Origin: Thermodesulfobacteriota bacterium
GTDB taxonomy: Bacteria > Desulfobacterota_D > UBA1144 > Nemesobacterales > JAJCZQ01
Direction of reading: 5' to 3'
Assembly (NCBI GenBank): GCA_965215275.1
Contig: OZ244044.1
Span: forward strand, 1,504,001 to 1,568,000
Length of the DNA stretch: 64,000 nucleotides
Shown here: one piece after another, positions 1 through 64,000 of the stretch
How the letters are laid out: each line of letters starts with the position of its first letter
How positions within the stretch are numbered: the stretch's first letter is position 1
The notes under the pieces: model-generated
The model's database searches: none
What the model was told of the DNA's origin: nothing
Seen by the model: only the letters and a program-made list of their open reading frames with translations
Made by a program: the position numbers and the translations under genes

Positions 1-1
1 C

Positions 2-1162
2 GCTACCATGGTGACCGCCGGAGTGTACCTGATAGCTCGTTGCAATATTATCTTTTCCCTTGCACCAACTGCACAGTACGTTGTACTGGTTATCGCGACG
101 CTTACTGCGTTTCTGGCCGCTGTGATCGCGATCACTCAGAACGATATTAAAAAAGTGCTGGCTTATTCTACCGTAAGTCAGCTTGGTTATATGTTTATGG
201 CGATAGGCGTGGGTGCCTATGCCATAGCGATATTTCACGTTGTTACGCATGCGTTCTTCAAAGCACTTCTGTTCCTGGGTTCCGGCAGCGTGATCCACTC
301 TATGTCGGGCGAGCAGGATATAAGGAACATGGGAGGACTCAGAAAGCATATCCCGACCACGGGACTGACCTTTCTTATTGGAACTTTAGCGATAGCCGGT
401 ATTCCCCTGTTGTCCGGTTTTTACAGCAAGGACGGCATACTTGCTTCTGTATATGATGAAGGTTTTGCCGTGTTCTGGATCGTTGGACTTGTTACTGCCG
501 GGTTTACGGCCTTTTATATGATGAGGCTCTATCTTCTGACCTTTGAAGGAGTATCCAGGATATCAGAGAAAGTAAGTCGCCACGTTCATGAATCTCCCGG
601 CACTATGACGTTACCTTTGATAATCCTGGCTTTTCTTTCTGTTATAGGCGGGTATCTGGGTTTTCCTGAGTTCATGGCAAAGACCTTTGGAATAGAGTTC
701 AGTAATTTTATTGAAAGATTTCTTAGCTCTTCCATATATGAACACAAGGGGGACCTGCTTTCCCATGGTCATCATGGGCACCTTGATCACTGGACACTTG
801 CAGCACTGTCCGTTGCCGCTGCTGTATCAGGTCTTTTGATCGCCTTGTATATATATCTGATAAGACCTTCCTCGCAGAAATGGTTCAGTAAAGGTTTCAG
901 TGTAAATCTGCACAGATGGTCAAATGCCAGGTTCTACGTTGATGAACTGTATCAGACTTTATTTGTAGGACCATTTAATCATTTTTCTCAGCGTTTTGCC
1001 GAGTTTGACAGGACGGTCGTTGATGGGATGGTGAATGGAACAAGCGACCTTGTGAGAGCTATGGGAAACCTGACCATATCTGCCCAGAAGGGAATGTTGA
1101 GGTATTATGCCGCCGCAATGGTAGCTGGCAGCGTGATGATCATGCTGTTCCTGTTTATCTGA
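2..1162 (+). CDS. nuoL: NADH-quinone oxidoreductase subunit L, 5'-truncated by the window edge
   Basis: (A)TMVTAGVYLIAR, QNDIKKVLAYSTVSQLGYM and HAFFKALLFLGSGSVIH motifs; frame is open to the window start. Confidence 0.95.
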   Translation, partial: ATMVTAGVYLIARCNIIFSLAPTAQYVVLVIATLTAFLAAVIAITQNDIKKVLAYSTVSQLGYMFMAIGVGAYAIAIFHVVTHAFFKALLFLGSGSVIHSMSGEQDIRNMGGLRKHIPTTGLTFLIGTLAIAGIPLLSGFYSKDGILASVYDEGFAVFWIVGLVTAGFTAFYMMRLYLLTFEGVSRISEKVSRHVHESPGTMTLPLIILAFLSVIGGYLGFPEFMAKTFGIEFSNFIERFLSSSIYEHKGDLLSHGHHGHLDHWTLAALSVAAAVSGLLIALYIYLIRPSSQKWFSKGFSVNLHRWSNARFYVDELYQTLFVGPFNHFSQRFAEFDRTVVDGMVNGTSDLVRAMGNLTISAQKGMLRYYAAAMVAGSVMIMLFLFI

Positions 1163-1310
1163 AGACCGGGAAAGGAATACCCGTGGAAGTTTCCCGTTAG
1201 CTGGACCCGCTTATTATCACAGGGTATAGATTCGCAGGGTATAAAAAAAATACTCTCTACATCCTGAAGATCTTTATCACTGCAAGGAAAGGAAAGAAAA
1301 AACTTTATAC

Positions 1311-1339
1311 TTGACATTACACTAAAGCAGAAGTAAGAT
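1311..1339 (+). promoter_or_regulatory. sigma70-type promoter of S8/Ig paralog 1
   Basis: TTGACA (1311-1316), 17-nt spacer, TAAGAT (1334-1339); equivalent motif precedes the other two paralogs. Confidence 0.7.
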
Positions 1340-1399
1340 ATCATCATTATGAAAGATTTCATAAGAGGATCAAATGTAAAAACACGTAGTTCCATACCT

Positions 1400-1411
1400 C
1401 CCCCCCCCCCC
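1400..1411 (+). repeat. poly-C tract 1 (C12) in the leader frame of paralog 1
   Basis: 12 consecutive C inside an ORF starting at ATG 1349 (MKDFIRGSNVKTRSSIPPPPP) that stops at TAG 1463. Confidence 0.9.
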
Positions 1412-1473
1412 GTGTATACCTTGCCTTTCAGTAGGGTACGGGTACACTGTAACGACAATGCTTAGGTTCATAT

Positions 1474-1484
1474 CCCCCCCCCCC
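1474..1484 (+). repeat. poly-C tract 2 (C11) just upstream of the signal-peptide codons of paralog 1
   Basis: ATG 1458 frame stops at TAA 1488; C10 or C13 would fuse it to YKLVLSLVFFLLCVIPAAA and the main ORF. Confidence 0.9.
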
Positions 1485-1542
1485 ATATAAGTTAGTTCTT
1501 TCCCTGGTCTTTTTTCTTCTGTGCGTAATACCCGCAGCCGCG

Positions 1543-3933
1543 ATGGTCCGTAACGGGGAAACGGCGTCGGTGTCCGTTGACGACCGGGGACAGGAGGACG
1601 GACCTTTTCTTCAGGAGGCTTCGGCTTCGTGGGAAGAAGGAGTGGAAGCAGGAATAAGAGAAGGGTTTTATGGAAAAGGAACGTTTTACGTCCGGGGAGC
1701 AGGGGACGGACATGAAAAAGGAGATCAGGCTAATTTTTCTGAATATTCCAATTACTACGGAGTAACTGCCGTTTGTTCAACGGACGGTTTTGGAAAAAAG
1801 AGTTTCTTTTCAGAAGAGGGAGTAAACCTGTGGGTGTGTGCACCTGGTTCTGATATCGTGACCACAGATAACAACAACGGTTACGTTGTAACTTCCGGAA
1901 CGTTCCTGTCAGCTTCACAGGTTGCAGGAGTGGCAGCACTGCTGAGAGAGGTTAACGGAGAACTGAGCTGGAGGGATATAAAGCTTATACTTGCGGGTTC
2001 AGCACGGCAGAACGATTTTTTTGACCCTGGCTGGGAGACTGGAGCTGTTAAATACGGTTCTGACGTGGAAAGATATAATTATAGTCCCAGGTATGGTTTT
2101 GGCGTGGTGGACGCAGAAGCAGCCGCAGAACTTGCAAAAAGCTGGAAAGGCGTAGGAGAAATGAGGACCATTACAGCTTCTTCAGATAATGAACTGACGA
2201 TCCCTGATGGAGAAGAAAATGGAGATGGAGAAGCGGACGGGGTCCTTGTCTCCGGACTTGTGATACCGGACGTGGAGGAAATATTTACGGAATTCGTTGA
2301 AGTTGAACTTGTTTTTTCTCATGACCGCTTGCAGGACCTTGATATACAGATAACCTCTCCTTCCGGGACAGTATCGGAACTTGTAAGGGAGTTTTCAGGG
2401 GAAGAAGACACCAGCGTCAGTTACCTGAGAAGAACACATCGTTTCGGGTCGGCAAGACACCTTGGGGAAGCCCCTTCCGGAGAATGGATTTTAAAAATAT
2501 CTGATACTGCTTCCGGAGATGGAGAAGATAGAGAAAATACGGGGACCTTGCACTCCTGGAACATTAAGGTATACGGGCACGGGAAGGGGGATCTTTTAAC
2601 GGACCCAGTCAGTGAGACGGGTCCTAAACATCATTATCTAAGTTTTGGTGGTCTGACAGAAGAAGATCATGTATTTACAGTAGGAGTTATGATAAGTCCA
2701 TTTCGTCCACCTCAGGTAGTTGATTCAGGGGCTGGAGCAGTAAGATACAGTTTAACTCCTGCTTTACCTGCCGGATTGATGTTTAATGTTGTTACCCTAC
2801 AGGTAACAGGAACGCCAACTACTCCGATGTCTGATACTGAGTACACATATACTGCTATGGACAGAGGTGGGGATAGTGATAGTATAACGTTCAATATCAG
2901 GGTAAAGGGTATAGCTGGTGCTCCGAGTTTTGGGAATGAGTCAATCCCTGGTCAGATATACATTCAAGGGACAACGGCAAACCTTCCGGTAACACTGCCT
3001 TCTGCAACATCAGGGGATACTCCGTTAACTTACAGTATAGCACCTGAGTTACCAGCTGGATTGGACTTTGCTTCTGATACCCGAGTAATAAGTGGCACAC
3101 CTTCTACTGCAACGTCTGAGGCTGATTACACATATACGGTTACTGATATAGATGGAGACACTGTTGAGTTAATGTTCGGGATCACTATATTAGCAGACGT
3201 AATGCCAACCTTTAGCGGTGAGACAATAGATGATAAGGAGTACATAGCAGGGAGTCTAATAACACCAGTAACGCTGCCTGCAGCAACTGGAGGTAATACT
3301 CCATTAACTTACAGTTTAACTCCTGCTTTACCAACTGGATTGAACTTTAACACAGCTACCCGAGTAATAAGTGGAACACCCACTACTGCAATGAGCAGGA
3401 ATACTTATACATATACGGTAACAGACATAAATGGAGATACTGTTAAGTTAATGTTCGGGATCACTATATTAGCTGACAGCATGCCAGACTTCGGCGGTGA
3501 GACAATAGATGATAAGGAGTACATAGCAGGGAGTCTAATAACACCAGTAACGCTGCCTGCAGCAACTGGAGGTAATGCTCCATTAACTTACAGTTTAACT
3601 CCTGCTTTACCAACTGGATTGAACTTTAATCCTGATACCCGAGTGATAAGTGGCACACCTTCTACTGCAACGTCTGAGGCTGATTACACATATACGGTTA
3701 CTGATATAGATGGAGACACGGATGAGAGAACGTTCAGTATAATAATAGAGGTTTCTTCTGCTCCGCCACCACAAGGACCAAGAACGTCAGGTACTGATTC
3801 AGGTGGAGGAGGATGTGCCGTCTCCGGTCAGAGCGGCGTTGTTCCTGATCTGCTCGGAGCAGTGGCGTGTCTGATACTTATACCCGTGTCTGTAATTATC
3901 AGAAGGAATAGAATAGCTCAGATAAAGACTTAG
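1543..3933 (+). CDS. Surface protein paralog 1: N-truncated inactive S8 (kexin-like) domain, P-domain, 4 Ig-like (He_PIG-type) repeats, GGGC-TM-basic C-terminal sorting tail; true start probably upstream and frameshifted at poly-C
   Basis: LSWRDIKLIL and YGFGVVDA kexin motifs; P-domain (LDIQITSPSGT, GEWILKI, GTLHSW); repeats of LPxGLxFxxxTRVISGTPT; in-frame signal-like stretch at 1486-1542. Confidence 0.85.
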   Translation: MVRNGETASVSVDDRGQEDGPFLQEASASWEEGVEAGIREGFYGKGTFYVRGAGDGHEKGDQANFSEYSNYYGVTAVCSTDGFGKKSFFSEEGVNLWVCAPGSDIVTTDNNNGYVVTSGTFLSASQVAGVAALLREVNGELSWRDIKLILAGSARQNDFFDPGWETGAVKYGSDVERYNYSPRYGFGVVDAEAAAELAKSWKGVGEMRTITASSDNELTIPDGEENGDGEADGVLVSGLVIPDVEEIFTEFVEVELVFSHDRLQDLDIQITSPSGTVSELVREFSGEEDTSVSYLRRTHRFGSARHLGEAPSGEWILKISDTASGDGEDRENTGTLHSWNIKVYGHGKGDLLTDPVSETGPKHHYLSFGGLTEEDHVFTVGVMISPFRPPQVVDSGAGAVRYSLTPALPAGLMFNVVTLQVTGTPTTPMSDTEYTYTAMDRGGDSDSITFNIRVKGIAGAPSFGNESIPGQIYIQGTTANLPVTLPSATSGDTPLTYSIAPELPAGLDFASDTRVISGTPSTATSEADYTYTVTDIDGDTVELMFGITILADVMPTFSGETIDDKEYIAGSLITPVTLPAATGGNTPLTYSLTPALPTGLNFNTATRVISGTPTTAMSRNTYTYTVTDINGDTVKLMFGITILADSMPDFGGETIDDKEYIAGSLITPVTLPAATGGNAPLTYSLTPALPTGLNFNPDTRVISGTPSTATSEADYTYTVTDIDGDTDERTFSIIIEVSSAPPPQGPRTSGTDSGGGGCAVSGQSGVVPDLLGAVACLILIPVSVIIRRNRIAQIKT
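3074..3718 (+). repeat. Near-identical intragenic repeats with 279-bp (93-aa) period
   Basis: Block at 3217 recurs at 3496 (+279); block at 3074 recurs at 3632 (+558). Confidence 0.85.
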
Positions 3934-4131
3934 CAATGAGATCCTTTCCAGGGCGTTGAACTAACTAATATATTTTCCATCAGAATATCTGCTAAAGCTA
4001 TCTTTTTTCCTTTGATCTTCAACATTTTAATACCACAGGTATCTGACTGCAAGGTTTTCCACCCGATACGAATATGATTCTGTTAAAAACGTCTTTTATT
4101 TATTTGGCGTGGTTATCTGTGTAATTCCCAT

Positions 4132-4179
4132 AAAAAAAGGCAAGTTCCCGCTCAAGTAGGGGTAACCTGCCTCTTTTTT
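4132..4179. terminator. Probable bidirectional intrinsic terminator between paralog 1 and glnA
   Basis: A7-GGCAAGTTCCC...GGGTAACCTGCC-T-rich imperfect hairpin flanked by A and T runs. Confidence 0.6.
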
Positions 4180-4196
4180 ATTTTTCGATTTTACCT

Positions 4197-5660
4197 TTAT
4201 ACGTCGAAATAGAGCATGAATTCATAGGGAACGGGTCTTAATTTGATCGGGTTGATCTCTTCGTCCGTTTTATACTCTATCCACGTCTGAACGACGTCCT
4301 CGGTGAATACGTCTCCCTTAAGCAGGAAGTCATGGTCGTTTTCAAGGGATTTAACTGCTTTTTCCAGTGAATCCGGGACGCTTGGAACGTCTGCCAGTTC
4401 CTCTGGTCCAAGTGCGTAAATGTCCTTGTCCAGTGGTTCACCTGGGTTGATCTTGTTCTCTATACCGTCCAGTCCCGCCATCAGCATTGCGGAAAATGTC
4501 AGATAACCGTTACAGGAAGGGTCAGGAAATCTCGTTTCGATCCTTTTTGCTTTGGGGCTTGGAGAATACATCGGTATTCTCACGGCGGCACTTCTGTTTC
4601 TGGCCGAGTAAGCAAGATTAACGGGTGCTTCAAAGCCGGGTACCAGTCTTCTGTAAGAATTGGTCGTCGGGTTGCTGAAAGCACAGATAGCTCCCGCGTG
4701 TTTTAAAATTCCGCCTATATAGTGCATAGCCATATCGCTCATGCCGGCGTATCCCTTTCCTGCGAACAGGGGTTTGTTCTTTTTCCACAGCGACTGGTGA
4801 ACGTGCATGCCGGACCCATTGTCTTCAAAAAGTGGTTTTGGCATGAAAGTTGCCGTCTTGCCGTTCAGACGAGCAACGTTTTTAACGACGTACTTGTACC
4901 ACATCATGTTATCACCCATTTCAAGCATTGGAGCAAACCGCATATCTATTTCTGCCTGTCCACCCGTGGCAACTTCATGGTGATGTGCTTCAACGGCAAT
5001 ACCCAGACTTTCCAGCCTGCTTACCATCTCCGACCTTATGTCGTGCATACTGTCGGCAGGCGGGGTTGGGAAATATCCTTCTTTGTGTCTGATCTTATAG
5101 CCAAGATTCGGGAACTCTTCCCTGCCGGAGTTCCATCTGCCTTCAGCAGAATCCACGAAGTAATATCCTGAATTAGAGTTCTGATCATATCTTATGTCGT
5201 CTAAAATAAAGAATTCCAGTTCAGGTCCAAAGAACGCCTGATCTGCAATTCCGGTGCTTTGCATATAGGCTAATGCTTTTCTGGCGGTGTTCCTTGGGTC
5301 CCTTGAATAGGGTTCCCTTGTGATCGGGTCTTCAATATTGCATATGATCACGATCGTCGGAGCACTCATAAATGGGTCGATCTTTGCGGTGGTTGAGTCC
5401 GGAAGGACCAGCATGTCACTTGCATGGATCGACTGCCACCCTCTTATACTGGAACCGTCAAAACCCAGACCCGAATCAAAAGTTGACTTATCTACTTCAT
5501 TAGAGGGAACTGTAAAGTGCTGCCACATTCCCATGAAATCTAAGAACCTGAAGTCAACGAACTCTATATCGTTACTTTTAATTATTTTAAGAATATCTGC
5601 ACCACTGCGAGGAACGGCAAATTTTTTGCTTGTTCCTTTTCCTTTACTCTGTGTGGGCAT
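4197..5660 (-). CDS. glnA: Glutamine synthetase type I
   Basis: [48 protein letters not shown] motifs. Confidence 0.98.
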
Positions 5661-5752
5661 GGATTTAATCCTCCTTTTGTAATTAGTAAACTTAACAGCT
5701 ATCTAAACATAGCTTAAAGTTCAGGAAATTCAACATGCGGTCTTATCTGAAC

Positions 5753-6157
<405 letters not shown>

Positions 6158-6167
6158 TCAAATTAGA

Positions 6168-6184
6168 CGCAAAAATCATACCAG
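6168..6184 (-). promoter_or_regulatory. sigma54 (-24/-12) promoter for glnB-glnA
   Basis: Minus strand CTGGTATGATTTTTGCG has GG-N10-GC spacing. Confidence 0.75.
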
Positions 6185-6362
6185 ATTTATTAAATTACCG
6201 CTTTAAGGTAACTGTATTATACCGGGTATTACCCGACAAAATCAATATATTTTAGTTATAATATACTTAATTTATTGAAATTATTTAAGTTTCAGGATCG
6301 TCATACGTCCAGGTTGCTCTGATCTGAAGTAAAATTAAAAGAATTTTTATAACTTTTATTTA

Positions 6363-6379
6363 TGCCTACTATTTAGGCA
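6363..6379. promoter_or_regulatory. NtrC-type enhancer palindrome
   Basis: 17-bp TGCCTA-N5-TAGGCA about 180 bp upstream of the sigma54 site; ntrBC nearby. Confidence 0.65.
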
Positions 6380-6485
6380 TATCAATCCCGTATTTTAGTC
6401 ATACTGCGGATCGAGCTGTCTGAGATCCTCAGCGGTTTCTGTTACGGTTGATTTTGAAAATGGTCTGTGATAGTTTTTCTTTTCG

Positions 6486-7145
6486 ATGATCGAAGACAAG
6501 ATCAACTATAAGTTCAAGAGTAAAGATCTGCTCAGAACGGCCCTTACCCACGGTTCATATGCCAATGAACGCCTGGTGGAAAGTAATGAAAGATTGGAAT
6601 TTCTTGGTGACGCTATACTTGGGTTCATGGTCGCAAAGGAACTTTATTCAACGTTCCCTGACAGAAGCGAGGGAAAGCTGTCGAAGTTAAGGGGTGCGAT
6701 CGTGAGCAGGACCAATTTTTCACGTTACGCGAGGATGCTTAAGATCGACGAGCAGGTCCTGCTGGGTAAAGGAGAAGAGAACACGGGCGGCAGGAAAAAG
6801 GATTCGAACTTAGCGGGAGCCTTTGAAGCCGTAATAGCTGCAGTATACCTTGATGGCGGCGGCGACAAGGTCCATGAACTGATCTCCAGACTTGTGAAGG
6901 AGTACGTTGGGAACGGTGTGGTATTTTCGGATTATAAAGGACAGCTTCAGGAGGTATCCCAGAAAAAGTTCCGTCAGATGCCGAAGTATTCGGTTATAAG
7001 CGAAGAGGGCCCCGTTCACAAAAGGAGATTTCATATAAAGGTAAAGGTTGCCTCGAAATTCGAGGGAGAAGGGGTAGGCAGGAATAAAAAAGAGGCTGAG
7101 CAGGCAGCTGCCAAAAAGGCGTTATCGGACATTATACGGGACTAG
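6486..7145 (+). CDS. rnc: Ribonuclease III
   Basis: NERLEFLGDAIL signature and C-terminal dsRBD. Confidence 0.97.
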   Translation: MIEDKINYKFKSKDLLRTALTHGSYANERLVESNERLEFLGDAILGFMVAKELYSTFPDRSEGKLSKLRGAIVSRTNFSRYARMLKIDEQVLLGKGEENTGGRKKDSNLAGAFEAVIAAVYLDGGGDKVHELISRLVKEYVGNGVVFSDYKGQLQEVSQKKFRQMPKYSVISEEGPVHKRRFHIKVKVASKFEGEGVGRNKKEAEQAAAKKALSDIIRD

Positions 7146-7146
7146 C

Positions 7147-8577
7147 TTAATGGTCCAGACCGGATTCAGACAGCTTCTTGCTAAGGGTGTTTCTGTTTAT
7201 TCCGAGCATAATGGCGGCTTTTTTCTTGTTACCTTTGGTTTTCTCAAGGATTATTTTAAACAGCTCGTTCTCAGTTCTGTTGATAACTTCCTGATAGACG
7301 TTATTTAAAGAACTGTCATGTTCGGAGATAAAAAGGTTCAGGGCTTCGCTGATCGCTTCGTCCATGGCCTCGTCTGACTCTTTCTTTTTTGATATTATGT
7401 GCCTGGTCTCATCGTTTATATGTTCCAGGTTGATGACGTTATCGGGTATCAGTAAAAGTATTCTCTTTATGGTGTTTTCTAATTCCCTGACGTTGCCGGG
7501 CCATGGATATTCAATAAATTTCTGAACTGCTTCATCAGATATTTCCTTGTGTTCCAGTTTAAAGTCCTCGGAATATTTTTTTATGAAATATTCTATCAGT
7601 ATGGGAATATCGTCCTTTCTTTTCCTTAAAGGGGGCAGGTTGATCGTTATTGCATTCAGTCTGTAGTAAAGGTCCTCCCTGAACTTTCCGTTCCGGACCT
7701 CGTGTTTCAGGTCTCTGTTCGTACAGGCCACTATCCTGACGTCGATCTCTACCGGTTTTTCGCTTCCCAGCCTGTACAGCTTGTTCTCCTCCAGCACCCT
7801 TAGCAGTTTTGACTGCAGATCAGGTGACATTTCGCCGATCTCATCGATCTGCAGGGTACCGTGGTTGGCTTCCTCAAATCTGCCCGTCTTTGCCGAGTCG
7901 GCTCCCGTGAACGCCCCTTTTTCATAACCGAACAGTTCACTTTCAATTAATTCCTTGGGTATCGCGGAGATATTTACAGATACCAGTTTGTTTTTCCTTC
8001 TGTAACTGTTTGAGTGTATCGTCTGGGTTATAAGCTCTTTTCCCGTTCCGCTCTCTCCCGTCAGAAGAACGGTAACGTCCTTGTCTGCGATCCTGCCCAC
8101 GGTCTTGTATATCTTCAGCATCTCTCTGGATTTACCGACGATTATGCCGAGGTTTATTTCATCCTTATGGTCCAGACCTGTTTTTTCTTTCCGTTTGCCT
8201 TTACTGGACCGCTTTGCATTCTTAATGGCTTTGCCGACCAGGTCGTTTACTTCATCAAGATCGAACGGCTTTGCCACGTAATCGTAAGCTCCTTGCCTTA
8301 TCCCCGTTATAGCGTTGCTTACCGTGTTTTGTGCGGTTATGAGCACTATGGGGGTCTCTACTTTCCTTGATTTCAGTTCATCAAGCACTTTAAGACCGCT
8401 GATATCGGGCATGTTTATATCAAGCAGTATAAGGGCGTAGCTTGTGTTAAGAGCTTTGTGTAATCCTTCACTGCCATTTTTGCCCAGGTCCACTTTGTAT
8501 CCTTTCTTTTCAAGGGAAGTGGTCAGCACCCATCTTATACTTTCTTCATCATCTACAACTAATATCTTGTCGCTCAT
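7147..8577 (-). CDS. ntrC: sigma54-dependent response regulator NtrC
   Basis: REC domain, GESGTGKE, GAFTGA, C-terminal Fis-type HTH; beside a kinase and glnAB. Confidence 0.88.
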   Translation of the reverse strand: MSDKILVVDDEESIRWVLTTSLEKKGYKVDLGKNGSEGLHKALNTSYALILLDINMPDISGLKVLDELKSRKVETPIVLITAQNTVSNAITGIRQGAYDYVAKPFDLDEVNDLVGKAIKNAKRSSKGKRKEKTGLDHKDEINLGIIVGKSREMLKIYKTVGRIADKDVTVLLTGESGTGKELITQTIHSNSYRRKNKLVSVNISAIPKELIESELFGYEKGAFTGADSAKTGRFEEANHGTLQIDEIGEMSPDLQSKLLRVLEENKLYRLGSEKPVEIDVRIVACTNRDLKHEVRNGKFREDLYYRLNAITINLPPLRKRKDDIPILIEYFIKKYSEDFKLEHKEISDEAVQKFIEYPWPGNVRELENTIKRILLLIPDNVINLEHINDETRHIISKKKESDEAMDEAISEALNLFISEHDSSLNNVYQEVINRTENELFKIILEKTKGNKKKAAIMLGINRNTLSKKLSESGLDH

Positions 8578-8616
8578 ATAAGGTTTTAGATTATACTTAT
8601 ATTCAGGATTGGCAAA

Positions 8617-9681
8617 TCAGGCAGGCAGGAATATCCTGAATTCAGAACCATTTCCGGGAACACTGTCAACGAACATCATTCCCCCGTGCTTGGCAACTAT
8701 GCGGTTGGATATGAAAAGTCCCAGTCCGGTACCACTGGGTTTTGTAGTAAAGAACGGTGTGAAGATCTTATCTATTTTATCTTTTGCTATACCTTCTCCC
8801 GTGTCCTCCACGGAAGTCAGCACTGCTGACCTGGATTGTATCTTGTAGTCGTTTATCCACTGTGTCGATATAGTGATACTGCCTTTGCCGGTTATAGACT
8901 GGACCGCATTACGTATAATATTTACAAAGACCTGCTTGATCGCGTTTTCATCTCCCTGTATTGCAGGGATCGTGATATCCAGGTCTTTTTTAAAGTCTAT
9001 CCTGTTCCCTGCTGCCTTGGATTCCAGATACAGTATGTCGAATATGATCTCGTTCACGTTCACCGAGCTGAACTGCTTCTCGGAAAACTTATCGTTCTCT
9101 CTGATCTTGTCTATAAACTCGATTAACCTGTCTGCTTCCTTGGTAATTATATGAGAACACTTGCTCAGTTCTTTTTTAGACAGATCATTTGTAAGGAGCT
9201 GGGCAGCACCCTTTATGCCGCTAAGTGGATTTTTTAACTCATGTGCCAGTCCCAGCATCAGGTTTTCAAAGTTCGAGTTGAAGGACTGTTGATCCTTGAA
9301 GATGCTTAGCAGTTTTGTTCCTTCGATGTGCTTTAAGTATATGATCAGTCCCTCTGCTCTGTTCTCACTTGAAAAATGAGGCATTAAGGTCACCTGAAGG
9401 AATACTTGATTTTTCAGGGGACCACCACCAAGTTCGGTTTCATACTTGGTTATAGCTCTCTCATCGTTGATGGATTTAACTGCCAGACGCGTTATTTCGG
9501 TCGGAAAGATCGCAGAAAGGTCTTTATTCAGGGTTCTTTTTCTGGAACTGTTTATGAGCTGCTGTGCAGAGTGGTTAATATCGCGAATTACAAGGTCCTT
9601 GTCCGTGATAATGATCCCGTCACTGAAGGAGTCGAATATTTTTTTATAGAATTTATCATCACTTGTAAGATGATCCGCCAT
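8617..9681 (-). CDS. ntrB: PAS sensor histidine kinase NtrB
   Basis: GLAHELKNPLSGIKGAAQLL H-box; N, G1, F and G2 boxes; no TM segments. Confidence 0.88.
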   Translation of the reverse strand: MADHLTSDDKFYKKIFDSFSDGIIITDKDLVIRDINHSAQQLINSSRKRTLNKDLSAIFPTEITRLAVKSINDERAITKYETELGGGPLKNQVFLQVTLMPHFSSENRAEGLIIYLKHIEGTKLLSIFKDQQSFNSNFENLMLGLAHELKNPLSGIKGAAQLLTNDLSKKELSKCSHIITKEADRLIEFIDKIRENDKFSEKQFSSVNVNEIIFDILYLESKAAGNRIDFKKDLDITIPAIQGDENAIKQVFVNIIRNAVQSITGKGSITISTQWINDYKIQSRSAVLTSVEDTGEGIAKDKIDKIFTPFFTTKPSGTGLGLFISNRIVAKHGGMMFVDSVPGNGSEFRIFLPA

Positions 9682-9700
9682 GGTCTTAGGTAGAAACTGA

Positions 9701-10996
9701 TCAGATATCTTCTATTCTTATAAACAAGGTCTCTGCTTTTGTTAAGTTTTCCTGCTTTTCTATTCTTTTCAGTGCACCGATGAGATTTTTTTCTTTTGTT
9801 TCCTGTGTCATTAGTATTACTGGTACGGACCTGTTCTTTTTCTTTCGTTGTATTACGGATTCTATACTGATATTGAACTTTCCAAGTATGCTGGTTATCA
9901 GTCCCATGGTGCCGGGTTTGTCCGTTACTTCGAAACGAAGGTAGTATTTTTTAGTTGTTTCCTTAACGTCGATGAGCTTTATTTTTTCTTTTTGGGAGTA
10001 GAGATTTGGCACTAAATGGTCGTTTGAGAAATGATGATCGTTGGCTATCTCTATAAGGTCACCTACGACCGCACTTGCCGTTGGCATCATTCCAGCACCC
10101 ATTCCGTAAAGCATTGTGGGACCCACGGGGTCGCCAATGACGTATATAGCGTTAAATGCTTCCTTAACGTCGGCAAGCTGGGTCGTTTTTCTGACCAAAG
10201 CAGGATAGACCCCAGCTTCAATCCCTCCCTTGAGTTTTTTGGCTATCCCGAGCAGTTTGATCTTGTAACCAAGTTCGTCTGCGAACGATATATCAACAGG
10301 GTGTATTTTTTTAATACCTTCAACGTAGTACTTGTCAAAGTTAAAGAACTTACCCCAGCAAAGCATTATAAGTATCGATAGTTTGTGAGCGGCGTCTATT
10401 CCATCAATATCGAACGTCGGGTCTTTTTCTGCGTAACCTTCTGCCTGAGCCTGTTTCAGGACCGTCCGGAACTGGCTTCCCTCTTCGGTCATTTTATCAA
10501 GAATATAGTTAGACGTTCCGTTCATTATTCCGTGTATGGAAAGAACGTTGTTTGCCGCGTAGCACTCCATTGCGGATTTAATTATAGGTATTCCTCCTCC
10601 TACGCTTGCTTCAAAACCTACTGCCAGTCCTTTTTGTGACGCCAGATAAAAGATCTCTTTTCCATGATGTGCAAGGAGCGCCTTGTTCGCAGTAACGACG
10701 TGTTTGCCAGCTTTTAAAGAATCGATCACGAAGTTCTTTGCGACCGTGGTTCCGCCAACGAGTTCTATTACTACGTTGATAGCTGGATCGTTTATAATTT
10801 CGTAGGCATCTTTTGTGAACAGGTTCTCCGGTATTTTTACGGCTCTTTTCCGTTTAGGGTCAATGTCTGCGACCTTGACCAGTTTTAAATTAAAAGGTCT
10901 TCTTTTTTTTATAAGTCCCAGATTATTTTTAAGCACTTTATACACGCCAGTGCCTACAGTACCAGCCCCTATCAGTCCCACGTTTATCGGATCCAT
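9701..10996 (-). CDS. hom: Homoserine dehydrogenase with C-terminal ACT domain
   Basis: GAGTVGTG, HVVTANKA, FEASVGGGIP, GIMNGTSNYIL. Confidence 0.96.
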   Translation of the reverse strand: MDPINVGLIGAGTVGTGVYKVLKNNLGLIKKRRPFNLKLVKVADIDPKRKRAVKIPENLFTKDAYEIINDPAINVVIELVGGTTVAKNFVIDSLKAGKHVVTANKALLAHHGKEIFYLASQKGLAVGFEASVGGGIPIIKSAMECYAANNVLSIHGIMNGTSNYILDKMTEEGSQFRTVLKQAQAEGYAEKDPTFDIDGIDAAHKLSILIMLCWGKFFNFDKYYVEGIKKIHPVDISFADELGYKIKLLGIAKKLKGGIEAGVYPALVRKTTQLADVKEAFNAIYVIGDPVGPTMLYGMGAGMMPTASAVVGDLIEIANDHHFSNDHLVPNLYSQKEKIKLIDVKETTKKYYLRFEVTDKPGTMGLITSILGKFNISIESVIQRKKKNRSVPVILMTQETKEKNLIGALKRIEKQENLTKAETLFIRIEDI

Positions 10997-11148
10997 CAGT
11001 AACTCCTTAAATTTTCTATGAATTTGATATTATACATAAGTTCCCAAGGTTTTGTCAGAACCGTGAAAGTCCTTTGATCTTTAAGAGTAAACGGTACCTT
11101 TACGTTTGACATCGATCTTATTAGTTCTTAACCTTAATATTTCTGTAC

Positions 11149-11221
11149 GGGGCTGTAGCTCAGTTGGGAGAGCGCATGAATGGCATTCATGAGGTCGAGG
11201 GTTCGAATCCCTTCAGCTCCA
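11149..11221 (+). tRNA. tRNA-Ala(GGC), CCA not encoded
   Basis: GGGGCTGTAGCTCAGTTGGGAGAGCG-CATGAA-TGGCA-TTCATG...GGTTCGAATCC-CTTCAGCTCCA cloverleaf; G3:U70 pair. Confidence 0.96.
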
Positions 11222-11642
11222 CAAAAAAGGCAACTGACAAATCCCTGAAGACTTCGATTTCAAGGTTTTTTCTAAAAAATTGTATTCTTCTTGTCTTTTG
11301 TGAAGTTGATATTGGAATCCAAAACCATTTCATACACTAAATATAGACTTCTTAACGGCCGACAATGATTTTTCGCAAAGTGTTTTTTTTAAACCTTTGC
11401 AGACGGGAAGACTGGATTAGGAACTTACGATAAAAGCAGAGTGGAACAAGTTAGATAAAGCGGTAATATCATTCCTTAATACAAGGTACAGTTTCATAAA
11501 AAACCGCCTAAACTAATAAGAGAACAGTTGGATCAGCGGTTTAACCTGACTGTAAATTCAAAGGGTAAGCCATCTGTTAAAAAAGCTAAATACTAAAGAA
11601 AGCTAAAGTATTTTGTCAACTTTCCTAAATAATTTCCCCTTT

Positions 11643-11867
11643 TTAATATTCAAATTTATAGACATACCATTTTTTACGCTTTGGATTACCTCCACCATGA
11701 TGAGACTTACACCTATATTTTTGAGCCAGTTTATCTTCTTTATTTTGAGCTAAGGACTTTGAACCATAGGGTATGGATATTTTCCAATTCCGTAAATTAG
11801 GATACTTTCTTTCCCATTCTCGTCTTCTTCTTTTTGGTTCTGTGGTTATTCCTACTCTGCAAGCCAT
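11643..11867 (-). CDS. Small basic hypothetical protein, weakly GIY-YIG-like
   Basis: 74-aa ORF with strong RBS (AAGGAG); VGITTEPxxR motif. Confidence 0.6.
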   Translation of the reverse strand: MACRVGITTEPKRRRREWERKYPNLRNWKISIPYGSKSLAQNKEDKLAQKYRCKSHHGGGNPKRKKWYVYKFEY

Positions 11868-12060
11868 ATTAAAACTCCTTTCCTTAAAATAAAGATCAGT
11901 CTTGTCCCCTTCAGTTGTGTCGTAAATTCATAAATAGAAGAGTGCATTCTCTATTTCTTTAAAGATAATGAAAAATCCCCGTTTGTTAAGTTATTTTTAT
12001 AATTCCTAAAAACTTTAGGGGACTATCTACTTAAGTATCCCAAATTAAAAAAATAGTTAT

Positions 12061-12234
12061 TTATTTTTTTGGAACTCCTGTCTGAAATCCTCGTATATTT
12101 TCCTGAATATCCGATGTGTCATCTTTCCTTTGTTTTCTTATCTTTTTAACAGGTTTAACAGGAGAGACAACAGCTTTTACTATATCATCAAAAGAACCTG
12201 GTATATGTGGAATTATCTTTTGCTTTCTACCCAT
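12061..12234 (-). CDS. 57-aa basic microprotein of the IS1595 element (not in the ORF track)
   Basis: MGRKQKIIPHIPGSFDDIVKAVVSPVKPVKKIRKQ...; homolog at the same position in the second element. Confidence 0.7.
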   Translation of the reverse strand: MGRKQKIIPHIPGSFDDIVKAVVSPVKPVKKIRKQRKDDTSDIQENIRGFQTGVPKK

Positions 12235-12254
12235 TGGATTATTTTTTCTATTCG

Positions 12255-12857
12255 TTATTTTAGTTCTAGAAACCTACTTATAGCTCTGTCAAAAACATTT
12301 TTTATATCTCTATATGTCCATACAGTTACCATATCAGCATGTTCTGCTGTAGTAGTCCATTTTCTATGTGTTGGATTTTCACGTGTCGGAACAGGAGTAA
12401 GAGTCTTGCCTCTGCGTGGATTATCTATATAATCCTTTATATCTTTTTTTGTCTTTAGTGATAATTGAATAGTAGTAGGTGTAATTCCTAAAAAGATTAT
12501 AAAAGCATAATTATAATTTACTGGTATCCAATTAAATTGATATTTTCGTTTACTATCTAATGAAGCAAGTTTAACTTCTACCCTCTCTGGTGAAGTATTA
12601 TCTTTAAGAGTAACAAGTAAATCTGTATTATTACCGCCTCTTTGTCTTTGTCTACCTACAAATTTATTAACATAACCAAATTTAGACAGCCAATCACTTA
12701 CGATCTTCTCTCCAAAATCTCCTTTTTTAGGATTAGTAATCCGTTGTATATCACCATATGTTCGGTTTTCCCAAACTTGAACTATGCTATCAGATTCCGC
12801 TACTTCTTTTAAAATTTTTATAACATCATTTTGTATTTCTTTATCAAGAAATAACAT
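12255..12857 (-). CDS. Putative type II restriction endonuclease, PD-(D/E)XK fold
   Basis: KGDFGE...TDLLV...EVKLA motif pattern; directly downstream of an MTase. Confidence 0.7.
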   Translation of the reverse strand: MLFLDKEIQNDVIKILKEVAESDSIVQVWENRTYGDIQRITNPKKGDFGEKIVSDWLSKFGYVNKFVGRQRQRGGNNTDLLVTLKDNTSPERVEVKLASLDSKRKYQFNWIPVNYNYAFIIFLGITPTTIQLSLKTKKDIKDYIDNPRRGKTLTPVPTRENPTHRKWTTTAEHADMVTVWTYRDIKNVFDRAISRFLELK

Positions 12858-12865
12858 GTGAGTAT

Positions 12866-14011
12866 TTAATCCATAAATCCAACTTTAATCAACTCATCAT
12901 AAATAATATCTTTTCTTAAACTTCTACTGTTATTTGTAGATGTATGAACTACACTTGCCCAATCATGATTTTTGATAAACTTAAAAACACTTTTCTTTTT
13001 TCTTTTTATTACAATACCATAACCGTCATTGTAAGGTATATCGTAAAAATCCGTTGTGGCTACAGCGGTTTCTCTAGCCCAGAAAGTTCTGGGTAAATAT
13101 ATATCACACTTACCTATCATATTCATACGAGATGGAAAACGAGAAGGTTTGTATGGAATACAGATGTTATAAATATCTACATAAGTCCTACAAGACTTTT
13201 CATTTACAGGTTTATATGAAGAAGGAGTAGATTTTGCCCAAACTTGAAATACGGTTTTAACATTAATTTCTTCTCCATTAGGAAAAATAAAAGGATTATC
13301 GTTAAGTGTTTCTGTATGTAATAATATATATCCCATTTTTATCAATCTGTTTTTGCACGAACCTTTGCCAGTACTATCAAATATTGGAGGAAGTATAAAA
13401 GCTACATAGTCAGCAAATTCAAAAGATTTGACTACAAAATCCAAAGCGATCTTACCGTTTCTGCCAAAAGGAGGATTACCTATAACCACATATTTACCAG
13501 CAGGAGGTTGCCAAGTTAAAAAATCAGCTTGGATAATACCATCAATTAACTTATCAGTAAGTGGGGACTTTTTAGGTTGTATTTCAATCCCTAACCGATT
13601 ATTTTCGGGTAATAGAGAATAAAAATGACCACAACCTGCACTAGGCTCTACAAATGTATAATCTGAAATATCTATATTATATTTATCTAATGTTTTGTAA
13701 AATCTATTTATACAACTTTTAGCTACATCTGGCATTGTGTAGTATTGGTCAGCTTGTTTAATTCCAAGATTATACTCTCCATTTAAATTCAATATCCTTA
13801 ATAGATCGTTTCTATAAAAATCAGGAACTTGTTTTATTCTATCCCATCTGTCCACTGTTCCTTTATGAACAAGTAATAAATCGGCAATTTCTCTATTGCT
13901 TTTACTTTTTTGTAAATGAGCAAAAAGAGATAGTTCATCCATATTACTTGTTTGATATTCATCAAATATACTATCTGGAGTTGTATAAAATATTTCTTCT
14001 AAAGGTAACAT
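12866..14011 (-). CDS. Amino (N6-adenine-type) DNA methyltransferase, gamma motif order, with N-terminal HTH-like segment
   Basis: DQYYT, FVEPSAGCG (motif I), VIGNPPFG (motif IV); SNREIADLLLVHKGTVDRW HTH-like. Confidence 0.85.
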   Translation of the reverse strand: MLPLEEIFYTTPDSIFDEYQTSNMDELSLFAHLQKSKSNREIADLLLVHKGTVDRWDRIKQVPDFYRNDLLRILNLNGEYNLGIKQADQYYTMPDVAKSCINRFYKTLDKYNIDISDYTFVEPSAGCGHFYSLLPENNRLGIEIQPKKSPLTDKLIDGIIQADFLTWQPPAGKYVVIGNPPFGRNGKIALDFVVKSFEFADYVAFILPPIFDSTGKGSCKNRLIKMGYILLHTETLNDNPFIFPNGEEINVKTVFQVWAKSTPSSYKPVNEKSCRTYVDIYNICIPYKPSRFPSRMNMIGKCDIYLPRTFWARETAVATTDFYDIPYNDGYGIVIKRKKKSVFKFIKNHDWASVVHTSTNNSRSLRKDIIYDELIKVGFMD

Positions 14012-14012
14012 T

Positions 14013-14993
14013 TTAACCTATTAACTCCTTATATTTTAATCTTTTACCTTCCAATCTTTTACCTTCCAATCTTTTACCTTCCAATCTTTTAATAACCTTT
14101 TTAATCTGATCCATAGTAGGTAAAGGTCTGTTATTATGCCTTCCAGCATATTCATCTACATAGCGTTGTAGATGTTTCCTGCTCATGAAGTGGTATATCC
14201 CAGTATACCCTCTTTTAAGCATAGACCAGAAACTTTCCATCCCGTTGGTATGTGCCTGTTCCCTGATATATTCACCTACTCCATGATTAACTGTCTTGTG
14301 TTTATACCCTTTCTTGTTCAGTCCACTATACCCTCTGTTCTCGTCTGTATAAATAGTTGATTCAGCATCTACAGTTTTATCTATCAAACCTTCTAATGTT
14401 TTACTATCTACAACTTCAGTTACCTTTGCTTTTACCTTCTTATCTATCCTTGATTTAATACCTACTACTGCAGATTTAGTTTTAGTGCTTCTGCCTTGAG
14501 TCCCTTTAGTTCTATTGGATTGGTGCTTGTTCCTTTCAAGTCCACCAACATAGGTCTCATCAACTTCTACAGGAGATAACAACGGATTATCTGACTGCTC
14601 ATCAAACGATTCTCGTATCCTGTGACCCAAGAACCATGCTGTCTTCTGCGTTACCTCTACATCACTTGAAAGTTTTAAACTTGAAATTCCTTTAAGATTG
14701 GTATTCAGCAAGTAAATAGCCATTAGCCATTTATGAAGTGATATCTTGCTTTTGGCTAATACTGTGTTTGTTCTCACGCTGAAATACTTACGGCAATCTC
14801 TGCATCTGTAAGGCATCGTAGGATGTTTTATTTCTATTGTATTAAAACTTCCACAGTGAGAGCAGTATCTATCCTTACCATCTTTACCCCACTTCTGCTC
14901 CTCAAAACACTTTCTTGCTAATCCCTCATCTGGAAACATTTTAAAAAACTCATACAAACTAACTTTATCTTGTTTCGTTCTTTTTCTCATCAT
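14013..14993 (-). CDS. IS1595-family DDE transposase
   Basis: CSHC/CRDC zinc ribbon, HTH (QKTAWFLGHRIR), VEVDETYVGG, IYTDE, HTNGMESFWSMLKRG, HLQRYVDE. Confidence 0.95.
   Translation of the reverse strand: MMRKRTKQDKVSLYEFFKMFPDEGLARKCFEEQKWGKDGKDRYCSHCGSFNTIEIKHPTMPYRCRDCRKYFSVRTNTVLAKSKISLHKWLMAIYLLNTNLKGISSLKLSSDVEVTQKTAWFLGHRIRESFDEQSDNPLLSPVEVDETYVGGLERNKHQSNRTKGTQGRSTKTKSAVVGIKSRIDKKVKAKVTEVVDSKTLEGLIDKTVDAESTIYTDENRGYSGLNKKGYKHKTVNHGVGEYIREQAHTNGMESFWSMLKRGYTGIYHFMSRKHLQRYVDEYAGRHNNRPLPTMDQIKKVIKRLEGKRLEGKRLEGKRLKYKELIG
14038..14091. repeat. 15-bp tandem repeat (~3.6 copies) encoding KRLEG x3 at the transposase C-terminus
   Basis: AATCTTTTACCTTCC three times plus partial AATCTTTTA. 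Confidence 0.9.
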
Positions 14994-15170
14994 GGATATT
15001 ATACTACCATATATTATTAGTTTTTACAAGTAACTAATTTGAAAGTTTGGATACTTAAGTATATAGTCCCCAAACTTTATAGATAGCTGAGAATGAATTA
15101 ATGTTTTTTTCAATGAGTTTTAAACAGCTTCTGATTTGTCAAAATGACTTATACCACTTGTTAGTTTTTA

Positions 15171-16277
15171 CTAAACTAATATCGCTCTTGCGGTTTGTTG
15201 CTTAACAGGGAAAACGATCTCTTTTTTTTCATTCTGCCACTGAGTGAGCAACATTTTATGTCCGACCTGTAAGCCGGATACTGGCTCAATTTCAAAATTA
15301 CCATAAAAGGTGCAGAACCTGGAATTAGTTACCTTGTACATCAAAACTTCTTCATCAACTGTACCTGTCTCCATAATGAAATTTTCCAGTATTATCCCGA
15401 TATTGAATGACTGTGCCGAAACATAATCGGGGGTCTCGTGGAATTTTTTCCTGTATAGATCAGTAAACTGTCTTGACGTTAACCCGAAGTCGATTTTATG
15501 CTCAACTACTGGTTCCCACTGTGTGACAGAAAAAAATCCTTCAGTTTCTTTTTGCAAGCGATTTTTAAATTCTTCAATTCCTGCTGCTACAAGGCATGAG
15601 CAAAACCCTTTAAGATGCTTTGAAAAGACCAAGTCGTCCTCAAAACGTCCCACTCCCAATACATATTTTATATTTTGCTCTCTAATCCGTTTTACAATAT
15701 CAATGAAGTCTTCCTTTCCACTTCTGTATTTAAAGGTTTGATAATTTATTCCAAGTAGCTTACAAACGTTAACAGCACCTTTTGCGACCTTGGTTGAAAA
15801 GCCACTGTCTTGTGCAAAAACGATTGCTACTGTTTTTATATTTTTATCCCGTTGGTTAATGAAATTAAGGAACGGTTCGAAATAACGACTTGCCAGAGTT
15901 ATTGCCGAGATGACTTTTTTGAACCCGCGACTTGCTATCTCGTCAGATGAACCACCGTAGTTCCAAAGCACCCTATTGTAAAGGTCAGACATTTCAGCAG
16001 CGGCAATGGTCAAGGTGCTTGAGTATGGTCCGAGAAGTATATCAACCTTATCTTCAAGAATTAGTTTTTTGGTAATGTATCTGGTATTGTCAGGGCTGCT
16101 TTCGTCATCGTAGTATATAAGCTGAATTGGAATTTTTTTTGTGTGACTTTCCAACAATATACCACCTGAGCGATTTGTGTTTTCCACCCACAGGTCCAGA
16201 CCGTTGAACGATCTTTTACCCTGTATGGCGTATTTGCCAGATAAGGTTACGGGTAAACCCACCCGAATTTTATTCAT
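15171..16277 (-). CDS. Branched-chain amino-acid ABC-type substrate-binding-fold protein (LivJ-like), no obvious signal peptide
   Basis: IRVGLPVTLSGKYA, LIYYDDES, VDILLGPYSS. Confidence 0.8.
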   Translation of the reverse strand: MNKIRVGLPVTLSGKYAIQGKRSFNGLDLWVENTNRSGGILLESHTKKIPIQLIYYDDESSPDNTRYITKKLILEDKVDILLGPYSSTLTIAAAEMSDLYNRVLWNYGGSSDEIASRGFKKVISAITLASRYFEPFLNFINQRDKNIKTVAIVFAQDSGFSTKVAKGAVNVCKLLGINYQTFKYRSGKEDFIDIVKRIREQNIKYVLGVGRFEDDLVFSKHLKGFCSCLVAAGIEEFKNRLQKETEGFFSVTQWEPVVEHKIDFGLTSRQFTDLYRKKFHETPDYVSAQSFNIGIILENFIMETGTVDEEVLMYKVTNSRFCTFYGNFEIEPVSGLQVGHKMLLTQWQNEKKEIVFPVKQQTARAILV

Positions 16278-16278
16278 T

Positions 16279-17472
16279 TTATGAAAGCAGGCTGACCGCT
16301 TCTTCTATTCTGTCCATGCCTTCTTCAATGTTTTTAAGTGAAGTGGCATAGGATATTCTCAGGAAGTTTTCCTTGCCGAACGCTATACCGGGAACCACGG
16401 CAACTCTGGCGGCTTCCAGTAAGAACTCCGTGAAATCTATTGAGTTGTTTATTGTCATTTCCTTGTATCGTCTGCCGATAAAACCCTCTATGCTTGGAAA
16501 GACATAAAAAGCACCAAGTGGATCAAAACATTGAAAACCCTCTATATTATTAAGCCTCGTGACGATATAGTTTTTTCGGCGCTGGAACTCCTTTGTTCTG
16601 TCCTCTACGACCTTTTGCGACCCGTTAAGCGCTTCTACTGCTGCCATCTGTGCGATCGACGTGGGATTGGAGGTTGATTGACCCTGAAGTTTGGACATTG
16701 CCGATATTACGTCTTTATCTCCTGCCGCGTAACCTATGCGCCACCCGGTCATGGCGTAGGATTTCGATACGCCGTTTACAAGTATCGTGGATTTTTTCGC
16801 TTCTTCGCTGATAGTGGCGATCGGTGTGTGTTTTATATCGTTGTAAACTATTTTTTCATAGATCTCATCGGAAATTATCGTAAGGTTATTTTCAAGGCAT
16901 ATATCGGATATTACCTCTATCTCGTCCTTGTTGTAAGTGGAACCGGTGGGGTTGTTGGGATAGTTCAGGATGATCGCTTTTGTTTTTTTACTGATCTTCT
17001 TTTTCAGGTCTTCCGGCCTGATCTTGAATTTATTGTCCACGGAGGTTTCCAGAATTACCGGATTGGCTCCGGCAAGGAGTATCTGATCGGGATAGGAGAC
17101 CCAGTAGGGTGATGGAACTATTACCTCATCTCCCCCTTCAAACAGTGCCAGTGAAAGGTTGTACAGTACGTGTTTTGCTCCGCACGATACCGTAATTTCC
17201 TCTTTTTTATACACAAGACCGTGTTCATTCTTTAAGCGGTTGATAACTGCTTCCTTTAACTCGTCGATCCCTCCAACGGCCGTGTATTTTGTAAAACCGT
17301 TCTGAATTGCCCTGATAGCTTCTTCCTTTACATTGTGAGGCGTATCAAAATCCGGTTCACCGGCGCCAAATCCTATAACGTCTATTCCTTCCGATCTCAT
17401 TTGTTTGACTTTTGTCGTTGTGGAAAGCGTTGCCGATGGTTTAAGTTCCATAACTCTTTTTGAAAGTTTCAT
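16279..17472 (-). CDS. aspC: Aspartate aminotransferase (class I PLP enzyme)
   Basis: GAGEPDFDTP, NYPNNPTG, SDEIYE, GVSKSYAMTGWRIGY. Confidence 0.88.
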   Translation of the reverse strand: MKLSKRVMELKPSATLSTTTKVKQMRSEGIDVIGFGAGEPDFDTPHNVKEEAIRAIQNGFTKYTAVGGIDELKEAVINRLKNEHGLVYKKEEITVSCGAKHVLYNLSLALFEGGDEVIVPSPYWVSYPDQILLAGANPVILETSVDNKFKIRPEDLKKKISKKTKAIILNYPNNPTGSTYNKDEIEVISDICLENNLTIISDEIYEKIVYNDIKHTPIATISEEAKKSTILVNGVSKSYAMTGWRIGYAAGDKDVISAMSKLQGQSTSNPTSIAQMAAVEALNGSQKVVEDRTKEFQRRKNYIVTRLNNIEGFQCFDPLGAFYVFPSIEGFIGRRYKEMTINNSIDFTEFLLEAARVAVVPGIAFGKENFLRISYATSLKNIEEGMDRIEEAVSLLS

Positions 17473-17486
17473 TGTTTATATCCTTT

Positions 17487-17966
17487 TTATTGAAGTTTTT
17501 CTTTCAACTTTGCCTCTACTATATCAGGTACAAGGTGTTTAGCGGAACCTCCAAGCGTAATGATCTCTCTGATAAGTGATGAACTTATGTGTGAGAACTT
17601 GCTGTCGGTTACCATGAATACGGTTTCGATCGCGGAGCTCAAGGTCTTGTTCGCGTTTGCCATCTGCATTTCATATTCAAAGTCGGACACTGATCTCATA
17701 CCTCTCAGAACGATCCTGGTTCCCGCTCTTTCCACGTATTCAACCAGCAGGCCCTCGAAACTGTCCACCTGGACGTTTTCCTGACCTTTGAATATCTCCT
17801 TGATTATTGCAACTCTTTCATCAGTGGTGAAAGTTGTTTTCTTGGACACGTTACGAGCAACTGCAATTAGTGTCTTGTCAAAGATCCTGGATGCTCTTTC
17901 TATGATGTTCAGATGTCCTAAGGTGAACGGGTCAAAAGACCCGGGATATATTACGGTTTTTCCCAT
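17487..17966 (-). CDS. coaD: Phosphopantetheine adenylyltransferase
   Basis: YPGSFDPFTLGH, RGMRSVSDFEYE, ISSSLIREI. Confidence 0.97.
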   Translation of the reverse strand: MGKTVIYPGSFDPFTLGHLNIIERASRIFDKTLIAVARNVSKKTTFTTDERVAIIKEIFKGQENVQVDSFEGLLVEYVERAGTRIVLRGMRSVSDFEYEMQMANANKTLSSAIETVFMVTDSKFSHISSSLIREIITLGGSAKHLVPDIVEAKLKEKLQ

Positions 17967-18511
17967 TAATTTACGCTCCAGAAAAAACTGATATTTGTAC
18001 CACCGTAGTTTTTTGTATCAAGGATGAATTTCGGGTCTGAGTATTCAAACGACTGATCGTGTTCTACTACTACCGTTCCATGTTCGTTCAGCAGACGATC
18101 GATGTTCGATACAAGGTCAGGAACGTTTAAATTCCTGTACAGGTTATAGGGCGGGTCTATAAATATCAGGTCAAATTTCCTGTTTTCTCTGATAAGTTTT
18201 TTAACGGCTTTATTGAAGTCGTCAACGACCGTCTTGCTCAGCTTCTCAAATCCGCAGCTTTTGATGTTATCCCTCAGCGTTCTTGCCGTTGTTCTTTGCT
18301 TTTCAACGAAGGTTGCTTCAGATGCGTTCCTGCTCAGAGCTTCGATCCCGAGACTGCCTGATCCTGAGAACAGATCCAGCACAGAAAGACCTTCCAGGTT
18401 GCCAAGCCTGTCAAATATGGATTTCTTGACCCTGCTGGTGGTTGGTCTTATGCTTCCGTTCTTTGGTATTTTCAACTTTCTGCCTTTTGCCGTTCCCGTC
18501 TGAACTCTCAT
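17966..18511 (-). CDS. rsmD: 16S rRNA m2G966 methyltransferase
   Basis: RPTTSRVK, LDLFSGSGSLGIEALSR, FIDPPY; rsmD-coaD synteny. Confidence 0.92.
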   Translation of the reverse strand: MRVQTGTAKGRKLKIPKNGSIRPTTSRVKKSIFDRLGNLEGLSVLDLFSGSGSLGIEALSRNASEATFVEKQRTTARTLRDNIKSCGFEKLSKTVVDDFNKAVKKLIRENRKFDLIFIDPPYNLYRNLNVPDLVSNIDRLLNEHGTVVVEHDQSFEYSDPKFILDTKNYGGTNISFFWSVN

Positions 18512-18624
18512 CTCAACTTATATATCATAGCATATTTGTTTGGCAAAATGAGGCGATTATAAAAAGATGTTTTATGATTAACTTTTAGCTGTCTTGGGCA
18601 TATTAGCTATGTAATAATATACTT

Positions 18625-18864
18625 ATGCTAACTCTTGGTTTCAAAGGAAAATCAATCATTTATTCACACCACTTGACTGTTACTTCAAGAACAAATCGCT
18701 GAAAATACCTTACGCCGAAAGGCAATAATCCATCGCTTGACGATAATCTTCATGCTATCAGAGCTTTGCTACTGTGTTACACGGGGAAGATGAGTTGTAT
18801 ACATTAATATTCGTACAACACCTGCAACGAGGACTGGGTCTATAACGACAATGTGAACAGCTAA
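18625..18864 (+). pseudogene. Remnant of a type III R-M Mod (DNA methyltransferase) N-terminus
   Basis: Fragments MLTLGFKGKSIIYSHHLTV...SLDDNLHAIRALL..YTGKMSCIH*..YNTCNEDWVYNDNVNS* resemble the Mod N-terminus (GDNLxxLK...IDPPYNTGNxxWxYND), with deletions and stops. Confidence 0.65.
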
Positions 18865-18994
18865 GTTGCTGGATTAAAGATGATTACTGCGCAGAGAGAA
18901 CGGACCATTATAGTCAGTTCGATGATGTTTTCAAATGTCTGTTAAAAGATTGTAAAATAATAATAAAAGCCACAAATGGCCAAGGAGAATTATT

Positions 18995-19777
18995 ATGATG
19001 GGAACCGAAGCAATACAGCGATCTTTCAAAGAATCTGTTGCCAAGTCAGTGGAACTCTTTCCGGAGGGAGAAGATCGCTATAAGGTATTTACCCCTTTTC
19101 ATTTTGATGATGGTGATCACTTTGTAGTTGTTTTGAAGCAAGAACCACCCGGAAACTGGATTATAACGGATGAAGGACATACATATATGCACATGAGTTA
19201 CGATGAGAGTCTGTCTTCTTTCAACAGCGGAAACCGGAACCAAATTATCGAAAACGCTCTGGAAAAACATGGCGTAAAAGAGACTGAAGGGAAACTTTTT
19301 GCTCCAATTAATGAGATGACCGGTGCTGGCAACGTTCTCTACGACTTTATTCAGTGCCTTATCCAAATAACCGATGTTTCCTATCTCAGCCGTGAAAGAG
19401 TAATATCCACGTTTAAAGAAGATTTCAAACGTTTTATGGAAGAATCCGTTCCGGGAGAGAGATTACAATTTGATTATATAGAAGAAAGAAACGACCCCGA
19501 TGGGAAATATAAAGTGGACTGCCGGATCAACGGCATGGATCGTTCCTTACACGTATACGCAATAACGGGTAACGAGAAATGCATCTATACAACGATCAAC
19601 ATTCTTCAACATCAAAGCTGGAATTTGTCTTTTCTAAGTCTGGGGATCTTTGAAGATCAAGAGCAGATCAGCCGCAAAGCCTTGTCTCGTTTTACAGATG
19701 TTTGCGACCGGCAATTTTCCAGTTTGGCGATTAATAAAGAAAAGATCAAGGAATTCCTTGAAGAACAAATGAAGTAA
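18995..19777 (+). CDS. DUF1828-like protein
   Basis: TPFHFDDGDHFVVVL...WIITDEGHT pattern; RBS AGGAG. Confidence 0.65.
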   Translation: MMGTEAIQRSFKESVAKSVELFPEGEDRYKVFTPFHFDDGDHFVVVLKQEPPGNWIITDEGHTYMHMSYDESLSSFNSGNRNQIIENALEKHGVKETEGKLFAPINEMTGAGNVLYDFIQCLIQITDVSYLSRERVISTFKEDFKRFMEESVPGERLQFDYIEERNDPDGKYKVDCRINGMDRSLHVYAITGNEKCIYTTINILQHQSWNLSFLSLGIFEDQEQISRKALSRFTDVCDRQFSSLAINKEKIKEFLEEQMK

Positions 19778-19986
19778 ATTTAGCTCAAGGACTGTCAATA
19801 AAATACAATTGAACAGCTGAAAGAGCTAGAGAAAAGAGATGCTCATCCCTGATCAACTGGGGCTGATACCGTTCACATATATTTGTTGTGACGGATATAT
19901 ACAAACAGTTGAAATACCGATCATAAGCAAATAAACTATATCAGTTTACTTATCCCATATTAAAAGATTCGGAGGCCTGATATTCA

Positions 19987-22419
19987 ATGTCAACAGACCC
20001 GCAGATAGTACCTGTAAATATTGAAGATGAAATGAAGGAGTCTTACCTCAGCTACTCGATGAGCGTCATTGTTGGCAGGGCGTTGCCGGACGTAAGGGAC
20101 GGTTTGAAACCGGTGCATCGGAGGATCTTATACGGTATGCACGAAGTCGGGAACGCCTGGAACAAGCCTTATAAGAAATCGGCCAGGATAGTCGGGGACG
20201 TTATGGGTAAGTACCACCCACACGGTGACTCTGCCATCTACGACACACTTGTCCGAATGGCACAGGAATTCTCAATGCGGACGACCCTGGTTGATGGTCA
20301 GGGGAACTTCGGTTCAATAGACGGCGATTCTGCTGCTGCCATGAGATACACCGAGGTTCGGCTGGCTAAAATAACCGGTCAGATGATCGAGGACCTTGAC
20401 AAGGAAACGGTGGATTTTGTTCCAAACTATGATGAAAGTGAATCCGAACCTCTCGTCCTTCCGACGAAAGTGCCTAACCTTTTACTTAACGGTGCCTCTG
20501 GAATTGCAGTGGGAATGTCCACTAATATTCCTCCTCATAACCTTGGTGAACTGGTGAATGCCGTTGTTGCACAGATAAAGAACCCGGCAATTACGACCGC
20601 TGAACTGATGGAGCATCTTCCCGGTCCTGATTTTCCTACGGGAGGTTTTATCCTTGGCAGAGATGACATAAAGTCGGCTTATGAGACCGGCAGAGGTATT
20701 TTACACGTCAGGGCAAAGGCGCGTATAGAAAAGCAGAAGAAGGGAGACAGGGAGATAATAATAGTTTCCGAACTTCCATATCAGGTCAATAAGGCAAAAC
20801 TCGCACAGAGGATAGCCGAGCTTGCCAAGGATGAAAAAATAAAGGGAATATCCGATATAAGGGACGAATCTGACAGGGACGGTATCAGGCTCGTTATAGA
20901 AGTAAAACGGGGAGAGCATTCGGAAGTCGTTTTGAATCAGCTTTACAAATACACCCCGATGCATACTACCTTTGGGGTAATAATGATCGCCCTGGTCAGA
21001 AATCAGCCAAAGGTGCTGTCGCTGAAAGAGTCCATCACACAGTTCATAGATCACAGGAAAGAGGTGATAACCCGCAGAACGCAGTTCAACCTTGCAAAAG
21101 CGGAAGCAAGACTGCATATACTGGAGGGATTAAAAGTAGCTCTTGATAACCTTGACGAGGTTATCAGCCTCATAAGGAAGTCAGAAAATCCCAAGGTCGC
21201 AAAAGACGGACTTATGTCAAAGCTTTCACTGTCCGACCTGCAGGCACAGGCGATCCTCGATATGAGGCTGCAAAGGCTGACCGCTCTTGAAGTTGATAAG
21301 ATAATTGAAGAGAGAAAAGAGGTGATCGCGTTCGTAAAGGAACTGAAGGAGATACTTGGAAGTGAAAAGCTGATACTTAACATCGCAAGGGACGAACTGA
21401 AGGATATCAAGGAACAGTTTGCAGACGAACGTCGTACTGAGATCATAGAGAGCGAAGGAGAAATGTCCATTGAAGATCTGATAGCGGATGAGGACGTCGT
21501 TGTTACCATAACCCGTGAAGGGTACATCAAAACGACCCCACTCAGCGTTTACAGAAGTCAGAGGAGAGGGGGAAAGGGCAGAACCGGTATTACCACGAAG
21601 GATTCGGACTTTGTTGAAAATCTCTTTACGGCCTCAAGACATAATTATGTCCTGTTCTTTTCTAACAAGGGCAGGTGTTACTGGTTAAAGGTGCACGAGA
21701 TACCGGAGTCGGGACCGGCAACAAGGGGTAAGGCGATGGTAAACCTGCTTAATCTGGCAGGCGGCGAGAAGGTAGCGGCAGTGCTGCCGGTGATCAAGTT
21801 TGAGGAAGAAAAATTCATTATAATGGCAACGAAGAAAGGAATAATCAAAAAGACGAAGTTCATGGCTTATTCACGTCCCAGGACAGGTGGGATAATTGCC
21901 ATAAACATAAGGGACCATGATGAACTCATAGGAGTGAAAATAACCAGTGGAGACAACGACGTTCTGCTGACCTCTAAAAATGGACAAGCCGTGAGGTTTA
22001 ACGAGCACGGCGTAAGGGAAGTAGGCAGAACGGCCACGGGGGTTATAGGTATAAGGCTGGATGACAGCGACGAAGTGGTAAGTCTTGAGATAATAGAGGA
22101 CACGAACGCTCAGATACTGACGGTGACCGATATGGGATACGGTAAGAGGACCATCGCGGGCAACTACAGGATCACCAAACGAGGCGGAAAAGGTGTTATG
22201 ACCATTAAAACCACGGACAAGAACGGTAAGGTGGTGTGTGCTTTTCAGGTTACAAAAGATATGGAAGTGATGATAATCACAACTAACGCCGGGAAGGTTA
22301 TAAGGATGAAGGTATCTGAGATAAGTACCTATGGCAGGGTCTCACAGGGACTTAAACTGATCGACCTGGAAAGCGAGGAAAAGGTCGCGGCGGTTGCAAA
22401 GGTTATAGAAAGAGATTAG
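19987..22419 (+). CDS. gyrA: DNA gyrase subunit A
   Basis: [33 protein letters not shown], GyrA-box QRRGGKG. Confidence 0.98.
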
Positions 22420-22917
22420 ATGATCAGGGAGATTGAAAACTCTTTTATTGATTTTCCCGGCAATAACTGTTTTGCCTGCCATCCGGGTAATTCACACGGT
22501 CTGAAGTTGAAATTTTTTGCAGATGATGAAAAAGACAAGGTGTTCACAAAGATAAAACCGGAACTTCATTTTAACGGGTTTCCCGGCATCCTGCACGGCG
22601 GGATACAATGTGCGGTCGTTGATGAAACTGCCTACTGGGCAATGTTCGACAAGGTAAAAAAGATCGGTCTTACTGCGAAGATAGACCTTAAATATCTGTC
22701 TCCCGTGCCTATGAACGTTGAACTTGAAGTCAGTGCGAAGGTCAAGGAAATTAACAATAGAAGGGTAATGGTGGATACCGTGATCACGGGTGAAGGCTCA
22801 GAGGTCCTTACACAGGCGGACGTGCTTTATTTCCTGCCGAATAAAAAAGTCCTGTTCAAGGTCTTCAGCGAGGACAGTTTTAAAAAAGACAAGTTCCGCA
22901 GCTATATCATGGAGTAG
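22420..22917 (+). CDS. PaaI-family hot-dog-fold thioesterase
   Basis: CFACHPGNSHGLKL and GFPGILHGGI..VVDE. Confidence 0.85.
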   Translation: MIREIENSFIDFPGNNCFACHPGNSHGLKLKFFADDEKDKVFTKIKPELHFNGFPGILHGGIQCAVVDETAYWAMFDKVKKIGLTAKIDLKYLSPVPMNVELEVSAKVKEINNRRVMVDTVITGEGSEVLTQADVLYFLPNKKVLFKVFSEDSFKKDKFRSYIME

Positions 22918-22957
22918 AGAAAAACAGTTTAACTGCGTATTTTATATGAGGCTGAAG

Positions 22958-23563
22958 ATGAAACTGTATGACCACCCGCTTTCGGGAAATTGCTATAAAG
23001 TCAGATTACTGCTGTCGCATTTAAACGTTGACTATGAAAAGGTAACGGTTGATATATTTAAGGGTGAGCACAAAAGTGCCGGTTTTGCAAAACTGAACCC
23101 CAATCAGAAGATACCTGTCCTGATCGATGGAGACCAAGCTATATGGGAATCCAACGCTGTTTTGCTGTATCTGGCAAAGAAGTATTATCCAAATGACTAT
23201 TTTTCAGAAGACCCGTTGAACTTCGGTTTAATATCGCAGTGGCTTATTTTTGGAAAGACCTCGATCGATCCGTATCTTGCCGTTTCAAGATACTTTCTGA
23301 AGTTCCTCGGAGAGGGAAACTATGATAAGCAGCACCTGAAGACCTTACACGGTCAAGGGAACCAGTCTCTCAAGATCATAAGTGAACACCTGTCAGGTAA
23401 TGATTTTCTTGCCGGTAATTATTCCATTGCTGATATCGCCTGCTATCCCTACGTGATGCTCTCGGGCGAGGGAGGTTTTGATCTTTCCAAGTACCCGGCG
23501 GTTAAAAACTGGTGCAGAAGAATAGAAAACCAGCCGGGCTTTATAAGTTTTGAAAGTGAATAA
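22958..23563 (+). CDS. Glutathione S-transferase family protein
   Basis: MKLYDHPLSGNCYKVR, LNPNQKIPVL, WESNAVL, SIADIA; start moved from 22790 to ATG 22958. Confidence 0.9.
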   Translation: MKLYDHPLSGNCYKVRLLLSHLNVDYEKVTVDIFKGEHKSAGFAKLNPNQKIPVLIDGDQAIWESNAVLLYLAKKYYPNDYFSEDPLNFGLISQWLIFGKTSIDPYLAVSRYFLKFLGEGNYDKQHLKTLHGQGNQSLKIISEHLSGNDFLAGNYSIADIACYPYVMLSGEGGFDLSKYPAVKNWCRRIENQPGFISFESE

Positions 23564-23840
23564 GGCTGGTATCCTGTCCGCTATATCAGTGCGAACTGGT
23601 ATCTGAAAGTATCTTTCTGAAGATTAGATCGCAGGTTGAGTTTACTTAAATGAGCAGTAACGTTTCCTGACACGGCTTCCATCACCGTCAGTAAAGGTCC
23701 AAAGCAGTTTTAATGCTGTTATTTATCGGAGACTTGTTTAAAACCGTGCGGTATTGAATCTGGTCTGCTTGACTGTATGGTTATATTTAAGTGACAATAG
23801 ATGTTTTGCTTGAGCAATGGTCAGGAAACTTAAAAAGAAT

Positions 23841-24239
23841 ATGAAAAGCAAGGCAGGGGTGGTACTGTATAAAAAAAGCGGTAACGGAGATATAGGGGTT
23901 TTGCTGATAAGTGCAAGAAGGTATAAAAATTCCTGGGTATTTCCCGTTGGAACGGTTGAAGAGCATGAAACCCTTCAGGTGGCAGCTGCCAGAGAATGTA
24001 AGGAAGAAAGCGGTTATGTAGTTGAAATAGAGGATGAGGTCGGTACGGTCAAGACCTTGAACAAAGATGGGGAAAATTATTATACGTTTTATAAAGCTGG
24101 AGTTTTGCATAAAACGGACGAGTATGAAAAAGACAGAACGATCAAGTGGGTAAAGCTGGACGAACTTCCGGGTACCGTTGCTGAGGTTTTTCGCCCAATT
24201 GCAGATGCTTTTATCAAAGGACTGAAGCAGGTTCAGTGA
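23841..24239 (+). CDS. NUDIX hydrolase
   Basis: Nudix box GTVEEHETLQVAAARECKEESG. Confidence 0.88.
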   Translation: MKSKAGVVLYKKSGNGDIGVLLISARRYKNSWVFPVGTVEEHETLQVAAARECKEESGYVVEIEDEVGTVKTLNKDGENYYTFYKAGVLHKTDEYEKDRTIKWVKLDELPGTVAEVFRPIADAFIKGLKQVQ

Positions 24240-24273
24240 AGCAGGATTATAGTAAGTTGTATCGGAGATTTTT

Positions 24274-25041
24274 ATGAAAGATCTATATTCTTCAATTGCG
24301 CATATTTTCAGAGATCTAAGGGTGACCGATTCTGAACCGGTTCTCTATATGAAGGACAGGTTGGAAGACCTTGACACGATAAACGCGGCTGACGTAGGTG
24401 CAGGTGCAGGAAGGTATGCAAAACTGTTGTTTGAGCATATAGGAAACGAAAGGTTGTTCCTAAGCTGTTTTGACACGAACGAGTACATGCTGAAAAGCCT
24501 TGAACTTTATTTAAAAGATAACGACATATCTAATTTTGCTGCAAGGATCGCAGCTGCCGAGGAGATGCCCCTGAGAGATAAGGAGCTTGATTGTATATTT
24601 TCATTTAACTCCATTCATCATTTTAATTTTTATAAGTTCTTTGACGAGGTAAACAGGGTACTGAAAGAAAGAGGGCTGATATTCATTTACTCCAGAACGA
24701 GGACAGAAAATAAACAAAGTATATGGGGACGCTATTTTCCTCTTTTTGTAAAAAAGGAGTCCAGACTCTATGAACCAGACGAGTTTGCTTTTAAGCTCGA
24801 GAGAGTTGCTGGTCTTAAGCTGCTGGAGATAAAAACCTTCAGTTTCAAGAGAAAAGATACCATAGAAGGTCTTGTTGACAGGGCGTCAAGCAGGCACTAC
24901 TCTGCATTTTTTCTGTATGAGCAGAGAGAGTTTGATGAGGCATTGAGAGTTTTTGAATCAAAACTCAGGGAAAACTACCCTGACCCCAATAATATTGAAT
25001 GGGTGGATGAAAAGGTCCTGTTCACGGTCAGAAAATCATAA
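24274..25041 (+). CDS. Class I SAM-dependent methyltransferase
   Basis: ADVGAGAGRY motif I; AEEMPL...DCIFSFNSIHH. Confidence 0.85.
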   Translation: MKDLYSSIAHIFRDLRVTDSEPVLYMKDRLEDLDTINAADVGAGAGRYAKLLFEHIGNERLFLSCFDTNEYMLKSLELYLKDNDISNFAARIAAAEEMPLRDKELDCIFSFNSIHHFNFYKFFDEVNRVLKERGLIFIYSRTRTENKQSIWGRYFPLFVKKESRLYEPDEFAFKLERVAGLKLLEIKTFSFKRKDTIEGLVDRASSRHYSAFFLYEQREFDEALRVFESKLRENYPDPNNIEWVDEKVLFTVRKS

Positions 25042-25188
25042 TGAATATCTGTTTTGCCGGACCCGTCAGAGAAAGTCTGGATGACACGGGGCTGTTGAAA
25101 GACGCGGCAGGGTTTTTAGCTGATCGAATAAAACCAGTTTTATTATGGCCGGGATAAGCACGCCAGTTGCGAAGCTGGTAGTTTAGAA

Positions 25189-25261
25189 AGGGCGATGGGG
25201 GATTCGAACCCCCGACCTCTGGCTCCGGAGGCCAGCGCTCTATCCACTGAGCTAATCACCC
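25189..25261 (-). tRNA. tRNA-Arg(CCG), CCA not encoded
   Basis: Minus strand GGGTGATTAGCTCAGTGGATAGAGCGCTGGCCTCCGGAGCCAGAGGTCGGGGGTTCGAATCCCCCATCGCCC. Confidence 0.95.
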
Positions 25262-26070
25262 GAAATTTTCAGATTCAGTTCTTTCATTACCAGTTTTATA
25301 TCTTCCCATACGGGTTTTCTGAAATTAGGGTTGCGCAAGATCGCTGCAGGATGATAAGTGATCATCAGTTTGGAATTTCCGTATTCATGGAACTGTCCCC
25401 TTAGGTCCCCCATGCGAGGATTTTTTAATTGAAGCAATAAACTTGTTGCCACGCTTCCAAGACAGACTATAACCTCGGGGTCGATTGCTCTTATCTGCTT
25501 CAGCAGAAATGGTCTGCATGCCGCTACTTCATCGGCTTCAGGATTTCTGTTTTCAGGTGGTCTGCATTTTACAACGTTACATATATATACGTCCTGTCTG
25601 TCTAATCCCATTGCTGCAATGATCTTTGTCAGCAGCTTTCCTGCACGTCCGACAAATGGCTTGCCCTGAATGTCTTCGTCCCTGCCAGGCCCCTCTCCCA
25701 CAAAAACAAGTTTTGCATTTGGATTACCATCTCCAAATACAATATTAGTTCTGCCCTCGTGAAGTTTGCACCTTGTGCATTCACCAAGTTCGTTCCTTAT
25801 TTCCTCAAGCGTCTGTTTTGTACCTGATTCAAAAATATCCGGCTGATTGGCAGTTCTTATGATCGTTTTTCTTTCCATTCTTTCCGTTTTACTGGCTGGT
25901 TCGGCAAGTGTTTTTACGCTCTTTTTTGTGGTAATGGTTCTGTCAGTTGTTCCGTCCGGCTTTTTAATTGGAGGATCGATCGATATCCTTTCAACACCTA
26001 TCTGTCTTTGATATTTCAGATACTCCCTGAAATGATCTAAAATGTTGAGAATATTTTGCTTATCGTTCAT
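25252..26070 (-). CDS. Uracil-DNA glycosylase family 4 (Fe-S)
   Basis: CTRCKLH, VGEGPG..ED..GKPFVGRAG, NVVKCRPPENR, YHPAA. Confidence 0.93.
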   Translation of the reverse strand: MNDKQNILNILDHFREYLKYQRQIGVERISIDPPIKKPDGTTDRTITTKKSVKTLAEPASKTERMERKTIIRTANQPDIFESGTKQTLEEIRNELGECTRCKLHEGRTNIVFGDGNPNAKLVFVGEGPGRDEDIQGKPFVGRAGKLLTKIIAAMGLDRQDVYICNVVKCRPPENRNPEADEVAACRPFLLKQIRAIDPEVIVCLGSVATSLLLQLKNPRMGDLRGQFHEYGNSKLMITYHPAAILRNPNFRKPVWEDIKLVMKELNLKISGD

Positions 26071-26177
26071 AGCTTTATATACAGGGGTCTGCTTGCAACT
26101 GGACTGACTTCATTTAGAATAGTATGCCTGATCCAGTACATATCCAACCTTAGGTCTCTGTACAGGAATAATGATAC

Positions 26178-28640
26178 ATGAAGAAGGAATATAAACCACA
26201 GAATATAGAATCAAAGTGGCAGGATGAATGGGAAAAGCGGAAGGTGTATAAAGTGGACGAGGTCCCTGATAAAGAAAAATATTACGTTCTTGAAATGTTT
26301 CCCTATCCTTCCGGCAGAATTCACATGGGACACGTAAGGAATTACACTATAGGGGACGTTGTTGCACGTTATAAAAGGGCACAGGGGTATAACGTTCTTC
26401 ATCCGATAGGATGGGACGCTTTTGGTCTGCCTGCCGAGAATGCAGCTATACAGAACGGGGTACATCCTGCCAAATGGACCTATGAAAATATTTCTCAGAT
26501 GGGCAGACAGCTTAAAAGGCTCGGATTTAGCTACGACTGGTCAAGAGAAATTGCAACCTGTGACCCCGATTATTACAGGTGGGAGCAGTGGCTTTTCACA
26601 AAACTTTATGAGAAAGACCTGGTTTATAAGAAAACCTCTTATGTGAACTGGGACCCAGTTGATCAGACGGTACTTGCTAATGAGCAGGTCATTGATGGCA
26701 AAGGCTGGAGGTCAGGAGCCGTCGTTGAGAGAAAAGAAATCCCGCAGTGGTTTTTAAAGATCACTGACTATGCCGAGGAGTTACTGACCGATATAGAGAA
26801 GTTGCCGGGATGGCCGGACGCCGTTAAAACAATGCAGTCTAACTGGATAGGCAGATCAGTGGGGATCGAGGCATTGTTCAGAATTGAGGAACTGGATTAT
26901 GACCTGATGATATTTACCACTCGTCCTGACACGATAATGGGGGTTACCTATCTTGCCGTTGCCCCGGAGCATCCTCTTGCGAAAAAGGTCGCGGAAAAAA
27001 ATAGTGAAGTATCTGAGTTTATCGATGAGTGCACCAGGTCTGCTTTTTCTGAATCTGATATGGATGCCGTGGAGAAAAAAGGACTGAATCTTGACGTTGA
27101 GGCGGTTCATCCGGTAAGCGGGGACAGCATCCCTGTGTACGTTGCTAATTTTGTGTTAATGAACTACGGTACCGGTGCCGTTATGTCGGTTCCCGGTCAT
27201 GATCAGAGAGATTGGGAATTTGCAAGGAAGTATGGACTTCCCGTAAAGCAGGTCGTTTATCCAAAGAACGGCACTGAGTTCAGTATCGAAGAAGGAGCGT
27301 TCATTGAAAAAGGGATATTGCAAAACTCCGGCCAGTTCGATGGACAGACTTCCGAAGAGGCTTTTGAATCAATAGCGGAGTATCTGGAAAAAGAAGGAAA
27401 AGGAAGGAAAAAGTTAAACTATCGTCTCAGGGACTGGGGGATCTCAAGGCAGAGATACTGGGGAGCACCGATACCTGTTGTTTATTGTGATAAATGCGGT
27501 GAGATCCCGGTTCCGGATGATCAGTTACCCGTTAAGCTGCCAATGGATATCGACGTACAGGGAAGTCAGATCCCCTCTCTGTCAAAGATAGAGGATTTTA
27601 AAAAGACCGAATGTCCAAAATGTAAAGGCAAGGCTCAAAGAGAGACCGACACCATGGATACGTTCGTTGAGTCTTCGTGGTATTTTTTCCGTTATGTCTC
27701 CCCTGAATATAGAAAGGGGATGTTTGACGGGAAAAAGGTTGATCACTGGCTTCCCGTTGACCAGTACATTGGAGGTATAGAGCATGCGATACTTCATCTG
27801 CTTTACTCCAGGTTTTTCACAAAGGTTATCAGGGACCTTGGATTGATCGACCTGGATGAACCTTTTAAAGATCTTTTAACTCAGGGAATGGTAATAAAAG
27901 ATGGTGCAAAAATGTCCAAGTCGCTGGGCAACGTTGTTGATCCGGACGATATGATAGAAAAGTACGGGGCCGATACTATAAGGGTCTTTATGCTTTTTGC
28001 CTCTCCTGTTAACAGGGACCTTGAGTGGAGCGACGAAGGGATCGAAGGAAGTTTCAGGTTCCTGGGAAGGGTCTGGAGATTGATCCAGAATGCTACAGGG
28101 CAAATTCCCCCGGCTACCTGTGAGCCTTCCGACCTTGATCAGTTATCCAAGGAGGCAGGCCTTCTTTTGACCAAGACCCACAGAACAGTAAAAAAGGTAA
28201 CTCAGGACTTTGATAGATTTCAGTTCAACACCGCTATTGCGGCAATGATGGAACTGGTAAACGAACTTTACAAGATGGAATTAAAAAATGACATCGACAG
28301 GGCGGTTTTCAGATTTTCGGTTAAATCGCTGATAAGGATGCTGTATCCCATAGCACCTCACATTGCCGAGGAACTGTGGCAGATAATGGAAAATGAGAAC
28401 GACCTTGTTGATACCGAATGGCTCAGATGGGAGGAATCGCTGACCCAGTCCGATGAAATAAGCGTAGTTATTCAAGTCAATGGCAAGGTAAGGAACCATA
28501 TAAGTATATCCTCGGATTGCGACAGGGAGGAGATGGAGCAGGCGGCACTGAACGATGACAAGGTACAGAGATATATAAAAGGTAAACAGGTCCGCAGAGT
28601 AGTGGTAGTGCCTAAAAAACTCGTTAATGTCGTTGTTTAG
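26178..28640 (+). CDS. leuS: Leucine--tRNA ligase
   Basis: [36 protein letters not shown]. Confidence 0.98.
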
Positions 28641-28799
28641 GAGCTGAGAGTTGCAAAGGCGCAGTTGCTGATTACTAAGAAGATGAAGTATGATGGGCAG
28701 TATACGTAAAGATTGGAAATTATATACAATAGTAAACAAGGTATCAACGGGAACAGTATAACGTGTAGAGATAGTCAAGGTCTTCACTTGATAAACCGG

Positions 28800-29510
28800 C
28801 AGTTTGATTTATGGAGATGTTCGCTGGTGAGAGATCAGTGGGAAAACGGTTTGAAAGGCCGTTGTGTAGAGACGGGAGATATTGGCGTCATTGCGTCAGT
28901 GTCCGAAGTGGCAGTATAACAGCAACGGGCAATATATCGTTCAGGAAAAGGTTATTGGCAATATACCTGATAACTGCAGACTTAAAGGTATTATCCGGTC
29001 GTAAAACGGGAAGGTATACGGGAACTGTGCAAAGACAACTTGGTTTTGCTGCACGGGACAAGAAAGGCGTTTGAAGAGTAGTCAGATAATCCCTTACTGT
29101 CTCCAACAGAGGCAGGTGAAGTTCTATGTTGGCGGGGGTGGAAAAGAACGAACATGCCAGTAAAGCAAAGGAGGGAATACAAGGGAGAAGCACAAAGGAA
29201 AAGTCATCATCAGCAGGTATAAGATTAGGAGCAGACAGGAGGGTCAGGGTAAAGGCAACTGAAGCCATAAAAAGTGAGGCATCATAAGGTATGACGGACG
29301 GAAGTGCAGGTCTATATCAAAAGGGCAGAAAGTTTCCGGTCCGCGTTGCAAGAGATTTTGCAGGCGTGTATCACAAGATGTCAGGGAAACGTTTACAAAG
29401 ATGTACAGATGAGCATGCAGGAAGGCGTAACAACGGAGCATTACCGACCGTGGATCAGATCAAAGACGTGATCAGGGGATCGTGTGGCAAGAGAGATCAG
29501 ATACTGCTGA
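28800..29510 (+). pseudogene. Decayed IS1595-family transposase
   Basis: Collinear frameshifted fragments FMEMFAGE, SVRSGS..ISFRKRLLAIYL, SDNPLLSP, QGRSTKEKS, GVYHKMSGKRLQRCTDEHAGRRNN..LPTVDQIK match the intact transposases in this window. Confidence 0.85.
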
Positions 29511-29569
29511 TGAATGGTCCGTGTATCCTGAATATCTTTATCATTGAAAAACAGAGAAAGAAGTTATAC

Positions 29570-29598
29570 TTGACATTACATCAGAACGGAAGTAAAAT
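29570..29598 (+). promoter_or_regulatory. sigma70-type promoter of paralog 2
   Basis: TTGACA, 17-nt spacer, TAAAAT; ATG 29605 is 7 nt after the -10 box. Confidence 0.7.
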
Positions 29599-29604
29599 AT
29601 AAAA

Positions 29605-32600
29605 ATGTATGAAAAACATGATGGACTCTATCCCCCCCCCCCCCGTCAATATAGTAGTTTAACGGGCAGTTCCCGCCGGAACGGCAGGAACCTTGTACTT
29701 TCCCTTGTCCTTTTTCTTCTGTGCATAATGATCACTGTTGCAGAGGGACAGGACAGCGTAAATGATCCGTTCTCCGAATGCAGGGTTATCAGTGCAGACG
29801 CGGAAGATCCGCTGTACGGATGTCAGTGGCATCTGAAGAACACGGGGCAGCTTGGTTTTTCCGGAAAAGCAGTAACAGCAGGAGAAGATATAAACGTAGA
29901 GGGAGTGTGGAACGAAGACGTATATGGTTCTGGAATTAACGTAGCAATAGTAAGTGACGGTATTGACCTTTCACATGAGGACCTTTCTGCTAAGGTCCGT
30001 TCCGGACTGAACTGGAGTTATTTTGAAAGAAATAATTCTGAAGAGAACAGTTCTGAAAAATATAATTCAGAAAGAGATGATCATTCAGACGGTTCATCCT
30101 TTACCGGAACACGAGCGGCAGGAGTAATTGCAGCAACTGGATATAACGGACTGGGAGTAAGAGGAACAGCACCTGGTGCGAGTATATACAGTTACAGGTT
30201 ATCCGGTGATCTCAGTGAAGCTGACGCAATGGTCCGTAATAAAGAAATAACCGCTGTATCGGTTAACGGCCGGGTATCTGAGGACGGAGCTTTTTTTCAG
30301 GAGGCTTCATCTGTCTGGGAAGAAGGATTGGATACGGGAATAAGGGAAGGGTTTTATGGGAAAGGTGTGTTTTACGTCTGGGGAGCAGGGGACGGTCACG
30401 AGAATAACGATCAGGCTAATTTTAATGAATATTCCAGCTATTACGGAGTAACAGCCGTTTGTTCAACGGACGGCTTTGGAAAGAAGAGTATATTTTCAGA
30501 AGAGGGAGTAAATCTCTGGGTATGTGCACCTGGTTCTGATATTGTGACCACAGATAACAACAACGATTACGTTGTAACATCCGGAACTGTCCTTTCAGCT
30601 TCACAGGTTGGAGGAGTGGCTGCACTGCTGAGAGAGGTTAATGGAAATCTGAGCTGGAGGGATATAAAGCTTATACTTGCGGGTTCAGCAAGGCAGAACG
30701 ACGTTTCTGACATGAGCTGGGAGACTGGAGCGGTTAAATACGGTTCTGACGTGGAAAGATATAATTATAATCCTAAGTATGGTTTTGGCGTGGTAGACGC
30801 AGAAGCAGCCGCAGAGCTTGCCGGAAGCTGGAAAGGCATCGGAGAGATGAGGACCATTACAGCTTCTTCCGATAATGAACTGACAATTCCTGATGGAGAA
30901 GGAGAAGCAGATGGAATACTTACCTCCACACTTGTGATACCGGACGTGGAGGAAATATTTACGGAATTCGTTGAGGTAGAACTTGTTTTTTCTCATGACC
31001 GCTTGCAGGACCTTGATATAAAAATAACCTCTCCTTCCGGGACAGTTTCTGAACTTGTCCGGGAATTTTCAGGTGAGGAAGAAGACGCTGAGATCAGTTA
31101 TGTAAGAAGAACACATCGTTTCGGGTCGGCTAAACACCTCGGAGAAGACCCTTCCGGTGAATGGACCCTTGATATATCCGATACTGCTTCCGGAGATGAA
31201 GCAGATGAAGAAAATACTTTTACCTTACACTCCTGGAGCATTAAGGTATACGGGAATTTTTATCAAGGACCTGGCAGGGAGATAACTACTAAAGCTTTAA
31301 ATTGGGGCGGACAGACAGTTCAGGATCAGGTGTACAGAGTAGGAACTCAGATAGCACCGTTACAGCTGCCTGAGGCGACCGGGGCAGAAGGAATAACGTA
31401 CAGTATGACACCTGATTTACCTGCTGGGCTGGAGTTTAACGATACCACCCGGGTTATAAGCGGAACCCCAACTAAATCGCAGTCTAATGAACGTTATCAA
31501 ATTGTTGCCAGAGACGAAAATGGAAACGTGAAGGGTTTAGCGTTCCATATAAGGGTAAGGTTCCGTAACTCCACAATACCGAGTTTCAGCGATACCATCC
31601 CGGATCAGAACTACGTAACGGGGAGAGAAATAACGCCACTGGTGTTCCCTAGTGCAACGGGAGGGGATGGTCAGTTAAGGTACACTTTTAACGGCACTTT
31701 AACTAACTTACCAAATGGATTGAGACTTACCAGTGATCCGTTCAGGATAAGAGGAACACCAGGTAGTGGTAGTGCGGGGACAAGTACCTGGCAATATACC
31801 GCTACTGACTCAGACGGGGATACTGCTACACTTGAGTTCAGGATAAGGATAAAAGCTGCAGCTGACGTTCCGAGCTTCGGCGGTCAGATGATAGATGATA
31901 AGTTTTATACGGCAATGGTTCAAATATCACCATTCACGCTACCTCTTGCAACGCAAGGAACTGGAATTACACTCAGGTTAACCCCTAATTTACCTGATGG
32001 ATTGAATTTTAACTTTGTCACCCAAGTGATAAGCGGAACACCAACTGCTGCGATGCCTAAGACTGATTATACATGGAGAGCAACGGACAGAGACGGATAT
32101 ACGGCTGAATTGACGTTCAGTATAACGATAACGGCCCTGTCCTTTGACGGGCAGGTACCTTCTTCTCCTGTTTTGTACTTGGCGGAGAGACCAGTAACAC
32201 CGTTAACACTGCCTGCTGCAACGGGAGGTACTGCTCCGTATACTTACGTTCTGACCCCTGAATTACCTGATGGACTGGACTTTAACGATACCACCAGAGT
32301 TATAAGCGGGACACCGACTGCTGCAACGCCCGTGAATACCTATACGTATACCGTTACAGACGCAGACGGAACTGAGACGGAGGTGACGTTCGATATTGCC
32401 GTAGCAGCACACTTTTCAGGCGTTGAGATAGAAAGCAGGTTTTACACGGTCGGTACGGCGGTAACGGAAACGCTGCCCGAGGCAATCGGACATAACGGAA
32501 CGGTAACGTACAGTTTAACTCCTGCCCCTCCTGCTGAATTGACCTTTACCCCTGCCACCCGGGTTATAAGCGGAACACCGACTGCTATACAGAAGAATGC

Positions 32601-33426
32601 GAGGCTTTATACGTATAGTGCTGCTACCGGTGCAGGTGTACCTGCTCGAACGTTGGTGTTCCATATCACGGTAAGAGATGAACCGGACACAAGGCCGAGT
32701 TTCGGCGGTGAGACGGTAGAAGATAAGGAATACATAATATCGGGAAGTCCGATAACCCCGTTCGTGCTGCCTGAGGCAACGGGAGGGAATGGAACGGTAA
32801 CATACAGTCTGACTCCTCGTTTACCAGACGGATTGATCTTTACGCCTGTTGATCGAGAGACAAGCGGGACACTGACTGCTGCGATGTCTGAGACCGATTA
32901 TACGTGGAGTGCCACGGACGAGGATAACGACAGGGCTGGGTTAACGTTCAGTATAACGGTGGAAGAGGACAGCGAACCGGCATTCAGCGTGACGACGATA
33001 GAAGATCAGGTGTACACGGGGGAAAGAATAAGGCTGCCGGTAGCAACGGGAGGGAACCCGCCGTTAAGATACAGTATAGATCCTCGTTTACCGACGGGAA
33101 TGAGATTGAACGAAGACACAGGGGTCATAAGCGGGACGCCCGCGAGTGCGTCACCTGCAACTTCTTACACGTACACGGTAACGGACAGGAATGGAGACAT
33201 GAAAGGGTTGACTTTCAGGCTCAGTGCAGAGGTTTCTTCTACTCCAGGACCAACAACAGGAAGACCAGGAACGTCAGGTAGTGATTCAGGCGGAGGTGGA
33301 GGAGGATGTGCCGTCTCAGATCAGAGCAGCACTGCTTCTGATATTCCCGGAGTAATTGCATGTCTGATACTTATTCCTGTATCAGTAGTGATAAAAAGGA
33401 AGAGAAGATCTCAGATAAAGACTTAG
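29605..33426 (+). CDS. Surface protein paralog 2: signal peptide, inactive S8 kexin-like domain, P-domain, 7 Ig-like repeats, GGGC-TM-basic tail
   Basis: DPLYGCQWHL, VAIVSDGID, TGTRAAG, GTVLSAS, YGFGVVDA; repeats with ISGTPT; GGGGGGCAVS...CLILIPVSVVIKRKRR. Confidence 0.9.
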   Translation: MYEKHDGLYPPPPRQYSSLTGSSRRNGRNLVLSLVLFLLCIMITVAEGQDSVNDPFSECRVISADAEDPLYGCQWHLKNTGQLGFSGKAVTAGEDINVEGVWNEDVYGSGINVAIVSDGIDLSHEDLSAKVRSGLNWSYFERNNSEENSSEKYNSERDDHSDGSSFTGTRAAGVIAATGYNGLGVRGTAPGASIYSYRLSGDLSEADAMVRNKEITAVSVNGRVSEDGAFFQEASSVWEEGLDTGIREGFYGKGVFYVWGAGDGHENNDQANFNEYSSYYGVTAVCSTDGFGKKSIFSEEGVNLWVCAPGSDIVTTDNNNDYVVTSGTVLSASQVGGVAALLREVNGNLSWRDIKLILAGSARQNDVSDMSWETGAVKYGSDVERYNYNPKYGFGVVDAEAAAELAGSWKGIGEMRTITASSDNELTIPDGEGEADGILTSTLVIPDVEEIFTEFVEVELVFSHDRLQDLDIKITSPSGTVSELVREFSGEEEDAEISYVRRTHRFGSAKHLGEDPSGEWTLDISDTASGDEADEENTFTLHSWSIKVYGNFYQGPGREITTKALNWGGQTVQDQVYRVGTQIAPLQLPEATGAEGITYSMTPDLPAGLEFNDTTRVISGTPTKSQSNERYQIVARDENGNVKGLAFHIRVRFRNSTIPSFSDTIPDQNYVTGREITPLVFPSATGGDGQLRYTFNGTLTNLPNGLRLTSDPFRIRGTPGSGSAGTSTWQYTATDSDGDTATLEFRIRIKAAADVPSFGGQMIDDKFYTAMVQISPFTLPLATQGTGITLRLTPNLPDGLNFNFVTQVISGTPTAAMPKTDYTWRATDRDGYTAELTFSITITALSFDGQVPSSPVLYLAERPVTPLTLPAATGGTAPYTYVLTPELPDGLDFNDTTRVISGTPTAATPVNTYTYTVTDADGTETEVTFDIAVAAHFSGVEIESRFYTVGTAVTETLPEAIGHNGTVTYSLTPAPPAELTFTPATRVISGTPTAIQKNARLYTYSAATGAGVPARTLVFHITVRDEPDTRPSFGGETVEDKEYIISGSPITPFVLPEATGGNGTVTYSLTPRLPDGLIFTPVDRETSGTLTAAMSETDYTWSATDEDNDRAGLTFSITVEEDSEPAFSVTTIEDQVYTGERIRLPVATGGNPPLRYSIDPRLPTGMRLNEDTGVISGTPASASPATSYTYTVTDRNGDMKGLTFRLSAEVSSTPGPTTGRPGTSGSDSGGGGGGCAVSDQSSTASDIPGVIACLILIPVSVVIKRKRRSQIKT
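29632..29644 (+). repeat. poly-C tract (C13) at the 5' end of paralog 2
   Basis: 13 consecutive C; in frame from ATG 29605, out of frame from ATG 29609. Confidence 0.9.
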
Positions 33427-33642
33427 CAGTGCGGTCCTTTCAAAGGCATTTCTGAGAAAGAATTACAGCCCGGTTTTCTTTTATATCAGTTATCAGTTCG
33501 TTGAAGAGAATGAATGTATTGCCGTGTGTTGAACCGTCTTGATATTCTGAACGGGTTGAAAGAACGGGACGAACGATCTCTGAACTGAGAAATTCATTAC
33601 TACGGAAAAATAAGGGGATTATATAGTTAAGTGCCGAAACCA

Positions 33643-33810
33643 CTATTTCTTTACTTTCGTGGTATTCCCTTTTGATTTTTTACTGTTTTGTTTTTTTATC
33701 TTCCGAACTTTATCATAATTAGGTTGTAATAATGTCTTTACTACTTCGTCCACTGTAGCTGGTATGTGTGAAATAAAGCTGTTTTTATAAGTTTTATCTT
33801 TTTCTGTCAT
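33643..33810 (-). CDS. 55-aa basic microprotein of the IS1595 element (not in the ORF track)
   Basis: MTEKDKTYKNSFISHIPATVDEVVKTLLQPNYDKVRKIKKQ...; stop 3 nt from the TIR; homolog of 12061-12234. Confidence 0.7.
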   Translation of the reverse strand: MTEKDKTYKNSFISHIPATVDEVVKTLLQPNYDKVRKIKKQNSKKSKGNTTKVKK

Positions 33811-33820
33811 TTTATCTATC

Positions 33821-34309
33821 CTATCTCGGATAAATTATAGTTCCCTTAGATTTAGCCCATCTTTCAGTAAACCCTACATGTGATATATCATTACTACTTC
33901 TATCCAGTTGTCTTTCTGTTTCTTTAACTACTATTTCTGGTTCTAATTCATATATTACTTTTACTCTTGTCTGATCATATTCATAAAAAATAGCTAAATA
34001 TATTTTACTATTTCTCCTTATACGATTTAGAGATTCCTGTCTTTTATCAGGAGGAGATTTAAACATCCTGTCTAACTGACCCGTGCCACCTTCCTTACAA
34101 GACAAATATTCATAAACTATATTATGATCTTTAAAATCTCTGGCATCTGCATCTCTTTTACTGTGTATAAGTTCATGTCCCAATAAATCAGCTATTATCA
34201 TCTCTTTAACTAATCCAGGTTGTAGTAAATTATATATACCCATTGATTTGGCAAGATCAGCTGCTTTTAACACTAAATCTATTATCCTGCGATAGATGTT
34301 AGATGCCAT
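33821..34309 (-). CDS. PvuII-like type II restriction endonuclease
   Basis: Size and motifs DLAKSMGIYNLLQ, DARD..YEYLS, IYELEP, KGTIIY parallel R.PvuII as recalled (DLALKHGINDIFQ, DAVD..YELKS, IYRLEP, HGTKIY); overlaps the MTase 3' end. Confidence 0.72.
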   Translation of the reverse strand: MASNIYRRIIDLVLKAADLAKSMGIYNLLQPGLVKEMIIADLLGHELIHSKRDADARDFKDHNIVYEYLSCKEGGTGQLDRMFKSPPDKRQESLNRIRRNSKIYLAIFYEYDQTRVKVIYELEPEIVVKETERQLDRSSNDISHVGFTERWAKSKGTIIYPR

Positions 34310-35088
34310 TCTATCTCCTCTTTATATTCTGAATTTATTCTGGATCTAGATAAATCAATATATCTATCATTAATTTCAAAAGCTATAAAATCCCTTTTGT
34401 AATTTTCACATACTACAGCTGTAGTTCCTACACCTGAAAATGGATCAAGCACAACATCACCTTCATTAGAACTTGCAAGAACTAATCTTTCTATTAACTT
34501 CTCTGGCTTTTGTATGGTATTAAGAAGTTCTCTTGATATTAACTCTTTTGATTTATAGGTTAATTGTTTAACATCTCCCCATACATCACCTGGATTCTTG
34601 CCTTTAGTATTAAACTTAGTTTTATTAAATTTTCCATTAGTTACAGAGGGAACATTTTCACATCTTTGTCTATGTGTTAGTTCTACTAACTGTGGAACTC
34701 TGATATCATCTAAATTAAAACATTTTGCTTGTTTACCTTTAACAAAGTAATAGATAATATCGTAATTGTTTGTGTATTTTAGTTTACCTTGAGATAACCT
34801 GCTTGGCTGGTACCATATTATTTTAGATTTACAGTTTAAATATTTTCTATAATCTACAAAATCCAAACAATCAGGTTTACCGAACAAATATAAAGTTCCG
34901 CCTGTTTTTAATTTAGGTTCAAATTTCTTTAACAGATTAAGATTAAACTTTTGAATACTTGGAATACGGTCCCAATCATTATCAGTAACTCCGTAAGGAC
35001 CATCACATATAATTAAGTCAATAGATTTATCGTCTACTTTCTTGATTAAATCTAACGCATCCCCACAGTAAAATTCGTTTAATTTCAT
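34282..35088 (-). CDS. Beta-class N4-cytosine/N6-adenine DNA methyltransferase
   Basis: IDLIICDGPY (motif IV variant), GKNPGDVW, QKPEKLIERLV, VLDPFSGVGTT (motif I). Confidence 0.92.
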   Translation of the reverse strand: MKLNEFYCGDALDLIKKVDDKSIDLIICDGPYGVTDNDWDRIPSIQKFNLNLLKKFEPKLKTGGTLYLFGKPDCLDFVDYRKYLNCKSKIIWYQPSRLSQGKLKYTNNYDIIYYFVKGKQAKCFNLDDIRVPQLVELTHRQRCENVPSVTNGKFNKTKFNTKGKNPGDVWGDVKQLTYKSKELISRELLNTIQKPEKLIERLVLASSNEGDVVLDPFSGVGTTAVVCENYKRDFIAFEINDRYIDLSRSRINSEYKEEIEWHLTSIAG

Positions 35089-35090
35089 TT

Positions 35091-36029
35091 CTAACTGATC
35101 AATTCTTTGTATTTAAGATGCTTACCTGACAAACCTTTAATAACTTTTTCGATCTGATTCATAGTATGTAAAGGACGGATGTTATGCCTGCCCGCATACT
35201 CATCTACATAGCGTTGTAGATGTTTCCTGCTCATGTAGTGGTATATCCCAGTATGTCCTCTTTTCAGCATAGACCAGAAACTTTCCATCCCGTTGGTATG
35301 TGCCTGTTCCTTGATATATTCACCTACTCCGTGATTAACTGTCTTGTGTTTATACCCTTTTTTATTCAGTCCACTATATCCTAAATTCTCATCTGTATAG
35401 ATCGTTGATCCGTCTTGAACTGTTTCCTTAATCATATTTTGCAGTTCATCCTTCTTAACGGTTTCTGTTACTTTTGCTTTAACCTTCTTATCTACTCTTG
35501 ACTTAATACCTACTACGGCAGATTTAGTTTTAGTACTTCTGCCCTGTGTTCCCTTCACTTTTTTACTGGCATGCTTGTTTCTCTCAAGTCCGCCAACATA
35601 AGTCTCATCCATCTCTATTGGTGACATTAAAGGATTATCTGATTGCTCGTCAAATACCTTCCTTATTCGGTGTCCTAAATACCAGGCTGTCGTTTGAGTA
35701 ACTCCTATATCTCTTGCCAACTTATGACTGGATACTCCCTTTAAGTTGGTAGTCATCAAATATATAGCTAATAACCATTGATGCAAAGATAAATTACTAC
35801 CTTCAAATACAGTGCCTGTTCTGACACTAAATCGTTTATCACAATCTTTACACCTATAAGGCATGGTAGCATGTTTAGCTTTAGAAGTTCTTACACTTCC
35901 ACAACGAGGGCAACATTTATACTCATTATCTTCACCCCAGAGCATCTTCTCAATATGTTTTCTTGCTGATTCCTCGTCTGGAAACATTTTATTAAAATCA
36001 TATAAACTAACTTTTTTTCTATGTGCCAT
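35091..36029 (-). CDS. IS1595-family DDE transposase
   Basis: CPRC/CKDC zinc ribbon, IEMDETYVGG, IYTDE, HTNGMESFWSMLKRG. Confidence 0.95.
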   Translation of the reverse strand: MAHRKKVSLYDFNKMFPDEESARKHIEKMLWGEDNEYKCCPRCGSVRTSKAKHATMPYRCKDCDKRFSVRTGTVFEGSNLSLHQWLLAIYLMTTNLKGVSSHKLARDIGVTQTTAWYLGHRIRKVFDEQSDNPLMSPIEMDETYVGGLERNKHASKKVKGTQGRSTKTKSAVVGIKSRVDKKVKAKVTETVKKDELQNMIKETVQDGSTIYTDENLGYSGLNKKGYKHKTVNHGVGEYIKEQAHTNGMESFWSMLKRGHTGIYHYMSRKHLQRYVDEYAGRHNIRPLHTMNQIEKVIKGLSGKHLKYKELIS

Positions 36030-36209
36030 TTACTTCTCCTTCGTTTATCTTATGGTAAAATCTTACCATTTTTAACTTGATAAATCAAGTCATTTTCGGC
36101 ACTAAACTATATTGTTCCCTAAGTTATATATGTGATCTTCTGAATATCCCGTTTGCTAAAGTATATTACTCCCTAAAGATTTAACAGGAATATCCCTGCT
36201 CCGTTTCTT

Positions 36210-38999
36210 TTACTGTACGGGGTTTACCGTATATGTGCAGGAGACCTGTTCATTGAGCCTGTAGTTCCTGCAACCCCAGAACGTTCCGTAAGGACCTTTT
36301 CTTTCTACCATATCTGCACCACAAAGCTGACAAATGGGGACCTTCATATCGCACTGCGGATCCGTACAGACCCTAATTTCCTCCAGCCGCTTCATAGGGT
36401 TACCACACTTTACACAGCCACTTTCGAACTCTTCCATTTCAATGGGATAATTTTCCCTTATCAGCTCTACTACGAAATCAGATGCTATATTCCTGTTGTA
36501 ATTACAGATCAGATAGACGCGATACCGGGCTCTTGTGAGTGCCACGTAAAATAAACGACGTTCTTCGGCGTATAGGAAGGATTCTGACTTTGGCAGAAAG
36601 GACTCGAGCAGTGGATGCGTGCTCTTTTGTGATGGAAATCCATATTCTCCAGATTGCAAGTTCAGCACAACGACAAAATCAGCTTCCTTACCTTTGGAAC
36701 CGTGTATCGTCATAGCAGAAACAGATAGATCGGGATGGTCTTTATCCAGCTTTTTTAACGTTTGATCACTTGGGAGGTCAAACCGAAATCTGCTCAGAAA
36801 GTATACCGTGCTGCTTTTTTCCACGTGAGAAGAGATCTTATTGAGGACTTCTTGCAATATGGGGTCTAATTCAGAACTATCTTCAGTGGTTGCATAGTTT
36901 GTTCTCAGAATGGAAATTGCTGGTTGTTCAGCTACGGTGTGCGTTGATAACGTTTTTTGGATCTGAGCCGGATTTTTCAGAATAAATTTAGACGTAACAT
37001 CACAGATACTGTTATTGAATCTGAACGTTTTGTCTAACCTCGTTATCTTGGTTGCACCAAATTCGTCAGCAAATTGAGTAATAAATGCAATGTCACTGCC
37101 GGTAAATCGATAAATAGACTGCCAGTCATCTCCGACGCAGAAAAGGGAGCAGTCATCTGCGGAATCTCTCAATGCCTTGATCAGTCTTGCCCGGGGATCT
37201 GATATATCCTGAAATTCATCAACAAGTATATATCGCCATCTTGAATTAAATCGTCCTTCATTGACGTAGGTGATGGCACGGCCGATCATATCATCAAAAT
37301 CGATCTGGTCTTCATCGGATAATTTTTTCTTGTAAGATCCAATTATAGGTTTAAGCAGATTTAATGCTTCTGATGCCTGACTTGGATCACTTGACCCCCT
37401 TATTACATCTGCAATTTGCTCCTCCTCAAAGTGACAGGCATTGTACAACTGCAGGAACTGCGTTAGTAATTTGGCGAATTCACTTATTGCACCAAAATCC
37501 TTGAGATCTTTCAGAACGTTCTCAGAAGACCGGGGATTAAATGTGACGCCTGCCCTTTTAAGTTTGGTTTTGAGTGAACTTAAAAGCGAGTCTTCGGTTT
37601 GCTCATAATAATAGGTTTCTATTAGATGAGTGCCGTATTTCTTATGTATTTCACGTTTCCAGTTCATATCTCGATGGTATTTTCCCCGATTGACGTACGG
37701 TGGGGTGTTGCCATTTTTGTCTATACCAAAATGCTCAATATAGATCTCATACTCAGGTAAATAGAAATCTGGTTGGTACTGACGATGATCCCGTGAACGA
37801 GTGGAGTATTTATATTTTGCTTCATACCTGTATTCTATTCCAAGCTTGAAAAGACAGTTGGCGATCAGACATTCACCAAGGCTTTTTACCTTTTCGCCTT
37901 TAAGGGTCCTGATACCGTTAGCCTGGATATAGTTAAAGTATTCACTTTCGGATTTAAAGTCGAACGGATTTACCTGGGGATAAAGATAATGGTCAAAATA
38001 CTCGATTACTTTTTGCCTGTACGCAGTTTCCTGCATTTGTTCTTCAAACCACCTGTTCACGTGATTTGTCAGTTTTATATCATCTTCTGCCAGAGGTGAA
38101 ATTGAAGGCTGGACACCTTCTACGTCGGCAATTATATCCTTTCCCAGTTTGTGGAACGTGCTGGCAACGACCCCTGTTTTACCGAACTTTTCATTCAGGC
38201 GTTCCTGCATTTCATCGGCGGCTTTTCTGGCAAAAGCGAGCATTAAGATCTGTTCTGGTCTTGCCTGTCCGCTTTTTATTAAAAAACCAGCCCTGCTGAC
38301 CATAGTGCTTGTCTTACCGGTTCCGGCACCGGCAAGAACCAGATTGTTATCTTCGTCGGTAATACAGGCGTCTCTTTGTCTCTCGGTCAGTGGGTTTTCT
38401 TCAATGGTGTCAAAGTAATTGACGAACTCCACTTTCTTATCTTTTAAATATTTTTTGCGGCGTACCTCAAGTTCCTTTTTTCCCCAGGACGCTAATTCAT
38501 TTAACAATTTGAAATCGTCCATGTGCTGTTTTTCAACCGTGTCTTGAGGAGGTACTTCCTTGAAAATCTCACGCTGCCTGATCGCGATAGTACGGATGCG
38601 TTGAAATTTTGAACTGCGTAGATAGCTGTCCTGCTCTAAGACCGACCGCACTTCGGCAGATGCTTTACTGACTTCGGGTAATATCTTTCTGTAAAAAAGC
38701 TGCCTTAACCATTTGTAAGTATCTCTTGTGGCTTCCTTAGGCAGATATTCGAAGGACTGGGTTCCTTCACTGGTGTTAAAAGTAAGTTTTGCAAAAAACG
38801 GTCCTTCTTTGTATAGATTGGAGTTGTTGAGTTTCTCTATATCTATCTCTAGTGTTCTGCTTTCGTTTACGTGTAGATACACTTTATCATTAAGATGTGA
38901 AAAACCTATCTTCTGAGCTCCGAGGATGCGGGAGGTCCATGACGGTGAAATGACCTTCTCTGTTCTTAACTTTTTTGGGGTTGTTGAATTTGGCAACAT
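36210..38999 (-). CDS. UvrD/helicase IV (HelD)-like SF1 helicase with inserted PD-(D/E)XK-like nuclease domain and C-terminal zinc ribbon
   Basis: LAGAGTGKT, VDEFQD, VGDDWQSIYRF, EERRLFYVALTRA; insert KSLGECLIAN...YQPDFYL...IEHFG; CQLCG...GPYGTFWGC. Confidence 0.88.
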   Translation of the reverse strand: MLPNSTTPKKLRTEKVISPSWTSRILGAQKIGFSHLNDKVYLHVNESRTLEIDIEKLNNSNLYKEGPFFAKLTFNTSEGTQSFEYLPKEATRDTYKWLRQLFYRKILPEVSKASAEVRSVLEQDSYLRSSKFQRIRTIAIRQREIFKEVPPQDTVEKQHMDDFKLLNELASWGKKELEVRRKKYLKDKKVEFVNYFDTIEENPLTERQRDACITDEDNNLVLAGAGTGKTSTMVSRAGFLIKSGQARPEQILMLAFARKAADEMQERLNEKFGKTGVVASTFHKLGKDIIADVEGVQPSISPLAEDDIKLTNHVNRWFEEQMQETAYRQKVIEYFDHYLYPQVNPFDFKSESEYFNYIQANGIRTLKGEKVKSLGECLIANCLFKLGIEYRYEAKYKYSTRSRDHRQYQPDFYLPEYEIYIEHFGIDKNGNTPPYVNRGKYHRDMNWKREIHKKYGTHLIETYYYEQTEDSLLSSLKTKLKRAGVTFNPRSSENVLKDLKDFGAISEFAKLLTQFLQLYNACHFEEEQIADVIRGSSDPSQASEALNLLKPIIGSYKKKLSDEDQIDFDDMIGRAITYVNEGRFNSRWRYILVDEFQDISDPRARLIKALRDSADDCSLFCVGDDWQSIYRFTGSDIAFITQFADEFGATKITRLDKTFRFNNSICDVTSKFILKNPAQIQKTLSTHTVAEQPAISILRTNYATTEDSSELDPILQEVLNKISSHVEKSSTVYFLSRFRFDLPSDQTLKKLDKDHPDLSVSAMTIHGSKGKEADFVVVLNLQSGEYGFPSQKSTHPLLESFLPKSESFLYAEERRLFYVALTRARYRVYLICNYNRNIASDFVVELIRENYPIEMEEFESGCVKCGNPMKRLEEIRVCTDPQCDMKVPICQLCGADMVERKGPYGTFWGCRNYRLNEQVSCTYTVNPVQ

Positions 39000-39088
39000 T
39001 CGTACAACGACTGGCCTCCACGGTGTTGATCCGTGTCTGCATTACAATAAGGTTAAAAACTTACAGTAATCTGTCGTTCTATACAATT

Positions 39089-39721
39089 TTAAGGACCAGT
39101 AAAAAAACCGCTAAGCTCCCTCGCGGCCATTTCCGTGTCTTCAGGACCAAAGACACCGGTTATGACGGCAATACCGTCCACGCCAGTGTTGATTATAGCT
39201 TGTGCATTGGACTTGTTAATGCCTCCAATGGCAAAGACCGGTACGTTCCTGAATTTCCTTCTGGCTTCATAAAGGGTTTCAATTGGAGTTGATCTTCTTC
39301 CCGGTTTTGTGGGGGTCTTGTAAGGGGTTCCGAAAACTATGTAATCTGCTCCGTCCCTGAGTGCCTTTATGCCGTTCTCAATACGGTTGTAACATGAAGC
39401 ACCTATGATCTTATTGTTCCCTAATATCTTTCTTGCCGTTTTAACGTCCGGGTCGTCTTTTCCAAGGTGCACTCCGTCTGCTTCGATTTCACGGGCGATC
39501 TCGGGCGAGTCGTTAATGATCAGCGGAACGTTGTGTTTATTAGTTATTTTCAGCAAATCCTTTCCCAGTGATATCGTTTCATCCGCTTTTGTATTTTTTT
39601 CTCTCAGCTGAACTATTCCTGCTCCACCTTTTATGGCGGATTCCACTGTGCTGCAGAAATTCTCACGTTCTATAAGATCTTTATCCGTGATAACGTATAG
39701 TCCGTGTAAGTGAAATTTCAT
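39089..39721 (-). CDS. thiE: Thiamine-phosphate synthase
   Basis: LYVITD, VQLREK, LIIND, GVHLG, TPTKP, AIGGI. Confidence 0.95.
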   Translation of the reverse strand: MKFHLHGLYVITDKDLIERENFCSTVESAIKGGAGIVQLREKNTKADETISLGKDLLKITNKHNVPLIINDSPEIAREIEADGVHLGKDDPDVKTARKILGNNKIIGASCYNRIENGIKALRDGADYIVFGTPYKTPTKPGRRSTPIETLYEARRKFRNVPVFAIGGINKSNAQAIINTGVDGIAVITGVFGPEDTEMAARELSGFFTGP

Positions 39722-39918
39722 ATGTTAAAGATAACTGGCTTGATAAACGGGCAAGTTGCGTAACTGGTAATGATAGGTCCATTGTGCCGGGTCGTATGGA
39801 GTAGTATACCGGTTCACGGGCAGTGTCGCATCTTATACCGGGTTTTTTATCGGTTTTTAAGCCAAGCTGCTTCCTCCAGTAAAAACGTTGCTGCTGCCAA
39901 TCGTTACAACTTTGCTTA

Positions 39919-41253
39919 TCAGTTAAACAGGTTTCTGTTTATGGCGTCAACAACCGTGTTGTATTCATTTGGAAGTTCAATAGGTTGATTGGGATAGTTT
40001 GGAGTGACACCCTCAAGGTCTTTTTTGTGATAGCCGATCTTGAATTCGACGAATTTTAGTCCGTGTGCCGTTGAAATTATTACGACCTTGTCTTTTGGAT
40101 CGAAGAGCTTTTTCCCATGCAGTTTAAGGAATACGGCAAGTGCCACCCCGGTGTGAGGACAGTTAAAGGTGCCCGTTTTGTCTACCAGTGCGGCTGCGTC
40201 CGCAAGTTCCTGTTCAGATGCCTGTTCCACTATACCGTCAAACTCTTTCAGCATTCTGATGGCCTTGTTTATACTTACCGGATTTCCGATCTGAATGGCG
40301 TTGGCAAGGGTTTTTTTAGCCTTTATGGGTTTGAACTCTTTAAAACCCTTTAAATAACTTAGATAAAGTGGATTTGCATTTTGTGACTGAGCACAGACTA
40401 TTTTAGGGAACTTCTTTATCAGTCCCAGGTCGTACATTATTTTAAAACCTTTACCCAGTGCCGAGATATTCCCTAGATTGCCTCCAGGTATTATGATCCA
40501 GTCAGGAACCTCCCAGTCGAACTGTTGACAGAGTTCAATACTGATAGTTTTTTGTCCTTCGATCCTCAGGGAGTTTATGGAATTGGCAAGGTATATGTTC
40601 TGCTCCTCGGTCACCCTTTGGACCATATCCATACAGCCGTCGAAGTCGGTGTCAAGAGACAGGACTATCGCTCCGTTGGAAATAGGTTGTACAAGCTGAG
40701 CTATCGATACTTTATTTTTTGGTAAAAACACTATTGCAGGAATGTCCGCAAACGCACAGTAAGCAGCCAGAGCGGCCGAAGTGTCGCCCGTGGAAGCACA
40801 GGCCACAGCAGGTATATCCCTGTTATTTTTTCGCATCTGGTTCACTACTGAGACCAGGACGGTCATGCCGAGGTCCTTGAAGGAACCCGTGTGGCTGTTG
40901 CCGCACATCTTTATCCATACGTCGTTCATTCCGATCTGTCTTCCGAATCTTTCGGCCCAGAACAGATTTGTGGCACCTTCGTACATTGAGACGATGTTCT
41001 TGTCTTCCACTATAGGGCATACCCATTCCTTCTTGCCCCAGACGGAACTTCCATAGGGCCAAAGTTGTTTTCTGTAACGGTTGTCAAACAGGGATTTCCA
41101 CTCTTTGCTGGATACTTCGCTCAAGGGCCTGACGTCGTGAACGACCTCAAGAAGGTTTCCACATTTTCTGCATCGATAAATTATTTCTTCCAGGGGGTAA
41201 ACTTCGTTGCAATCTTCATCTATACAGTTGAACCAGGCTTTGAATTCGCTCAT
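39919..41253 (-). CDS. thrC: Threonine synthase (plant-type subfamily)
   Basis: HTGSFKDLGM PLP lysine, CASTGDTSAALAAY, EGQKT, PGGNLGN. Confidence 0.95.
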   Translation of the reverse strand: MSEFKAWFNCIDEDCNEVYPLEEIIYRCRKCGNLLEVVHDVRPLSEVSSKEWKSLFDNRYRKQLWPYGSSVWGKKEWVCPIVEDKNIVSMYEGATNLFWAERFGRQIGMNDVWIKMCGNSHTGSFKDLGMTVLVSVVNQMRKNNRDIPAVACASTGDTSAALAAYCAFADIPAIVFLPKNKVSIAQLVQPISNGAIVLSLDTDFDGCMDMVQRVTEEQNIYLANSINSLRIEGQKTISIELCQQFDWEVPDWIIIPGGNLGNISALGKGFKIMYDLGLIKKFPKIVCAQSQNANPLYLSYLKGFKEFKPIKAKKTLANAIQIGNPVSINKAIRMLKEFDGIVEQASEQELADAAALVDKTGTFNCPHTGVALAVFLKLHGKKLFDPKDKVVIISTAHGLKFVEFKIGYHKKDLEGVTPNYPNQPIELPNEYNTVVDAINRNLFN

Positions 41254-41501
41254 AGCTTAAAAATACATTTTTCAAATATGGTGTCAATTTTAAAAGACGG
41301 TCCCGTTAATTACTGGGGATTATATACTTTGAGTACCGAAGTACCGAAAGTTCTCTTTGACAGCTTACAGATGCATCTTCCTGTCCCAAAATCCTGTTCC
41401 CCAAGGTCTTTAACTTTTCTAAACCTTGTTTTAATATGTTAAACGAAGCGTTTACACAATAAACACGTTCAATACACTTGAATCTGGATTGTGATTTTCT
41501 G

Positions 41502-41780
41502 TTACTTTCTCGTTCTTTTTTTAGACTTTGGCTCGGAAGTTTTATCCATGCTTTCTTCAATTTTTTCTAACTTTGTCAGCAGTCGTTTGATCTGTCCTTC
41601 AACAACGTAAAGAGACTCGTTCGCAGTTTCGATCCTTTTGTGCAGATAGTGACCAATGATCAGGATTGGAATTACAATAAATATTATTTCAAAGATATAC
41701 CCGGGCGTATTATCTCTTCCGGCGCAGCTGGTCAGGATAGGGATGAGCAGGATGATCATTAAAACATTTGAGAATTTCAT
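41502..41780 (-). CDS. Small membrane (lipo)protein, hypothetical
   Basis: Lipobox-like LTSC, second TM segment, charged tail; RBS GGAG. Confidence 0.6.
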   Translation of the reverse strand: MKFSNVLMIILLIPILTSCAGRDNTPGYIFEIIFIVIPILIIGHYLHKRIETANESLYVVEGQIKRLLTKLEKIEESMDKTSEPKSKKRTRK

Positions 41781-41822
41781 ATTGAATACTCCTTCGGATA
41801 CTTTGTTAAGGTAATTATAGAT

Positions 41823-42425
41823 CTAATTCACTTTTTTAAAAGTCAGGTAATAGATCCTTTTTTTCTCTTTAATAAACTGTTTTTCGTATTTTGTAACGGG
41901 CCGGTCGTTCATTTTTATATTGGAAGTTTTATTAACCGAGATATTTTTGAAGTTTGAATTCAGGTTACACTGCTCAATGATATGACTTACGTAGTCAGCA
42001 TGGTCGCTGGCAAACTCTATGATGCCGTCTTTTTTCATTATTAATCTTAGACGGTGCAGAAACGTCCTGTTTATAACCCGGTGTTTTTTATGTCTGTCCT
42101 TTGGCCATGGATCGGGGAAGTTAATGTACACACTATCGAAAGTCCCACTCCTGAAAACCTGCTCAACTGCTATATTTGCGTCACAGTGAAGAAGTTTTAA
42201 GTTATCTATGTTCTCCTTACGGGAGAAATGGACGGCTCTTTTAAATCTGTAACTTTTGATCTCGATCCCTAAAAAGTTCCAGTCCCTGTTCCTTGTGGCA
42301 AGTTCGATTATAAATTCTCCTTTCCCGAACCCGATCTCCAGTGCGGTCTTGTTAAAGTTCCCGAAAATATCATGGGAGTTTATTGGAAGGTCGCAGGTTG
42401 ATATGTCCAGTATAACGTCAGTCAA
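41823..42425 (-). CDS. trmB: tRNA (guanine-N7)-methyltransferase
   Basis: LEIGFGKG, NFPDPWPKDRHKKHR, TKYEKQ. Confidence 0.95.
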   Translation of the reverse strand: MTDVILDISTCDLPINSHDIFGNFNKTALEIGFGKGEFIIELATRNRDWNFLGIEIKSYRFKRAVHFSRKENIDNLKLLHCDANIAVEQVFRSGTFDSVYINFPDPWPKDRHKKHRVINRTFLHRLRLIMKKDGIIEFASDHADYVSHIIEQCNLNSNFKNISVNKTSNIKMNDRPVTKYEKQFIKEKKRIYYLTFKKVN

Positions 42426-43536
42426 GGATTTCTGTGGTTGTGGCCAGGGAACTTTTAATTACCGCACCGTCAATTCTTATAGAGTATTCCTCGTTTTTTC
42501 TGGACATTTTTCCGATCGCCGAGGGCAGTGCCATCTGAATGTGTCCACCACGAGATTTTTTATCGATCTTCATATTTTCTATCAGTTCACCCGTCCGGAC
42601 GCTGAAGGGTATTTTTGTCGGCAGTCCGGCACGCCTTAGCAGGAGCTCCAGTCTTGTCAGGTCGTTTTTATTCCATAGTTCCAGCTTCACTGCTATTGTA
42701 CCTTCAAGGACCATGCCAATGGATATTGCATTGCCGTGACTTAGCTTATAATCTGAAAGTTTTTCTATTGAATGTCCGATGGTGTGTCCAAAGTTCAGTA
42801 TTTTTCTCAAATTGGTTTCTTTTTCATCTTCCTCTATAACTCTGGCTTTGATCCTGCAGCACCTCATAATGATTTCTGATAAAAATCCCTCGTTAAATTC
42901 AAACAGTTTATTAATATCCTTCTCAAGAACGCTGAAAAGACGTTCATCTGCTATAACTGCATATTTTATTATTTCAGCAGCTCCCTCTCTGATCTCTTTC
43001 GGTTCCAGGGTCTTTAATGTGTCAATGTCTATGTAGACCCGTTTAGGCTGATAGAACGTCCCGACAAGGTTTTTACCGTGCTTTGTATCAACTGCGGTCT
43101 TTCCGCCGATCGAACTGTCAACGCATGCCACGAGCGTGGTCGGTACCTGTATATACGGGATGCCTCTGGTATAGGTTGAGGCAACAAACCCGGCAATGTC
43201 TCCCACCACGCCACCACCAAGGGCGATTATGGCGGAATCTCGTCCAAACCCGGCTTCGAACATGCTGTCTTCTATCCTTGCTTTAATATCTCTGTTCTTT
43301 TGCTTTTCTCCCATAGGGAAATCTATCAGCAGTACGTTGGATATACGCTTCAGGAGAAGCTCTTTTAACCTGCTTCCATACAGTTTTTTAACTTTGGAGT
43401 CAGTTATGATCGCATAGGAAAATCCAAGCGGGTCCCGTACGAGGTCGCTGGCAAGCTGATCTAATATCCCTGCTTTGATCAGTACTTTATAGGAGTTGTC
43501 GGTGATGCTTTTCAGTTTGACGTCTACGTGTATCAT
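42418..43536 (-). CDS. aroB: 3-dehydroquinate synthase
   Basis: ALGGGVVGDIAGF, DSSIGGKT, LNFGHTIGH. Confidence 0.96.
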   Translation of the reverse strand: MIHVDVKLKSITDNSYKVLIKAGILDQLASDLVRDPLGFSYAIITDSKVKKLYGSRLKELLLKRISNVLLIDFPMGEKQKNRDIKARIEDSMFEAGFGRDSAIIALGGGVVGDIAGFVASTYTRGIPYIQVPTTLVACVDSSIGGKTAVDTKHGKNLVGTFYQPKRVYIDIDTLKTLEPKEIREGAAEIIKYAVIADERLFSVLEKDINKLFEFNEGFLSEIIMRCCRIKARVIEEDEKETNLRKILNFGHTIGHSIEKLSDYKLSHGNAISIGMVLEGTIAVKLELWNKNDLTRLELLLRRAGLPTKIPFSVRTGELIENMKIDKKSRGGHIQMALPSAIGKMSRKNEEYSIRIDGAVIKSSLATTTEILD

Positions 43537-43541
43537 TCTGC

Positions 43542-44063
43542 TTAATCGCCGTATTGCAAAACTGACCAGATGTTTGGAGAGTCCAGTCTTTCAGCACCTT
43601 TTAACTTCGTCAGTTCTATCAGGAAAAGATAACCGACTAGGTCGCCTTTTAACTGTGTTATAAGATTACCCGCGGCTTCGGCGGTACCTCCCGTTGCGAG
43701 CAGGTCATCCACTATAACTACTTTTTTTCCTTCCGTTATTGCGTCTTCATGTATTTCAAGTGAATCCTGACCGTACTCCAGGTCATATGACGCGTTTATG
43801 GTCGCACTCGGCAGTTTTCCGGGTTTTCTGATTACTACAAGTCCGGTTGACAGCATCATGGAGAGTGCGGAAGCAAAGATAAAACCCCTTGATTCGATCC
43901 CGACGAGATAGTCTATTTCCCTGTCTTTGATAAAATGTGCCATCTGTTTCATTGCCCGCTCGAACGACTCTGCGTTCTGCAGCAGTGGGGTAATATCTCT
44001 GAAGGTTATTCCCTCTTTTGGAAAGTTCTCAATGTTTCTGATCAGCTTTGATATTGTCTTCAT
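43542..44063 (-). CDS. apt: Adenine phosphoribosyltransferase
   Basis: FPKEGITFRDITPLL, IESRGF, VVIVDDLLATGGT. Confidence 0.96.
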   Translation of the reverse strand: MKTISKLIRNIENFPKEGITFRDITPLLQNAESFERAMKQMAHFIKDREIDYLVGIESRGFIFASALSMMLSTGLVVIRKPGKLPSATINASYDLEYGQDSLEIHEDAITEGKKVVIVDDLLATGGTAEAAGNLITQLKGDLVGYLFLIELTKLKGAERLDSPNIWSVLQYGD

Positions 44064-44068
44064 TTATC

Positions 44069-44539
44069 TTACTCCTTCCGTATTGTTCCATTGCTTAAAT
44101 ACTCAGCGGCCAGTCTGACCGCTTCTGCTGCACTCGAAGTGGAGTGAATAAGTGGTGATACGTCCCACGTGTTTATACCGATCACGGTCTTCTTGAACCT
44201 TAGGGCGAGTGAGATCTCGGATAATGTACCAAATCCGCTCCCTATTGCAATTATAACGTCTCCAGTAAGTGCAACGGTAAGGTTCCTGGCCTGTCCTATA
44301 CCTGTGATTACAGGTACGTCCAGATACTTATTTGCACCGTGTTTTGTTTCCCCGGGCAGTATCCCTATGGTTAAACCGTTTGCTGATCTTGCTCCCCTGC
44401 ATACCGATTCCATAATTCCGCCCATTCCTCCGCATACCACCGCAAAGCCTCTTCGTGCGATCTCTTTTCCCACTTGTTCGGCTATGTCTTTGATCTCAGG
44501 GTCGGCGTTTGAAGGACCTATTACGCTTATCAGTTTCAT
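44069..44539 (-). CDS. TIGR00725/LOG-like Rossmann-fold nucleotide-binding protein
   Basis: VVCGGMGGIME, TGIGQARN, GFGTLSEI; start placed at ATG 44539. Confidence 0.85.
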   Translation of the reverse strand: MKLISVIGPSNADPEIKDIAEQVGKEIARRGFAVVCGGMGGIMESVCRGARSANGLTIGILPGETKHGANKYLDVPVITGIGQARNLTVALTGDVIIAIGSGFGTLSEISLALRFKKTVIGINTWDVSPLIHSTSSAAEAVRLAAEYLSNGTIRKE

Positions 44540-44876
44540 AGTAATTTTCTTCTGGTAGTTACATAGATGAACTGGTAAGATGTATTGCTCGTCAGTTTTA
44601 TCAGGTTTTCTGATCCCATTTTTTATAACGGGCACTTACAGGTGATATTACTCCAGGTTCTGCCCAGGTTCCTTCTCCGCTTATAATTATAACAAAAGGT
44701 TTGTGAAAATATATTAAGATCAGGGGGACTGTATACATCTTTAACCAAACGGGCGATGTATGATAAGATCCTGTCCTACTTAAACAACCTGTATGATCAG
44801 CTAAAAATGATGACCCCCTTTAGCGCAGGTAAGGATACACTTGATTTATATCGTTAATTTGCTAACTTTTAACTCT

Positions 44877-45542
44877 ATGAACCTGAACAAATTAAGAATA
44901 TTGACTTGTGCCTTTTTATTATTACCGTCTTTTTTAATTTTAAATTTTAAGGCTTTCTCAGACAGCAGCCTGCATCCCTTACTGGAACTTGAGTTTGGCA
45001 TGTCCAGTAAAAATGCAAAAAAGCTCATAACTGGTAACGACCGTGAGATACTGAAAGATGAGGTTGATTCAAAAGAGGTCAGAACTGTTTCCTTCAATGG
45101 AGGTATTGTTGAGTATCCATCCATTAGTGACGTTGAAGAAGCTAATAAAAGGACAAAGTTGGAATTTTATGACGATAAGCTCATGTCCACCTCTCTTGTT
45201 GTCGGAAAACTGGACAGGGTACGGCTTGCCAAGGTCAGAAATGAGTTCTTGCAGAGCATAGAAGCTGATTTTGGTGGTTCTGCATCTAAAGACAGCATTG
45301 GCTTTTATGATATATGGACATGGAAAAAACAGAGCTTGAAGATCATTCTGAGTACAAACAGGAACAAAGGAGAGATAAAACTGAAATCCATTTATACTCC
45401 GATCGCTGATTATAAAGTGGAAAGGGAACTGAACGTTAAAAGAAAAGGGGAAATTAGGCATCCGGCAGATCAAATGTTTAAAGATGGGAACTACTCACAG
45501 CAGAGCGGACCTCAGACGGGAAGAAGTAACTTTGTACCCTAA
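44877..45542 (+). CDS. Hypothetical exported protein
   Basis: Long ORF with N-terminal signal-like hydrophobic segment. Confidence 0.6.
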   Translation: MNLNKLRILTCAFLLLPSFLILNFKAFSDSSLHPLLELEFGMSSKNAKKLITGNDREILKDEVDSKEVRTVSFNGGIVEYPSISDVEEANKRTKLEFYDDKLMSTSLVVGKLDRVRLAKVRNEFLQSIEADFGGSASKDSIGFYDIWTWKKQSLKIILSTNRNKGEIKLKSIYTPIADYKVERELNVKRKGEIRHPADQMFKDGNYSQQSGPQTGRSNFVP

Positions 45543-45925
45543 TGTCCAGGATGTTTTAACTCGTCCGTTTTTTCTGCTGGCAGATTTACCAGTTATCAGT
45601 AAGGAAATTACAGTTATACCACGGATAAGATCATCAGCGCAGGGATCGGCAACCCCTGTTGAGAGAGTATACCGATATGACCGAAGTCACTGACACATTA
45701 TTGCCGGGCAGACCTGTTTACACAAATTGATACCTGCTGTTCTGGTTGTCGTTTTGCTGGTCCTTTTGATCGTGAAGGGAGGGCAGTGAAGAAGGAAATA
45801 AGAACGTTGATGGAAATCATCATGTAGTCTTTCAGTTAACGCCAGCAATACTGCCGTTTTATTACCGCTCAGAAAATATTAGTATGTTCTGTCATATACT
45901 CACTGAATCCTTTGTCTGAAAACAT

Positions 45926-47785
45926 ATGAAAAGGTCATTGATACCCAGCATCTTGTTTTTATTCAGTTTAGCAGCTGTTTTTTGTTTCACGTCGGAGTCG
46001 GCTGGTCAGGATAGGAACAGGGTCAAAGATAAGGTAATTACCCAGTTTAAGATTACGGGGAACAAAGCCATTGATATGGGTCTGATAAAGGACAGCATTC
46101 AAACCCAGTTCCCGTCCATAAAACCCTGGATAACAAGACCGAAGTTCGACAGGGACGTTCTTGAGGACGACATAAGAACGATCATGGAACTGCACGCTGA
46201 TCATGGATATTACGACGCTGACGTTTCTTCTGATATCGATGATCACAGTAAAAAAGGCGAAGTAAAAATAAAAATACGAATTGATCAGGGAGACCCGGTA
46301 ATACTAAGGAGTCTCAATATCGTTATAAAAGATGGTTTTTTCAAGCAGGATGCTCGGGACCCGGATCTGAAAGAAGAGATAATAAGAAGAATCTCACTTC
46401 GTCCCGGCACGGTCTTTTCAAAAATTAAATTAATAAACTCCAAGGATGAGATGAACAAGGTCCTGCTGGACGGAGGTTATCCGAAGTTCAATTTAACCCC
46501 TCAAGTACTGGTCAACAGGCAGAGAAAGTGGGCAGAGGCTAATTTTGAGATCAGTACCGGTCCTAAATATAAGTTTGGTAACGTTACGATTTCGGGAAAT
46601 AACACCGTAGCTGATTATCTGATAAAAAGAGAACTCCTATATGCTGCAGGTGATGATTATTCACTTGAAAAGATCACCGACAGTCGGTCGAATATATTTA
46701 GCCTGGGTTACTTTAAGTTCATAGATATTAAACAGGTATACAATGAACAGGAACTGACGGTAGACACTTTGATCTCGGTAGAAGAGAGGAAGTTCGGAAG
46801 TATAAGGGTTGGTGCCGGTTTTGGTTCGGAAGACAGACTGAGAGGACAGCTGAGCGTAACACAGGGGAATTTTATGGGTGGCGGCAGAAATGTTGACTTT
46901 CTTGCTAAAGCTTCTTTTATAACACAGTTAGTTCAGGCAAGTATGAGCCAGCCTTATATTGCTGGCAGAGATTCAGAGTTGATAGGGTTTTTGAGCTTTG
47001 AAAGGAACGACTTTCCCAGTTACGAAGGTTCTTTTACAACTTCTTCCCTGTCTCTTGAAAAAAGATTTATCAAAGACCTGAGAATGCGAGGGTCTTTTGA
47101 CGTTATTTACTCAAAGATCACCTCTCAGTCAACGCTCACTCCAATTGAGCAAAGCCGTCAGAACGTATTTCTGACCACGCTTTCCGGGGTAATTAACTTC
47201 AATACGACCGACGACATATTTAATCCTGCCAGAGGAGTAAACGCCGATGCAAAGGTGGAAATGTCTTTTAAGGGTCTGGGTTCTGAAGTGAACTATGTAT
47301 TGTCGTTCGTGGATATTATGATGTACAAAAGTGTATCAGAATTCGTTTTTGCCAAAAGGTTGGCGGTGGGTTCACTTTATTCGTTTGGTTCTACAGAGGA
47401 CCTTGATATACCGATCTTTAAAAGATTTTTCGCGGGAGGGAGCAACAGCGTCAGAGGCTATGATTTTCAGAAGCTTAGCCCCCTCAACAGCGCAGGAGAT
47501 CCGATCGGTGGTAACTCTCTCTTTCTGGGTAATCTGGAGATCAGAACTCCCCTGTATTTTGACTGGCTTGGAGGGGTGATCTTCCTGGATTACGGCAACG
47601 TCCATTCCGAAAGTTTTGACTATCCTCTGGATGAACTGCAGTACGCGGTCGGGACCGGATTAAGGTACAATACCCTTATAGGACCTTTAAGGCTCGACGT
47701 TGGTTATGCTCTGAACCCTGAACCAGAACCGGAATCAGAGTCTGACAAACTTCATGTTTTTTTCAGCGTTGGTCACGTGTTCTGA
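45926..47785 (+). CDS. Omp85-family outer-membrane protein (TamA/BamA-like, ~3 POTRA domains)
   Basis: Signal peptide, POTRA-like repeats, RFFAGGSNSVRGY, GPLRLD, terminal F. Confidence 0.9.
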   Translation: MKRSLIPSILFLFSLAAVFCFTSESAGQDRNRVKDKVITQFKITGNKAIDMGLIKDSIQTQFPSIKPWITRPKFDRDVLEDDIRTIMELHADHGYYDADVSSDIDDHSKKGEVKIKIRIDQGDPVILRSLNIVIKDGFFKQDARDPDLKEEIIRRISLRPGTVFSKIKLINSKDEMNKVLLDGGYPKFNLTPQVLVNRQRKWAEANFEISTGPKYKFGNVTISGNNTVADYLIKRELLYAAGDDYSLEKITDSRSNIFSLGYFKFIDIKQVYNEQELTVDTLISVEERKFGSIRVGAGFGSEDRLRGQLSVTQGNFMGGGRNVDFLAKASFITQLVQASMSQPYIAGRDSELIGFLSFERNDFPSYEGSFTTSSLSLEKRFIKDLRMRGSFDVIYSKITSQSTLTPIEQSRQNVFLTTLSGVINFNTTDDIFNPARGVNADAKVEMSFKGLGSEVNYVLSFVDIMMYKSVSEFVFAKRLAVGSLYSFGSTEDLDIPIFKRFFAGGSNSVRGYDFQKLSPLNSAGDPIGGNSLFLGNLEIRTPLYFDWLGGVIFLDYGNVHSESFDYPLDELQYAVGTGLRYNTLIGPLRLDVGYALNPEPEPESESDKLHVFFSVGHVF

Positions 47786-47786
47786 T

Positions 47787-48968
47787 CTATATATGGAGTT
47801 TTTTTATCCCTCGTGCCGCCTGTATTATTCTTTTTTCATTCTCGACCAGTGCGAATCTTACAAAACCCTCTCCATACTGTCCAAATCCAATACCTGGGGA
47901 CGTTGCGACCTTGGCTCTTTCTATCAGCAGCTTTGAGAACTCCAAAGAACCGAGCTTTTTAAATTCCTCAGGGATTTTTGCCCAGACGAACATCGTGGCC
48001 TTGGGAACATCTATTTCCCAGCCAGACCTGTTAAATGATTCTATCAGTTTGTCCCTTCTTGCTCTGTACGTGGCGTTAATTTCCTTAACACATTCCTGCG
48101 GTCCATTGAGAGCATGGATCGATGCTATCTGAATTGGCGTGTAGATCCCATAGTCAATATAGCTTTTGATACGCTTCAGTGCATGGACTATTTTTTTGTT
48201 CCCGGACATAAATCCCACTCTCCAGCCTGGCATATTGTAACTTTTAGACAGGGAGTAAAACTCCACGGCCACGTCCCGCGACCCTTTTATTTCCAGTATA
48301 CTGGGTGCTTTGTAACCGTCAAAGCACAGGTCGGCGTAGGCAAGGTCGTGGACCACTATCAATCCGGCTTCTTTCGCCAGGTCCACAATATCTGCAAAGA
48401 ATTTTTTTTCCACGGTTTTAGTGGTAGGGTTGTTAGGGAAAGAAAGTATAAGCACCTTGGGTCTGGGCCATACTTCGTTCAGTTTTTTCTGTATCAGGTC
48501 GATCAGCTCGTTTTCTTCGGCAAGCGGCATGCTCTGAATGTCTCCCCGGGCAATTATTGCGGCATAAATATGGATCGGATACGCGGGATTTGGTACGATA
48601 ACGTTGTCTCCCGGTGAAAGTATCGACAGCATCAGATGGGAGATACCTTCCTTGGACCCTACTGTTACAACGGTTTCAGTATCGGGGTCCAGATCGACGT
48701 CGTAGTTCCTTTTATACCAGCTTGCAATGGCGAGCCTCAGCTTAGGTATTCCTGCAGAAACCGAGTATCTGTGATTTCTGGGATTAGATGAAGCCTCTTT
48801 CAGCTTTTCTACTATATGTTCTGGAGTAGGCTGATCGGGGTTACCCATTCCAAGGTCAATTATATCTTCCCCTTTTGCTCTTGCCTCTGTCTTGTATTCA
48901 TTGACCATGTTGAACACGTAAGAGGGCAGTCTTTTTATAAGGGAGAGATCATCTTCCAAGTTAATCAT
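47787..48968 (-). CDS. Class I aminotransferase (AlaC / LL-DAP aminotransferase-like)
   Basis: [35 protein letters not shown]. Confidence 0.88.
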
Positions 48969-49270
48969 TGTTCGGCTTCCAGAACTGTAGAACGATGCTT
49001 TATATTATAATTACCCATAATTTCAAGGCAAGTATTCAGTAGACGGGTCCGGAGTAACTGGCTTTACAATATGGACCGACTTTCTTATTTATAATAGTGG
49101 CAGGTCGTTCAAAGCGTCAGAACTCTCCTGGATATGGGAAGTTTACCGCGGGGGCATGAAATGGTTGAATTTAATACTTTTACAGACATTTTATTTGTCT
49201 GACAGCAGCTTTATTGCTTATAATTATATTTCATAATCAGTGGGTGATCTGGATGATACCGAAGGCAACT

Positions 49271-49960
49271 ATGTTTAAAGCCATTTTCACTTTTTTCTTT
49301 ATATGTTTACTTATAGTAGCAGTAAGCTGTACAGGGGGCCGTTCAGTGGCTCGTGAAAGTTATGATACCACCACGGGTTATAAACACGACCCGAAGAGCG
49401 TTGATGGTTACAGCCAGATAGGTATTGCTTCGTGGTACGGTGATAAAGAGCATGGGAACAAGACGGCAACTGGGGAAAAGTTCAACAGATACGCCTACAC
49501 GGCTGCTCATAAAACCCTGCCTTTCGGTACGGTTGTGCGAGTTACGAACCTGGATAACGGAAGGGACGTAATAGTCGTGATAAACGACAGAGGTCCATTT
49601 ATCAAGGGCAGGATTATAGATCTTTCCTACTCGTCTGCACGTTCTGTCGGTCTGGTTAAAACGGGAATAGCCAAGGTTAAAGTGGAGGTGATCTCGTCAC
49701 CTTCATCAAGGAGTGACAGCTATTTCAAACCTATCTACACCTTGCAGGTCGGGTCTTTCAGCAGCCAGGTCAATGCTTCGTCGGTAAAGGGCAACTTGAG
49801 TTCCGAACTGAGCGATGATGTAAGAATAGAAAGGGTCAGTGTCAAGGGGGATACCTATTACAGAGTAAGGGTCGGGATGTTTTCCGACAGAGCACAGGCC
49901 GAGAGTCTGAAAAAAAAGCTCAGAAATTACGGTTACAGGGGAAGAGTGGTGCTTGAATAA
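49271..49960 (+). CDS. rlpA: Septal ring lytic transglycosylase RlpA with SPOR domain
   Basis: Lipobox [41 protein letters not shown]. Confidence 0.93.
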
Positions 49961-49994
49961 CAAGGACCTTCTCTGTGTCAGGTAATGTGTTCAA

Positions 49995-50795
49995 ATGTCA
50001 AAGATCAGAATAACTGACCTTCATACAATGAAGAAAAGCGGTGAGAAGATCACAGCGATCACTGCTTATGATACCTGTACGGCCGAGATCGTGGATGAAG
50101 CCGGGATAGACGTTGTGCTTGTTGGAGACTCTGTCGGGAACGTGATACAGGGTAAAAAGGATACGCTCTCTGTAACGATGGATGAAATGATCTATCATAC
50201 GCTGATGGTCTCCAGGGGTCTGAACAGAGCTCATCTGTCCGGTGATATGCCTTTTATGTCCTATCAGGCATCTGAAGCGGATGCCGTGAGGAACGCTGGA
50301 AGGTTTCTCAAGGAAGGACGGGCAGAATCGGTGAAATTAGAGGTTAACGAAGAGTACATAGACACCTTGTATGCAATAAAAAAGGCTGGCATACCCGTTA
50401 TATCTCATATTGGCCTCTGTCCTCAATCCGTTCACGTTATGGGAGGATATAAAGTGCAGGGGCGTTCAAAAAAAGATGAGGAACACATATCAAAGCTGGC
50501 ACTTCTGTCAGAGGAGGCGGGAGCTTTTATGCTTCTGCTTGAGAGTGTTCCTGCAAAGCTTGCACAAAGTATAACCAGGTCGGTAAATATCCCGACCATA
50601 GGTATTGGTGCGGGGGAGTACTGCGACGGTCAGATCCTGGTATTTCACGATATGGTGGGGTTAAGCAAAGGGCCACAGCCCAAATTCGTAAAAAGATTTA
50701 CCGAAGGCAGAAAACTGTTTAAAGATGCTACCGAGAAATACATAGATCATATAAAGAAGGGAAAATATCCTGCCAAGGGGCAATCTTATGTCTGA
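49995..50795 (+). CDS. panB: 3-methyl-2-oxobutanoate hydroxymethyltransferase
   Basis: TAYD, LVGDS, DMPFMSY, IPTIGIGAG..CDGQILV. Confidence 0.97.
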   Translation: MSKIRITDLHTMKKSGEKITAITAYDTCTAEIVDEAGIDVVLVGDSVGNVIQGKKDTLSVTMDEMIYHTLMVSRGLNRAHLSGDMPFMSYQASEADAVRNAGRFLKEGRAESVKLEVNEEYIDTLYAIKKAGIPVISHIGLCPQSVHVMGGYKVQGRSKKDEEHISKLALLSEEAGAFMLLLESVPAKLAQSITRSVNIPTIGIGAGEYCDGQILVFHDMVGLSKGPQPKFVKRFTEGRKLFKDATEKYIDHIKKGKYPAKGQSYV

Positions 50796-51645
50796 TCCTA
50801 ATGGTCCGTTAATCATAACTGAATCATCAAAAATGCAGCTGTTTTCAAATGATCTGAAAAAGAGAGGCAAAAAGATCGCTTTTGTTCCCACTATGGGAGG
50901 ACTTCATAAGGGACATTTAAGCCTTGTATCAAAGGCGAACGAACTGGGTGACGTCAGCGTGGTGAGCATTTTTGTAAATCCAGCGCAGTTTGATGACAGT
51001 GAGGATCTTATATCTTATGCACGAAATATTGAAGGTGATCTTGAAAAGTTATCGGACTACAAGGTCAATGTGGTCTTTTCACCGGATGCCTCTGAGATCT
51101 ATTCCCCTGGTTTCCAGACTTACGTTGAAGTAACGGAGCTTCAGGACTGCATGTGCGGGTTACATCGACCAGGCCATTTCAGAGGGGTAGCCACGGTGGT
51201 GCTGAAGCTGTTTAATATAGTCAAACCGGACTATGCGATTTTTGGACAAAAAGACTATCAGCAGTTAAAGATAATTGAGAGAATGGTCAAGGACCTGGAT
51301 CTGGAAGTTACGATAGTTCCTATGCCTATAGTGAGAGATAAGGATGGGTTGGCCATGAGTTCCAGGAACAGTAACCTTTCAGCGGAACAAAGACGGCAGG
51401 CCGTTATGATCTCAAAAGCCTTGTTCAGTATCAGACAGAGCTTTCTGCAAGGCTGTAAGGACGTTTCCCGCCTTGTTGAAGTTGGAGAGAGGGTACTTGC
51501 CGATTCCGATATTGATAACGTAGACTTTTTAGAGATAAGGGATCCGGAAAGCCTTGCTCTGGTGCAGGAGGCTAGATCCGGCGACCTGATTGCTCTTGCT
51601 GCAAGAATAGGGAAAACTAGACTTATTGACAATGTAGAATTGTAA
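50788..51645 (+). CDS. panC: Pantoate--beta-alanine ligase
   Basis: VPTMGGLHKGH, RPGHFRGV, FGQKDYQQ, GLAMSSRN, RLIDN. Confidence 0.97.
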   Translation: MSDPNGPLIITESSKMQLFSNDLKKRGKKIAFVPTMGGLHKGHLSLVSKANELGDVSVVSIFVNPAQFDDSEDLISYARNIEGDLEKLSDYKVNVVFSPDASEIYSPGFQTYVEVTELQDCMCGLHRPGHFRGVATVVLKLFNIVKPDYAIFGQKDYQQLKIIERMVKDLDLEVTIVPMPIVRDKDGLAMSSRNSNLSAEQRRQAVMISKALFSIRQSFLQGCKDVSRLVEVGERVLADSDIDNVDFLEIRDPESLALVQEARSGDLIALAARIGKTRLIDNVEL

Positions 51646-51672
51646 TTATTTACTTTTAGAGGATATTACATA

Positions 51673-52062
51673 ATGAGAAGGTCACTGCTTAAATCAAAGA
51701 TCCATCGTGCCAGGGTCACAGAAGCGGACCTGGACTATGAAGGAAGTCTTACGATCGACAGGCACTTAATGGACGCTGCTGATCTGCTTCCCTACGAAAA
51801 GGTTCATGTTTTTAATATTACGAACGGTCATAGGTTTGTGACGTACGTTATAGAGGGTGATATGGGTTCCAATACGATCTGCGTGAACGGTGCTGCGGCT
51901 CATCTGGCAAAAAAAGGTGACTTTCTTATAATTGCGAGTTTTTCCTCCTATGATGAAGATGAATGCAAGGACCATGTTCCCAGGTTAATATACGTAAATG
52001 AGTTTAACGAACTGACCGGGCTTGAACCTGACAGCGTCAGATTAGAACTGACCAAAGGATGA
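51673..52062 (+). CDS. panD: Aspartate 1-decarboxylase
   Basis: [21 protein letters not shown]. Confidence 0.97.
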
Positions 52063-52413
52063 TTTATCCGTCTTTATGTCTGAAGGGAAACTGCCGCGTT
52101 TATCAGGTGACGACAGATCATTGGCACAAAACAGATGTCCATAGCATTAAAGGTACTGTCTTGTTTTTTATATACTTCACCGTTATACTTACCATGATAT
52201 ATGAAATTTCTCACAGGGCTTTGTTCTTTTGTAGTTGTTTGATATCATTGACTTGTCAAAAAAAGTACACAGTCCTCAAAATATTTAGTTGACAAACTCA
52301 GGCTTTAGGTTACAAAATATAGGCTAAAGATATATAAAGACCGAGAAAAGGTAATATACGATCTGCTATTATAAATCGTTCTCAAAATTAAACAGCTTAA
52401 GGAAAACTAATAA

Positions 52414-53193
52414 ATGAAAGCAATAATACTTGCTGCCGGCAGAGGCACCAGGCTATATCCATACACTCAGTACGTACCTAAATGTTTACTTGACATTGGC
52501 GGGGTAACGATCTTGGAACATCAGCTCAATCATATAAGGGACTGTGGAATAAGTGAAGTAGCGGTCGTCGTTGGTTTTGGTTTTGAAAAAGTAGAGAATT
52601 TCCTGAGAAGCTACGATGGACTGGGGATTAAGATCAAAACGCTTTACAATCCTTTTTATCAGACGACGAACAGCTTGATATCTCTGTGTATCGCTCGTGG
52701 TGAGATGGATGATGACGTGTTGATAATGAACGGGGATGACGTTTTTGAAATTGAAGTGATCAACAAGGTCCTGAAAGTTTCAAGTGAAAAGTTCTGTATG
52801 CCTATCAAGGTCAGAGAAGCGTATGATGAAGAGGATATGAAGATCAGGTTAGATAAGAACAAGATAGTGGATATAAGCAAAGGTATTACAAGCAACATAT
52901 CTGCAGAATCAGTAGGATTACGGGTGTTCAGGGACACCGGGGTGGAGATACTGAAAAGGGCCATTGAAGAAGAGATGCGTACCGTCTTTTCAGAAAAGAA
53001 ATGGTACATATCTGCGGTTCAAAGACTGATCAACAGAGGTTATAAGATCCAGTCACTTGATATAGGGGACCTTTTCTGGATGGACGTTGATTATCCAGCT
53101 GATCTGCTTAAAGTAAGAGCGAATTCGGACAAGTTCCTGAATTTCGATCATAACCAGCCTTATCTGCGAGTGGTGGAATCTAACCTAGGATAG
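52414..53193 (+). CDS. NTP transferase (LicC/IPCT-like cytidylyltransferase)
   Basis: AIILAAGRGTRL, PKCLL, NGD, WMDVD. Confidence 0.85.
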   Translation: MKAIILAAGRGTRLYPYTQYVPKCLLDIGGVTILEHQLNHIRDCGISEVAVVVGFGFEKVENFLRSYDGLGIKIKTLYNPFYQTTNSLISLCIARGEMDDDVLIMNGDDVFEIEVINKVLKVSSEKFCMPIKVREAYDEEDMKIRLDKNKIVDISKGITSNISAESVGLRVFRDTGVEILKRAIEEEMRTVFSEKKWYISAVQRLINRGYKIQSLDIGDLFWMDVDYPADLLKVRANSDKFLNFDHNQPYLRVVESNLG

Positions 53194-54446
53194 TGCACGC
53201 TTTAGTTATAGTCTCCGGTACTGGTTTAAATGGAGAGTCGCTCCACTCGTTTTCTTTTCTTTCAGTTGCCAATGTCGTCCAGCTGAAAAGGATACTGATC
53301 AATGCTGAAAGGGCTGGTATTACTCATTTCACCCTTGTCTGCGACGAGAGCAGTAAATTCCCAGTACTTGAACTGATCAAAGATAAAAGGATCCAGTCAC
53401 GGATCGATCTGGTAACGGAAAGTTCAAAACCAGGTCCGTACGTTGCAGAAGAATATATCGTTATTCAATCCAATCTTTTAACTTACTCCACCTCTATAAG
53501 ATCATTTATTGATATATCCAAAGGTAAAACTGCCTCCACCGTGCTTTGCGATGGTAAGGAACGTTACGGTTTGTTAAAAGTAAATAAAGCGGACGCGGAA
53601 AAGATCGTTAACGGAAGGGACCTTAGTTACTGGATCGAGCAGCAAAGTGAGAGTTCCATTGAGCACGTCACCGTGGAAGAAGGTTACTATATCAGCCTGA
53701 GCAACGACGAAAGATCACTTAAACGGGCAGAGGACCTGATATTTTCCAACGTAGGTAAAACTGCAACCGGCTGGATAGCAAGGAACGTAAACGGCAGGAT
53801 ATCACTGCCTATCAGTCGTCAGCTGGTTAAAACTTCCTTGACGCCTAATATGGTAAGCCTGTTAATAAACGTGTTCGGTGTACTGTGCGGACCTTTTTAC
53901 GCGATGGGTCATCCCGTTCTTGGAGCGATGTTTATGCAGATCGCCACGATCCTGGACCGATGCGATGGGGAGGTTGCCAGAGTTAAGCTCATGGAAACTA
54001 AAAAGGGACAGTGGGTGGACACGATCAGCGATCAGTTCACGGTGCTTTCTTTTTATATAGGACTTCCGATCGGTTTCTATTATTACGGAGTTCAGGATAC
54101 CTGGGTTCTTGCGATCGGAGCAATGAACATATTACTGTATATATTTTTCCTTATATGGTCTTTTTACTTTCTTGCGAACTATACGAACTCGGGAAGTCTG
54201 GTCGCCTATTTTGAAGTCGATAAAATAGTGGATAAAAAAAATACTTCCATTATAAGAAAGTTTGCAGCTTTTTTAAGACCGGCAGGCAGGAGGAACGTTT
54301 ATTCTCTGGGCTTTTTTATTATGGCGGTCATATCAGGCTACGAACTGGTCTTTCTTTTTGCCACCATAGGCATAATCTTATTTTTTATTCATCAGTTCGA
54401 GGATATGATAAGAATGAAAAATCAAAGAAAAGAAACCCTCAAATAG
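53193..54446 (+). CDS. CDP-alcohol phosphatidyltransferase with degenerate N-terminal NTP-transferase-like domain
   Basis: TPNMVS and LDRCDGEVAR...GQWVDTISD signature; TM helices. Confidence 0.85.
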   Translation: MHALVIVSGTGLNGESLHSFSFLSVANVVQLKRILINAERAGITHFTLVCDESSKFPVLELIKDKRIQSRIDLVTESSKPGPYVAEEYIVIQSNLLTYSTSIRSFIDISKGKTASTVLCDGKERYGLLKVNKADAEKIVNGRDLSYWIEQQSESSIEHVTVEEGYYISLSNDERSLKRAEDLIFSNVGKTATGWIARNVNGRISLPISRQLVKTSLTPNMVSLLINVFGVLCGPFYAMGHPVLGAMFMQIATILDRCDGEVARVKLMETKKGQWVDTISDQFTVLSFYIGLPIGFYYYGVQDTWVLAIGAMNILLYIFFLIWSFYFLANYTNSGSLVAYFEVDKIVDKKNTSIIRKFAAFLRPAGRRNVYSLGFFIMAVISGYELVFLFATIGIILFFIHQFEDMIRMKNQRKETLK

Positions 54447-54499
54447 TTTCAGGATAATACTTTCACTGAACCGAATTACCCGGTAAGAAAGCTATAAAG

Positions 54500-56059
54500 A
54501 TGTCAATTGAGACTTATGAACTTGAGATATTCAACAATGCTCTTGCTACTATAGCAGAGGAGATGGGGTCAGCTTTGATCAGTTCCGCGTTCTCTCCGAA
54601 TATAAAAGAGCGAAAGGATATTTCATGTGCGATATTCAGTGCAGCAGGAGATATGATCGCACAGGCCGCTCACATTCCGGTACATCTTGGTTCAATGTCC
54701 TTTTCGGTTCAGGCGATCCTGGATGAAGATATATGTGAGGGGGATATTTTTATTCTGAACGATCCTTTTGATGGAGGGACCCATCTTCCGGACATTACCT
54801 GTATAACTCCCCTGATATACGAAGGAAGACCTGAATTTTTTCTGGTATCCAGGGCTCATCACGCTGATATTGGTGGTAATACGCCAGGATCAATGCCTCT
54901 TTCCAGTTCAATACACGAGGAGGGGTTGATCATTTCTTCATCCAGGCTCTACCATCGTGGAGTGCAGAATAAGAAGCTCATGCAGAAAATACTTCTTGCC
55001 ACCAGAGACCCTGAGGAACGGGAGGGGGACCTGAACGCTCAGATCGCGTGTCTTGACCTTGGAAGGTCCAGGCTGTTTGAACTTATAGGTAAGTATGGCA
55101 GTATCGGTACAATAAAAGAAGCATCGTCCAAGCTTCTGACTTACAGTGAAGATATCATAAAGGCTGTTATCCGTGATATACCGGACGGGACCTACACGTT
55201 TGAAGATTCCCTTGATGACGACGGTCAAGGCAGCAGGGATATTGAGATAAGGGTCGAAGTCAGGATCGAAGGAGAGGACGCCATTGTTGATTTTCATGGC
55301 AGTTCTCAGAAGGTAAAAGGGTGCCTGAACGTACCTTACAGCGTTACTGTATCAGCGGTCCTTTACGTGTTTCAGTGTCTGGCACCTGAACATATACCGC
55401 TTAACTCGGGTCCTCTTAGGGCCATAAAGATCAATGTTGATGAAAACTCGATCTTAAACGCAAAGTATCCCAGTGCAGTCGTTGGTGGTAACGTGGAAAC
55501 GTCACAGAGGATAGTGGACGTTGTTTTTGGGGCCTTGTCAAAGGCTATGCCCGAGATGATCCCTGCGGCGAGTTGCGGAACTATGAACAATGTTACATTT
55601 GGAGGGATAATTCCTGAAAGCAATATGGAATTTGCATATTATGAAACGATCGCGGGCGGTATGGGCGGAAGAAAAGGAATAAACGGAGTTAGTGCGGTTC
55701 AAACCCATATGACAAATACACTGAACACACCTGTTGAATCGCTTGAGAAGGACCTGCCTTTACTTATAAATTCTTACTCGATACGTGAAGGTTCTGGTGG
55801 TGAGGGGAAGTACAGGGGAGGAGACGGCATCGTGAGGGAGATCAAATTCCTTACTGACGTGAGCATGTCCCTGATAACAGAGAGAAGGCTGAGCTTCCCT
55901 TATGGAATAAATGGAGGTCAGGGGGGTAAGCCCGGGAGAAATATATTAGTTGTTAACAGCAGAAGGACTGAACTTCCTCCCAAAACAGCTTTCAATGTTA
56001 AAAAAGGGGAGACCGTTCGTATAGAAACTCCTGGCGGTGGCGGCTGGGGATCTAAATAA
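54500..56059 (+). CDS. Hydantoinase B / 5-oxoprolinase subunit family protein
   Basis: SPNIKERKD, HIPVHLG, NDPFDGGTHLPD, AHHADIGG, TPGGGGWG. Confidence 0.92.
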   Translation: MSIETYELEIFNNALATIAEEMGSALISSAFSPNIKERKDISCAIFSAAGDMIAQAAHIPVHLGSMSFSVQAILDEDICEGDIFILNDPFDGGTHLPDITCITPLIYEGRPEFFLVSRAHHADIGGNTPGSMPLSSSIHEEGLIISSSRLYHRGVQNKKLMQKILLATRDPEEREGDLNAQIACLDLGRSRLFELIGKYGSIGTIKEASSKLLTYSEDIIKAVIRDIPDGTYTFEDSLDDDGQGSRDIEIRVEVRIEGEDAIVDFHGSSQKVKGCLNVPYSVTVSAVLYVFQCLAPEHIPLNSGPLRAIKINVDENSILNAKYPSAVVGGNVETSQRIVDVVFGALSKAMPEMIPAASCGTMNNVTFGGIIPESNMEFAYYETIAGGMGGRKGINGVSAVQTHMTNTLNTPVESLEKDLPLLINSYSIREGSGGEGKYRGGDGIVREIKFLTDVSMSLITERRLSFPYGINGGQGGKPGRNILVVNSRRTELPPKTAFNVKKGETVRIETPGGGGWGSK

Positions 56060-56090
56060 AAAACGGCTTTTTACAGGCAGCGAATTTTTA

Positions 56091-57047
56091 ATGAAAAAAT
56101 TTTTTATAGTTGATGCTCACGAGGACATAGCATTTCATCTAAGCTATTTCAATCGGGATTTTAACGACACAGAGGCACGTTGCATGATAACGCTTCCCTG
56201 GCTCCAGGAGGCTGAAGTACGGCTGGTATTCAACACCATATTTGTTCATCCGAAGCACAGACCTCGTAAAACGGTGCAGAAGGCAAAGCAGCAGGTCGAA
56301 ATTTATGAACGGCTCTACGAAAAATACAAAGACGCAGTTATGAAGATCAGCAGCTTAGGTGATCTGGAGGAGCTTGAAAAAAACGACAAGATAGGATTTC
56401 TAACCCTTATGGAGGGTGCCGATCCACTTGTTCAGGATATTGATGAACTGAAATTCTATCATGACATGGGGCTTAGGGTATTAGGGCTTTCATGGAACAA
56501 CTCCAACAGATTTGCATCGGGTATGGAAACCAAAAAAGGACTTACAGAAGATGGCGTGAGACTGATCGAGAAGATGAACGAGTTGGGTATTACCCTGGAC
56601 CTGTCTCATCTTAATGAAAAATCGTTCTGGCGTGCTGTAGATTCGACCCGGTTAATTCCCGTAGCCACGCATTCCAATGCAAGGTCATTAACCGATCATC
56701 CGAGAAATCTCAGGGACGAGCAATTAAAGGCGATTTCCGAAAGAGATGGAGTTGTGGGAATAGTTTTTTATAACTCATTTCTTAAAACTAAAAATTCACC
56801 GCCGACTTTAGAGGATATATTTAAACATACTGACTACATTATAGATCTTTGTGGTGAGGATCATGTAGGAATCGGTACAGATTTTGACGGTGGACGTATT
56901 TGCGAGTTTCCCAGGGAAATAAATAACATATCTAAACTTTCGTTAGTGACAGACTATTTTTTAGAGCGTGGTTATAGCAGGGAAAGAGTAGAAAAGATTA
57001 TGGGTAGAAACTTTCTAAGAGTAATGAAAATAAATCTTTCAAAGTGA
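56091..57047 (+). CDS. Membrane dipeptidase (M19) family protein
   Basis: VDAHED, MEGAD, DLSHL, THSNAR, GIGTDFDG. Confidence 0.9.
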   Translation: MKKFFIVDAHEDIAFHLSYFNRDFNDTEARCMITLPWLQEAEVRLVFNTIFVHPKHRPRKTVQKAKQQVEIYERLYEKYKDAVMKISSLGDLEELEKNDKIGFLTLMEGADPLVQDIDELKFYHDMGLRVLGLSWNNSNRFASGMETKKGLTEDGVRLIEKMNELGITLDLSHLNEKSFWRAVDSTRLIPVATHSNARSLTDHPRNLRDEQLKAISERDGVVGIVFYNSFLKTKNSPPTLEDIFKHTDYIIDLCGEDHVGIGTDFDGGRICEFPREINNISKLSLVTDYFLERGYSRERVEKIMGRNFLRVMKINLSK

Positions 57048-57097
57048 AATACAGTTTACCTTACATTATCATAAACATGCATAGATATTGTTCATAC

Positions 57098-57127
57098 TTG
57101 ACATTCGTTCATAATACTTGGTAAAAT
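57098..57127 (+). promoter_or_regulatory. sigma70-type promoter of paralog 3
   Basis: TTGACA, 18-nt spacer, TAAAAT with extended TGn. Confidence 0.65.
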
Positions 57128-57173
57128 ATCAATGTTATGAAAAATCCAAACATAAAAACACGTAGTTCCATTA

Positions 57174-57182
57174 CCCCCCCCC
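57174..57182 (+). repeat. poly-C tract 1 (C9) of paralog 3
   Basis: ORF from ATG 57137 (MKNPNIKTRSSITPP) stops at TAA 57221; C10 would open the conserved inter-tract frame. Confidence 0.9.
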
Positions 57183-57243
57183 ATGTATACCTGACCTTTC
57201 AGCCTGGTATAAGTATTCTGTAAGAAAAATGTTTAAGATAATA

Positions 57244-57252
57244 CCCCCCCCC
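57244..57252 (+). repeat. poly-C tract 2 (C9) of paralog 3
   Basis: Frame through ATG 57229 stops at TAA 57256; C8 or C11 would fuse it to SKSLLTLVLFLLFIISMAA and the main ORF. Confidence 0.9.
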
Positions 57253-57301
57253 ATCTAAGTCATTACTAACTTTAGTCTTATTTCTTCTGTTTATAATTTC
57301 T

Positions 57302-60300
57302 ATGGCTGCAAAAGGACAGAGCAGCTTAGAAGAAACATTATCTGAATGCAGAGGAATGAGTTCAGACACGGAAGATCCGTTATACGGATGTCAGTGGCAT
57401 CTGAAGAACACGGGGCAGTTAAGTATTTCCGGAAAGAGAATAACAGCAGGAGAAGATATAAACATAGAGGGAGTGTGGAACGAAGACGTATACGGTACCG
57501 GAATTAACGTAGCAATAGTAAGTGACGGTATCGACCTTTCTCACGAGGACCTTTCTGATAAGGTCCGTTCCGGACCGAACTATGATCTTTCTGACAGTTC
57601 ATCCTTTACCGGAACACGAGCGGCAGGTGTAATAGCAGCAACTGGATATAACGGACTGGGAGTAAGAGGAACAGCACCTGGTGCGAGTATATACAGTTAC
57701 GGGTTAACTGGTGATCTCAGGGAAGCGGACGCAAAAGATGCAATGGTCCGTAATAAGGAAATAACTGCTGTATCGGTTAACGGCCGGGGATCTGAGGAGG
57801 GAGCTTTTTTTCAGGAGGCTTCAACTTCCTGGGAAGAAGGAGTGGAACTTGGTATAAGTAAAGGGTTTTATGGTAAAGGTGTGTTTTACGTCCGGGGAGC
57901 AGGGGACGGGCATGAGAATAACGATCAGGCTAATTTTTCTGAATATTCTAATTACTACGGCGTAACTGCCGTGTGTTCAACAGACGGCTTTGGAAAGAAG
58001 AGTATATTTTCAGAAGAGGGAGTAAATCTATGGGTATGTGCACCTGGTTCTGATATTGTAACTACAGATAACAACAACGATTACGTTGTAACTTCCGGAA
58101 CATTTCTATCAGCTTCACAGGTTGCAGGAGTGGCAGCACTGCTGAGAGAGATAAACGGGCAGCTGAGCTGGAGGGATGTAAAGCTTATACTTGCGGGTTC
58201 AGCACGGCAGAACGATTTTTTTGACATGAGCTGGGAGACAGGAGCTGTTAAATACGGTTCTGATACGGAAAGATATAAATATAATCCTAAGTATGGTTTT
58301 GGCGTGGTAGACGCAGAAGCAGCCGCAGAACTTGCCAGAAGCTGGAAAGGCGTAGGTGAAATGAGGACCGTTACAGCTTCTTCAGATAATGAACTGACAA
58401 TCCCTGATGGAGAAGGAGAAGCAGACGGTGTCCTTGTCTCCAGACTTATGATACCGGACCTGGAAGAAACAACATTTACGGAGTTTGTAGAAGTAGAACT
58501 TGTTTTCTCGTGTGACTGCTTACAGGACCTTAATATACAGATAACCTCTCCTTCCGGGACAGTGTCTGAACTTGTGCGGGAGTTTGCCGGGGAGTCTGTA
58601 AGTGGATCTTCAAATGAAGAAGAAAACTGCGTCAGTTACCTGAGAAGAACACATCGTTTCGGGTCGGCTAAACACCTCGGAGAAGACCCTTCCGGAGAAT
58701 GGATCCTTAAGATCTCCGATACTGCTTCCGGAGATGAAGAAGATGGAAAAAACACTGTTACCTTACACTCATGGAGCGTTAAGGTGTATGGGAATTTTTA
58801 TCAGGGACATGGCAGTGAGACAGGTACTAAACATCATGAAATAACCTTTGGTGGTGCAACGATAGATAATCAAGTATATAAAGTAGGTAAAACAATAACA
58901 CCATTAGAGCTACCTAACGCAACAAGAACAGGAGGGGGTACTTTCAGTCTTGCATTGTCTCCTCGTTTATTACCTGCTGGATTGAGTCGTAACGGCAGAA
59001 CTATAAGTGGAACACCAACTGCACCGAAGCAAGAGACTACTTATAGATGGATTGCTTCTATAGGACATGATAATACTGAGATAAGGTTCAACATCACGGT
59101 AGAAGCTAACACAGAACCCACCTTCTCAGGAGCAACTGTCCCAGATCAGATATGGACGGAAGGGGTAAGGATACCAACGTTACGTCTTCCTAATGCAACA
59201 GGAGGTAACGGAACTTTAACATACTTTTTAAGTCCTTCGCAGCCAGTTGGTATAAACAGACAGGACAACAGGTTATCCGGAACACCTACGGAACCTAAAG
59301 GAAGAACTCGTCATACATGGACAGTCAGAGACGAAGATGGTGATGAAGATATTATTGAGTTCTATATTACTGTAAGAGATAAAGATGACGTACCGAGCTT
59401 CGGCAGTGAGACTGTAGAAGATCAGGTGTATGTTGTACGCTCAATAGCAGGTCTTCCAGTAACTCTGCCAGAGGCAACGGGAGGGAATGGAGCATTAACT
59501 TACATTTTACTTCCTTTTTTACCTCGTGGATTGAATTTTGATCCTGACACCCGAGTAATAAGTGGCACACCCACCCGTGCATCCCCTATTAGGAATATGA
59601 TACATACAGTATCAGACATAGATGGAAGTAGTGCTCAATTAGAGTTCAGGATAACAGTAGAACCAAACACGGAACCAACCTTCGGCAATGAAACTATAGA
59701 TAATAAGGTGTACATTAACGGCATTACAGCAGTAATGGAAACACTGCCTGAAGCAACGTCAGGGAATGCACCATTAACTTACAGTTTAACTAGTCTTGGG
59801 TTAATTGATCTTAATTTACCTCGTGGATTGAATTTTGATCCTGACACCCGAGTGTTAAGTGGAACACCCAACCTTGACGCACACGCACGAATACTTCCTG
59901 TAACTCGTACATATACATATAAAGTAACAGACAATGATGGAGATACAGCAGAGATAACGTTCAGTATAACAGTAGAAGAAGACAGCGAACCGGACTTCAG
60001 CGGTGTGACAATACCAGATCGTGTGTACACGGGGAGAACAATAGAGCTGCCAGAGGCAGCGGGAGGGAATGCACCGGTTACTTACAGTATAACACCTGGT
60101 CTGCCAGCTGGATTGATATTTAACGAAGTAACGCGGGAAATAAGTGGGACACCCAGGAGTGCATCATCTGCTGCTTCTTACACGTATACGGCAACAGACA
60201 GGAATGAAGATACGGATACATTGGATTTCATGCTCAGTGTAGAGGTTACTTCTACTCCAGGACCAACAACAGGAAGACCAGGAACGTCAGGTACTGATTC

Positions 60301-60439
60301 AGGCGGAGGTGGAGGAGGATGTGCCGTATCAGAGCAGAGCAGCGTTGCTTTTGATATTCTCGGAGTAATGACATGTCTGATACTTATACCTGTATCAGTA
60401 GCTATCAGAAGGAAGAGAAGAGCTCAGATAAAGACATAG
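57302..60439 (+). CDS. Surface protein paralog 3: inactive S8 kexin-like domain, P-domain, 5 Ig-like repeats, GGGC-TM-basic tail; signal peptide encoded upstream, beyond the poly-C frameshift
   Basis: Same motifs as paralog 2 (VAIVSDGID, TGTRAAG, GTFLSAS); in-frame hydrophobic stretch at 57254-57301 has no start codon. Confidence 0.88.
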   Translation: MAAKGQSSLEETLSECRGMSSDTEDPLYGCQWHLKNTGQLSISGKRITAGEDINIEGVWNEDVYGTGINVAIVSDGIDLSHEDLSDKVRSGPNYDLSDSSSFTGTRAAGVIAATGYNGLGVRGTAPGASIYSYGLTGDLREADAKDAMVRNKEITAVSVNGRGSEEGAFFQEASTSWEEGVELGISKGFYGKGVFYVRGAGDGHENNDQANFSEYSNYYGVTAVCSTDGFGKKSIFSEEGVNLWVCAPGSDIVTTDNNNDYVVTSGTFLSASQVAGVAALLREINGQLSWRDVKLILAGSARQNDFFDMSWETGAVKYGSDTERYKYNPKYGFGVVDAEAAAELARSWKGVGEMRTVTASSDNELTIPDGEGEADGVLVSRLMIPDLEETTFTEFVEVELVFSCDCLQDLNIQITSPSGTVSELVREFAGESVSGSSNEEENCVSYLRRTHRFGSAKHLGEDPSGEWILKISDTASGDEEDGKNTVTLHSWSVKVYGNFYQGHGSETGTKHHEITFGGATIDNQVYKVGKTITPLELPNATRTGGGTFSLALSPRLLPAGLSRNGRTISGTPTAPKQETTYRWIASIGHDNTEIRFNITVEANTEPTFSGATVPDQIWTEGVRIPTLRLPNATGGNGTLTYFLSPSQPVGINRQDNRLSGTPTEPKGRTRHTWTVRDEDGDEDIIEFYITVRDKDDVPSFGSETVEDQVYVVRSIAGLPVTLPEATGGNGALTYILLPFLPRGLNFDPDTRVISGTPTRASPIRNMIHTVSDIDGSSAQLEFRITVEPNTEPTFGNETIDNKVYINGITAVMETLPEATSGNAPLTYSLTSLGLIDLNLPRGLNFDPDTRVLSGTPNLDAHARILPVTRTYTYKVTDNDGDTAEITFSITVEEDSEPDFSGVTIPDRVYTGRTIELPEAAGGNAPVTYSITPGLPAGLIFNEVTREISGTPRSASSAASYTYTATDRNEDTDTLDFMLSVEVTSTPGPTTGRPGTSGTDSGGGGGGCAVSEQSSVAFDILGVMTCLILIPVSVAIRRKRRAQIKT

Positions 60440-60579
60440 TAATGAGGTTCTTTCCAGAAGCATTGAACTAACTGAAATTGTTTCCGTCAGATACAATTTA
60501 GCATAATTACCTATATGATTTTCTAAATTAGTAGTGGTTCTTGACGAAGAGATGGACCTTGATCCATCGGTTCAACAGA

Positions 60580-60915
60580 TTATTCTGCAATTTCAACTAC
60601 TGCGTTCATTGATCCGGTACTTCTTTTCAACCTCCAGTCGGGTCCGTAACGTAGGATCTGATCTCTTTTGAATTCCGCCTCTTCTTTATTTGCATTATAG
60701 ACTATAACTTTACCTGTGAAGTCAACTTCGCAGGCCATTTCGTAGGCAGTTGTTTTACTAATATCAAAAATTTTTTGCAGCATCTCAATAACGTATTCAT
60801 AGGTATGATTATCGTCATCTATGAGAATTACGTTATAAAGAGAGAATTTTTCGACTTTTACTTCTGGAATTTCGTATAGGTCAACTGCTCTTTGCTCTTT
60901 GCAATCAAAGTACAT
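60580..60915 (-). CDS. clpS: ATP-dependent Clp protease adaptor ClpS family protein
   Basis: YNVILIDDDNHTYEYVIEMLQKIF. Confidence 0.85.
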   Translation of the reverse strand: MYFDCKEQRAVDLYEIPEVKVEKFSLYNVILIDDDNHTYEYVIEMLQKIFDISKTTAYEMACEVDFTGKVIVYNANKEEAEFKRDQILRYGPDWRLKRSTGSMNAVVEIAE

Positions 60916-60923
60916 TCTGAGAA

Positions 60924-61358
60924 CTATACTCTATATTTACCCGGTCCGGTAAAGAATAGTCCGATGTAAACTGCAAGTAGTTCCAATGCATGGGAAGCAC
61001 CTTTCCAGCCTGAAGCAGGGCTTTCTGGTGGCAGGTTTAAATGAAACAGGACAGCGATAAACATAGTGAATGCAAGAAGTACTAAAGCAGGTCTGAACAA
61101 GAACCCGATTATAATTAAGAAGGAGCAGAAAAATTCTGCAAAACCTGCCATAAATCCCCAGAACGCGGGAAGAAATTCTATACCGAGCAGGCTCATCTTT
61201 TGCCCCGTTCTTGCCCAGCCTTCAGTGTCTTCAATACCGCTTCTGATCTTTGAGTAACCATGAAAGATCATCATGCTGAGCCCTACCATTATTCTGATGA
61301 TCAGCAAACCGGCATCTTTGTTTAATGGGCTACGAGAAGTCAGGAAATTTATTATCAT
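60924..61358 (-). CDS. DoxX family membrane protein
   Basis: GLLIIRIMVG..HGYSK, AEFFCS, GPGKY. Confidence 0.85.
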   Translation of the reverse strand: MIINFLTSRSPLNKDAGLLIIRIMVGLSMMIFHGYSKIRSGIEDTEGWARTGQKMSLLGIEFLPAFWGFMAGFAEFFCSFLIIIGFLFRPALVLLAFTMFIAVLFHLNLPPESPASGWKGASHALELLAVYIGLFFTGPGKYRV

Positions 61359-61440
61359 TTTAGTTTTATCTCAAAAAATAAGCATCAGTTACATAATACT
61401 TAACTGACTATAATAAAGTATGTCAAATGTATCGTTTAAT

Positions 61441-63999
61441 TCACTTATCGTCTATGTTCTTTACAATTGCGAGCGTGTAGGCATTTGGGTCAATGAACTT
61501 TCTTGCCGTCTTTATAACGTCCTCTTTGGTTACAGAGAGTATTTTTTCCGGATATTTAGTGTATTCATTCCATCCAATTTTGTATATTTCATCAAAAGCT
61601 ATTCTATCAGCCTGTGCTGAGTTTCGCTGCAGTGCTATCTCAAAGCTTCCAACCAGATAGTTTTTTGCCCGGTTCAGTTCTTCATCCGTGATCCCGTGTT
61701 CAAGTAACTTTGCTATCTCATTATTGATCTCATTTATAGCATCTTGTTCCTTGTCGGGAGACGTTCCTATATAGATCCCAAAGGCACCGCTTTCTATGCC
61801 GGGATATAAAAAGGATGTAACTGAGTAAGCCATACTTTTTCTGTCCCTTAGTTCAATAAATAACCTTCCTCCTTGTCCAGCGAAGATCGAATTAAGAACC
61901 TTAAAGGCATAATAGTCCTTATCATAAAACGTGGGACCCAGGAACCCAAGTATAATGTGGGTTTGCTGTTTGTCTTTTTCGTAAATTATTTCTTCTTTTA
62001 TGCGGTTTCGTTTTTTTTCATTTTCAAGAGCGATACTGGCAGGCCCCTCTGAGCTTTGCATGTCCCCAAAGTACTTCTCTATCGTCTCTACTGTTTCACG
62101 CGTGTTAACGTTTCCCACTACGGATATTACAAGGTTGGACGGGCTTGCCAGATCTTTGTAAAAAGCATTTAGATCTTTACTGCTGAACCTTTTTACGTTT
62201 TCCATACTGCCAAGCACGTTAAACCTGTATGGATGCTCTGTATAAAGGGACCTTAGAAAAAGATTGATAGATTTTCTCAGCAGATTATCTTCCTGTCTTT
62301 TTATCTTTGATACGATTTCTCTTCTTGCCCTTTCAATTTCCTGTTTCGGAAAAGATGGATTTAAGACAACGTCTGAAAACAGCTCCATTGCCTGGTCGAA
62401 GTTCTTGCTCGGCGTTTCCACGGCGACACCGAAACTGTTCCTTCCGGAAAACCCTTCAAGTTCCCCTGCAATGGAATCGATCTCCAGAGCTATCTGTTCT
62501 GACGTACGGTTGGCGGTACCTCTTGTTAACATCTCGGATGTAAAGTTCGAAAGTCCGTTTGTAGCTTCGTTCTCATACCTTACACCACCTAAGAACACTG
62601 CTCTTGCGGCAAATAAGGGTACGGAGTGATTCTCTTTGATCAGTACTCTTATTCCGTTTTTCAATACTTTTCTGGTAACTGTACCGTTATCGTCACTGGA
62701 CTTGGACTTTTGTTTATATCTTGACCCAATGAGCCTTGCTTTATCGGTTATCGTGCGCTGTAGCTGGTCTTTGGTAACCGTTTTCTGATCGGAAGGAAGG
62801 AGTACTCCGGCTGTGACGTTCGAATCTGTAAAATACCTGCTTGCAACCTGCTTTATTTTCTCCGGCGTGACCTTGTTTATCTTATCTATGTACTGCCCTT
62901 CATATTCATAACTGCCCGCGTCGACTTCAAATGCACCAAGTTTTTGTGCCTGTCCCTGCATTGTTTCCATTGAATAGATGAAATCACTTTCAATGTTAAC
63001 TTTTGCCTTTTTAAGTTCATCATTGCTGACGGTAAAGTATTTTAATCTGTATATCTGTTCTGTTATTTCCTCAACGGCGCTGGTTACCTTATCTGCCTGA
63101 AGGTTTCCCCCGACCACGAAAATACCGTTGTGCTTGGGGGTGAAAGCATAAGCATAAATGGAATTTACCAGTCCCTTGTCTTCTTTTATCTTTCTGATCA
63201 GCCTTGAACTTTCTCCTTCGCTCAGAATGCTGGCTATAACGTTGAGCGCGGGAGTGTCTTCGTGCTTGATATCGGGAACGTGAAAGGCAATAGAGAAATA
63301 TGCCTCGTTTACGTCTTCATATAAAACAAAGGTTTTAATTGCTTTTTGTTCTGGTTCAGCTGAGATCTTGCATTCGGAGAATTTTCTTTCTTTAAGTTTG
63401 CCGAACGTTCTTTCTATTACCGGCTGGATATTTTTGGTCTTAAAATCCCCTACGATTATCAGTACCATGTTCTGAGGCGTGTACCATTTATTATAAAAGT
63501 TCAGCACTTTTTCCCTGTTGAACGAATCAACGCTTTCTTTCGTGCCTATTATCGGGTTTTTATAAGGGTGTTTTTCGTACGCCGTTGAAAACAGTTTCTG
63601 GCTGAGCACGCGGCCTGGCGTGTCTTTACCTCTTCTTATCTCTTCCTGAACCACTTCAAGTTCCTTTTCAAGTTCGGCGGGGTCAAAGGTGGAGTTTTGC
63701 ATTACGTCCGCCAGAATATCCAGCGTGGAAGTCAGGAACCTGCTTGCACTGACGACGTAATAGACCGTTTCATCAAAAGAGGTGTAGGCGTTTATATTTC
63801 CTCCTCCCCCTTCAATTATCCTGGCAATTTCTCCAACGGCACGTTTTTCAGTTCCTTTAAAGAGCATGTGTTCGTGTACGTGTGCCAGACCACGTTCTTC
63901 TTCGCTCTCGCAGGTGCTGCCGGTCTTAACCCATACGTTTACCGCGGTCACTGGGGAAGAGCTGTTTTCCTGAAGTATTACTGTCAGTCCGTTGTCCAG
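61441..63999 (-). CDS. M16 family zinc peptidase (two-lobed), start beyond the window
   Basis: GLAHVHEHMLFKGT (HxxEH), NAYTSFDETVY; frame is open to the window edge. Confidence 0.93.
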   Translation of the reverse strand: MDNGLTVILQENSSSPVTAVNVWVKTGSTCESEEERGLAHVHEHMLFKGTEKRAVGEIARIIEGGGGNINAYTSFDETVYYVVSASRFLTSTLDILADVMQNSTFDPAELEKELEVVQEEIRRGKDTPGRVLSQKLFSTAYEKHPYKNPIIGTKESVDSFNREKVLNFYNKWYTPQNMVLIIVGDFKTKNIQPVIERTFGKLKERKFSECKISAEPEQKAIKTFVLYEDVNEAYFSIAFHVPDIKHEDTPALNVIASILSEGESSRLIRKIKEDKGLVNSIYAYAFTPKHNGIFVVGGNLQADKVTSAVEEITEQIYRLKYFTVSNDELKKAKVNIESDFIYSMETMQGQAQKLGAFEVDAGSYEYEGQYIDKINKVTPEKIKQVASRYFTDSNVTAGVLLPSDQKTVTKDQLQRTITDKARLIGSRYKQKSKSSDDNGTVTRKVLKNGIRVLIKENHSVPLFAARAVFLGGVRYENEATNGLSNFTSEMLTRGTANRTSEQIALEIDSIAGELEGFSGRNSFGVAVETPSKNFDQAMELFSDVVLNPSFPKQEIERARREIVSKIKRQEDNLLRKSINLFLRSLYTEHPYRFNVLGSMENVKRFSSKDLNAFYKDLASPSNLVISVVGNVNTRETVETIEKYFGDMQSSEGPASIALENEKKRNRIKEEIIYEKDKQQTHIILGFLGPTFYDKDYYAFKVLNSIFAGQGGRLFIELRDRKSMAYSVTSFLYPGIESGAFGIYIGTSPDKEQDAINEINNEIAKLLEHGITDEELNRAKNYLVGSFEIALQRNSAQADRIAFDEIYKIGWNEYTKYPEKILSVTKEDVIKTARKFIDPNAYTLAIVKNIDDK

Positions 64000-64000
64000 A

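Follow-up and report, generated by a model that had tools for sequence, protein, structure and literature searches.

Paired poly-C tracts in the leaders of a surface-protein paralogue family: a probable serial frameshift switch in a Thermodesulfobacteriota genome

Introduction

How can a gene be expressed whose start codon is followed by two runs of cytosine, both of a length that leaves the body of the gene out of frame, and what could two such runs do that one could not? The question is raised by a gene, here called paralog 1, near the left end of a window of 64 000 nt (the whole stretch of DNA that was analysed, positions 1 504 001 to 1 568 000 of contig OZ244044.1). The genome consists of one contig of 1.99 Mb, is 99.87 % complete, and comes from a lineage whose lifestyle we take to be host-associated, possibly with sponges. 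Its glutamine synthetase has named relatives at 75–81 % identity that carry the labels Ca. Dadabacteria or Thermodesulfobacteriota, which makes Dadabacteria the probable lineage. Repeat-driven phase variation is textbook knowledge in pathogens, and a preliminary description of this DNA proposed that the two runs form a pair of serial switches. The reading that we favour, with a probability of roughly 60 %, is slipped-strand phase variation by a leader in which two frameshift switches stand in series and would both have to be in frame (an AND gate); it is built on comparisons of sequences within and between genomes.

Layout and reading frames of the paralog 1 leader

All elements of the leader are on the forward strand, and their order and every coordinate given earlier hold on recomputation. 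The outer promoter, P1, is sigma-70-like and occupies 1311–1339 (TTGACA at 1311–1316, 17 nt, TAAGAT at 1334–1339); it was also called by a promoter scan. Only 9 nt separate it from the first start codon, ATG1 at 1349, and a near-leaderless transcript is therefore predicted. ATG1 opens a leader segment of 17 codons (1349–1399), followed by tract 1 (C12 in the assembly, 1400–1411), a 62 nt spacer (1412–1473), tract 2 (C11, 1474–1484) and the hydrophobic region of a signal peptide with an AxA-like end as judged by eye (1485–1542). The spacer has one open frame, the others stopping at TAG 1432–1434 and TAG 1463–1465, and the claim that this single stop-free frame resembles the spacer peptide of paralog 3 is borne out. 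Within it lie a decayed inner promoter copy, P2 (CTTGCC-17-TACACT, 1420–1448), which is homologous to P1-type and methyltransferase-leader promoters and was not picked up by the promoter scan of this leader, and a second start codon, ATG2 (1458–1460), for which no clear Shine–Dalgarno sequence is seen by eye.

As assembled, reading from ATG 1349 gives 38 aa and reading from ATG 1458 a 10-aa peptide that ends at TAA 1488–1490, while downstream of the leader the frame is open to 3933. When 36 pairs of tract lengths were computed (C9–C14 for tract 1, C8–C13 for tract 2), four gave a product of 860–862 aa from ATG 1349, namely C11 or C14 at tract 1 combined with C10 or C13 at tract 2; this is the length requirement proposed earlier, with both tracts off-frame as assembled. 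From ATG 1458, C10 or C13 at tract 2 is enough. The lengths of the tracts thus decide between an open and a closed full-length frame, and the C12 as well as the C11 lies in the 5′ coding region less than 140 nt from the ATG; in these tract and frame properties the feature would behave like an SSR contingency locus.

A family of tract-bearing paralogues

Paralog 1 belongs to a family of 57 paralogues in the genome, 43 of them on the forward strand, whose open frames amount to 174 kb or 8.8 % of the genome. The leaders of 28 carry two tracts, those of 22 carry one and those of seven none; 312995, with its leader more than 1.5 kb upstream, is counted among the 22. Another of these 22, 430055, was left out of the reading-path set because the gene starts on its own and fusion with its tract is impossible, so that 21 one-tract genes have the tract in the reading path and the tract-gated genes number 49 (28 plus 21). 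At 430055 (minus strand) a cassette of promoter, ATG and C9, close in sequence to the outer module of paralog 1, lies at 431141; the gene has an intact catalytic triad and a Shine–Dalgarno-like AGGTGA at its own start, an in-frame stop prevents fusion with the cassette, and the arrangement may be an intermediate of cassette capture.

Two other members lie in the window, both on the forward strand. Paralog 3 (57098–60439) has a two-tract leader, with ATG1 at 57137, C9 at 57174–57182, ATG2 at 57229 and C9 at 57244–57252. Paralog 2 (29570–33426) has a one-tract leader with C13 at 29632–29644. In this gene (29605/29609) and in another one-tract paralogue, at genome position 400799, two overlapping ATGs in different frames stand at +35 and +39 from the −35 hexamer; as assembled the upstream one (29605 in paralog 2) is in frame and the downstream one (29609) is out, so that the choice of ATG decides between ON and OFF. 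The window also contains IS1595-family transposases at 14013–14993 and 35091–36029, the second beside an N6/N4 methyltransferase and a small ORF directly 3′ of paralog 2.

Leaders of the family type occur as well at 627310, 633539, 1649137 and 1014650, on genes without the S8–P core or, in one case, at a site without a run; three of those on genes without this core carry a poly-C run. Three basal paralogues that have no leader tract contain internal runs, G13 in 518332 (out of frame), C9 in 605571 and C17 in 668426 (both in frame). A second repeat-gene family, TPR-like by eye, has C9–C11 runs within the repeats, and some of these runs coincide with frame breaks (19539, 20737, 31545, 1899949, 1901573, 1914729 and 1964984).

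Evidence for serial logic

In all 28 two-tract leaders one spacer frame is open, and in all 28 both other frames stop at or before position +5 of ATG2, upstream of tract 2, so that opposite shifts at the two tracts cannot cancel. Nine of the 28 leaders are net in frame yet blocked, a state seen in paralog 3, where a spacer stop intervenes. Tract lengths range from C8 to C13. Tract 1 is in frame, +1 and −1 in 8, 14 and 6 leaders, tract 2 in 5, 3 and 20, and the states of the two tracts look independent (Fisher P=1); both are in frame in one leader (1029566), against 1.4 expected under independence. The one-tract genes are in frame, +1 and −1 in 4, 12 and 5 cases (n=21), and the difference in the ON share (1/28 against 4/21) is not significant (P=0.15).

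The history of stops in the spacer bears on which start codon is read. The 15 codons upstream of ATG2 matter only under read-through from ATG1. Among 87 changes, no new stop arose in the open frame over these codons where 3.9–5.6 were expected (P 0.004–0.02 over four spanning trees; 24 distinct spacers), the test being approximate because it uses minimum spanning trees of recombining paralogues and no true genealogy. The other two frames gained 3–5 stops, matching the neutral expectation. In a forward simulation the probability that all spacers stay open was 0.01, and that of both other frames staying closed was 0.16, which is not significant alone. The deficit in the open frame makes read-through from ATG1 look selected.

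The geometry of P1 is common to 48 tract-bearing paralogues, with ATG1 37–40 nt from the −35 hexamer in all 48. The frame of the ATG1 segment is free of stops in all 23 distinct versions, stops being present in the other two frames in 22 and 17 of them, and the larger indels in its alignment measure, by eye, 6, 12 or other multiples of 3 nt; taken alone this segment has no significant stop deficit in a test without power (P=0.63). No amino-acid constraint was found in the spacer (12 synonymous and 47 non-synonymous changes, as under neutrality), as expected of a disposable extension of the signal peptide. Counting against the reading from ATG1 is the length of that signal peptide, about 60 aa.

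Four one-tract genes (422363, 435688, 653132 and 633539) combine the left flank of tract 1 with the right flank of tract 2, and their sole start is ATG1 or its GTG equivalent. They appear to have arisen by deletion of the spacer through recombination between the runs, which would be a slower way of reducing two switches to a single one. The open frame in all 28 leaders, the stop deficit, the spread of phases and the match of the deep sequencing runs to the assembly support, at the level of family genetics, the serial AND logic that had been proposed for ATG 1349.

Origin of the spacer and its relation to methyltransferase leaders

Every spacer has, 38 nt before ATG2, a −35-like hexamer followed by 17 nt, a −10-like hexamer and 9 nt, which is the geometry of P1 and ATG1. 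When scored with a profile of the one-tract promoters, all 28 inner promoters fall in the top 0.002–1.5 % of genome windows, with −23 to +19 bits for P2 against 13.5–52 bits for P1. We infer that a cassette made up of promoter, ATG and poly-C is present here a second time, in decayed form, as the spacer.

The same cassette (promoter, 9 nt, ATG, 5–13 nt, poly-C) is found elsewhere in the genome in front of five DNA-methyltransferase genes or remnants (384592, 496990, 828763, 899109 and 1401695), and further methyltransferase loci with poly-C near the start are at 570916, 734754, 1001504, 1490289 and 1814694; at least ten DNA-methyltransferase genes or remnants carry C9 to C26 right behind the start. 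Outside the hexamers and the ATG, spacers and methyltransferase leaders match on average at 12.3 of 26 positions, compared with 6.7±1.8 (maximum 10.8) for 147 control promoter-like sites, in an alignment that was picked after the likeness had been seen by eye. Searches with nhmmer gave weak matches, one methyltransferase leader with the spacer profile (E=0.73) and three with the one-tract promoter profile (E=0.1–0.3), and the homology of the cassettes therefore rests on the anchored 26-position comparison. Among 18 methyltransferase loci in 17 other genomes, C9 follows the start in two, both in a genome of the same genus, and is absent in 16; that genome (80 % complete) gave no match to the S8 query, and its methyltransferase promoters have no visible likeness to the cassette. 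These comparisons support the view that surface and methyltransferase genes share one cassette, and only suggest that it would have passed from methyltransferase to surface gene. A search of viral contigs for the cassette pattern gave no match. At about 676700–676850 a long AGAGC pentanucleotide repeat, with no poly-C, stands in frame ahead of another methyltransferase gene and is a candidate for another repeat switch.

Proposed mechanism

In the mechanism that we propose, replication slippage would alter each C run independently, P1 would give a near-leaderless mRNA translated from ATG1, and the complete protein would appear only if tract 1 and tract 2 were both of in-frame length. The probability of the ON state would then be that of one tract multiplied by that of the other, about 5 % when the observed marginals are used, and so low a value would thin the number of near-identical, catalytically dead surface proteins displayed per cell. 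The cassette would have come to stand twice in tandem, after which the inner promoter would have decayed and its sequence been kept open as leader codons. Some leak by re-initiation at ATG2 may occur, and an AND gate with such a leak is plausible. The earlier suggestion that ATG 1458 is conserved and could bypass tract 1 stands in its first part, ATG2 being present in all 28 two-tract leaders, and bypass is possible; ATG 1458 would be the start of the older or duplicated inner cassette, the promoter of which has decayed.

The conserved ATG2 is also the basis of the one serious alternative, which we regard as rather unlikely and which is compatible with the AND gate. Here tract 2 alone would be the ON/OFF switch, for a 29-aa signal peptide read from ATG2, and tract 1 would set the level of expression, either by placing the stop of an upstream ORF or through an effect on the inner promoter, which begins 8 nt past the tract. 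A stop 2–8 nt before ATG2 would permit re-initiation, one 37 nt before it would not, and an in-frame tract would give a fusion. Such a role would suit the presence of ATG2 in every two-tract leader, 38 nt behind a −35-like hexamer just as ATG1 is, the normal length of the signal peptide, and the inner promoter of 205406, which is still near-consensus (TTGACC-17-TACAAT). The modal state of tract 1 (14/28) stops the upstream ORF near ATG2, the commonest off-frame state ending 2–8 nt before it in 27 of 28 leaders, and in paralog 1, where tract 1 as assembled is in the other off-frame state, the stop of the upstream ORF overlaps ATG2. A two-tract design of level plus switch is moreover described for sabA of Helicobacter pylori (PMC2715451); compared with the promoter tract of that gene, tract 1 lies downstream of P1 and ATG1 and 8 nt upstream of the −35 hexamer of the decayed P2. 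Against these points, this alternative by itself leaves the stop deficit upstream of ATG2 unexplained, and the stops of the +1 frame were gained and lost at the neutral rate. P2 scores far below P1, and in 5 of 28 leaders its −10 hexamer starts with TG; the genome uses Shine–Dalgarno initiation, for which ATG2 has at most a weak sequence.

The encoded proteins and the question of decay

The body of paralog 1 (1543–3933, forward strand) encodes a truncated, triad-less S8 domain, a P-domain, He_PIG Ig repeats and a C-terminal tail composed of a Gly-rich-Cys, a hydrophobic and a basic part. PF00082 (Peptidase_S8) is matched above the cut-off in all three paralogues of the window. Paralog 1 does not have the triad of an active S8 subtilase: the Asp and His columns are deleted and Ser is replaced by Phe. 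Relative to its sisters it has an internal in-frame deletion of about 420–510 nt (~140–170 codons) at the start of S8, which fuses the signal peptide directly to mid-S8; tract 2 is 181 nt from a fixed anchor, compared with 604–695 nt in 25 of 27 others and ~1000 nt in two. The deletion junction is carried by three sequencing runs, and paralog 1, being partly deleted, may be a decaying copy. Against the JDVT-, Synerg- and Heimdall-CTERM models the tails scored 9.6–12.1 bits, where the cut-offs are 22.5–27, and all three tails fell below them, so that surface anchoring is predicted by anatomy only. We predict that the products of the family are membrane-anchored, catalytically dead surface proteins of subtilase, P-domain and Ig type.

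The core of S8 and P-domain is shared with kexin/subtilisin proteins, the closest intact relatives being found in Dehalococcoidia MAGs (38–44 % identity). Whereas the Asp–His–Ser triad is present in all five outgroup rows and in seven basal paralogues among the eight others, it occurs in none of the 49 tract-gated genes. These form one clade (SH-aLRT 98) in a quick tree, the only tree used and one in which 312995 is mislabelled as tract-less; the loss of the triad thus represents one event and not 49, and is consistent with a changed function. Searches for relatives gave no match to the paralog 3 leader DNA in 20 relatives, and the protein query found only distant S8 matches (27–38 % identity) in 15 of 40 relatives. 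A metagenome scan yielded four loci at 40–45 % identity, and closer protein relatives come from other assemblies (P0021 and P0027, at 78–79 %); the relative P0050 begins with an in-frame one-tract leader. At 24 S8 loci of other genomes, mostly Dehalococcoidia, no C run of at least 7 was found near the gene.

These data also bear on an improbable explanation, that the double leader is a non-adaptive relic, a tandem cassette copied passively, its runs kept by insertion-biased slippage and most copies broken or decaying. The loss of catalytic residues in all 49 tract-gated genes, the large deletion in paralog 1, the premature stops in a few other genes, the tract lengths that are mostly identical across sequencing runs, and the fact that the S8 query did not find the family in any of four genomes of the same family (80–99 % complete) are what such a relic would show. 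However, most bodies are open for 600–2100 codons and end in an anchor, which disfavours passive decay, and the open spacer frame has been kept. Moreover, methyltransferase genes of this genome and of the one from the same genus also have poly-C at their starts, and the mapping of triad loss to a single clade fits a change of function.

Abundance of poly-C runs

Run counts in this genome are far from what base composition predicts, and the leader tracts are therefore not due to chance. Runs of exactly C7 or G7 are absent where 48 are expected, C9 and G9 runs number 68 against 2.2 expected and form the mode, and there are 139 C or G runs of at least 8. The pattern of C8, 45–75 nt and C8 has 28 matches, all in the surface-protein family; among 100 other genomes of the order it occurs in four, one to five times each, and the family was absent from all five of these loci that were read. 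Across the order C9/G9 words are patchy, with 274 overlapping matches in this genome, 108–552 in six rich genomes and fewer than ten in many. On the forward strand C runs of at least 8 outnumber G runs by 109 to 30, in both replichores, an excess that leading- or lagging-strand position fails to explain; from 0.85 to 1.2 Mb the GC skew is patchy, and rearrangement is possible there. A genome of another family (G078) contains two copies, on the reverse strand, of an independent two-tract design, with G9 in the ribosome-binding position 7 nt before the ATG and a second G9 within the signal peptide.

The preliminary description had named ribosomal or transcriptional slippage on the C runs as an alternative. 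Programmed ribosomal frameshifting or slippage by RNA polymerase would give constitutive low expression from fixed DNA lengths. Twenty of the 28 tract-2 sites need the same shift of −1 nt (nominal P=5×10−5, the paralogues not being independent), and a stop lies one codon past the CCC run. Nevertheless, no single shift would serve all tracts of a class, let alone all classes (at tract 1 it is mostly +1), the tracts vary in length from C8 to C13, and the modal C9 accounts for much of the skew at tract 2. Since all phases occur at both tracts and no stable RNA structure was found in the leader (fold z=+0.52), we consider this explanation very unlikely.

Tract lengths across sequencing runs and mismatch repair

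Contigs from two sequencing runs, X2 (16×) and X3 (110×), which may be the source data of the assembly, span 900–1749 and match C12 and C11 exactly, with no gap. Two shallow runs, X1 (4×) and X5 (5.7×, from a different study), carry C11 at tract 1, which is the in-frame allele; the X5 contig has no cover at 1511–1557, and the comparison at tract 2 and the deletion therefore covers the other three runs. In a second region of 15 kb with four tracts of C8–C10, all ten bridged run-by-tract observations listed equal the assembly. Over both regions 15 of the 17 bridged observations listed equal the assembly, in a comparison made on contigs, which drop minority alleles; the two that differ (C12 to C11) are both at the longest tract, at depths of 4 and 5.7, where errors are possible. 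The length variation of tract 1 among runs is thus no more than a hint of polymorphism. Several other differences were discounted because contigs of paralogues can yield them: a 2-nt deletion at 1398 (X2 and X3), a 1-nt deletion at 1399 (X5), insertions at 14790 and 14860, a deletion at 14791, and a joint of 14791 to 14861 that skips the spacer (X2, side 20 nt).

Least probable of all, and largely refuted, is that the frameshifts are homopolymer assembly errors, a possibility raised at the outset: although the sequencing technology is not on record, the deep runs are perhaps the source of the assembly and the two shallow ones differ at tract 1, the shifts go in both directions, the contigs at 16× and 110× reproduce both tracts, tract 2 is out of frame in all three bridging runs, even with C11 at tract 1, the in-frame C8 of the second region is identical in all four runs, and only 14 of the 139 C/G runs of at least 8 lie inside long open frames, compared with 162 of 272 A/T runs of at least 8 and 65 of 78 C6/G6 runs.

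The genome has matches above the cut-off to MutS (MutS_V, in an 868-aa frame) and MutL (MutL_C, 617 aa). Mismatch repair, as predicted from these matches, is thus not absent as it is in genomes with hypermutable tracts of the Campylobacter type, and the rates of switching may be low.

Comparison with known systems

The contingency loci of Campylobacter jejuni comprise many poly-G/C tracts with a mode of 9–10, which lie in surface and methyltransferase genes within the 5′ coding region, and the G9/G10 mode is ascribed to a length-dependent indel bias without mismatch repair (PMC8355987). The run-length spectrum found here (none at 7, mode at 9) and the frame-setting tracts on surface and methyltransferase genes resemble that description; unlike in C. 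jejuni, 28 paralogues have two serial tracts per leader, and the sequence predicts both MutS and MutL. The sabA gene of H. pylori, which combines a promoter poly-T with a CT repeat in the coding region (PMC2715451), is similar in having two slippage-prone tracts on one surface-protein gene, whereas here both tracts follow the start codon that belongs to the strong promoter, and each of them would shift the frame. In Mycoplasma gallisepticum, the vlhA genes are described as under transcriptional control through 12 GAA repeats upstream of the start site (PMC6258824). They too are a big family of surface paralogues with a repeat for each gene and few genes ON, but their control is transcriptional, in contrast to the translational frameshifting at two serial mononucleotide runs proposed here.

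The Cpn1054 family of Chlamydia pneumoniae reportedly has poly-C upstream of and within the 5′ coding region, so that in about 11 genes a non-coding tract is paired with a coding one. With such a layout it resembles ours in being a paralogous family with 5′ poly-C tracts, possibly two per gene, and differs in its unrelated proteins and in that one tract is said to be non-coding. Homopolymer phase variation is hypothesized for that family (PMC4514472). In XNG0663 of Neisseria gonorrhoeae, the combined state of two tracts sets the frame (PMC1097732). This is a single hypothetical gene that belongs to no family, with short, unlike tracts (CCCCTCC and T6–7) whose indels can offset one another, and the passages on it do not describe an AND gate enforced by stops. 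Among the papers listed in literature searches of partial coverage, none describes two frameshift tracts that stand in series, with stops enforcing both, throughout a family of paralogues, and none describes phase variation in Dadabacteria.

Implications

A single frameshift tract in each gene could hardly bring the ON share much below about one-third, which would ration a large antigen family poorly. Where two tracts follow one another and stops close both wrong frames, the probabilities are multiplied, and the ON frequency would thereby become tunable by gene architecture. In a broader and more tentative scenario, which we think possible at best, the cassette would have come from phase-variable methyltransferases and been stacked into a stop-enforced AND gate, with about one of the 28 genes expressed per cell; the result would be a stochastic, nearly mutually exclusive display of antigens that needs no expression site, recombinase or epigenetic silencing, in an uncultured symbiont proficient in mismatch repair. 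Because the genome holds forms with no tract, one tract, two tracts and a deleted spacer side by side, it offers a direct test of how contingency loci originate, for which the sharing of cassettes with methyltransferase leaders gives a route, and of whether stacking is selected. The family points to a surface-variation system that takes up about 9 % of the genome of a little-studied lineage and is derived from a protease whose catalytic triad was lost.

Follow-up and report, generated by a model that had tools for sequence, protein, structure and literature searches.

IS1595-family transporter insertion sequences with restriction-modification and other defence-related cargo at a probably exchangeable position

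The window, a 64,000-nucleotide stretch (positions 1,504,001 to 1,568,000 of contig OZ244044.1) of the genome of a Thermodesulfobacteriota bacterium, carries two transporter insertion sequences of the IS1595 family, E1 and E2, which lie on the minus strand with all of their genes. E1 (12018..15071) is 3054 bp long, has a GC content of 32% against 42% for the genome, and is flanked on both sides by perfect copies of the 8-bp target duplication AAACTTTA (12010..12017 and 15072..15079), in agreement with the original prediction. Its terminal inverted repeats (TIRs), at the microprotein end (12018..12040, plus strand) and the transposase end (15049..15071, minus strand), match at 22 of 23 positions and enclose an IS1595 DDE transposase of 326 aa that bears a short tandem repeat close to its C-terminus (14013..14993), a gamma-class amino-methyltransferase (MTase) of 381 aa with a weak N-terminal HTH (12866..14011), a PD-(D/E)XK nuclease of 200 aa that is a putative restriction endonuclease (REase; 12255..12857), and a backbone microprotein of 57 aa (12061..12234). 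The MTase ATG lies 1 nt beyond the transposase stop, 8 nt separate the MTase from the REase, 20 nt the REase from the microprotein, and 43 nt the microprotein stop from the element end.

E2 (33614..36119; 2506 bp; GC 33%) repeats this arrangement with a transposase of 312 aa (35091..36029), a beta-class N6/N4 MTase of 268 aa bearing a DGPY motif (34282..35088), a PvuII-fold nuclease of 162 aa (33821..34309) and a microprotein of 55 aa (33643..33810). The MTase ATG follows the transposase stop by 2 nt, the MTase and REase genes overlap by 28 nt, and 29 nt lie between the microprotein stop and the element end; the shared order TIR-transposase-methylase-nuclease-microprotein-TIR and the stop-to-ATG spacing of 1-2 nt, as first described, are confirmed in both elements. 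The TIRs of E2 (33614..33639, plus strand, and 36094..36119, minus strand) match at 22 of 26 positions, and a target duplication is absent, the 8-nt flanks agreeing at 4 of 8 positions only; a matching flank was not found at any other TIR in the list compared. Both E1 junctions are spanned by contigs from other studies (X5 for both, X6 for the right one), as is the microprotein-side junction of E2 by an X5 contig, all with zero differences, so that E1 and E2 are not assembly artefacts; no spanning piece was present for the other E2 junction among the contigs listed. Two relatives (G001 and G002) are without E1 at the syntenic site, which is too diverged for the 8-mer to be read.

Both transposases pass the NCBIfam IS1595 model NF033547 (194 bits; cut-off 75) and match the single-gene DDE_Tnp_IS1595 domain of Pfam (E 7e-42 and 3e-42), with D141, D213, E249 and K256 invariant in 58 homologues. 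The N-terminal zinc ribbon PF12760 scores 32.3 bits in E2 (cut-off 25.4) and, at 19.8 bits, falls under the cut-off in E1, where both CxxC motifs are present. The TIRs start with GG, as in the IS1595 family, and the element ends fit the consensus GGnnATTAT, which would suit membership of the ISNwi group. An 8-bp target duplication, absent in E2, is present in E1, in the sister elements E3 and E4 and in 68 of 94 elements overall. The TIRs of E1 and E2 enclose passenger genes unrelated to transposition, which defines a transporter IS (tIS) in the accessible text of PMC3129680.

The identification of the cargo as MTases with restriction-type nucleases is upheld by profile or fold. In MTase 1 (E1), which matches the PADLOC MTase_II profile (E 4e-45), the motifs run in gamma order, with motif I at residue 122 and NPPF at residue 179. 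In MTase 2 (E2) they run in beta order, with DGPY at residue 29 and motif I at residue 215; this protein matches Pfam N6_N4 (E 1e-38), and its similarity to M.MboIIA (E 1e-29) exceeds that to M.PvuII (E 3e-6). Both class assignments stand as predicted. Nuclease 1 (E1) matches PADLOC REase_II (E 1.5e-5) and has an intact D...ExK motif, with D79 and E94-V-K96 invariant in 16 homologues, and its fold matches are weak (best E 2e-3; EcoRV and SPARDA among them). A predicted structure of nuclease 2 (E2) matches PvuII (Foldseek E 2e-8, TM about 0.7), as its description as PvuII-like had implied; its K51 is invariant and E67-Y-L69 replaces E-x-K. No significant similarity was detected between MTase 1 and MTase 2 or between the two nucleases, in keeping with the claim of unrelated cargoes. 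A PDB sequence search with both nucleases gave no match at E up to 1, Pfam and NCBIfam contained no family for either nuclease or either microprotein, and an Atlas lookup gave nothing beyond clusters labelled 'hypothetical protein' (0.90-0.91), the recognition score falling below threshold. Searches for nuclease 2 were empty in plasmids and in 119 other genomes of the phylum, and of 40 IS-bearing genomes 39 gave no match.

The methylase and nuclease genes are conserved as linked pairs: the E2 pair recurs in G155 with no IS nearby (69% and 62% identity), the E1 pair lies behind an IS1595 transposase in G127, and the E1 MTase does so in G120, at a locus reached through a nuclease homologue. The nuclease-1 homologue of G136 had no MTase-1 match in 7.5 kb (n=1). 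A survey of palindrome avoidance in the genome identified no target, CAGCTG being only mildly depleted (0.84).

The microproteins of E1 and E2 are 42% identical across 33 aa, and their homologues form at least 198 clusters at 50% identity, with no Pfam or NCBIfam family. The pN/pS of the core is 0.37 in free and 0.26 in fused copies, and codons vary most at position 3; the microprotein gene belongs to the element backbone and evolves under purifying selection. An origin as a split-off transposase C-terminus is unsupported, since the motif was absent from the end of any transposase-sized protein among 150 matches listed (of 198) and no transposase domain occurred among 45 longer matches scanned.

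The same genome contains cargo-free elements of this form (C1:436372-437613, with an 8/8 duplication, and 1980608-1981848), in which the microprotein ATG lies 1 nt past the transposase stop, as well as a loaded sister, E3 (C1:1304051-1307389; TIRs 25/25, duplication 8/8), whose transposase is 95%, microprotein 88% and MTase only 29% identical to those of E2. DNA identity between E2 and E3 stops near the transposase stop and returns 3 nt before the microprotein ATG (AAA-ATG), with mismatches at 42 of 873 positions in the transposase body versus 30 of 156 in the final 155 nt; the breakpoint lies 60-155 nt inside the transposase gene (maximum chi-square 43, with 0 of 2000 permutations as large). 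Informative sites join E2 with E3 by 207 to 16 and are then nearly even with those joining E3 with E4 (23 versus 21), which shows recombination between copies, and about 45 nt past the transposase stop are common to E3 and E4. The transposase tail and post-stop DNA of E3 derive from an E4-like element. E1 and E2 likewise have in common a patch of 170 nt in the transposase gene (approximately 14133..14303 in E1) that is 94% identical against a background of 73.5%, likely a product of gene conversion. The loaded E4 insertion split a host gene cleanly: when E4 and one duplication copy are removed, a 477-codon frame opens across an MTase-Mrr gene. Of 22 MTases, 11 lie within 2.5 kb of a TIR-like motif (random mean 4.8, maximum 12, 2000 draws), a closeness that is only suggestive, the motif list having missed some ends.

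A census of 81 other elements, whose counts omit 91 of 197 sources with a missing or rejected TIR pair (contig ends, other end types and most gut-metagenome loci), assigned methylase or R-M cargo to 21, BstA, P63C, RhuM or KilA-N cargo to 38 and toxin-antitoxin cargo to three. A full-length BstA match (PADLOC PDLC02356, E below 1e-109) occurs in 12 elements, the microprotein is fused onto the cargo N-terminus in 42, and the exact layout of transposase, R-M genes and free far-end microprotein recurs in only four; in other clades the cargo lies beyond the microprotein or is joined to it. Where transposase DNA is at least 85% identical, 28 of 36 cargo-bearing pairs share at most 10% of their post-transposase DNA, a proportion inflated by a deduplication that removed same-cargo copies (12, eight of them loaded) and drawn from related pairs in four clades, three of which hold unrelated cargo. 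In one trio (L082/L089/L101, 92-94%) the three cargoes are KilA-N, MTase-HNH and SocA. Within each of two further sets, L063/065/066 and L076/078/106, the copies are 100% identical and their flanks unrelated; the former, with a putative MTase, an Eco29kI-like REase and a far-end microprotein, is a methylase-nuclease element present in three identical copies at different sites of one other genome.

The original interpretation, an IS lineage with a fixed slot that captures and spreads complete R-M systems, is partly supported. Its fixed, swappable cargo position is upheld by E2 and E3, with unrelated cargo between near-identical transposases and their microproteins, and varied cargo was found at this position in homologous elements; transposition of loaded elements as units is supported by the E4 insertion and by the identical copies at different sites. 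Dedication of the lineage to R-M was not supported by the census.

These findings are probably best explained if E1 and E2 are IS1595-family transporter insertion sequences of the basic form TIR-transposase-microprotein-TIR, in which a methylase and a predicted restriction nuclease sit at the transposase-microprotein junction, are likely co-translated and co-moved, and are likely swapped between diverged copies by recombination. Directly observed are the anatomy, the cargo-free elements, the unrelated cargo behind near-identical transposases, the traces of recombination in the 3' end of the transposase gene and the transposition of loaded copies. Cargo translation may be coupled to that of the transposase through the 1-2 nt gap or short overlap, a spacing that empty elements also have, and the cargo probably travels with each jump of the element. 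Swapping would proceed by homologous recombination or gene conversion, with the transposase 3' end and the microprotein with right TIR as arms. Cases in which no more than 23-45 nt of TIR are shared on the right side are difficult to account for by such exchange and weigh against it. Retention of the cargo, which often belongs to defence-related families, would follow if it protects the host or makes the element addictive. For the first entry of a gene into the slot, the simplest view is a rare illegitimate capture, of which only those keeping expression and microprotein would survive.

Several observations weigh against this explanation. E2 has imperfect TIRs and is missing its target duplication, an empty-site joint for E1 or E2 was not found in the five runs examined, the diverged syntenic sites of G001 and G002 do not show the 8-mer, and promoter and terminator scans of both elements stayed at chance level, the promoter result counting against it. 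Nuclease 2 is without the canonical active-site lysine, and two further cargoes of this genome look impaired, the E3 MTase being frameshifted at a G9 run and the E4 putative nuclease having no canonical start. Cargo is also partly clade-stable, being kept in L137/L139 and in the HaeIII and Vsr clades, and the inflated share of different-cargo pairs belongs on the same side.

The variable placement of cargo (ahead of the microprotein, behind it or fused with it, and in some cases on the other strand), the 18 of 81 cargoes left unclassified and the passenger-carrying IS1595 elements already established in the accessible text of PMC3129680 and PMC5704250 would suit an ordinary transporter IS, in which each cargo is captured independently by illegitimate recombination, the slot being only the place that spares transposase, microprotein and TIRs, with no exchange between elements. 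Neither the E4-like transposase tail and post-stop DNA of E3 nor the converted patch common to E1 and E2 is predicted by such independent capture, which we consider unlikely. A lineage devoted to acquiring and disseminating R-M systems that are complete and active is less probable still: 60 of the 81 other elements are without R-M, the closest outside relatives (L033, L113, L191) hold non-R-M cargo, and R-M status switches at least 13 times on a tree of 89 transposases (five elements with short or broken transposases excluded). As an exclusive claim it is already contradicted, even though a methylase is present in all six loaded elements of this genome with a full-length transposase gene, R-M is the largest single cargo class of the census, and a transposase-less R-M cassette (C1:779976-781519) retains TIRs, the final codons of the transposase gene and a degenerate microprotein.

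The nearly gene-precise junctions (a stop, 0-2 nt and an ATG, or identity resuming at AAA-ATG) and the start of 34 of the 42 fused genes at exactly -8 relative to the transposase stop might instead recall an integron-like mechanism, in which gene cassettes would enter and leave a specific site through the action of the transposase, perhaps aided by the microprotein. The 142 cargo proteins include no integrase, the junction alignments reveal no recombination site in common, and the E2/E3 breakpoint lies inside the transposase gene. Such a mechanism is very improbable; neither the site-specific recombinase nor the conserved att sites at cassette borders that characterise integrons were found. 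Recombination between copies of transporter elements is the preferred reading, and a broader extension of it is offered tentatively, with more doubt than belief: that these elements belong to a widespread two-gene IS1595 subgroup whose microprotein would serve both as a transposase-docking regulator and as an N-terminal tag (of BstA, P63C, RhuM and methylases), making a minimal mobile platform for defence, with a single cassette that is reshuffled among copies and a cargo tied physically or translationally to transposition.

The preferred reading would make a 1.2-kb insertion sequence an exchangeable defence hotspot across phyla, a vehicle within and between genomes for R-M pairs, BstA-family proteins and toxin-antitoxin genes. 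It supplies autonomous elements as candidate mobilisers of the TIR-flanked R-M units reported in 2010 (PMC2853133), exposes an unannotated backbone gene of IS1595 elements whose product is the leader attached to many cargo proteins, and provides, in the slot position, a simple address for finding new defence genes, given the unclassified cargoes. A literature search turned up no publication on a defence-cargo slot in IS1595 elements or on the microprotein. Methylase passengers may already be listed by Siguier, Gagnevin and Chandler in 2009 and in ISfinder. The abortive-infection protein BstA has been described from prophages; unlike prophage BstA, the proteins found here lie inside an IS and are fused to a microprotein leader.

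Nuclease 2 resembles R.PvuII (PDB 1NI0, 1PVI, 1F0O) in its modelled fold and, in the manner of Type II R-M pairs, lies beside a beta-class MTase, the pair being conserved in another phylum; unlike R.PvuII, with which it has ~20% identity, it has no Pfam hit and carries E-x-L at the E-x-K position. IS1595 elements with cargo and R-M genes flanked by TIRs have been published before; what is new here is a defence-biased, modular variant of IS1595 transporter elements. The tIS of this family include MTnSag1/tISSag10 and tISCpe8 (cited in PMC3129680, PMC5704250, PMC8101967), the latter with lincomycin resistance as cargo according to a cited title. As far as the accessible text describes them, they resemble the present elements in a single DDE_Tnp_IS1595 transposase with zinc ribbon, TIRs of ~25 bp, 8-bp duplications and internal passengers, whereas the E1/E2 group has a second backbone gene, a fixed exchangeable position and defence-biased cargo. 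Furuta, Abe and Kobayashi (2010; PMC2853133) described, in the portions available, R-M genes between inverted repeats with an 8-bp target duplication, including a Neisseria unit whose repeats measure 26 bp and whose transposase-like gene is likely inactivated, and a case in which one R-M gene was replaced by an IS1016 transposase. The non-autonomous R-M cassette E5 of this genome is like those units, which are not assigned to autonomous IS1595 elements in these portions; in the elements described here, by contrast, an intact transposase is present, empty sisters occur alongside differently loaded ones, and breakpoints can be mapped.

The IS1595 elements E1 (window 12018-15071) and E2 (window 33614-36119) have the extents and shared gene order set out in the original prediction, in which transposase, methyltransferase (MTase), nuclease, and a microprotein lie between terminal inverted repeats (TIRs), with all genes on the minus strand. 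Both transposases are assigned to IS1595 by Pfam and NCBIfam alike. E1 is bounded by 23-bp TIRs (22 matching) and by a perfect 8-bp duplication, verified as predicted, while the TIRs of E2 span 26 bp (22 matching) and its flanks have no 8-bp duplication. GC content is ∼32% in both elements versus 42% for the 1.99-Mb genome, and contigs from other studies span the two junctions of E1 and one of those of E2 with zero differences. The C-terminus of the E1 transposase contains an in-frame 15-nt tandem repeat (window 14035-14100) that triples a GKRLE-type motif.

The genome holds 23 transposase matches (E < 1e-40), 19 matches to the microprotein profile, and 13 distinct elements with both ends, seven empty and six loaded, all six with a methylase. 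Empty elements are ordered TIR, transposase, microprotein, TIR, and in the closest empty sisters of E2 a single nucleotide separates the transposase stop from the microprotein ATG. Cargo is placed between these two genes in E1-E4, and two further elements have an MTase-HNH gene downstream of the small ORF. E5 (C1:779976-781519) has lost its transposase almost wholly, but its TIRs remain, together with an MTase, a degenerate microprotein, and a match to REase_II. E4 lies within an MTase-Mrr gene, and without it and one duplication copy the sequence reads as a 477-codon open frame; this element therefore transposed, loaded, as one unit. Two defects point against full cargo activity: in E3 (C1:1304051-1307389) a G9 run early in the MTase gene (near 1306215-1306225), a candidate phase-variable switch or assembly error, disrupts the reading frame, and the putative nuclease frame of E4 (∼270 codons) has no canonical start in its first 100 or so codons. 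The nucleases of E3 and E4 were called from motifs by eye, with no profile match.

E2 and E3 are 95% identical in transposase and 88% in microprotein and carry unrelated cargo, their DNA identity ending at the transposase stop and restarting 3 nt upstream of the microprotein ATG. Differences between their transposase genes concentrate in the last 155 nt (30/156 versus 42/873; 0 of 2000 permutations reached the statistic), where E3 is E4-like, and ∼45 nt past the stop are also common to E3 and E4. E1 and E2, in turn, have in common a 170-nt patch of 94% identity against a background of 73.5%. Element copies therefore recombine, and the cargo end of E3 was likely brought in alongside part of another element's transposase gene. 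The 45-nt E3/E4 segment (near C1:1306360 and C1:1003076) contains, by eye, a sigma-70-like TTGACT-17-TATAAG upstream of unrelated cargo.

Among 174 loci from other genomes or metagenomes and 23 windows of this genome, a credible TIR pair was found in 106, leaving 94 elements after removal of 12 same-cargo duplicates; this census is biased by peptide seeds taken from the E2 transposase. Perfect 8-bp duplications flank 68 of the 94. The varied cargo anticipated in homologous elements was found, 80 of 81 outside elements being loaded with several cargo classes. Methylase or R-M-type cargo is present in 21 of the 81, ten of these with a recognised restriction-type nuclease domain, alongside 17 P63C, 12 BstA, 6 RhuM (one PADLOC-scanned case matched the candidate PDC-S05), 3 KilA-N, 3 SocA-like antitoxin, and 18 other cargoes. 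At most 10% of the downstream DNA is shared in 28 of 36 loaded pairs with transposase DNA identity of at least 85%, a share raised by deduplication and drawn from non-independent pairs, and the unrelated-cargo pattern was seen in three separate clades. Cargo is stable in some clades (HaeIII-like; C5-MTase with Vsr), and each of two methylase-carrying elements is present in three identical copies whose flanks are unrelated.

A microprotein motif of about I-x-P-I-D-A-T-F-D-E-V-V-x-A occurs in 62/94 elements, on the transposase strand every time. The corresponding HMM, seeded with six proteins of this genome, matched 0 of 1635 reversed sequences. Of the 81 outside elements, 42 have the microprotein as a fusion with the first cargo protein, 11 as a free protein encoded at the far end, and 3 in another position; it went undetected in 25, some with diverged small ORFs or leaders by eye. 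It is under purifying selection, and its profile matches no fewer than 198 clusters in the 50% library, chiefly small proteins or N-termini. Given this motif spread, selection, and breadth of matches, the microprotein is a backbone gene, not cargo. Other IS1595 lineages in the genome (C1:396221-397537, 540452-541769, 1100815-1102101, and 675417-678070) have different terminal small ORFs that the HMM does not match, one type of which has, by eye, a similar I-D-T-T-P-Q-x-L-A-x-A-I core.

MTase 1 of E1 and MTase 2 of E2 show the gamma and beta motif orders, respectively, that had been claimed. Nuclease 1 (E1) keeps D79 and E94-V-K96 in 16/16 homologues and weakly matches PADLOC REase_II; the top-ranked fold matches of its model (pLDDT 84) are PD-(D/E)XK nucleases, none below E 0.001. 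Nuclease 2 (E2) is one of 1363 proteins in a family that has no annotation, and its predicted likeness to PvuII was upheld by a model (pLDDT 93) that matches PvuII at E 2e-8. An invariant leucine occupies the usual catalytic-lysine position in this family, and K51, also invariant, may stand in for the missing lysine. The E2 pair was found with no IS nearby in genome G155. In G127 the E1 pair comes after a fragment of an IS1595 transposase gene, as its MTase does in G120. These genomes group with loci labelled Phototrophicaceae, Spirochaetia, and Gammaproteobacteria. Since the E1 and E2 pairs recur in other genomes, in G155 with no IS beside the pair, MTase-nuclease cassettes occur independently of IS and across phyla. 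For the E2 R-M genes (window 33927-35014), two sequencing runs (X4 and X5) contain a second allele, about 92-93% identical and at lower depth in X4, which suggests another carrier in the same communities.

Between tRNA-Ala and E1, a different IS1595 lineage is represented by a decayed MITE-like remnant (window 11223-11640; TIR ∼11618-11640) with a degenerate small ORF. Relatives G002 and G001, which lack E1, have at this place a HicAB-like pair by eye and almost nothing, respectively, and these differing contents mark a variable site. Adjoining E1 is a 74-aa GIY-YIG-like ORF (11643-11867, minus strand; weak T5orf172 match, E 0.024), and adjoining E2 a 929-aa UvrD-family helicase (36210-38999, minus strand) with GajB-model matches confined to the helicase core. 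The 1273-aa surface protein encoded at 29605-33426 (plus strand) is S8-protease-like and contains repeated domains, and reads of many paralogues stack up on its C-terminal tail. Elsewhere on the host contig, ∼15 units with IS1595-type TIRs like those of E1 and E2, many with perfect 8-bp duplications, contain only a TnpB-like gene and no transposase (including 155905-157223, 202418-203706, 714634-715929, 735945-737502, 1616480-1618027, and 1624687-1626004); four scanned units matched Pfam OrfB_IS605 and Cas12f1-like_TNB, and at least three TnpB lineages are represented. TIR pairs with 7-8/8 duplications also enclose host-like genes (TPR proteins, ABC ATPase, large protease) at 17470-21955, 1028600-1033127, and 1897941-1900957, possibly as MITE-built composite units.

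With anatomy, mosaicism, and loaded transposition observed, the most likely mechanism is one in which the junction behind the transposase stop would serve as an insertion-tolerant expression site, presumably through coupled translation. Loaded elements would transpose normally, and cargo, after a first capture that we infer, would be traded via recombination among co-resident diverged copies and then kept by selection for defence or addiction through its predicted activities.

Elements of the E1/E2 type are members of the transporter IS (tIS). IS1595 elements with passengers are already established (PMC3129680, PMC5704250, PMC8101967), and the text consulted in PMC12561309 holds nothing further on such passengers. 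R-M genes flanked by inverted repeats and 8-bp duplications, including one unit with a transposase-like gene, were reported by Furuta et al. (2010; PMC2853133), with further such cases possibly in the supplements. The literature searched, a set without the primary IS1595 paper or ISfinder, held no paper on a fixed, defence-biased cargo slot or on the microprotein. The present elements add to the known tIS a mapped exchange, a defence bias, and a second gene that is either free or fused.

Follow-up and report, generated by a model that had tools for sequence, protein, structure and literature searches.

Two IS1595 elements in the 64,000-nucleotide stretch of Thermodesulfobacteriota DNA analysed here (the window) each end in a very short open reading frame, which raises the question of whether these frames are genes and, if so, what they do for the elements that carry them. 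The sequence-only reading had proposed a core second gene of the element, possibly a small DNA-binding regulator or a transposition accessory factor. It had placed the 57-aa and 55-aa ORFs correctly, both on the minus strand and thus on the strand of the transposase (Table 1). The shared motifs and basic tails that it described are present in both, and BLASTP aligns the two over 33 aa at 42% identity (E 1.4e-6). No cross-match among the four cargo proteins of the two elements was better than E 0.7, confirming that the adjacent cargoes are unrelated. Each microprotein gene is the last gene before the right repeat, with gaps of 20 and 10 nt to the preceding ORF in elements 1 and 2 and with stop codons 43 and 29 nt from the respective element ends. 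The description of that preceding ORF as a restriction endonuclease stands less well, as the match in element 1 is weak and the 162-aa ORF of element 2 matched no Pfam, NCBIfam or PADLOC model, so that its label was given by position alone.

Table 1. Positions of the two elements, their genes and related loci. Positions without a prefix are those of the window; prefixed positions are those of the sequence named.
Feature	Position	Strand	Remarks
Element 1	12018-15071		transposase, methylase, probable restriction enzyme, microprotein 1
Right terminal inverted repeat, element 1	12018..12041		22/24 vs left repeat
Left terminal inverted repeat, element 1	15048..15071
Target duplication, element 1	12010-12017 and 15072-15079		AAACTTTA; perfect, 8 bp (8/8)
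Transposase 1, IS1595 DDE	14013..14993	minus	326 aa; PF12762 E 6.6e-42, NF033547 above cut-off
Type II DNA methyltransferase (cargo)	12866..14011	minus	381 aa; PADLOC MTase_II E 4e-45
Probable type II restriction endonuclease (cargo)	12255..12857	minus	200 aa; PADLOC REase_II E 1.5e-5
Microprotein 1	12061..12234	minus	57 aa; final gene
Microprotein 1 conserved core, I11-P25	12160-12204	minus
Element 2	33614-36119		transposase, N6/N4 methylase, 162-aa orphan, microprotein 2
Right terminal inverted repeat, element 2	33614..33637		20/24 match
Left terminal inverted repeat, element 2	36096..36119
Transposase 2, IS1595 DDE	35091..36029	minus	312 aa; AlphaFold model pLDDT 85
N6/N4 DNA methyltransferase (cargo)	34282..35088	minus	268 aa; PF01555 E 1.2e-38
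162-aa ORF (cargo)	33821..34309	minus	family-less
Microprotein 2	33643..33810	minus	55 aa; final gene; AGGA 5' of the start codon
Microprotein 2 conserved core, I16-P30	33721-33765	minus	
TnpB-like units	G000:C1:155905-157223, 202418-203706, 714634-715929, 1441464-1442782, 1724035-1725337
TnpB-like units, further	G000:C1:82022-83929, 327508-328825, 772121-773673, 1041602-1043154		loci L018-L020 cited for the nine units
Fusion to BstA	L100:7914-8972		helix is N-terminus; PADLOC E 6e-114
Fusions to Bro-N proteins	L074:6629-7639, L075:7851-8963		helix is N-terminus
Fusions to C5 methylases	L106 from 7915, L032 from 1466		helix is N-terminus; L032 by eye

IS1595 elements are bacterial relatives of the eukaryotic Merlin transposons. 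Both transposases score 143-144 bits against PF12762 (cut-off 27), with 194 bits against NF033547 (cut-off 75). The N-terminal zinc ribbon PF12760 reaches 32.3 bits in transposase 2 (cut-off 25.4) and 19.8 bits, below the cut-off, in transposase 1, which nevertheless has both CxxC pairs and the motifs EVDETY, YTDE and NGMESFW. Near the C-terminus of transposase 1 a KRLEG unit stands three times in tandem (14013-14080, minus strand) where relatives have it once, adding 10 residues. Transposase 2 is 72% identical to transposase 1 and 95% identical to a sister copy found at another site of the genome, and the solved folds nearest to its model are retroviral integrases and ISCth4 (TM ~0.2-0.36). 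The inverted repeats of both elements start with GG, and methylases and a probable restriction enzyme lie inside them; the target duplication is not preserved at element 2 (4/8). As IS1595 and transporter IS are characterized in PMC8101967 and PMC5704250, both elements belong to IS1595 and are transporter IS, the term used there for IS1595 members with passenger genes such as MTnSag1/tISSag10 and tISCpe8. The shared features are a DDE_Tnp_IS1595 transposase with an N-terminal zinc ribbon, inverted repeats of ~25 bp, passengers and, at element 1, the 8-bp AT-rich target duplication. Unlike the transporter IS described there, the elements here keep a lineage-inherited second small gene whatever the cargo. 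Four runs kept as contigs, from one study, span element 1, and a joint across an empty site is found in none of them.

The substitution pattern of the short frames is that of a protein-coding gene. Identity at codon positions 1, 2 and 3 over 41 cores is 0.47, 0.63 and 0.29, and the other reading frames each contain a stop in 17 to 35 of the 41 sequences. For 820 core pairs pS is 0.76 and pN 0.46, and for 16 disjoint sister pairs on the transposase tree the core values are 0.712 and 0.301, compared with 0.715 and 0.217 for the transposase, figures that are somewhat inflated by selection of the cores through their motif. In a single sister pair, the one with microprotein 1, pN exceeds pS (0.40, 0.32). 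These values indicate that the gene is under codon-level purifying selection, and the codon-level conservation on which the earlier proposal had been staked is thus found (core pN 0.30 against pS 0.71). An SD-like motif lies 5' of 29 of the 67 starts (4 of the 67 imperfectly placed) compared with 132 of 1315 random ATGs. Boxes resembling a -10 element 5-9 nt 5' of the start are found at 3/67 starts and 16/1315 controls, ruling out a leaderless promoter of its own as the general arrangement, and promoter scans of elements 1 and 2 gave site counts no higher than shuffles.

Nor is the pair confined to the window, as the source genome holds some 20 further copies. An iterated profile finds 21 segments at E<0.01 in the 1.99-Mb genome, and a broader family profile finds 23 places at E<0.05, and an inverted-repeat-like end lies no more than 130 nt from 18 of these; on reversed sequences the broader profile finds nothing at E≤1. 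With that many matches, most of them near repeat-like ends, and an empty reversed control, the pair is not a product of chance. Viewed from the transposase, a profile match lies downstream on the same strand in 18 of the 24 loci with a transposase of at least 600 nt that reaches the C-terminus. The remaining six comprise three with a truncated or frameshifted copy, two with unrelated small basic ORFs at this place and one remnant without the gene. In cargo-less copies the microprotein gene is directly 3' of the transposase gene. A 245-bp miniature element (L010, G000:C1:1903208-1903452) contains the microprotein gene, with a strong SD, as its sole gene between two repeats, and its flanking duplication matches at 5/8. 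Nine other units with IS1595-type inverted repeats hold a TnpB-like gene alone, without DDE transposase or microprotein (Table 1). All three that were tested match TnpB Pfam domains, and since five of the nine have a perfect 8-bp duplication, these units were probably mobilized in trans.

Beyond the source genome, 91 and 126 small homologues came up in database searches, and two of these are named, both as "hypothetical protein", one of them from a Candidatus Dadabacteria MAG. For an estimate that does not start from the microprotein, the best 80 of 604 loci from a transposase alignment were used, a choice that covers many phyla and is biased to this IS1595 clade; in 49 of the 80 the ends were set by repeats and the 8-bp duplication independently of the microprotein. 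By eye, the gene is present in 43 of these 49 elements (41 free and 2 fused to cargo, with about five divergent calls), and the other six have either an unrelated ORF at the end (two) or none (four). Inside the ends the profile matches in 14/49 at E≤0.01 and 19/49 at E≤1, compared with one and three matches, respectively, in flanking DNA 3.8 times longer and a best E of 1.7 on the reversed control; the profile was seeded from database and own-genome proteins, some of which may share genomes with the scanned loci. Among 20 transposase loci from related genomes five have a clear microprotein (all of them seeds), four a weak one and three unrelated small ORFs, and the microprotein was not found in the other eight, two of which are intact elements whose transposases share 52-53% identity with transposase 2. 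In the reverse direction, 14 of 22 microprotein matches in 20 loci, one of which repeats an element already counted, have a transposase or its remnant within ~6 kb, and three of the remaining eight have a repeat-like end within 35 nt. A transposase adjoins the match in 13/13 loci inspected for fusions. Of 120 genomes of the phylum, 27 have a profile match, most of the 27 being from one genus, and of 50 genomes selected by transposase 42 have one; tblastn with one member each against plasmids and phages gave no match.

The microproteins have a median length of 57 aa (range 36-80, 46 curated), and the sole conserved part is a 15-residue core, h-x-x-[TS]-P-E-x-h-A-[RK]-A-h-h-x-P, which forms an N-capped amphipathic helix with ~12 helical residues and a hydrophobic moment of 0.53 compared with 0.31 for shuffled sequences. 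The motif HIPx[ST]xD[DE]xVK, put forward earlier as a family profile, suits the local subtype alone. The flanks of the core are of low complexity and mostly basic, with tails that cannot be aligned, and the net charge has a median of +6 and ranges from -14 to +12, being negative in 5/46. GRP occurs in 75, GRK in 88, either of the two in 163 and RGRP in 67 of 263 sequences (GRP in 14/46 curated); microprotein 1 has GRK and microprotein 2 has neither GRP nor GRK. The subtypes diverge 5' of the helix, where they read IP[DAG]T, YQP[ST]KAE, NPRY or, in an antisense form that overlaps the transposase 3' end, GATPETLA. Orientation and context also vary, with same-strand, antisense and cargo-fused forms. 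For same-strand copies the stop lies within 70 nt of the right end in 26/33. Where a nearby upstream ORF is present, the microprotein starts within 15 nt of its stop in 20/51. In the fused forms (Table 1) the helix starts the first cargo protein and the elements lie basal on the transposase tree; a single-sequence fold of the BstA fusion was unusable (pLDDT 36). Two unusual arrangements were also seen, an outward-pointing copy upstream of the transposase (G002:C17:1331175-1331246) and a locus with two divergent copies (L162), one of which runs into a 172-aa ORF with, by eye, a hydrophobic stretch and a lipobox-like motif.

The microprotein is inherited with the transposase. On a transposase tree of 46 tips the subtype changes 8 times compared with a shuffled mean of 23.3 (minimum 17), and the host group changes 21 times compared with 29; on a 57-tip tree, with ISPepr2 and ISRm32 as outgroup, there are 9 subtype changes compared with 26.7. 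By these counts the subtypes track the transposase tree more than the host, each of them spanning 4 to 7 host groups, a result that speaks of vertical inheritance with the transposase and is no proof of co-evolution because kin share labels. In ISPepr2 and ISRm32 the transposase extends as far as the right repeat, and the gene would not fit in. Small and mostly basic ORFs are also found at L014:222-383, L015:157-342, L025:378-551 and, antisense after the transposase, in L021, and the right ends of L087 and L099 likewise have small ORFs, with no detectable similarity to the microprotein family; these end ORFs of more distant IS1595 lineages are possibly analogous accessory genes.

The gene is a dispensable accessory part of the element. 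One genome (G130) holds an element without it in at least 14 near-full copies, 7 of the 9 fetched having repeats that match at 19-20 of 20 positions and distinct duplications, and a second element without it in 4 full copies; this genome has other microprotein subtypes as well, which could be trans-acting. Elements that have the gene also multiply, to 7, 10 and 16 copies, so the direction of its effect cannot be read from copy number. The claim of a core second gene rather than cargo therefore holds in that the gene is element-borne, codon-conserved, fixed in place despite changes of cargo and follows the transposase tree, and "core" in the sense of required is too strong, considering the 4/49 end-defined elements and the 8/20 related loci where it was not found and the multiplied gene-less element. 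The latter (L092, L171-L179) is a 1.4-kb IS1595 in which a (GT)n tract precedes an antisense methylase fragment; the tract varies in length among copies and shifts the reading frame.

These observations lead us, tentatively and with a little less than even confidence, to regard the microprotein as a widespread accessory family of one IS1595 clade whose helix likely docks on the transposase of the same element and likely adjusts the frequency of transposition, probably downwards. The microprotein would usually be translated from the transcript of the cargo and transposase genes, or else from a separate antisense unit. The hydrophobic face of the helix would be a protein-binding surface, because a helix of 15 residues is too small to fold alone, and the partner may well be the transposase, as no other product is constant and the subtypes keep to its lineage even where the host phyla are unrelated. 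The basic tails, some of them with RGRP, may contribute non-specific DNA contact. Given that elements without it still multiply, the microprotein would modulate rather than catalyze. Whether it brakes or helps is the least certain step of this explanation, a brake being probable. A bolder form of the proposal, which we hold more loosely still, makes a large clade of IS1595 a two-gene system in which the second gene encodes a peptide-sized, lineage-specific ligand of the transposase with a single helix, either an assembly cofactor or an anti-transposase, that is trans-acting, flippable and repeatedly grafted onto BstA, Bro-N and methylases; such grafting, if true, would couple these proteins to the transposase. 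No in-frame fusion of transposase and microprotein was found in 13/13 loci, 9 of them picked for long open frames, and no longer homologue among 7992 candidates scored, a weak test. Mutual information between transposase and microprotein over 41 paired rows peaked at z 6.5, inside the 4.9-7.9 range of shuffled maxima. Mimicry of the transposase C-terminal helix (T-x-D-Q-M-x-x-V) was considered and rejected, there being no profile similarity (hhalign probability 0.3%).

Of the two roles offered earlier, the accessory factor is the better one, if an inferred one, and the DNA-binding regulator the weaker. A small repressor in the manner of IS605 Arc, oligomerizing through the helix and with the transposase promoter or the inverted repeat as its DNA target, is an unlikely alternative to docking on the transposase, even though the tails are basic and the GRP and GRK motifs presumably resemble the core of an AT-hook. 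The AT_hook family has no Pfam match among 39 members, none of the HTH, RHH and AT-hook families matches more than 1 of the 39 in Pfam or any in NCBIfam, and the conserved part is a single short helix that cannot be a folded DNA-binding domain. The tails are unalignable, several members have a net negative charge, and the gene is usually located at the end opposite the transposase promoter. That accessory repressors of IS exist is shown by Arc, a small accessory gene which, according to the preprint (bioRxiv 10.64898/2026.09.24.754181), is dispensable for mobility and restrains its element. Arc as described there is a ribbon-helix-helix promoter repressor, in contrast to the one conserved helix of the microprotein, which matches neither RHH nor HTH.

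Somewhat less likely again is an adaptor through which the element would use a conserved host protein, such as a protease, RNA polymerase or a nucleoid or replisome protein. Linear binding motifs are usually short portable helices, which is the form seen here, and the helix persists when fused to unrelated cargo. Transposases do employ short host-binding motifs, for example the beta-clamp motif (PMC3971601), but the core is unlike the clamp motif QL[SD]LF, and the subtypes lie closer to the transposase than to the host, each occurring in several host groups. We consider it improbable that the microprotein serves the cargo as a regulator, chaperone or antidote for restriction-modification or other defence genes. 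The cargo is often a methylase or defence gene, the last cargo stop codon is often overlapped by the microprotein gene, and fusions to BstA and methylases exist in some elements; against this, the gene is kept in cargo-less elements (L001, L002, L005, L007, L011, L013, L028, L090) and beside unrelated cargoes, and its product is not an HTH C-protein. A role in target selection, with the microprotein directing the transposase to AT-rich DNA, is more improbable still. The duplications are indeed AT-rich (0.75-0.81 AT compared with ~0.42 in the flanks) and some copies have GRP or GRK, but the 11 elements with the motif have a target AT content of 0.75, the 27 without it one of 0.78 and the 11 scored as gene-less one of 0.81, the last a small control because 5 of these 11 were later found to have a free or fused copy, and copies of the gene-less L092 element also lie mostly in AT-rich duplications. 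A conserved sub-terminal DNA or RNA signal with an open frame by chance would account for the fixed place near the right end and is scarcely credible, in that third codon positions are near random and second positions conserved, all synonymous codons are used in the cores, both orientations occur and Rfam has no match in 7 loci.

Docking on the transposase would place the microprotein among element-encoded small proteins that modulate their own transposase, such as IS1 InsA and IS3/IS911 OrfA. InsA and OrfA arise by frameshifting and represent the N-terminal portion of their own transposase, whereas the microprotein gene is separate, downstream or antisense, and without similarity to the transposase in the hhalign comparison. 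Another precedent is IS91 Orf121, a conserved accessory protein with a gene coupled to the transposase gene that is reported to inhibit transposition and improve excision accuracy (PMC13181058), and as a precedent for inhibitory accessory IS proteins it was counted in favour of the docking proposal. Orf121 accompanies a transposase of the HUH family, has 121 aa and is encoded upstream of tnpA; its likeness to the microprotein is a functional analogy alone. Accessory regulators of IS, such as Orf121 and Arc, are already known as a kind.

The microprotein family itself is apparently undescribed, a real gene family of a known transposon family. The 39 members scanned match no Pfam or NCBIfam family (best single match E 0.008), PHROGs gave no family (1/41 members at E 0.044), the best sequence match in the PDB (E 0.046) was judged to be chance, and the ESM Atlas holds unnamed clusters only (scores 0.86-0.91). 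Among the matches listed in full-text literature searches, most of them on IS1595, there is no description of the gene, although the family-defining Siguier 2009 may mention such ORFs. Since IS1595 has been described as single-gene elements with optional passengers, a conserved second gene alters the annotation of the family. Genes of this size usually go unannotated or unnamed, and this one marks the ends of elements as well as orphan ends. If it does bind the transposase, the core would be a natural 15-residue handle on DDE transposases of a family without a close solved relative in the fold search. The elements ferry restriction-modification and anti-phage genes between distant phyla, and a regulator of their movement therefore bears on the spread of defence genes in dense communities.

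The window also contains a third, broken IS1595 transposase remnant (28808-29494, plus strand) with stops inside and the right end absent. It lies directly 5' of a 1273-aa ORF (29605-33426) that by eye is S8 protease-like with repeats, and similar transposase remnants lie 5' of look-alike starts elsewhere in the genome.

Follow-up and report, generated by a model that had tools for sequence, protein, structure and literature searches.

A kexin-like gene in the 64,000-nucleotide stretch of DNA analysed here (the window) has lost every catalytic residue of its S8 domain, and its codons give firm grounds for calling the product a pseudoenzyme. The gene, paralog 2, belongs to a dead clade in which the Asp, His, oxyanion Asn and Ser are all replaced (29 of 29 paralogs, paralog 2 included). 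We consider its product likely to be not an enzyme but one of the binding heads in a surface repertoire of 57 genes that is likely phase-variable, with a probability of about 0.58. An adhesin-type role would be the best mechanism, although it is unproven. The features concerned, in window coordinates, are:

29570..29575, + strand: TTGACA, a -35-like hexamer (consensus match only), common to most family members
29605..33426, + strand: paralog 2, the gene of interest, an ORF of 1273 aa with its start codon in frame
29632..29644, + strand: C13 run that separates the ATG from the signal-peptide core, a candidate slipped-strand switch, in frame now
29692..29739, + strand: hydrophobic core of a predicted signal peptide (hydropathy peak at residues 27-31)
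29806..30846, + strand: kexin-like S8 domain without catalytic residues (PF00082, E 6.9e-24; furin, E 3.7e-37; AF2, Foldseek)
29953..29955, + strand: Ser (AGT, VAIVSDG) at the catalytic Asp position, by codon reading; S28/G1 in the dead clade (n=29)
30013..30102, + strand: length-variable loop directly before the His helix, 30 aa in paralog 2, with low pLDDT
30103..30105, + strand: Thr (ACC, FTGTR) at the catalytic His position, by codon reading; S15/T14 in the dead clade
30265..30276, + strand: N-G-R-V at the old substrate-binding strand N-S-W-G, by furin alignment
30391..30393, + strand: Asp (GAC, AGDG) at the oxyanion Asn position, by codon reading; 29/29 in the dead clade
30589..30591, + strand: Val (GTC, GTVLSAS) at the nucleophile Ser position, by codon reading; F21/V8 in the dead clade
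30847..31254, + strand: proprotein-convertase P domain (PF01483, E 1.2e-15)
31303..33222, + strand: He_PIG Ig-like repeat stalk in 7 Pfam stretches; repeat number varies among paralogs
33292..33423, + strand: C-terminal GGGGGC, transmembrane and basic tail, a CTERM-like sorting signal with 60 matches in the genome
1400..3933, + strand: paralog 1, with C12 (1400-1411), C11 (1474-1484), upstream ATGs out of frame and the N-terminal half of S8 missing
57098..60439, + strand: paralog 3, with TTGACA at 57098, C9 runs at 57174-57182 and 57244-57252, and an S-T-D-F dead domain

The encoded protein consists of a signal peptide, the dead kexin-like S8 domain, the P domain, the He_PIG Ig stalk and a Gly-Cys/TM/basic tail, with Pfam matches at residues 108-366 (S8), at 454-547 (P_proprotein) and in seven He_PIG stretches. 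The original prediction had placed losses of the catalytic Asp, His, oxyanion Asn and Ser at four codons; direct codon reading gives S, T, D and V there, and in an alignment to furin phmmer sets these codons on furin ildDg, Hgtr, sgNg and gtSasap. An active S8B kexin has an Asp-His-Ser triad with Asn or Asp in the oxyanion hole, along with an N-terminal propeptide or, in its place, an external chaperone of the ORF2 type. The triad positions of paralog 2 hold S/T/V. Because PC2 and sedolisins carry Asp at the oxyanion position, the Asn-to-Asp change alone is no proof of inactivity. The same losses had been claimed for the two other copies and are indeed read there: paralog 3 (57302-60439) has VAIVSDG/FTGTR/AGDG/GTFLSAS, including the predicted GTFLSAS, and the ORF of paralog 1 (1543-3933) has AGDG/GTFLSAS in the half that it retains. 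Kexin ancestry is indicated by PF00082 followed by PF01483 and by the best PDB matches, which are furin and Kex2 by both sequence and structure. An AF2 model from an alignment of 45 sequences (pLDDT 83.8, pTM 0.89) matches furin and Kex2 in Foldseek at TM 0.82-0.85, and the kexin-like fold is predicted to be intact. With its catalytic residues lost, and with a predicted fold and purifying selection that persist, the domain fits the definition of a pseudoprotease, and the idea of a pseudoprotease on an Ig-like stalk stands as far as the predicted fold and the selection go. Pfam still gives S8, just as an automated miscall had been anticipated.

Kexin/furin S8B proteases (furin, Kex2 and Aeromonas sobria ASP) are alike in S8 and P-domain order and in predicted fold; paralog 2 departs from them in that all catalytic positions are replaced and the substrate strand is remodelled, and in its Ig stalk, its CTERM-like tail and its 57 copies. 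The accessible part of the ASP report describes a bacterial kexin-like enzyme that is propeptide-deficient (PMC5638518). Comparison of N-termini revealed neither a propeptide nor a PPC-like domain after the paralog 2 signal peptide.

The window does hold the three paralogs claimed for it, but these represent just a fraction of the 57 copies. In the source genome (1,990,023 bp in one contig, 99.87% complete), tblastn gave 58 hits at 57 loci, one gene being split at a G13 run; these loci are dispersed around the chromosome, and the frames that hold the hits, mostly of 700-1500 codons, occupy 176 kb or 8.9% of the genome. Read depth in run X2, which may be the source sample, is ~58 over single-copy sequence and up to ~1660 over the family heads, and this ~28-fold depth fits ~28 similar copies that are no assembly artefact. 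At the Asp/His/oxyanion/Ser positions the family comprises 6 D-H-N-S, 1 D-H-D-S, 1 G-H-D-S, 10 D-R-D-S, 8 D/N-R-x-A (one gapped at His), 1 S-H-D-A and 29 S/G-S/T-D-F/V members together with the truncated paralog 1. Hence Asp-His-Ser is intact in 7 of the 57 paralogs and at least one triad residue is lost in 50. All ten D-R-D-S paralogs keep Asp and Ser, with a new His immediately following the Asp (VAVVDHGM), and the D-R-x-A class (8 paralogs) has Ser changed to Ala and the W-G strand retained. Among outside representatives of 50% clusters (138 among the 150 listed), D-H-N-S is found in 134 of 149 domains and the remaining 15 are scattered and of differing types; against this background the joint loss in all 29 members of the dead clade is not chance. 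The domain had also been described as near-identical between copies, which is too strong: the copies are similar, but paralogs 2 and 3 share 87% identity over 462 aligned residues, and the dead-clade heads compared (n=28) share 76-100% (median 86%).

Phase variation of the family is likely, judging by its homopolymers. Base frequencies predict ~13 C or G runs of at least 8 nucleotides in the genome; it has 139, and none of length 7. Fifty family loci hold 78 of these runs at their 5' ends, as C8-C13 near the start codon, between the ATG and the signal-peptide core and often two in series. An in-frame upstream start is present in 11 of the 50 run-bearing loci, including paralog 2 with its C13 and excluding paralogs 1 and 3 (in paralog 3 the upstream ATGs are out of frame with the signal peptide), and the other 39 have none within the scanned region; set against 49 loci, the 11 in-frame cases are compatible with one third (p 0.13). 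Over-represented 5' coding homopolymers that set the reading frame, as found here, are the mark of contingency loci such as the Campylobacter poly-G genes, the Helicobacter OMPs and Neisseria opa. The family is like these in its C/G runs just 3' of the start, its mixed frames and its recombining paralogs, and unlike them in its dead-kexin cargo, its uncultured, likely symbiotic source and its many genes with two serial runs. Contigs of runs X1 and X2, possibly the source sample, match the C13 of paralog 2 in length; contigs from X2, X6 and X7 show tract-length insertions (+C) that could stem from paralogs, and near-orthologs in other assemblies show no clear opposite on/off state. None of the six D-H-N-S paralogs carries a C run, which may be one evolutionary event, and a Fisher test of tract against triad state was not used because the paralogs are non-independent. 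Lost mismatch repair was considered as the cause of the runs and rejected, given that MutS and MutL are present.

The 60 tail matches in the genome include two genes without S8. In its Gly-rich stretch, Cys, transmembrane segment and basic end the paralog 2 tail resembles MYXO-CTERM, JDVT-CTERM and Synerg-CTERM, and the source genome has one CPBP-family protease; both tail and protease differ from these systems in falling below every curated cut-off. No curated NCBIfam CTERM model scored above its cut-off, the best being Synerg-CTERM (11.3 vs 22.5 bits) and Heimdall-CTERM (11.5 vs 24), and the Rce1-like protein reached 65 vs 100 bits on Mrt_core, below all myxosortase cut-offs. Its gene, the one CPBP/Rce1-like (PF02517) intramembrane protease gene in the genome, adjoins one family member. 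The tail of paralog 2 would be processed and the protein displayed on the surface.

In the mechanism that we propose, the signal peptide would export the protein and the single CPBP/Rce1-like protease would process the Gly-Cys tail, leading to anchoring. Slippage in the C runs would toggle each gene on or off, so that cells show different subsets, gene conversion would reshuffle the heads, and repeat gain or loss would alter the reach of the stalk. The dead S8 and P head would bind host or matrix molecules by its remodelled surface, a job that the LRR heads of a congener likely share. Lacking C runs, the six canonical D-H-N-S paralogs would go on acting as constitutive proteases.

A binding role draws its main indirect support from two related species whose related stalks bear unlike heads and whose candidate homopolymer switches are unlike as well. 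A congener of the same genus (80% complete, 190 contigs) has 41 He_PIG matches, and in the four proteins scanned its stalks are ~37-52% identical to that of paralog 2 and end in LRRs; LRR_8 has no match in the source genome. By eye, the congener stalk proteins start with a lipoprotein-like Cys motif, and G9-G10 runs lie between -35 and -10-like hexamers at 4 loci. No match to S8 was found in this congener, of which only 80% is complete so that an S8 family could be unassembled, and none to the paralog 2 tail. The adhesin option in the original prediction gains from the LRR heads on a related stalk, if indirectly. The same heads might also be a passive variable shield, stable dead caps that hide the envelope or serve as changing targets for phages and predators and have no ligand of their own. 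This we regard as unlikely: heads conserved under purifying selection, a stalk of variable length, a low-confidence variable loop and on/off runs would all fit, but the clade-specific fixed cleft replacements and the congener LRR heads in the same slot suggest a binding job.

The expansion appears, on the searches made, to be confined to the source species or its near kin. Close homologs were absent from 100 other genomes of the order, and in one genus 8 of 36 genomes have one distantly related kexin-like gene each, which carries HGT and GTS motifs. Dead forms of the same classes, at 75-96% identity to the source paralogs, occur in a few other assemblies (P0027, P0029, P0053, P0060 and P0066), and a metagenome scan gave 4 distant loci at 39-43% identity. 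The nearest outside homologs are in Dehalococcoidia MAGs (38-44% over the full domain), a group common in sponges. For a housekeeping gene near the family, the best hits with named sources are Thermodesulfobacteriota (72%) and Candidatus Dadabacteria (62%), which makes Dadabacteria the likely lineage. The source bacterium is likely host-associated.

The old cleft has been rebuilt in the dead clade. In outside D-H-N-S domains (n=66) the substrate-binding strand has S in 66 of 66 and W in 65 of 66; the dead clade has G19/D10 followed by R21/W4/L4, that is N-G/D-R/W/L-G, and the W ahead of the oxyanion loop has become R21/W5/L3. Ahead of the His helix, the loop spans 15 residues in the intact (n=4) and D-R-x-A (n=5) paralogs measured and 9, 14, 20, 25 or 30 residues in 26 of 28 dead paralogs, in steps of ~5 residues that rest on protein lengths only, since Tandem Repeats Finder found no array over the loop. 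A remodelled, polymorphic cleft with an adjoining length-variable loop argues against the original suggestion that paralog 2 is a substrate trap or a decoy for host protease inhibitors acting through the old cleft, and we now hold it to be improbable. By subtilase chemistry, the bulky Val or Phe at the nucleophile position (29 of 29 in the dead clade) and the rebuilt strand would make a poor trap, and both the S-W-G strand and the pre-oxyanion W are replaced and polymorphic. A trap or decoy would be better served by the D-R-x-A class (8 paralogs), with its small Ser-to-Ala change and kept W-G strand, and it would agree with the kept predicted fold and with the secretion of serpins and S8 proteases by sponge symbionts in the accessible text on these organisms (10.1101/527234). 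In the available part of the work on scabies mite SMIPP-S, by contrast, the conserved surface of a dead protease faces away from the defunct site (PMC4031079).

It is very improbable that the dead paralogs serve the few active ones as regulatory partners or as chaperones, as CspA and CspC serve CspB in Clostridioides difficile. There is a precedent, in that CspC and CspA are, in the accessible text of one report, bacterial S8 pseudoproteases with lost triad residues and a non-catalytic role (PMC7200643; see also PMC12880746); here too active and dead paralogs coexist, and neither class has a recognisable propeptide. Intact paralogs have an N-terminal domain of ~110 residues with weak PPC-like leads only (0.87-0.88), which is lost in the dead clade, where comparison of N-termini found no propeptide-length segment. 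However, 50 dead genes versus 7 triad-intact ones, dispersed and probably switched one by one, are unlike the needs of a stoichiometric regulator. CspC and CspA also differ from paralog 2 in being few, soluble, with a kept prodomain and engaged in germination signalling; on NF040808 (CspC/CspA) paralog 2 scores 19.5 bits against a cut-off of 675, and the prodomain is absent. The bacterial subtilase pseudoenzymes that we found in the literature are low-copy regulators of this kind.

Selection was assessed on 50 of the 58 hits, after removal of 4 broken or partial ones and of 4 more that failed an end-motif pattern. Among the 28 dead-clade genes (376 pairs) the pairwise NG86 dN/dS is 0.28 and no pair exceeds 1; D-R-D-S, D-R-x-A and intact paralogs (n=5) give 0.39, 0.41 and 0.40, respectively. 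The pairs are non-independent, and neutral decay would give ~1. Recombination was assessed by a PHI-like test, whose score over 305 informative sites was 0.32 vs 0.467 +/- 0.007; none of 2000 permutations scored as low. The closest paralog to paralog 2 shifts along the domain. Taken together, dN/dS and the PHI-like test indicate that the similarity of the copies reflects both purifying selection and gene conversion. The heads are conserved and not diversifying, no pair exceeding 1, and this would suit a structural role no less than a binding one. If the family were made up of decaying pseudogenes, or were a selfish expansion kept uniform by gene conversion, this could explain the internal stops or frameshifts in at least six members, the large deletion in one and the 39 of 50 run-bearing loci without an in-frame upstream start in the scanned region, but a dN/dS of 0.28, long open frames, a loss of frame that falls mainly at homopolymer runs, and dead forms in further assemblies (P0027, P0029 and P0053) leave such decay with very little credibility. 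Catalysis by other residues is just as hard to believe, as the new His after Asp could replace the lost His in the sister D-R-D-S class only, and paralog 2 has Val at the nucleophile and Thr at the His position and shares with the sedolisins (S53), which have a Glu-Asp-Ser triad and an Asp oxyanion, the oxyanion Asp but neither the Ser nucleophile nor a Glu at the His position.

The binding-head reading can be extended, more tentatively, to the origin of the family: a kexin-like protease may have been captured onto a lineage-wide Ig-stalk platform, killed and amplified into 50 switched, recombining binding heads, with the old active-site face as a variable recognition surface in place of the congener LRR heads. 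In the proposed mechanism itself, an ancestral active protease would have been joined to the stalk platform, lost its His once and then been amplified. On the more tentative reading, the family would be a prokaryotic counterpart both of variant surface antigens and of the SMIPP pseudoproteases, and a single genome would preserve its intact, half-dead and dead stages. SMIPP-S have a chymotrypsin-type fold. As far as the accessible text goes, they are dead serine proteases that bind complement components and keep a conserved surface opposite the defunct site, a dead-protease family repurposed to bind host proteins (PMC4031079); for the present family such binding is a proposal, and SMIPP-S differ in being animal, secreted and without phase variation or a stalk. 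The PRT1/kexin family of Pneumocystis carinii is likewise an expanded S8B family, with 39 copies that are, in the available portions of the reports, largely predicted to be surface anchored and found beside an antigenic-variation system (PMC4764891, PMC6345417). It is fungal, GPI-anchored and subtelomeric, and these portions describe its members as proteases and mention neither triad loss nor homopolymer switches. We found no published work on the present family in a search whose coverage was thin for subscription journals. Each ingredient has a precedent; no report of a bacterium that combines them on such a scale came to light in that search.

A family that takes up about 9% of a small genome, and of whose 57 copies 50 lack triad residues, suggests that uncultured, likely host-associated bacteria run variable coats in the style of pathogens. 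S8 peptidase counts in symbiont genomes have been taken as signs of protein feeding, and 11 S8A genes of a sponge archaeon were read as active proteases, according to the accessible text (10.1101/527234). Because Pfam scores the dead paralog 2 as S8, such counts need a triad check.

With intact, half-dead and fully dead classes in one genome, the route from enzyme to binder is open to testing. In a 73-row tree, built without paralog 1 and one fragment, the classes are nested in a series of losses, and a second tree, from which the catalytic columns and the mosaic gene were removed, does not fix the basal order; we therefore set aside a simple stepwise-loss story. When the 47 His-less paralogs are held as one clade, lnL is 25.9 better than for the free tree (p-AU 0.77), so that a single loss of His is not rejected by the alignment, and any finer order of losses is unproven. 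The S-H-D-A gene g1389975 is a mosaic and was for that reason rejected as an evolutionary intermediate.

All ten D-R-D-S paralogs of the complete 1.99-Mb genome G000, so named for the residues at the catalytic Asp, His, oxyanion Asn and nucleophile Ser positions, retain the catalytic Asp and Ser and carry Arg at the His position. A new His immediately following the Asp (VAVVDHGM) is likewise present in 10/10 and, judged from sequence, is possibly the catalytic His in a migrated position. Two loci serve as examples:
L039:562-2055, minus strand, D-R-D-S paralog
L046:722-2218, plus strand, D-R-D-S paralog

Tandem S8 domains occur in the outside proteins P0251, P0247-P0250, P0031-P0038, P0043 and P0057, some of which pair an intact domain with a degenerate one. 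P0251 (3332 aa) carries five degenerate S8 domains and is a separate, independent case of a pseudoprotease.

Two G000 family genes lack an S8 domain, though the C run and the signal peptide are present, as are the N-terminal domain(s) and the tail:
G000:C1 627284, plus strand
G000:C1 1649106, plus strand
A short family remnant lies at G000:C1 633539. Internal stops or frameshifts distant from the 5' switch break the paralogs at 373220, 430565, 518305, 669529, 1118649 and 1786625, one of them at an internal G13 run. Other genes adjoin family members:
G000:C1:680830-681114 (L036), minus strand, sole CPBP/Rce1-like protease gene of G000, directly upstream of family member g680054
window 33821-36029, minus strand, IS1595-family transposase in a low-GC stretch with an N6/N4 DNA methylase and an ORF of unknown function, immediately after paralog 2
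A second low-GC stretch holds:
window 12258-14993, minus strand, IS1595-family transposase adjoining two ORFs without a Pfam match

Across the whole of G000 there are 139 C or G runs of at least 8 (the longest, C26, at 1401695), despite encoded MutS and MutL, and zero C7, G7 or G8 runs. Runs of C9-C11 also lie within the coding sequence of another repeated family, the second in this genome, whose genes look TPR-like by eye:
G000:C1 19539, 20737, 31545, 1068992, 1899949, 1901573, 1914729, 1964984
Large surface-protein genes of another genome of the order (L095, G005:C1:1039500-1047500; L093) have C56 and C15 runs at their 5' ends. The congener G001 has a family of lipoprotein-like He_PIG + LRR proteins (loci L079-L082, L084, L086, L089-L092), and at four of its loci a G9-G10 run within the 16-17 bp -35/-10 spacer is a candidate promoter-spacing switch.
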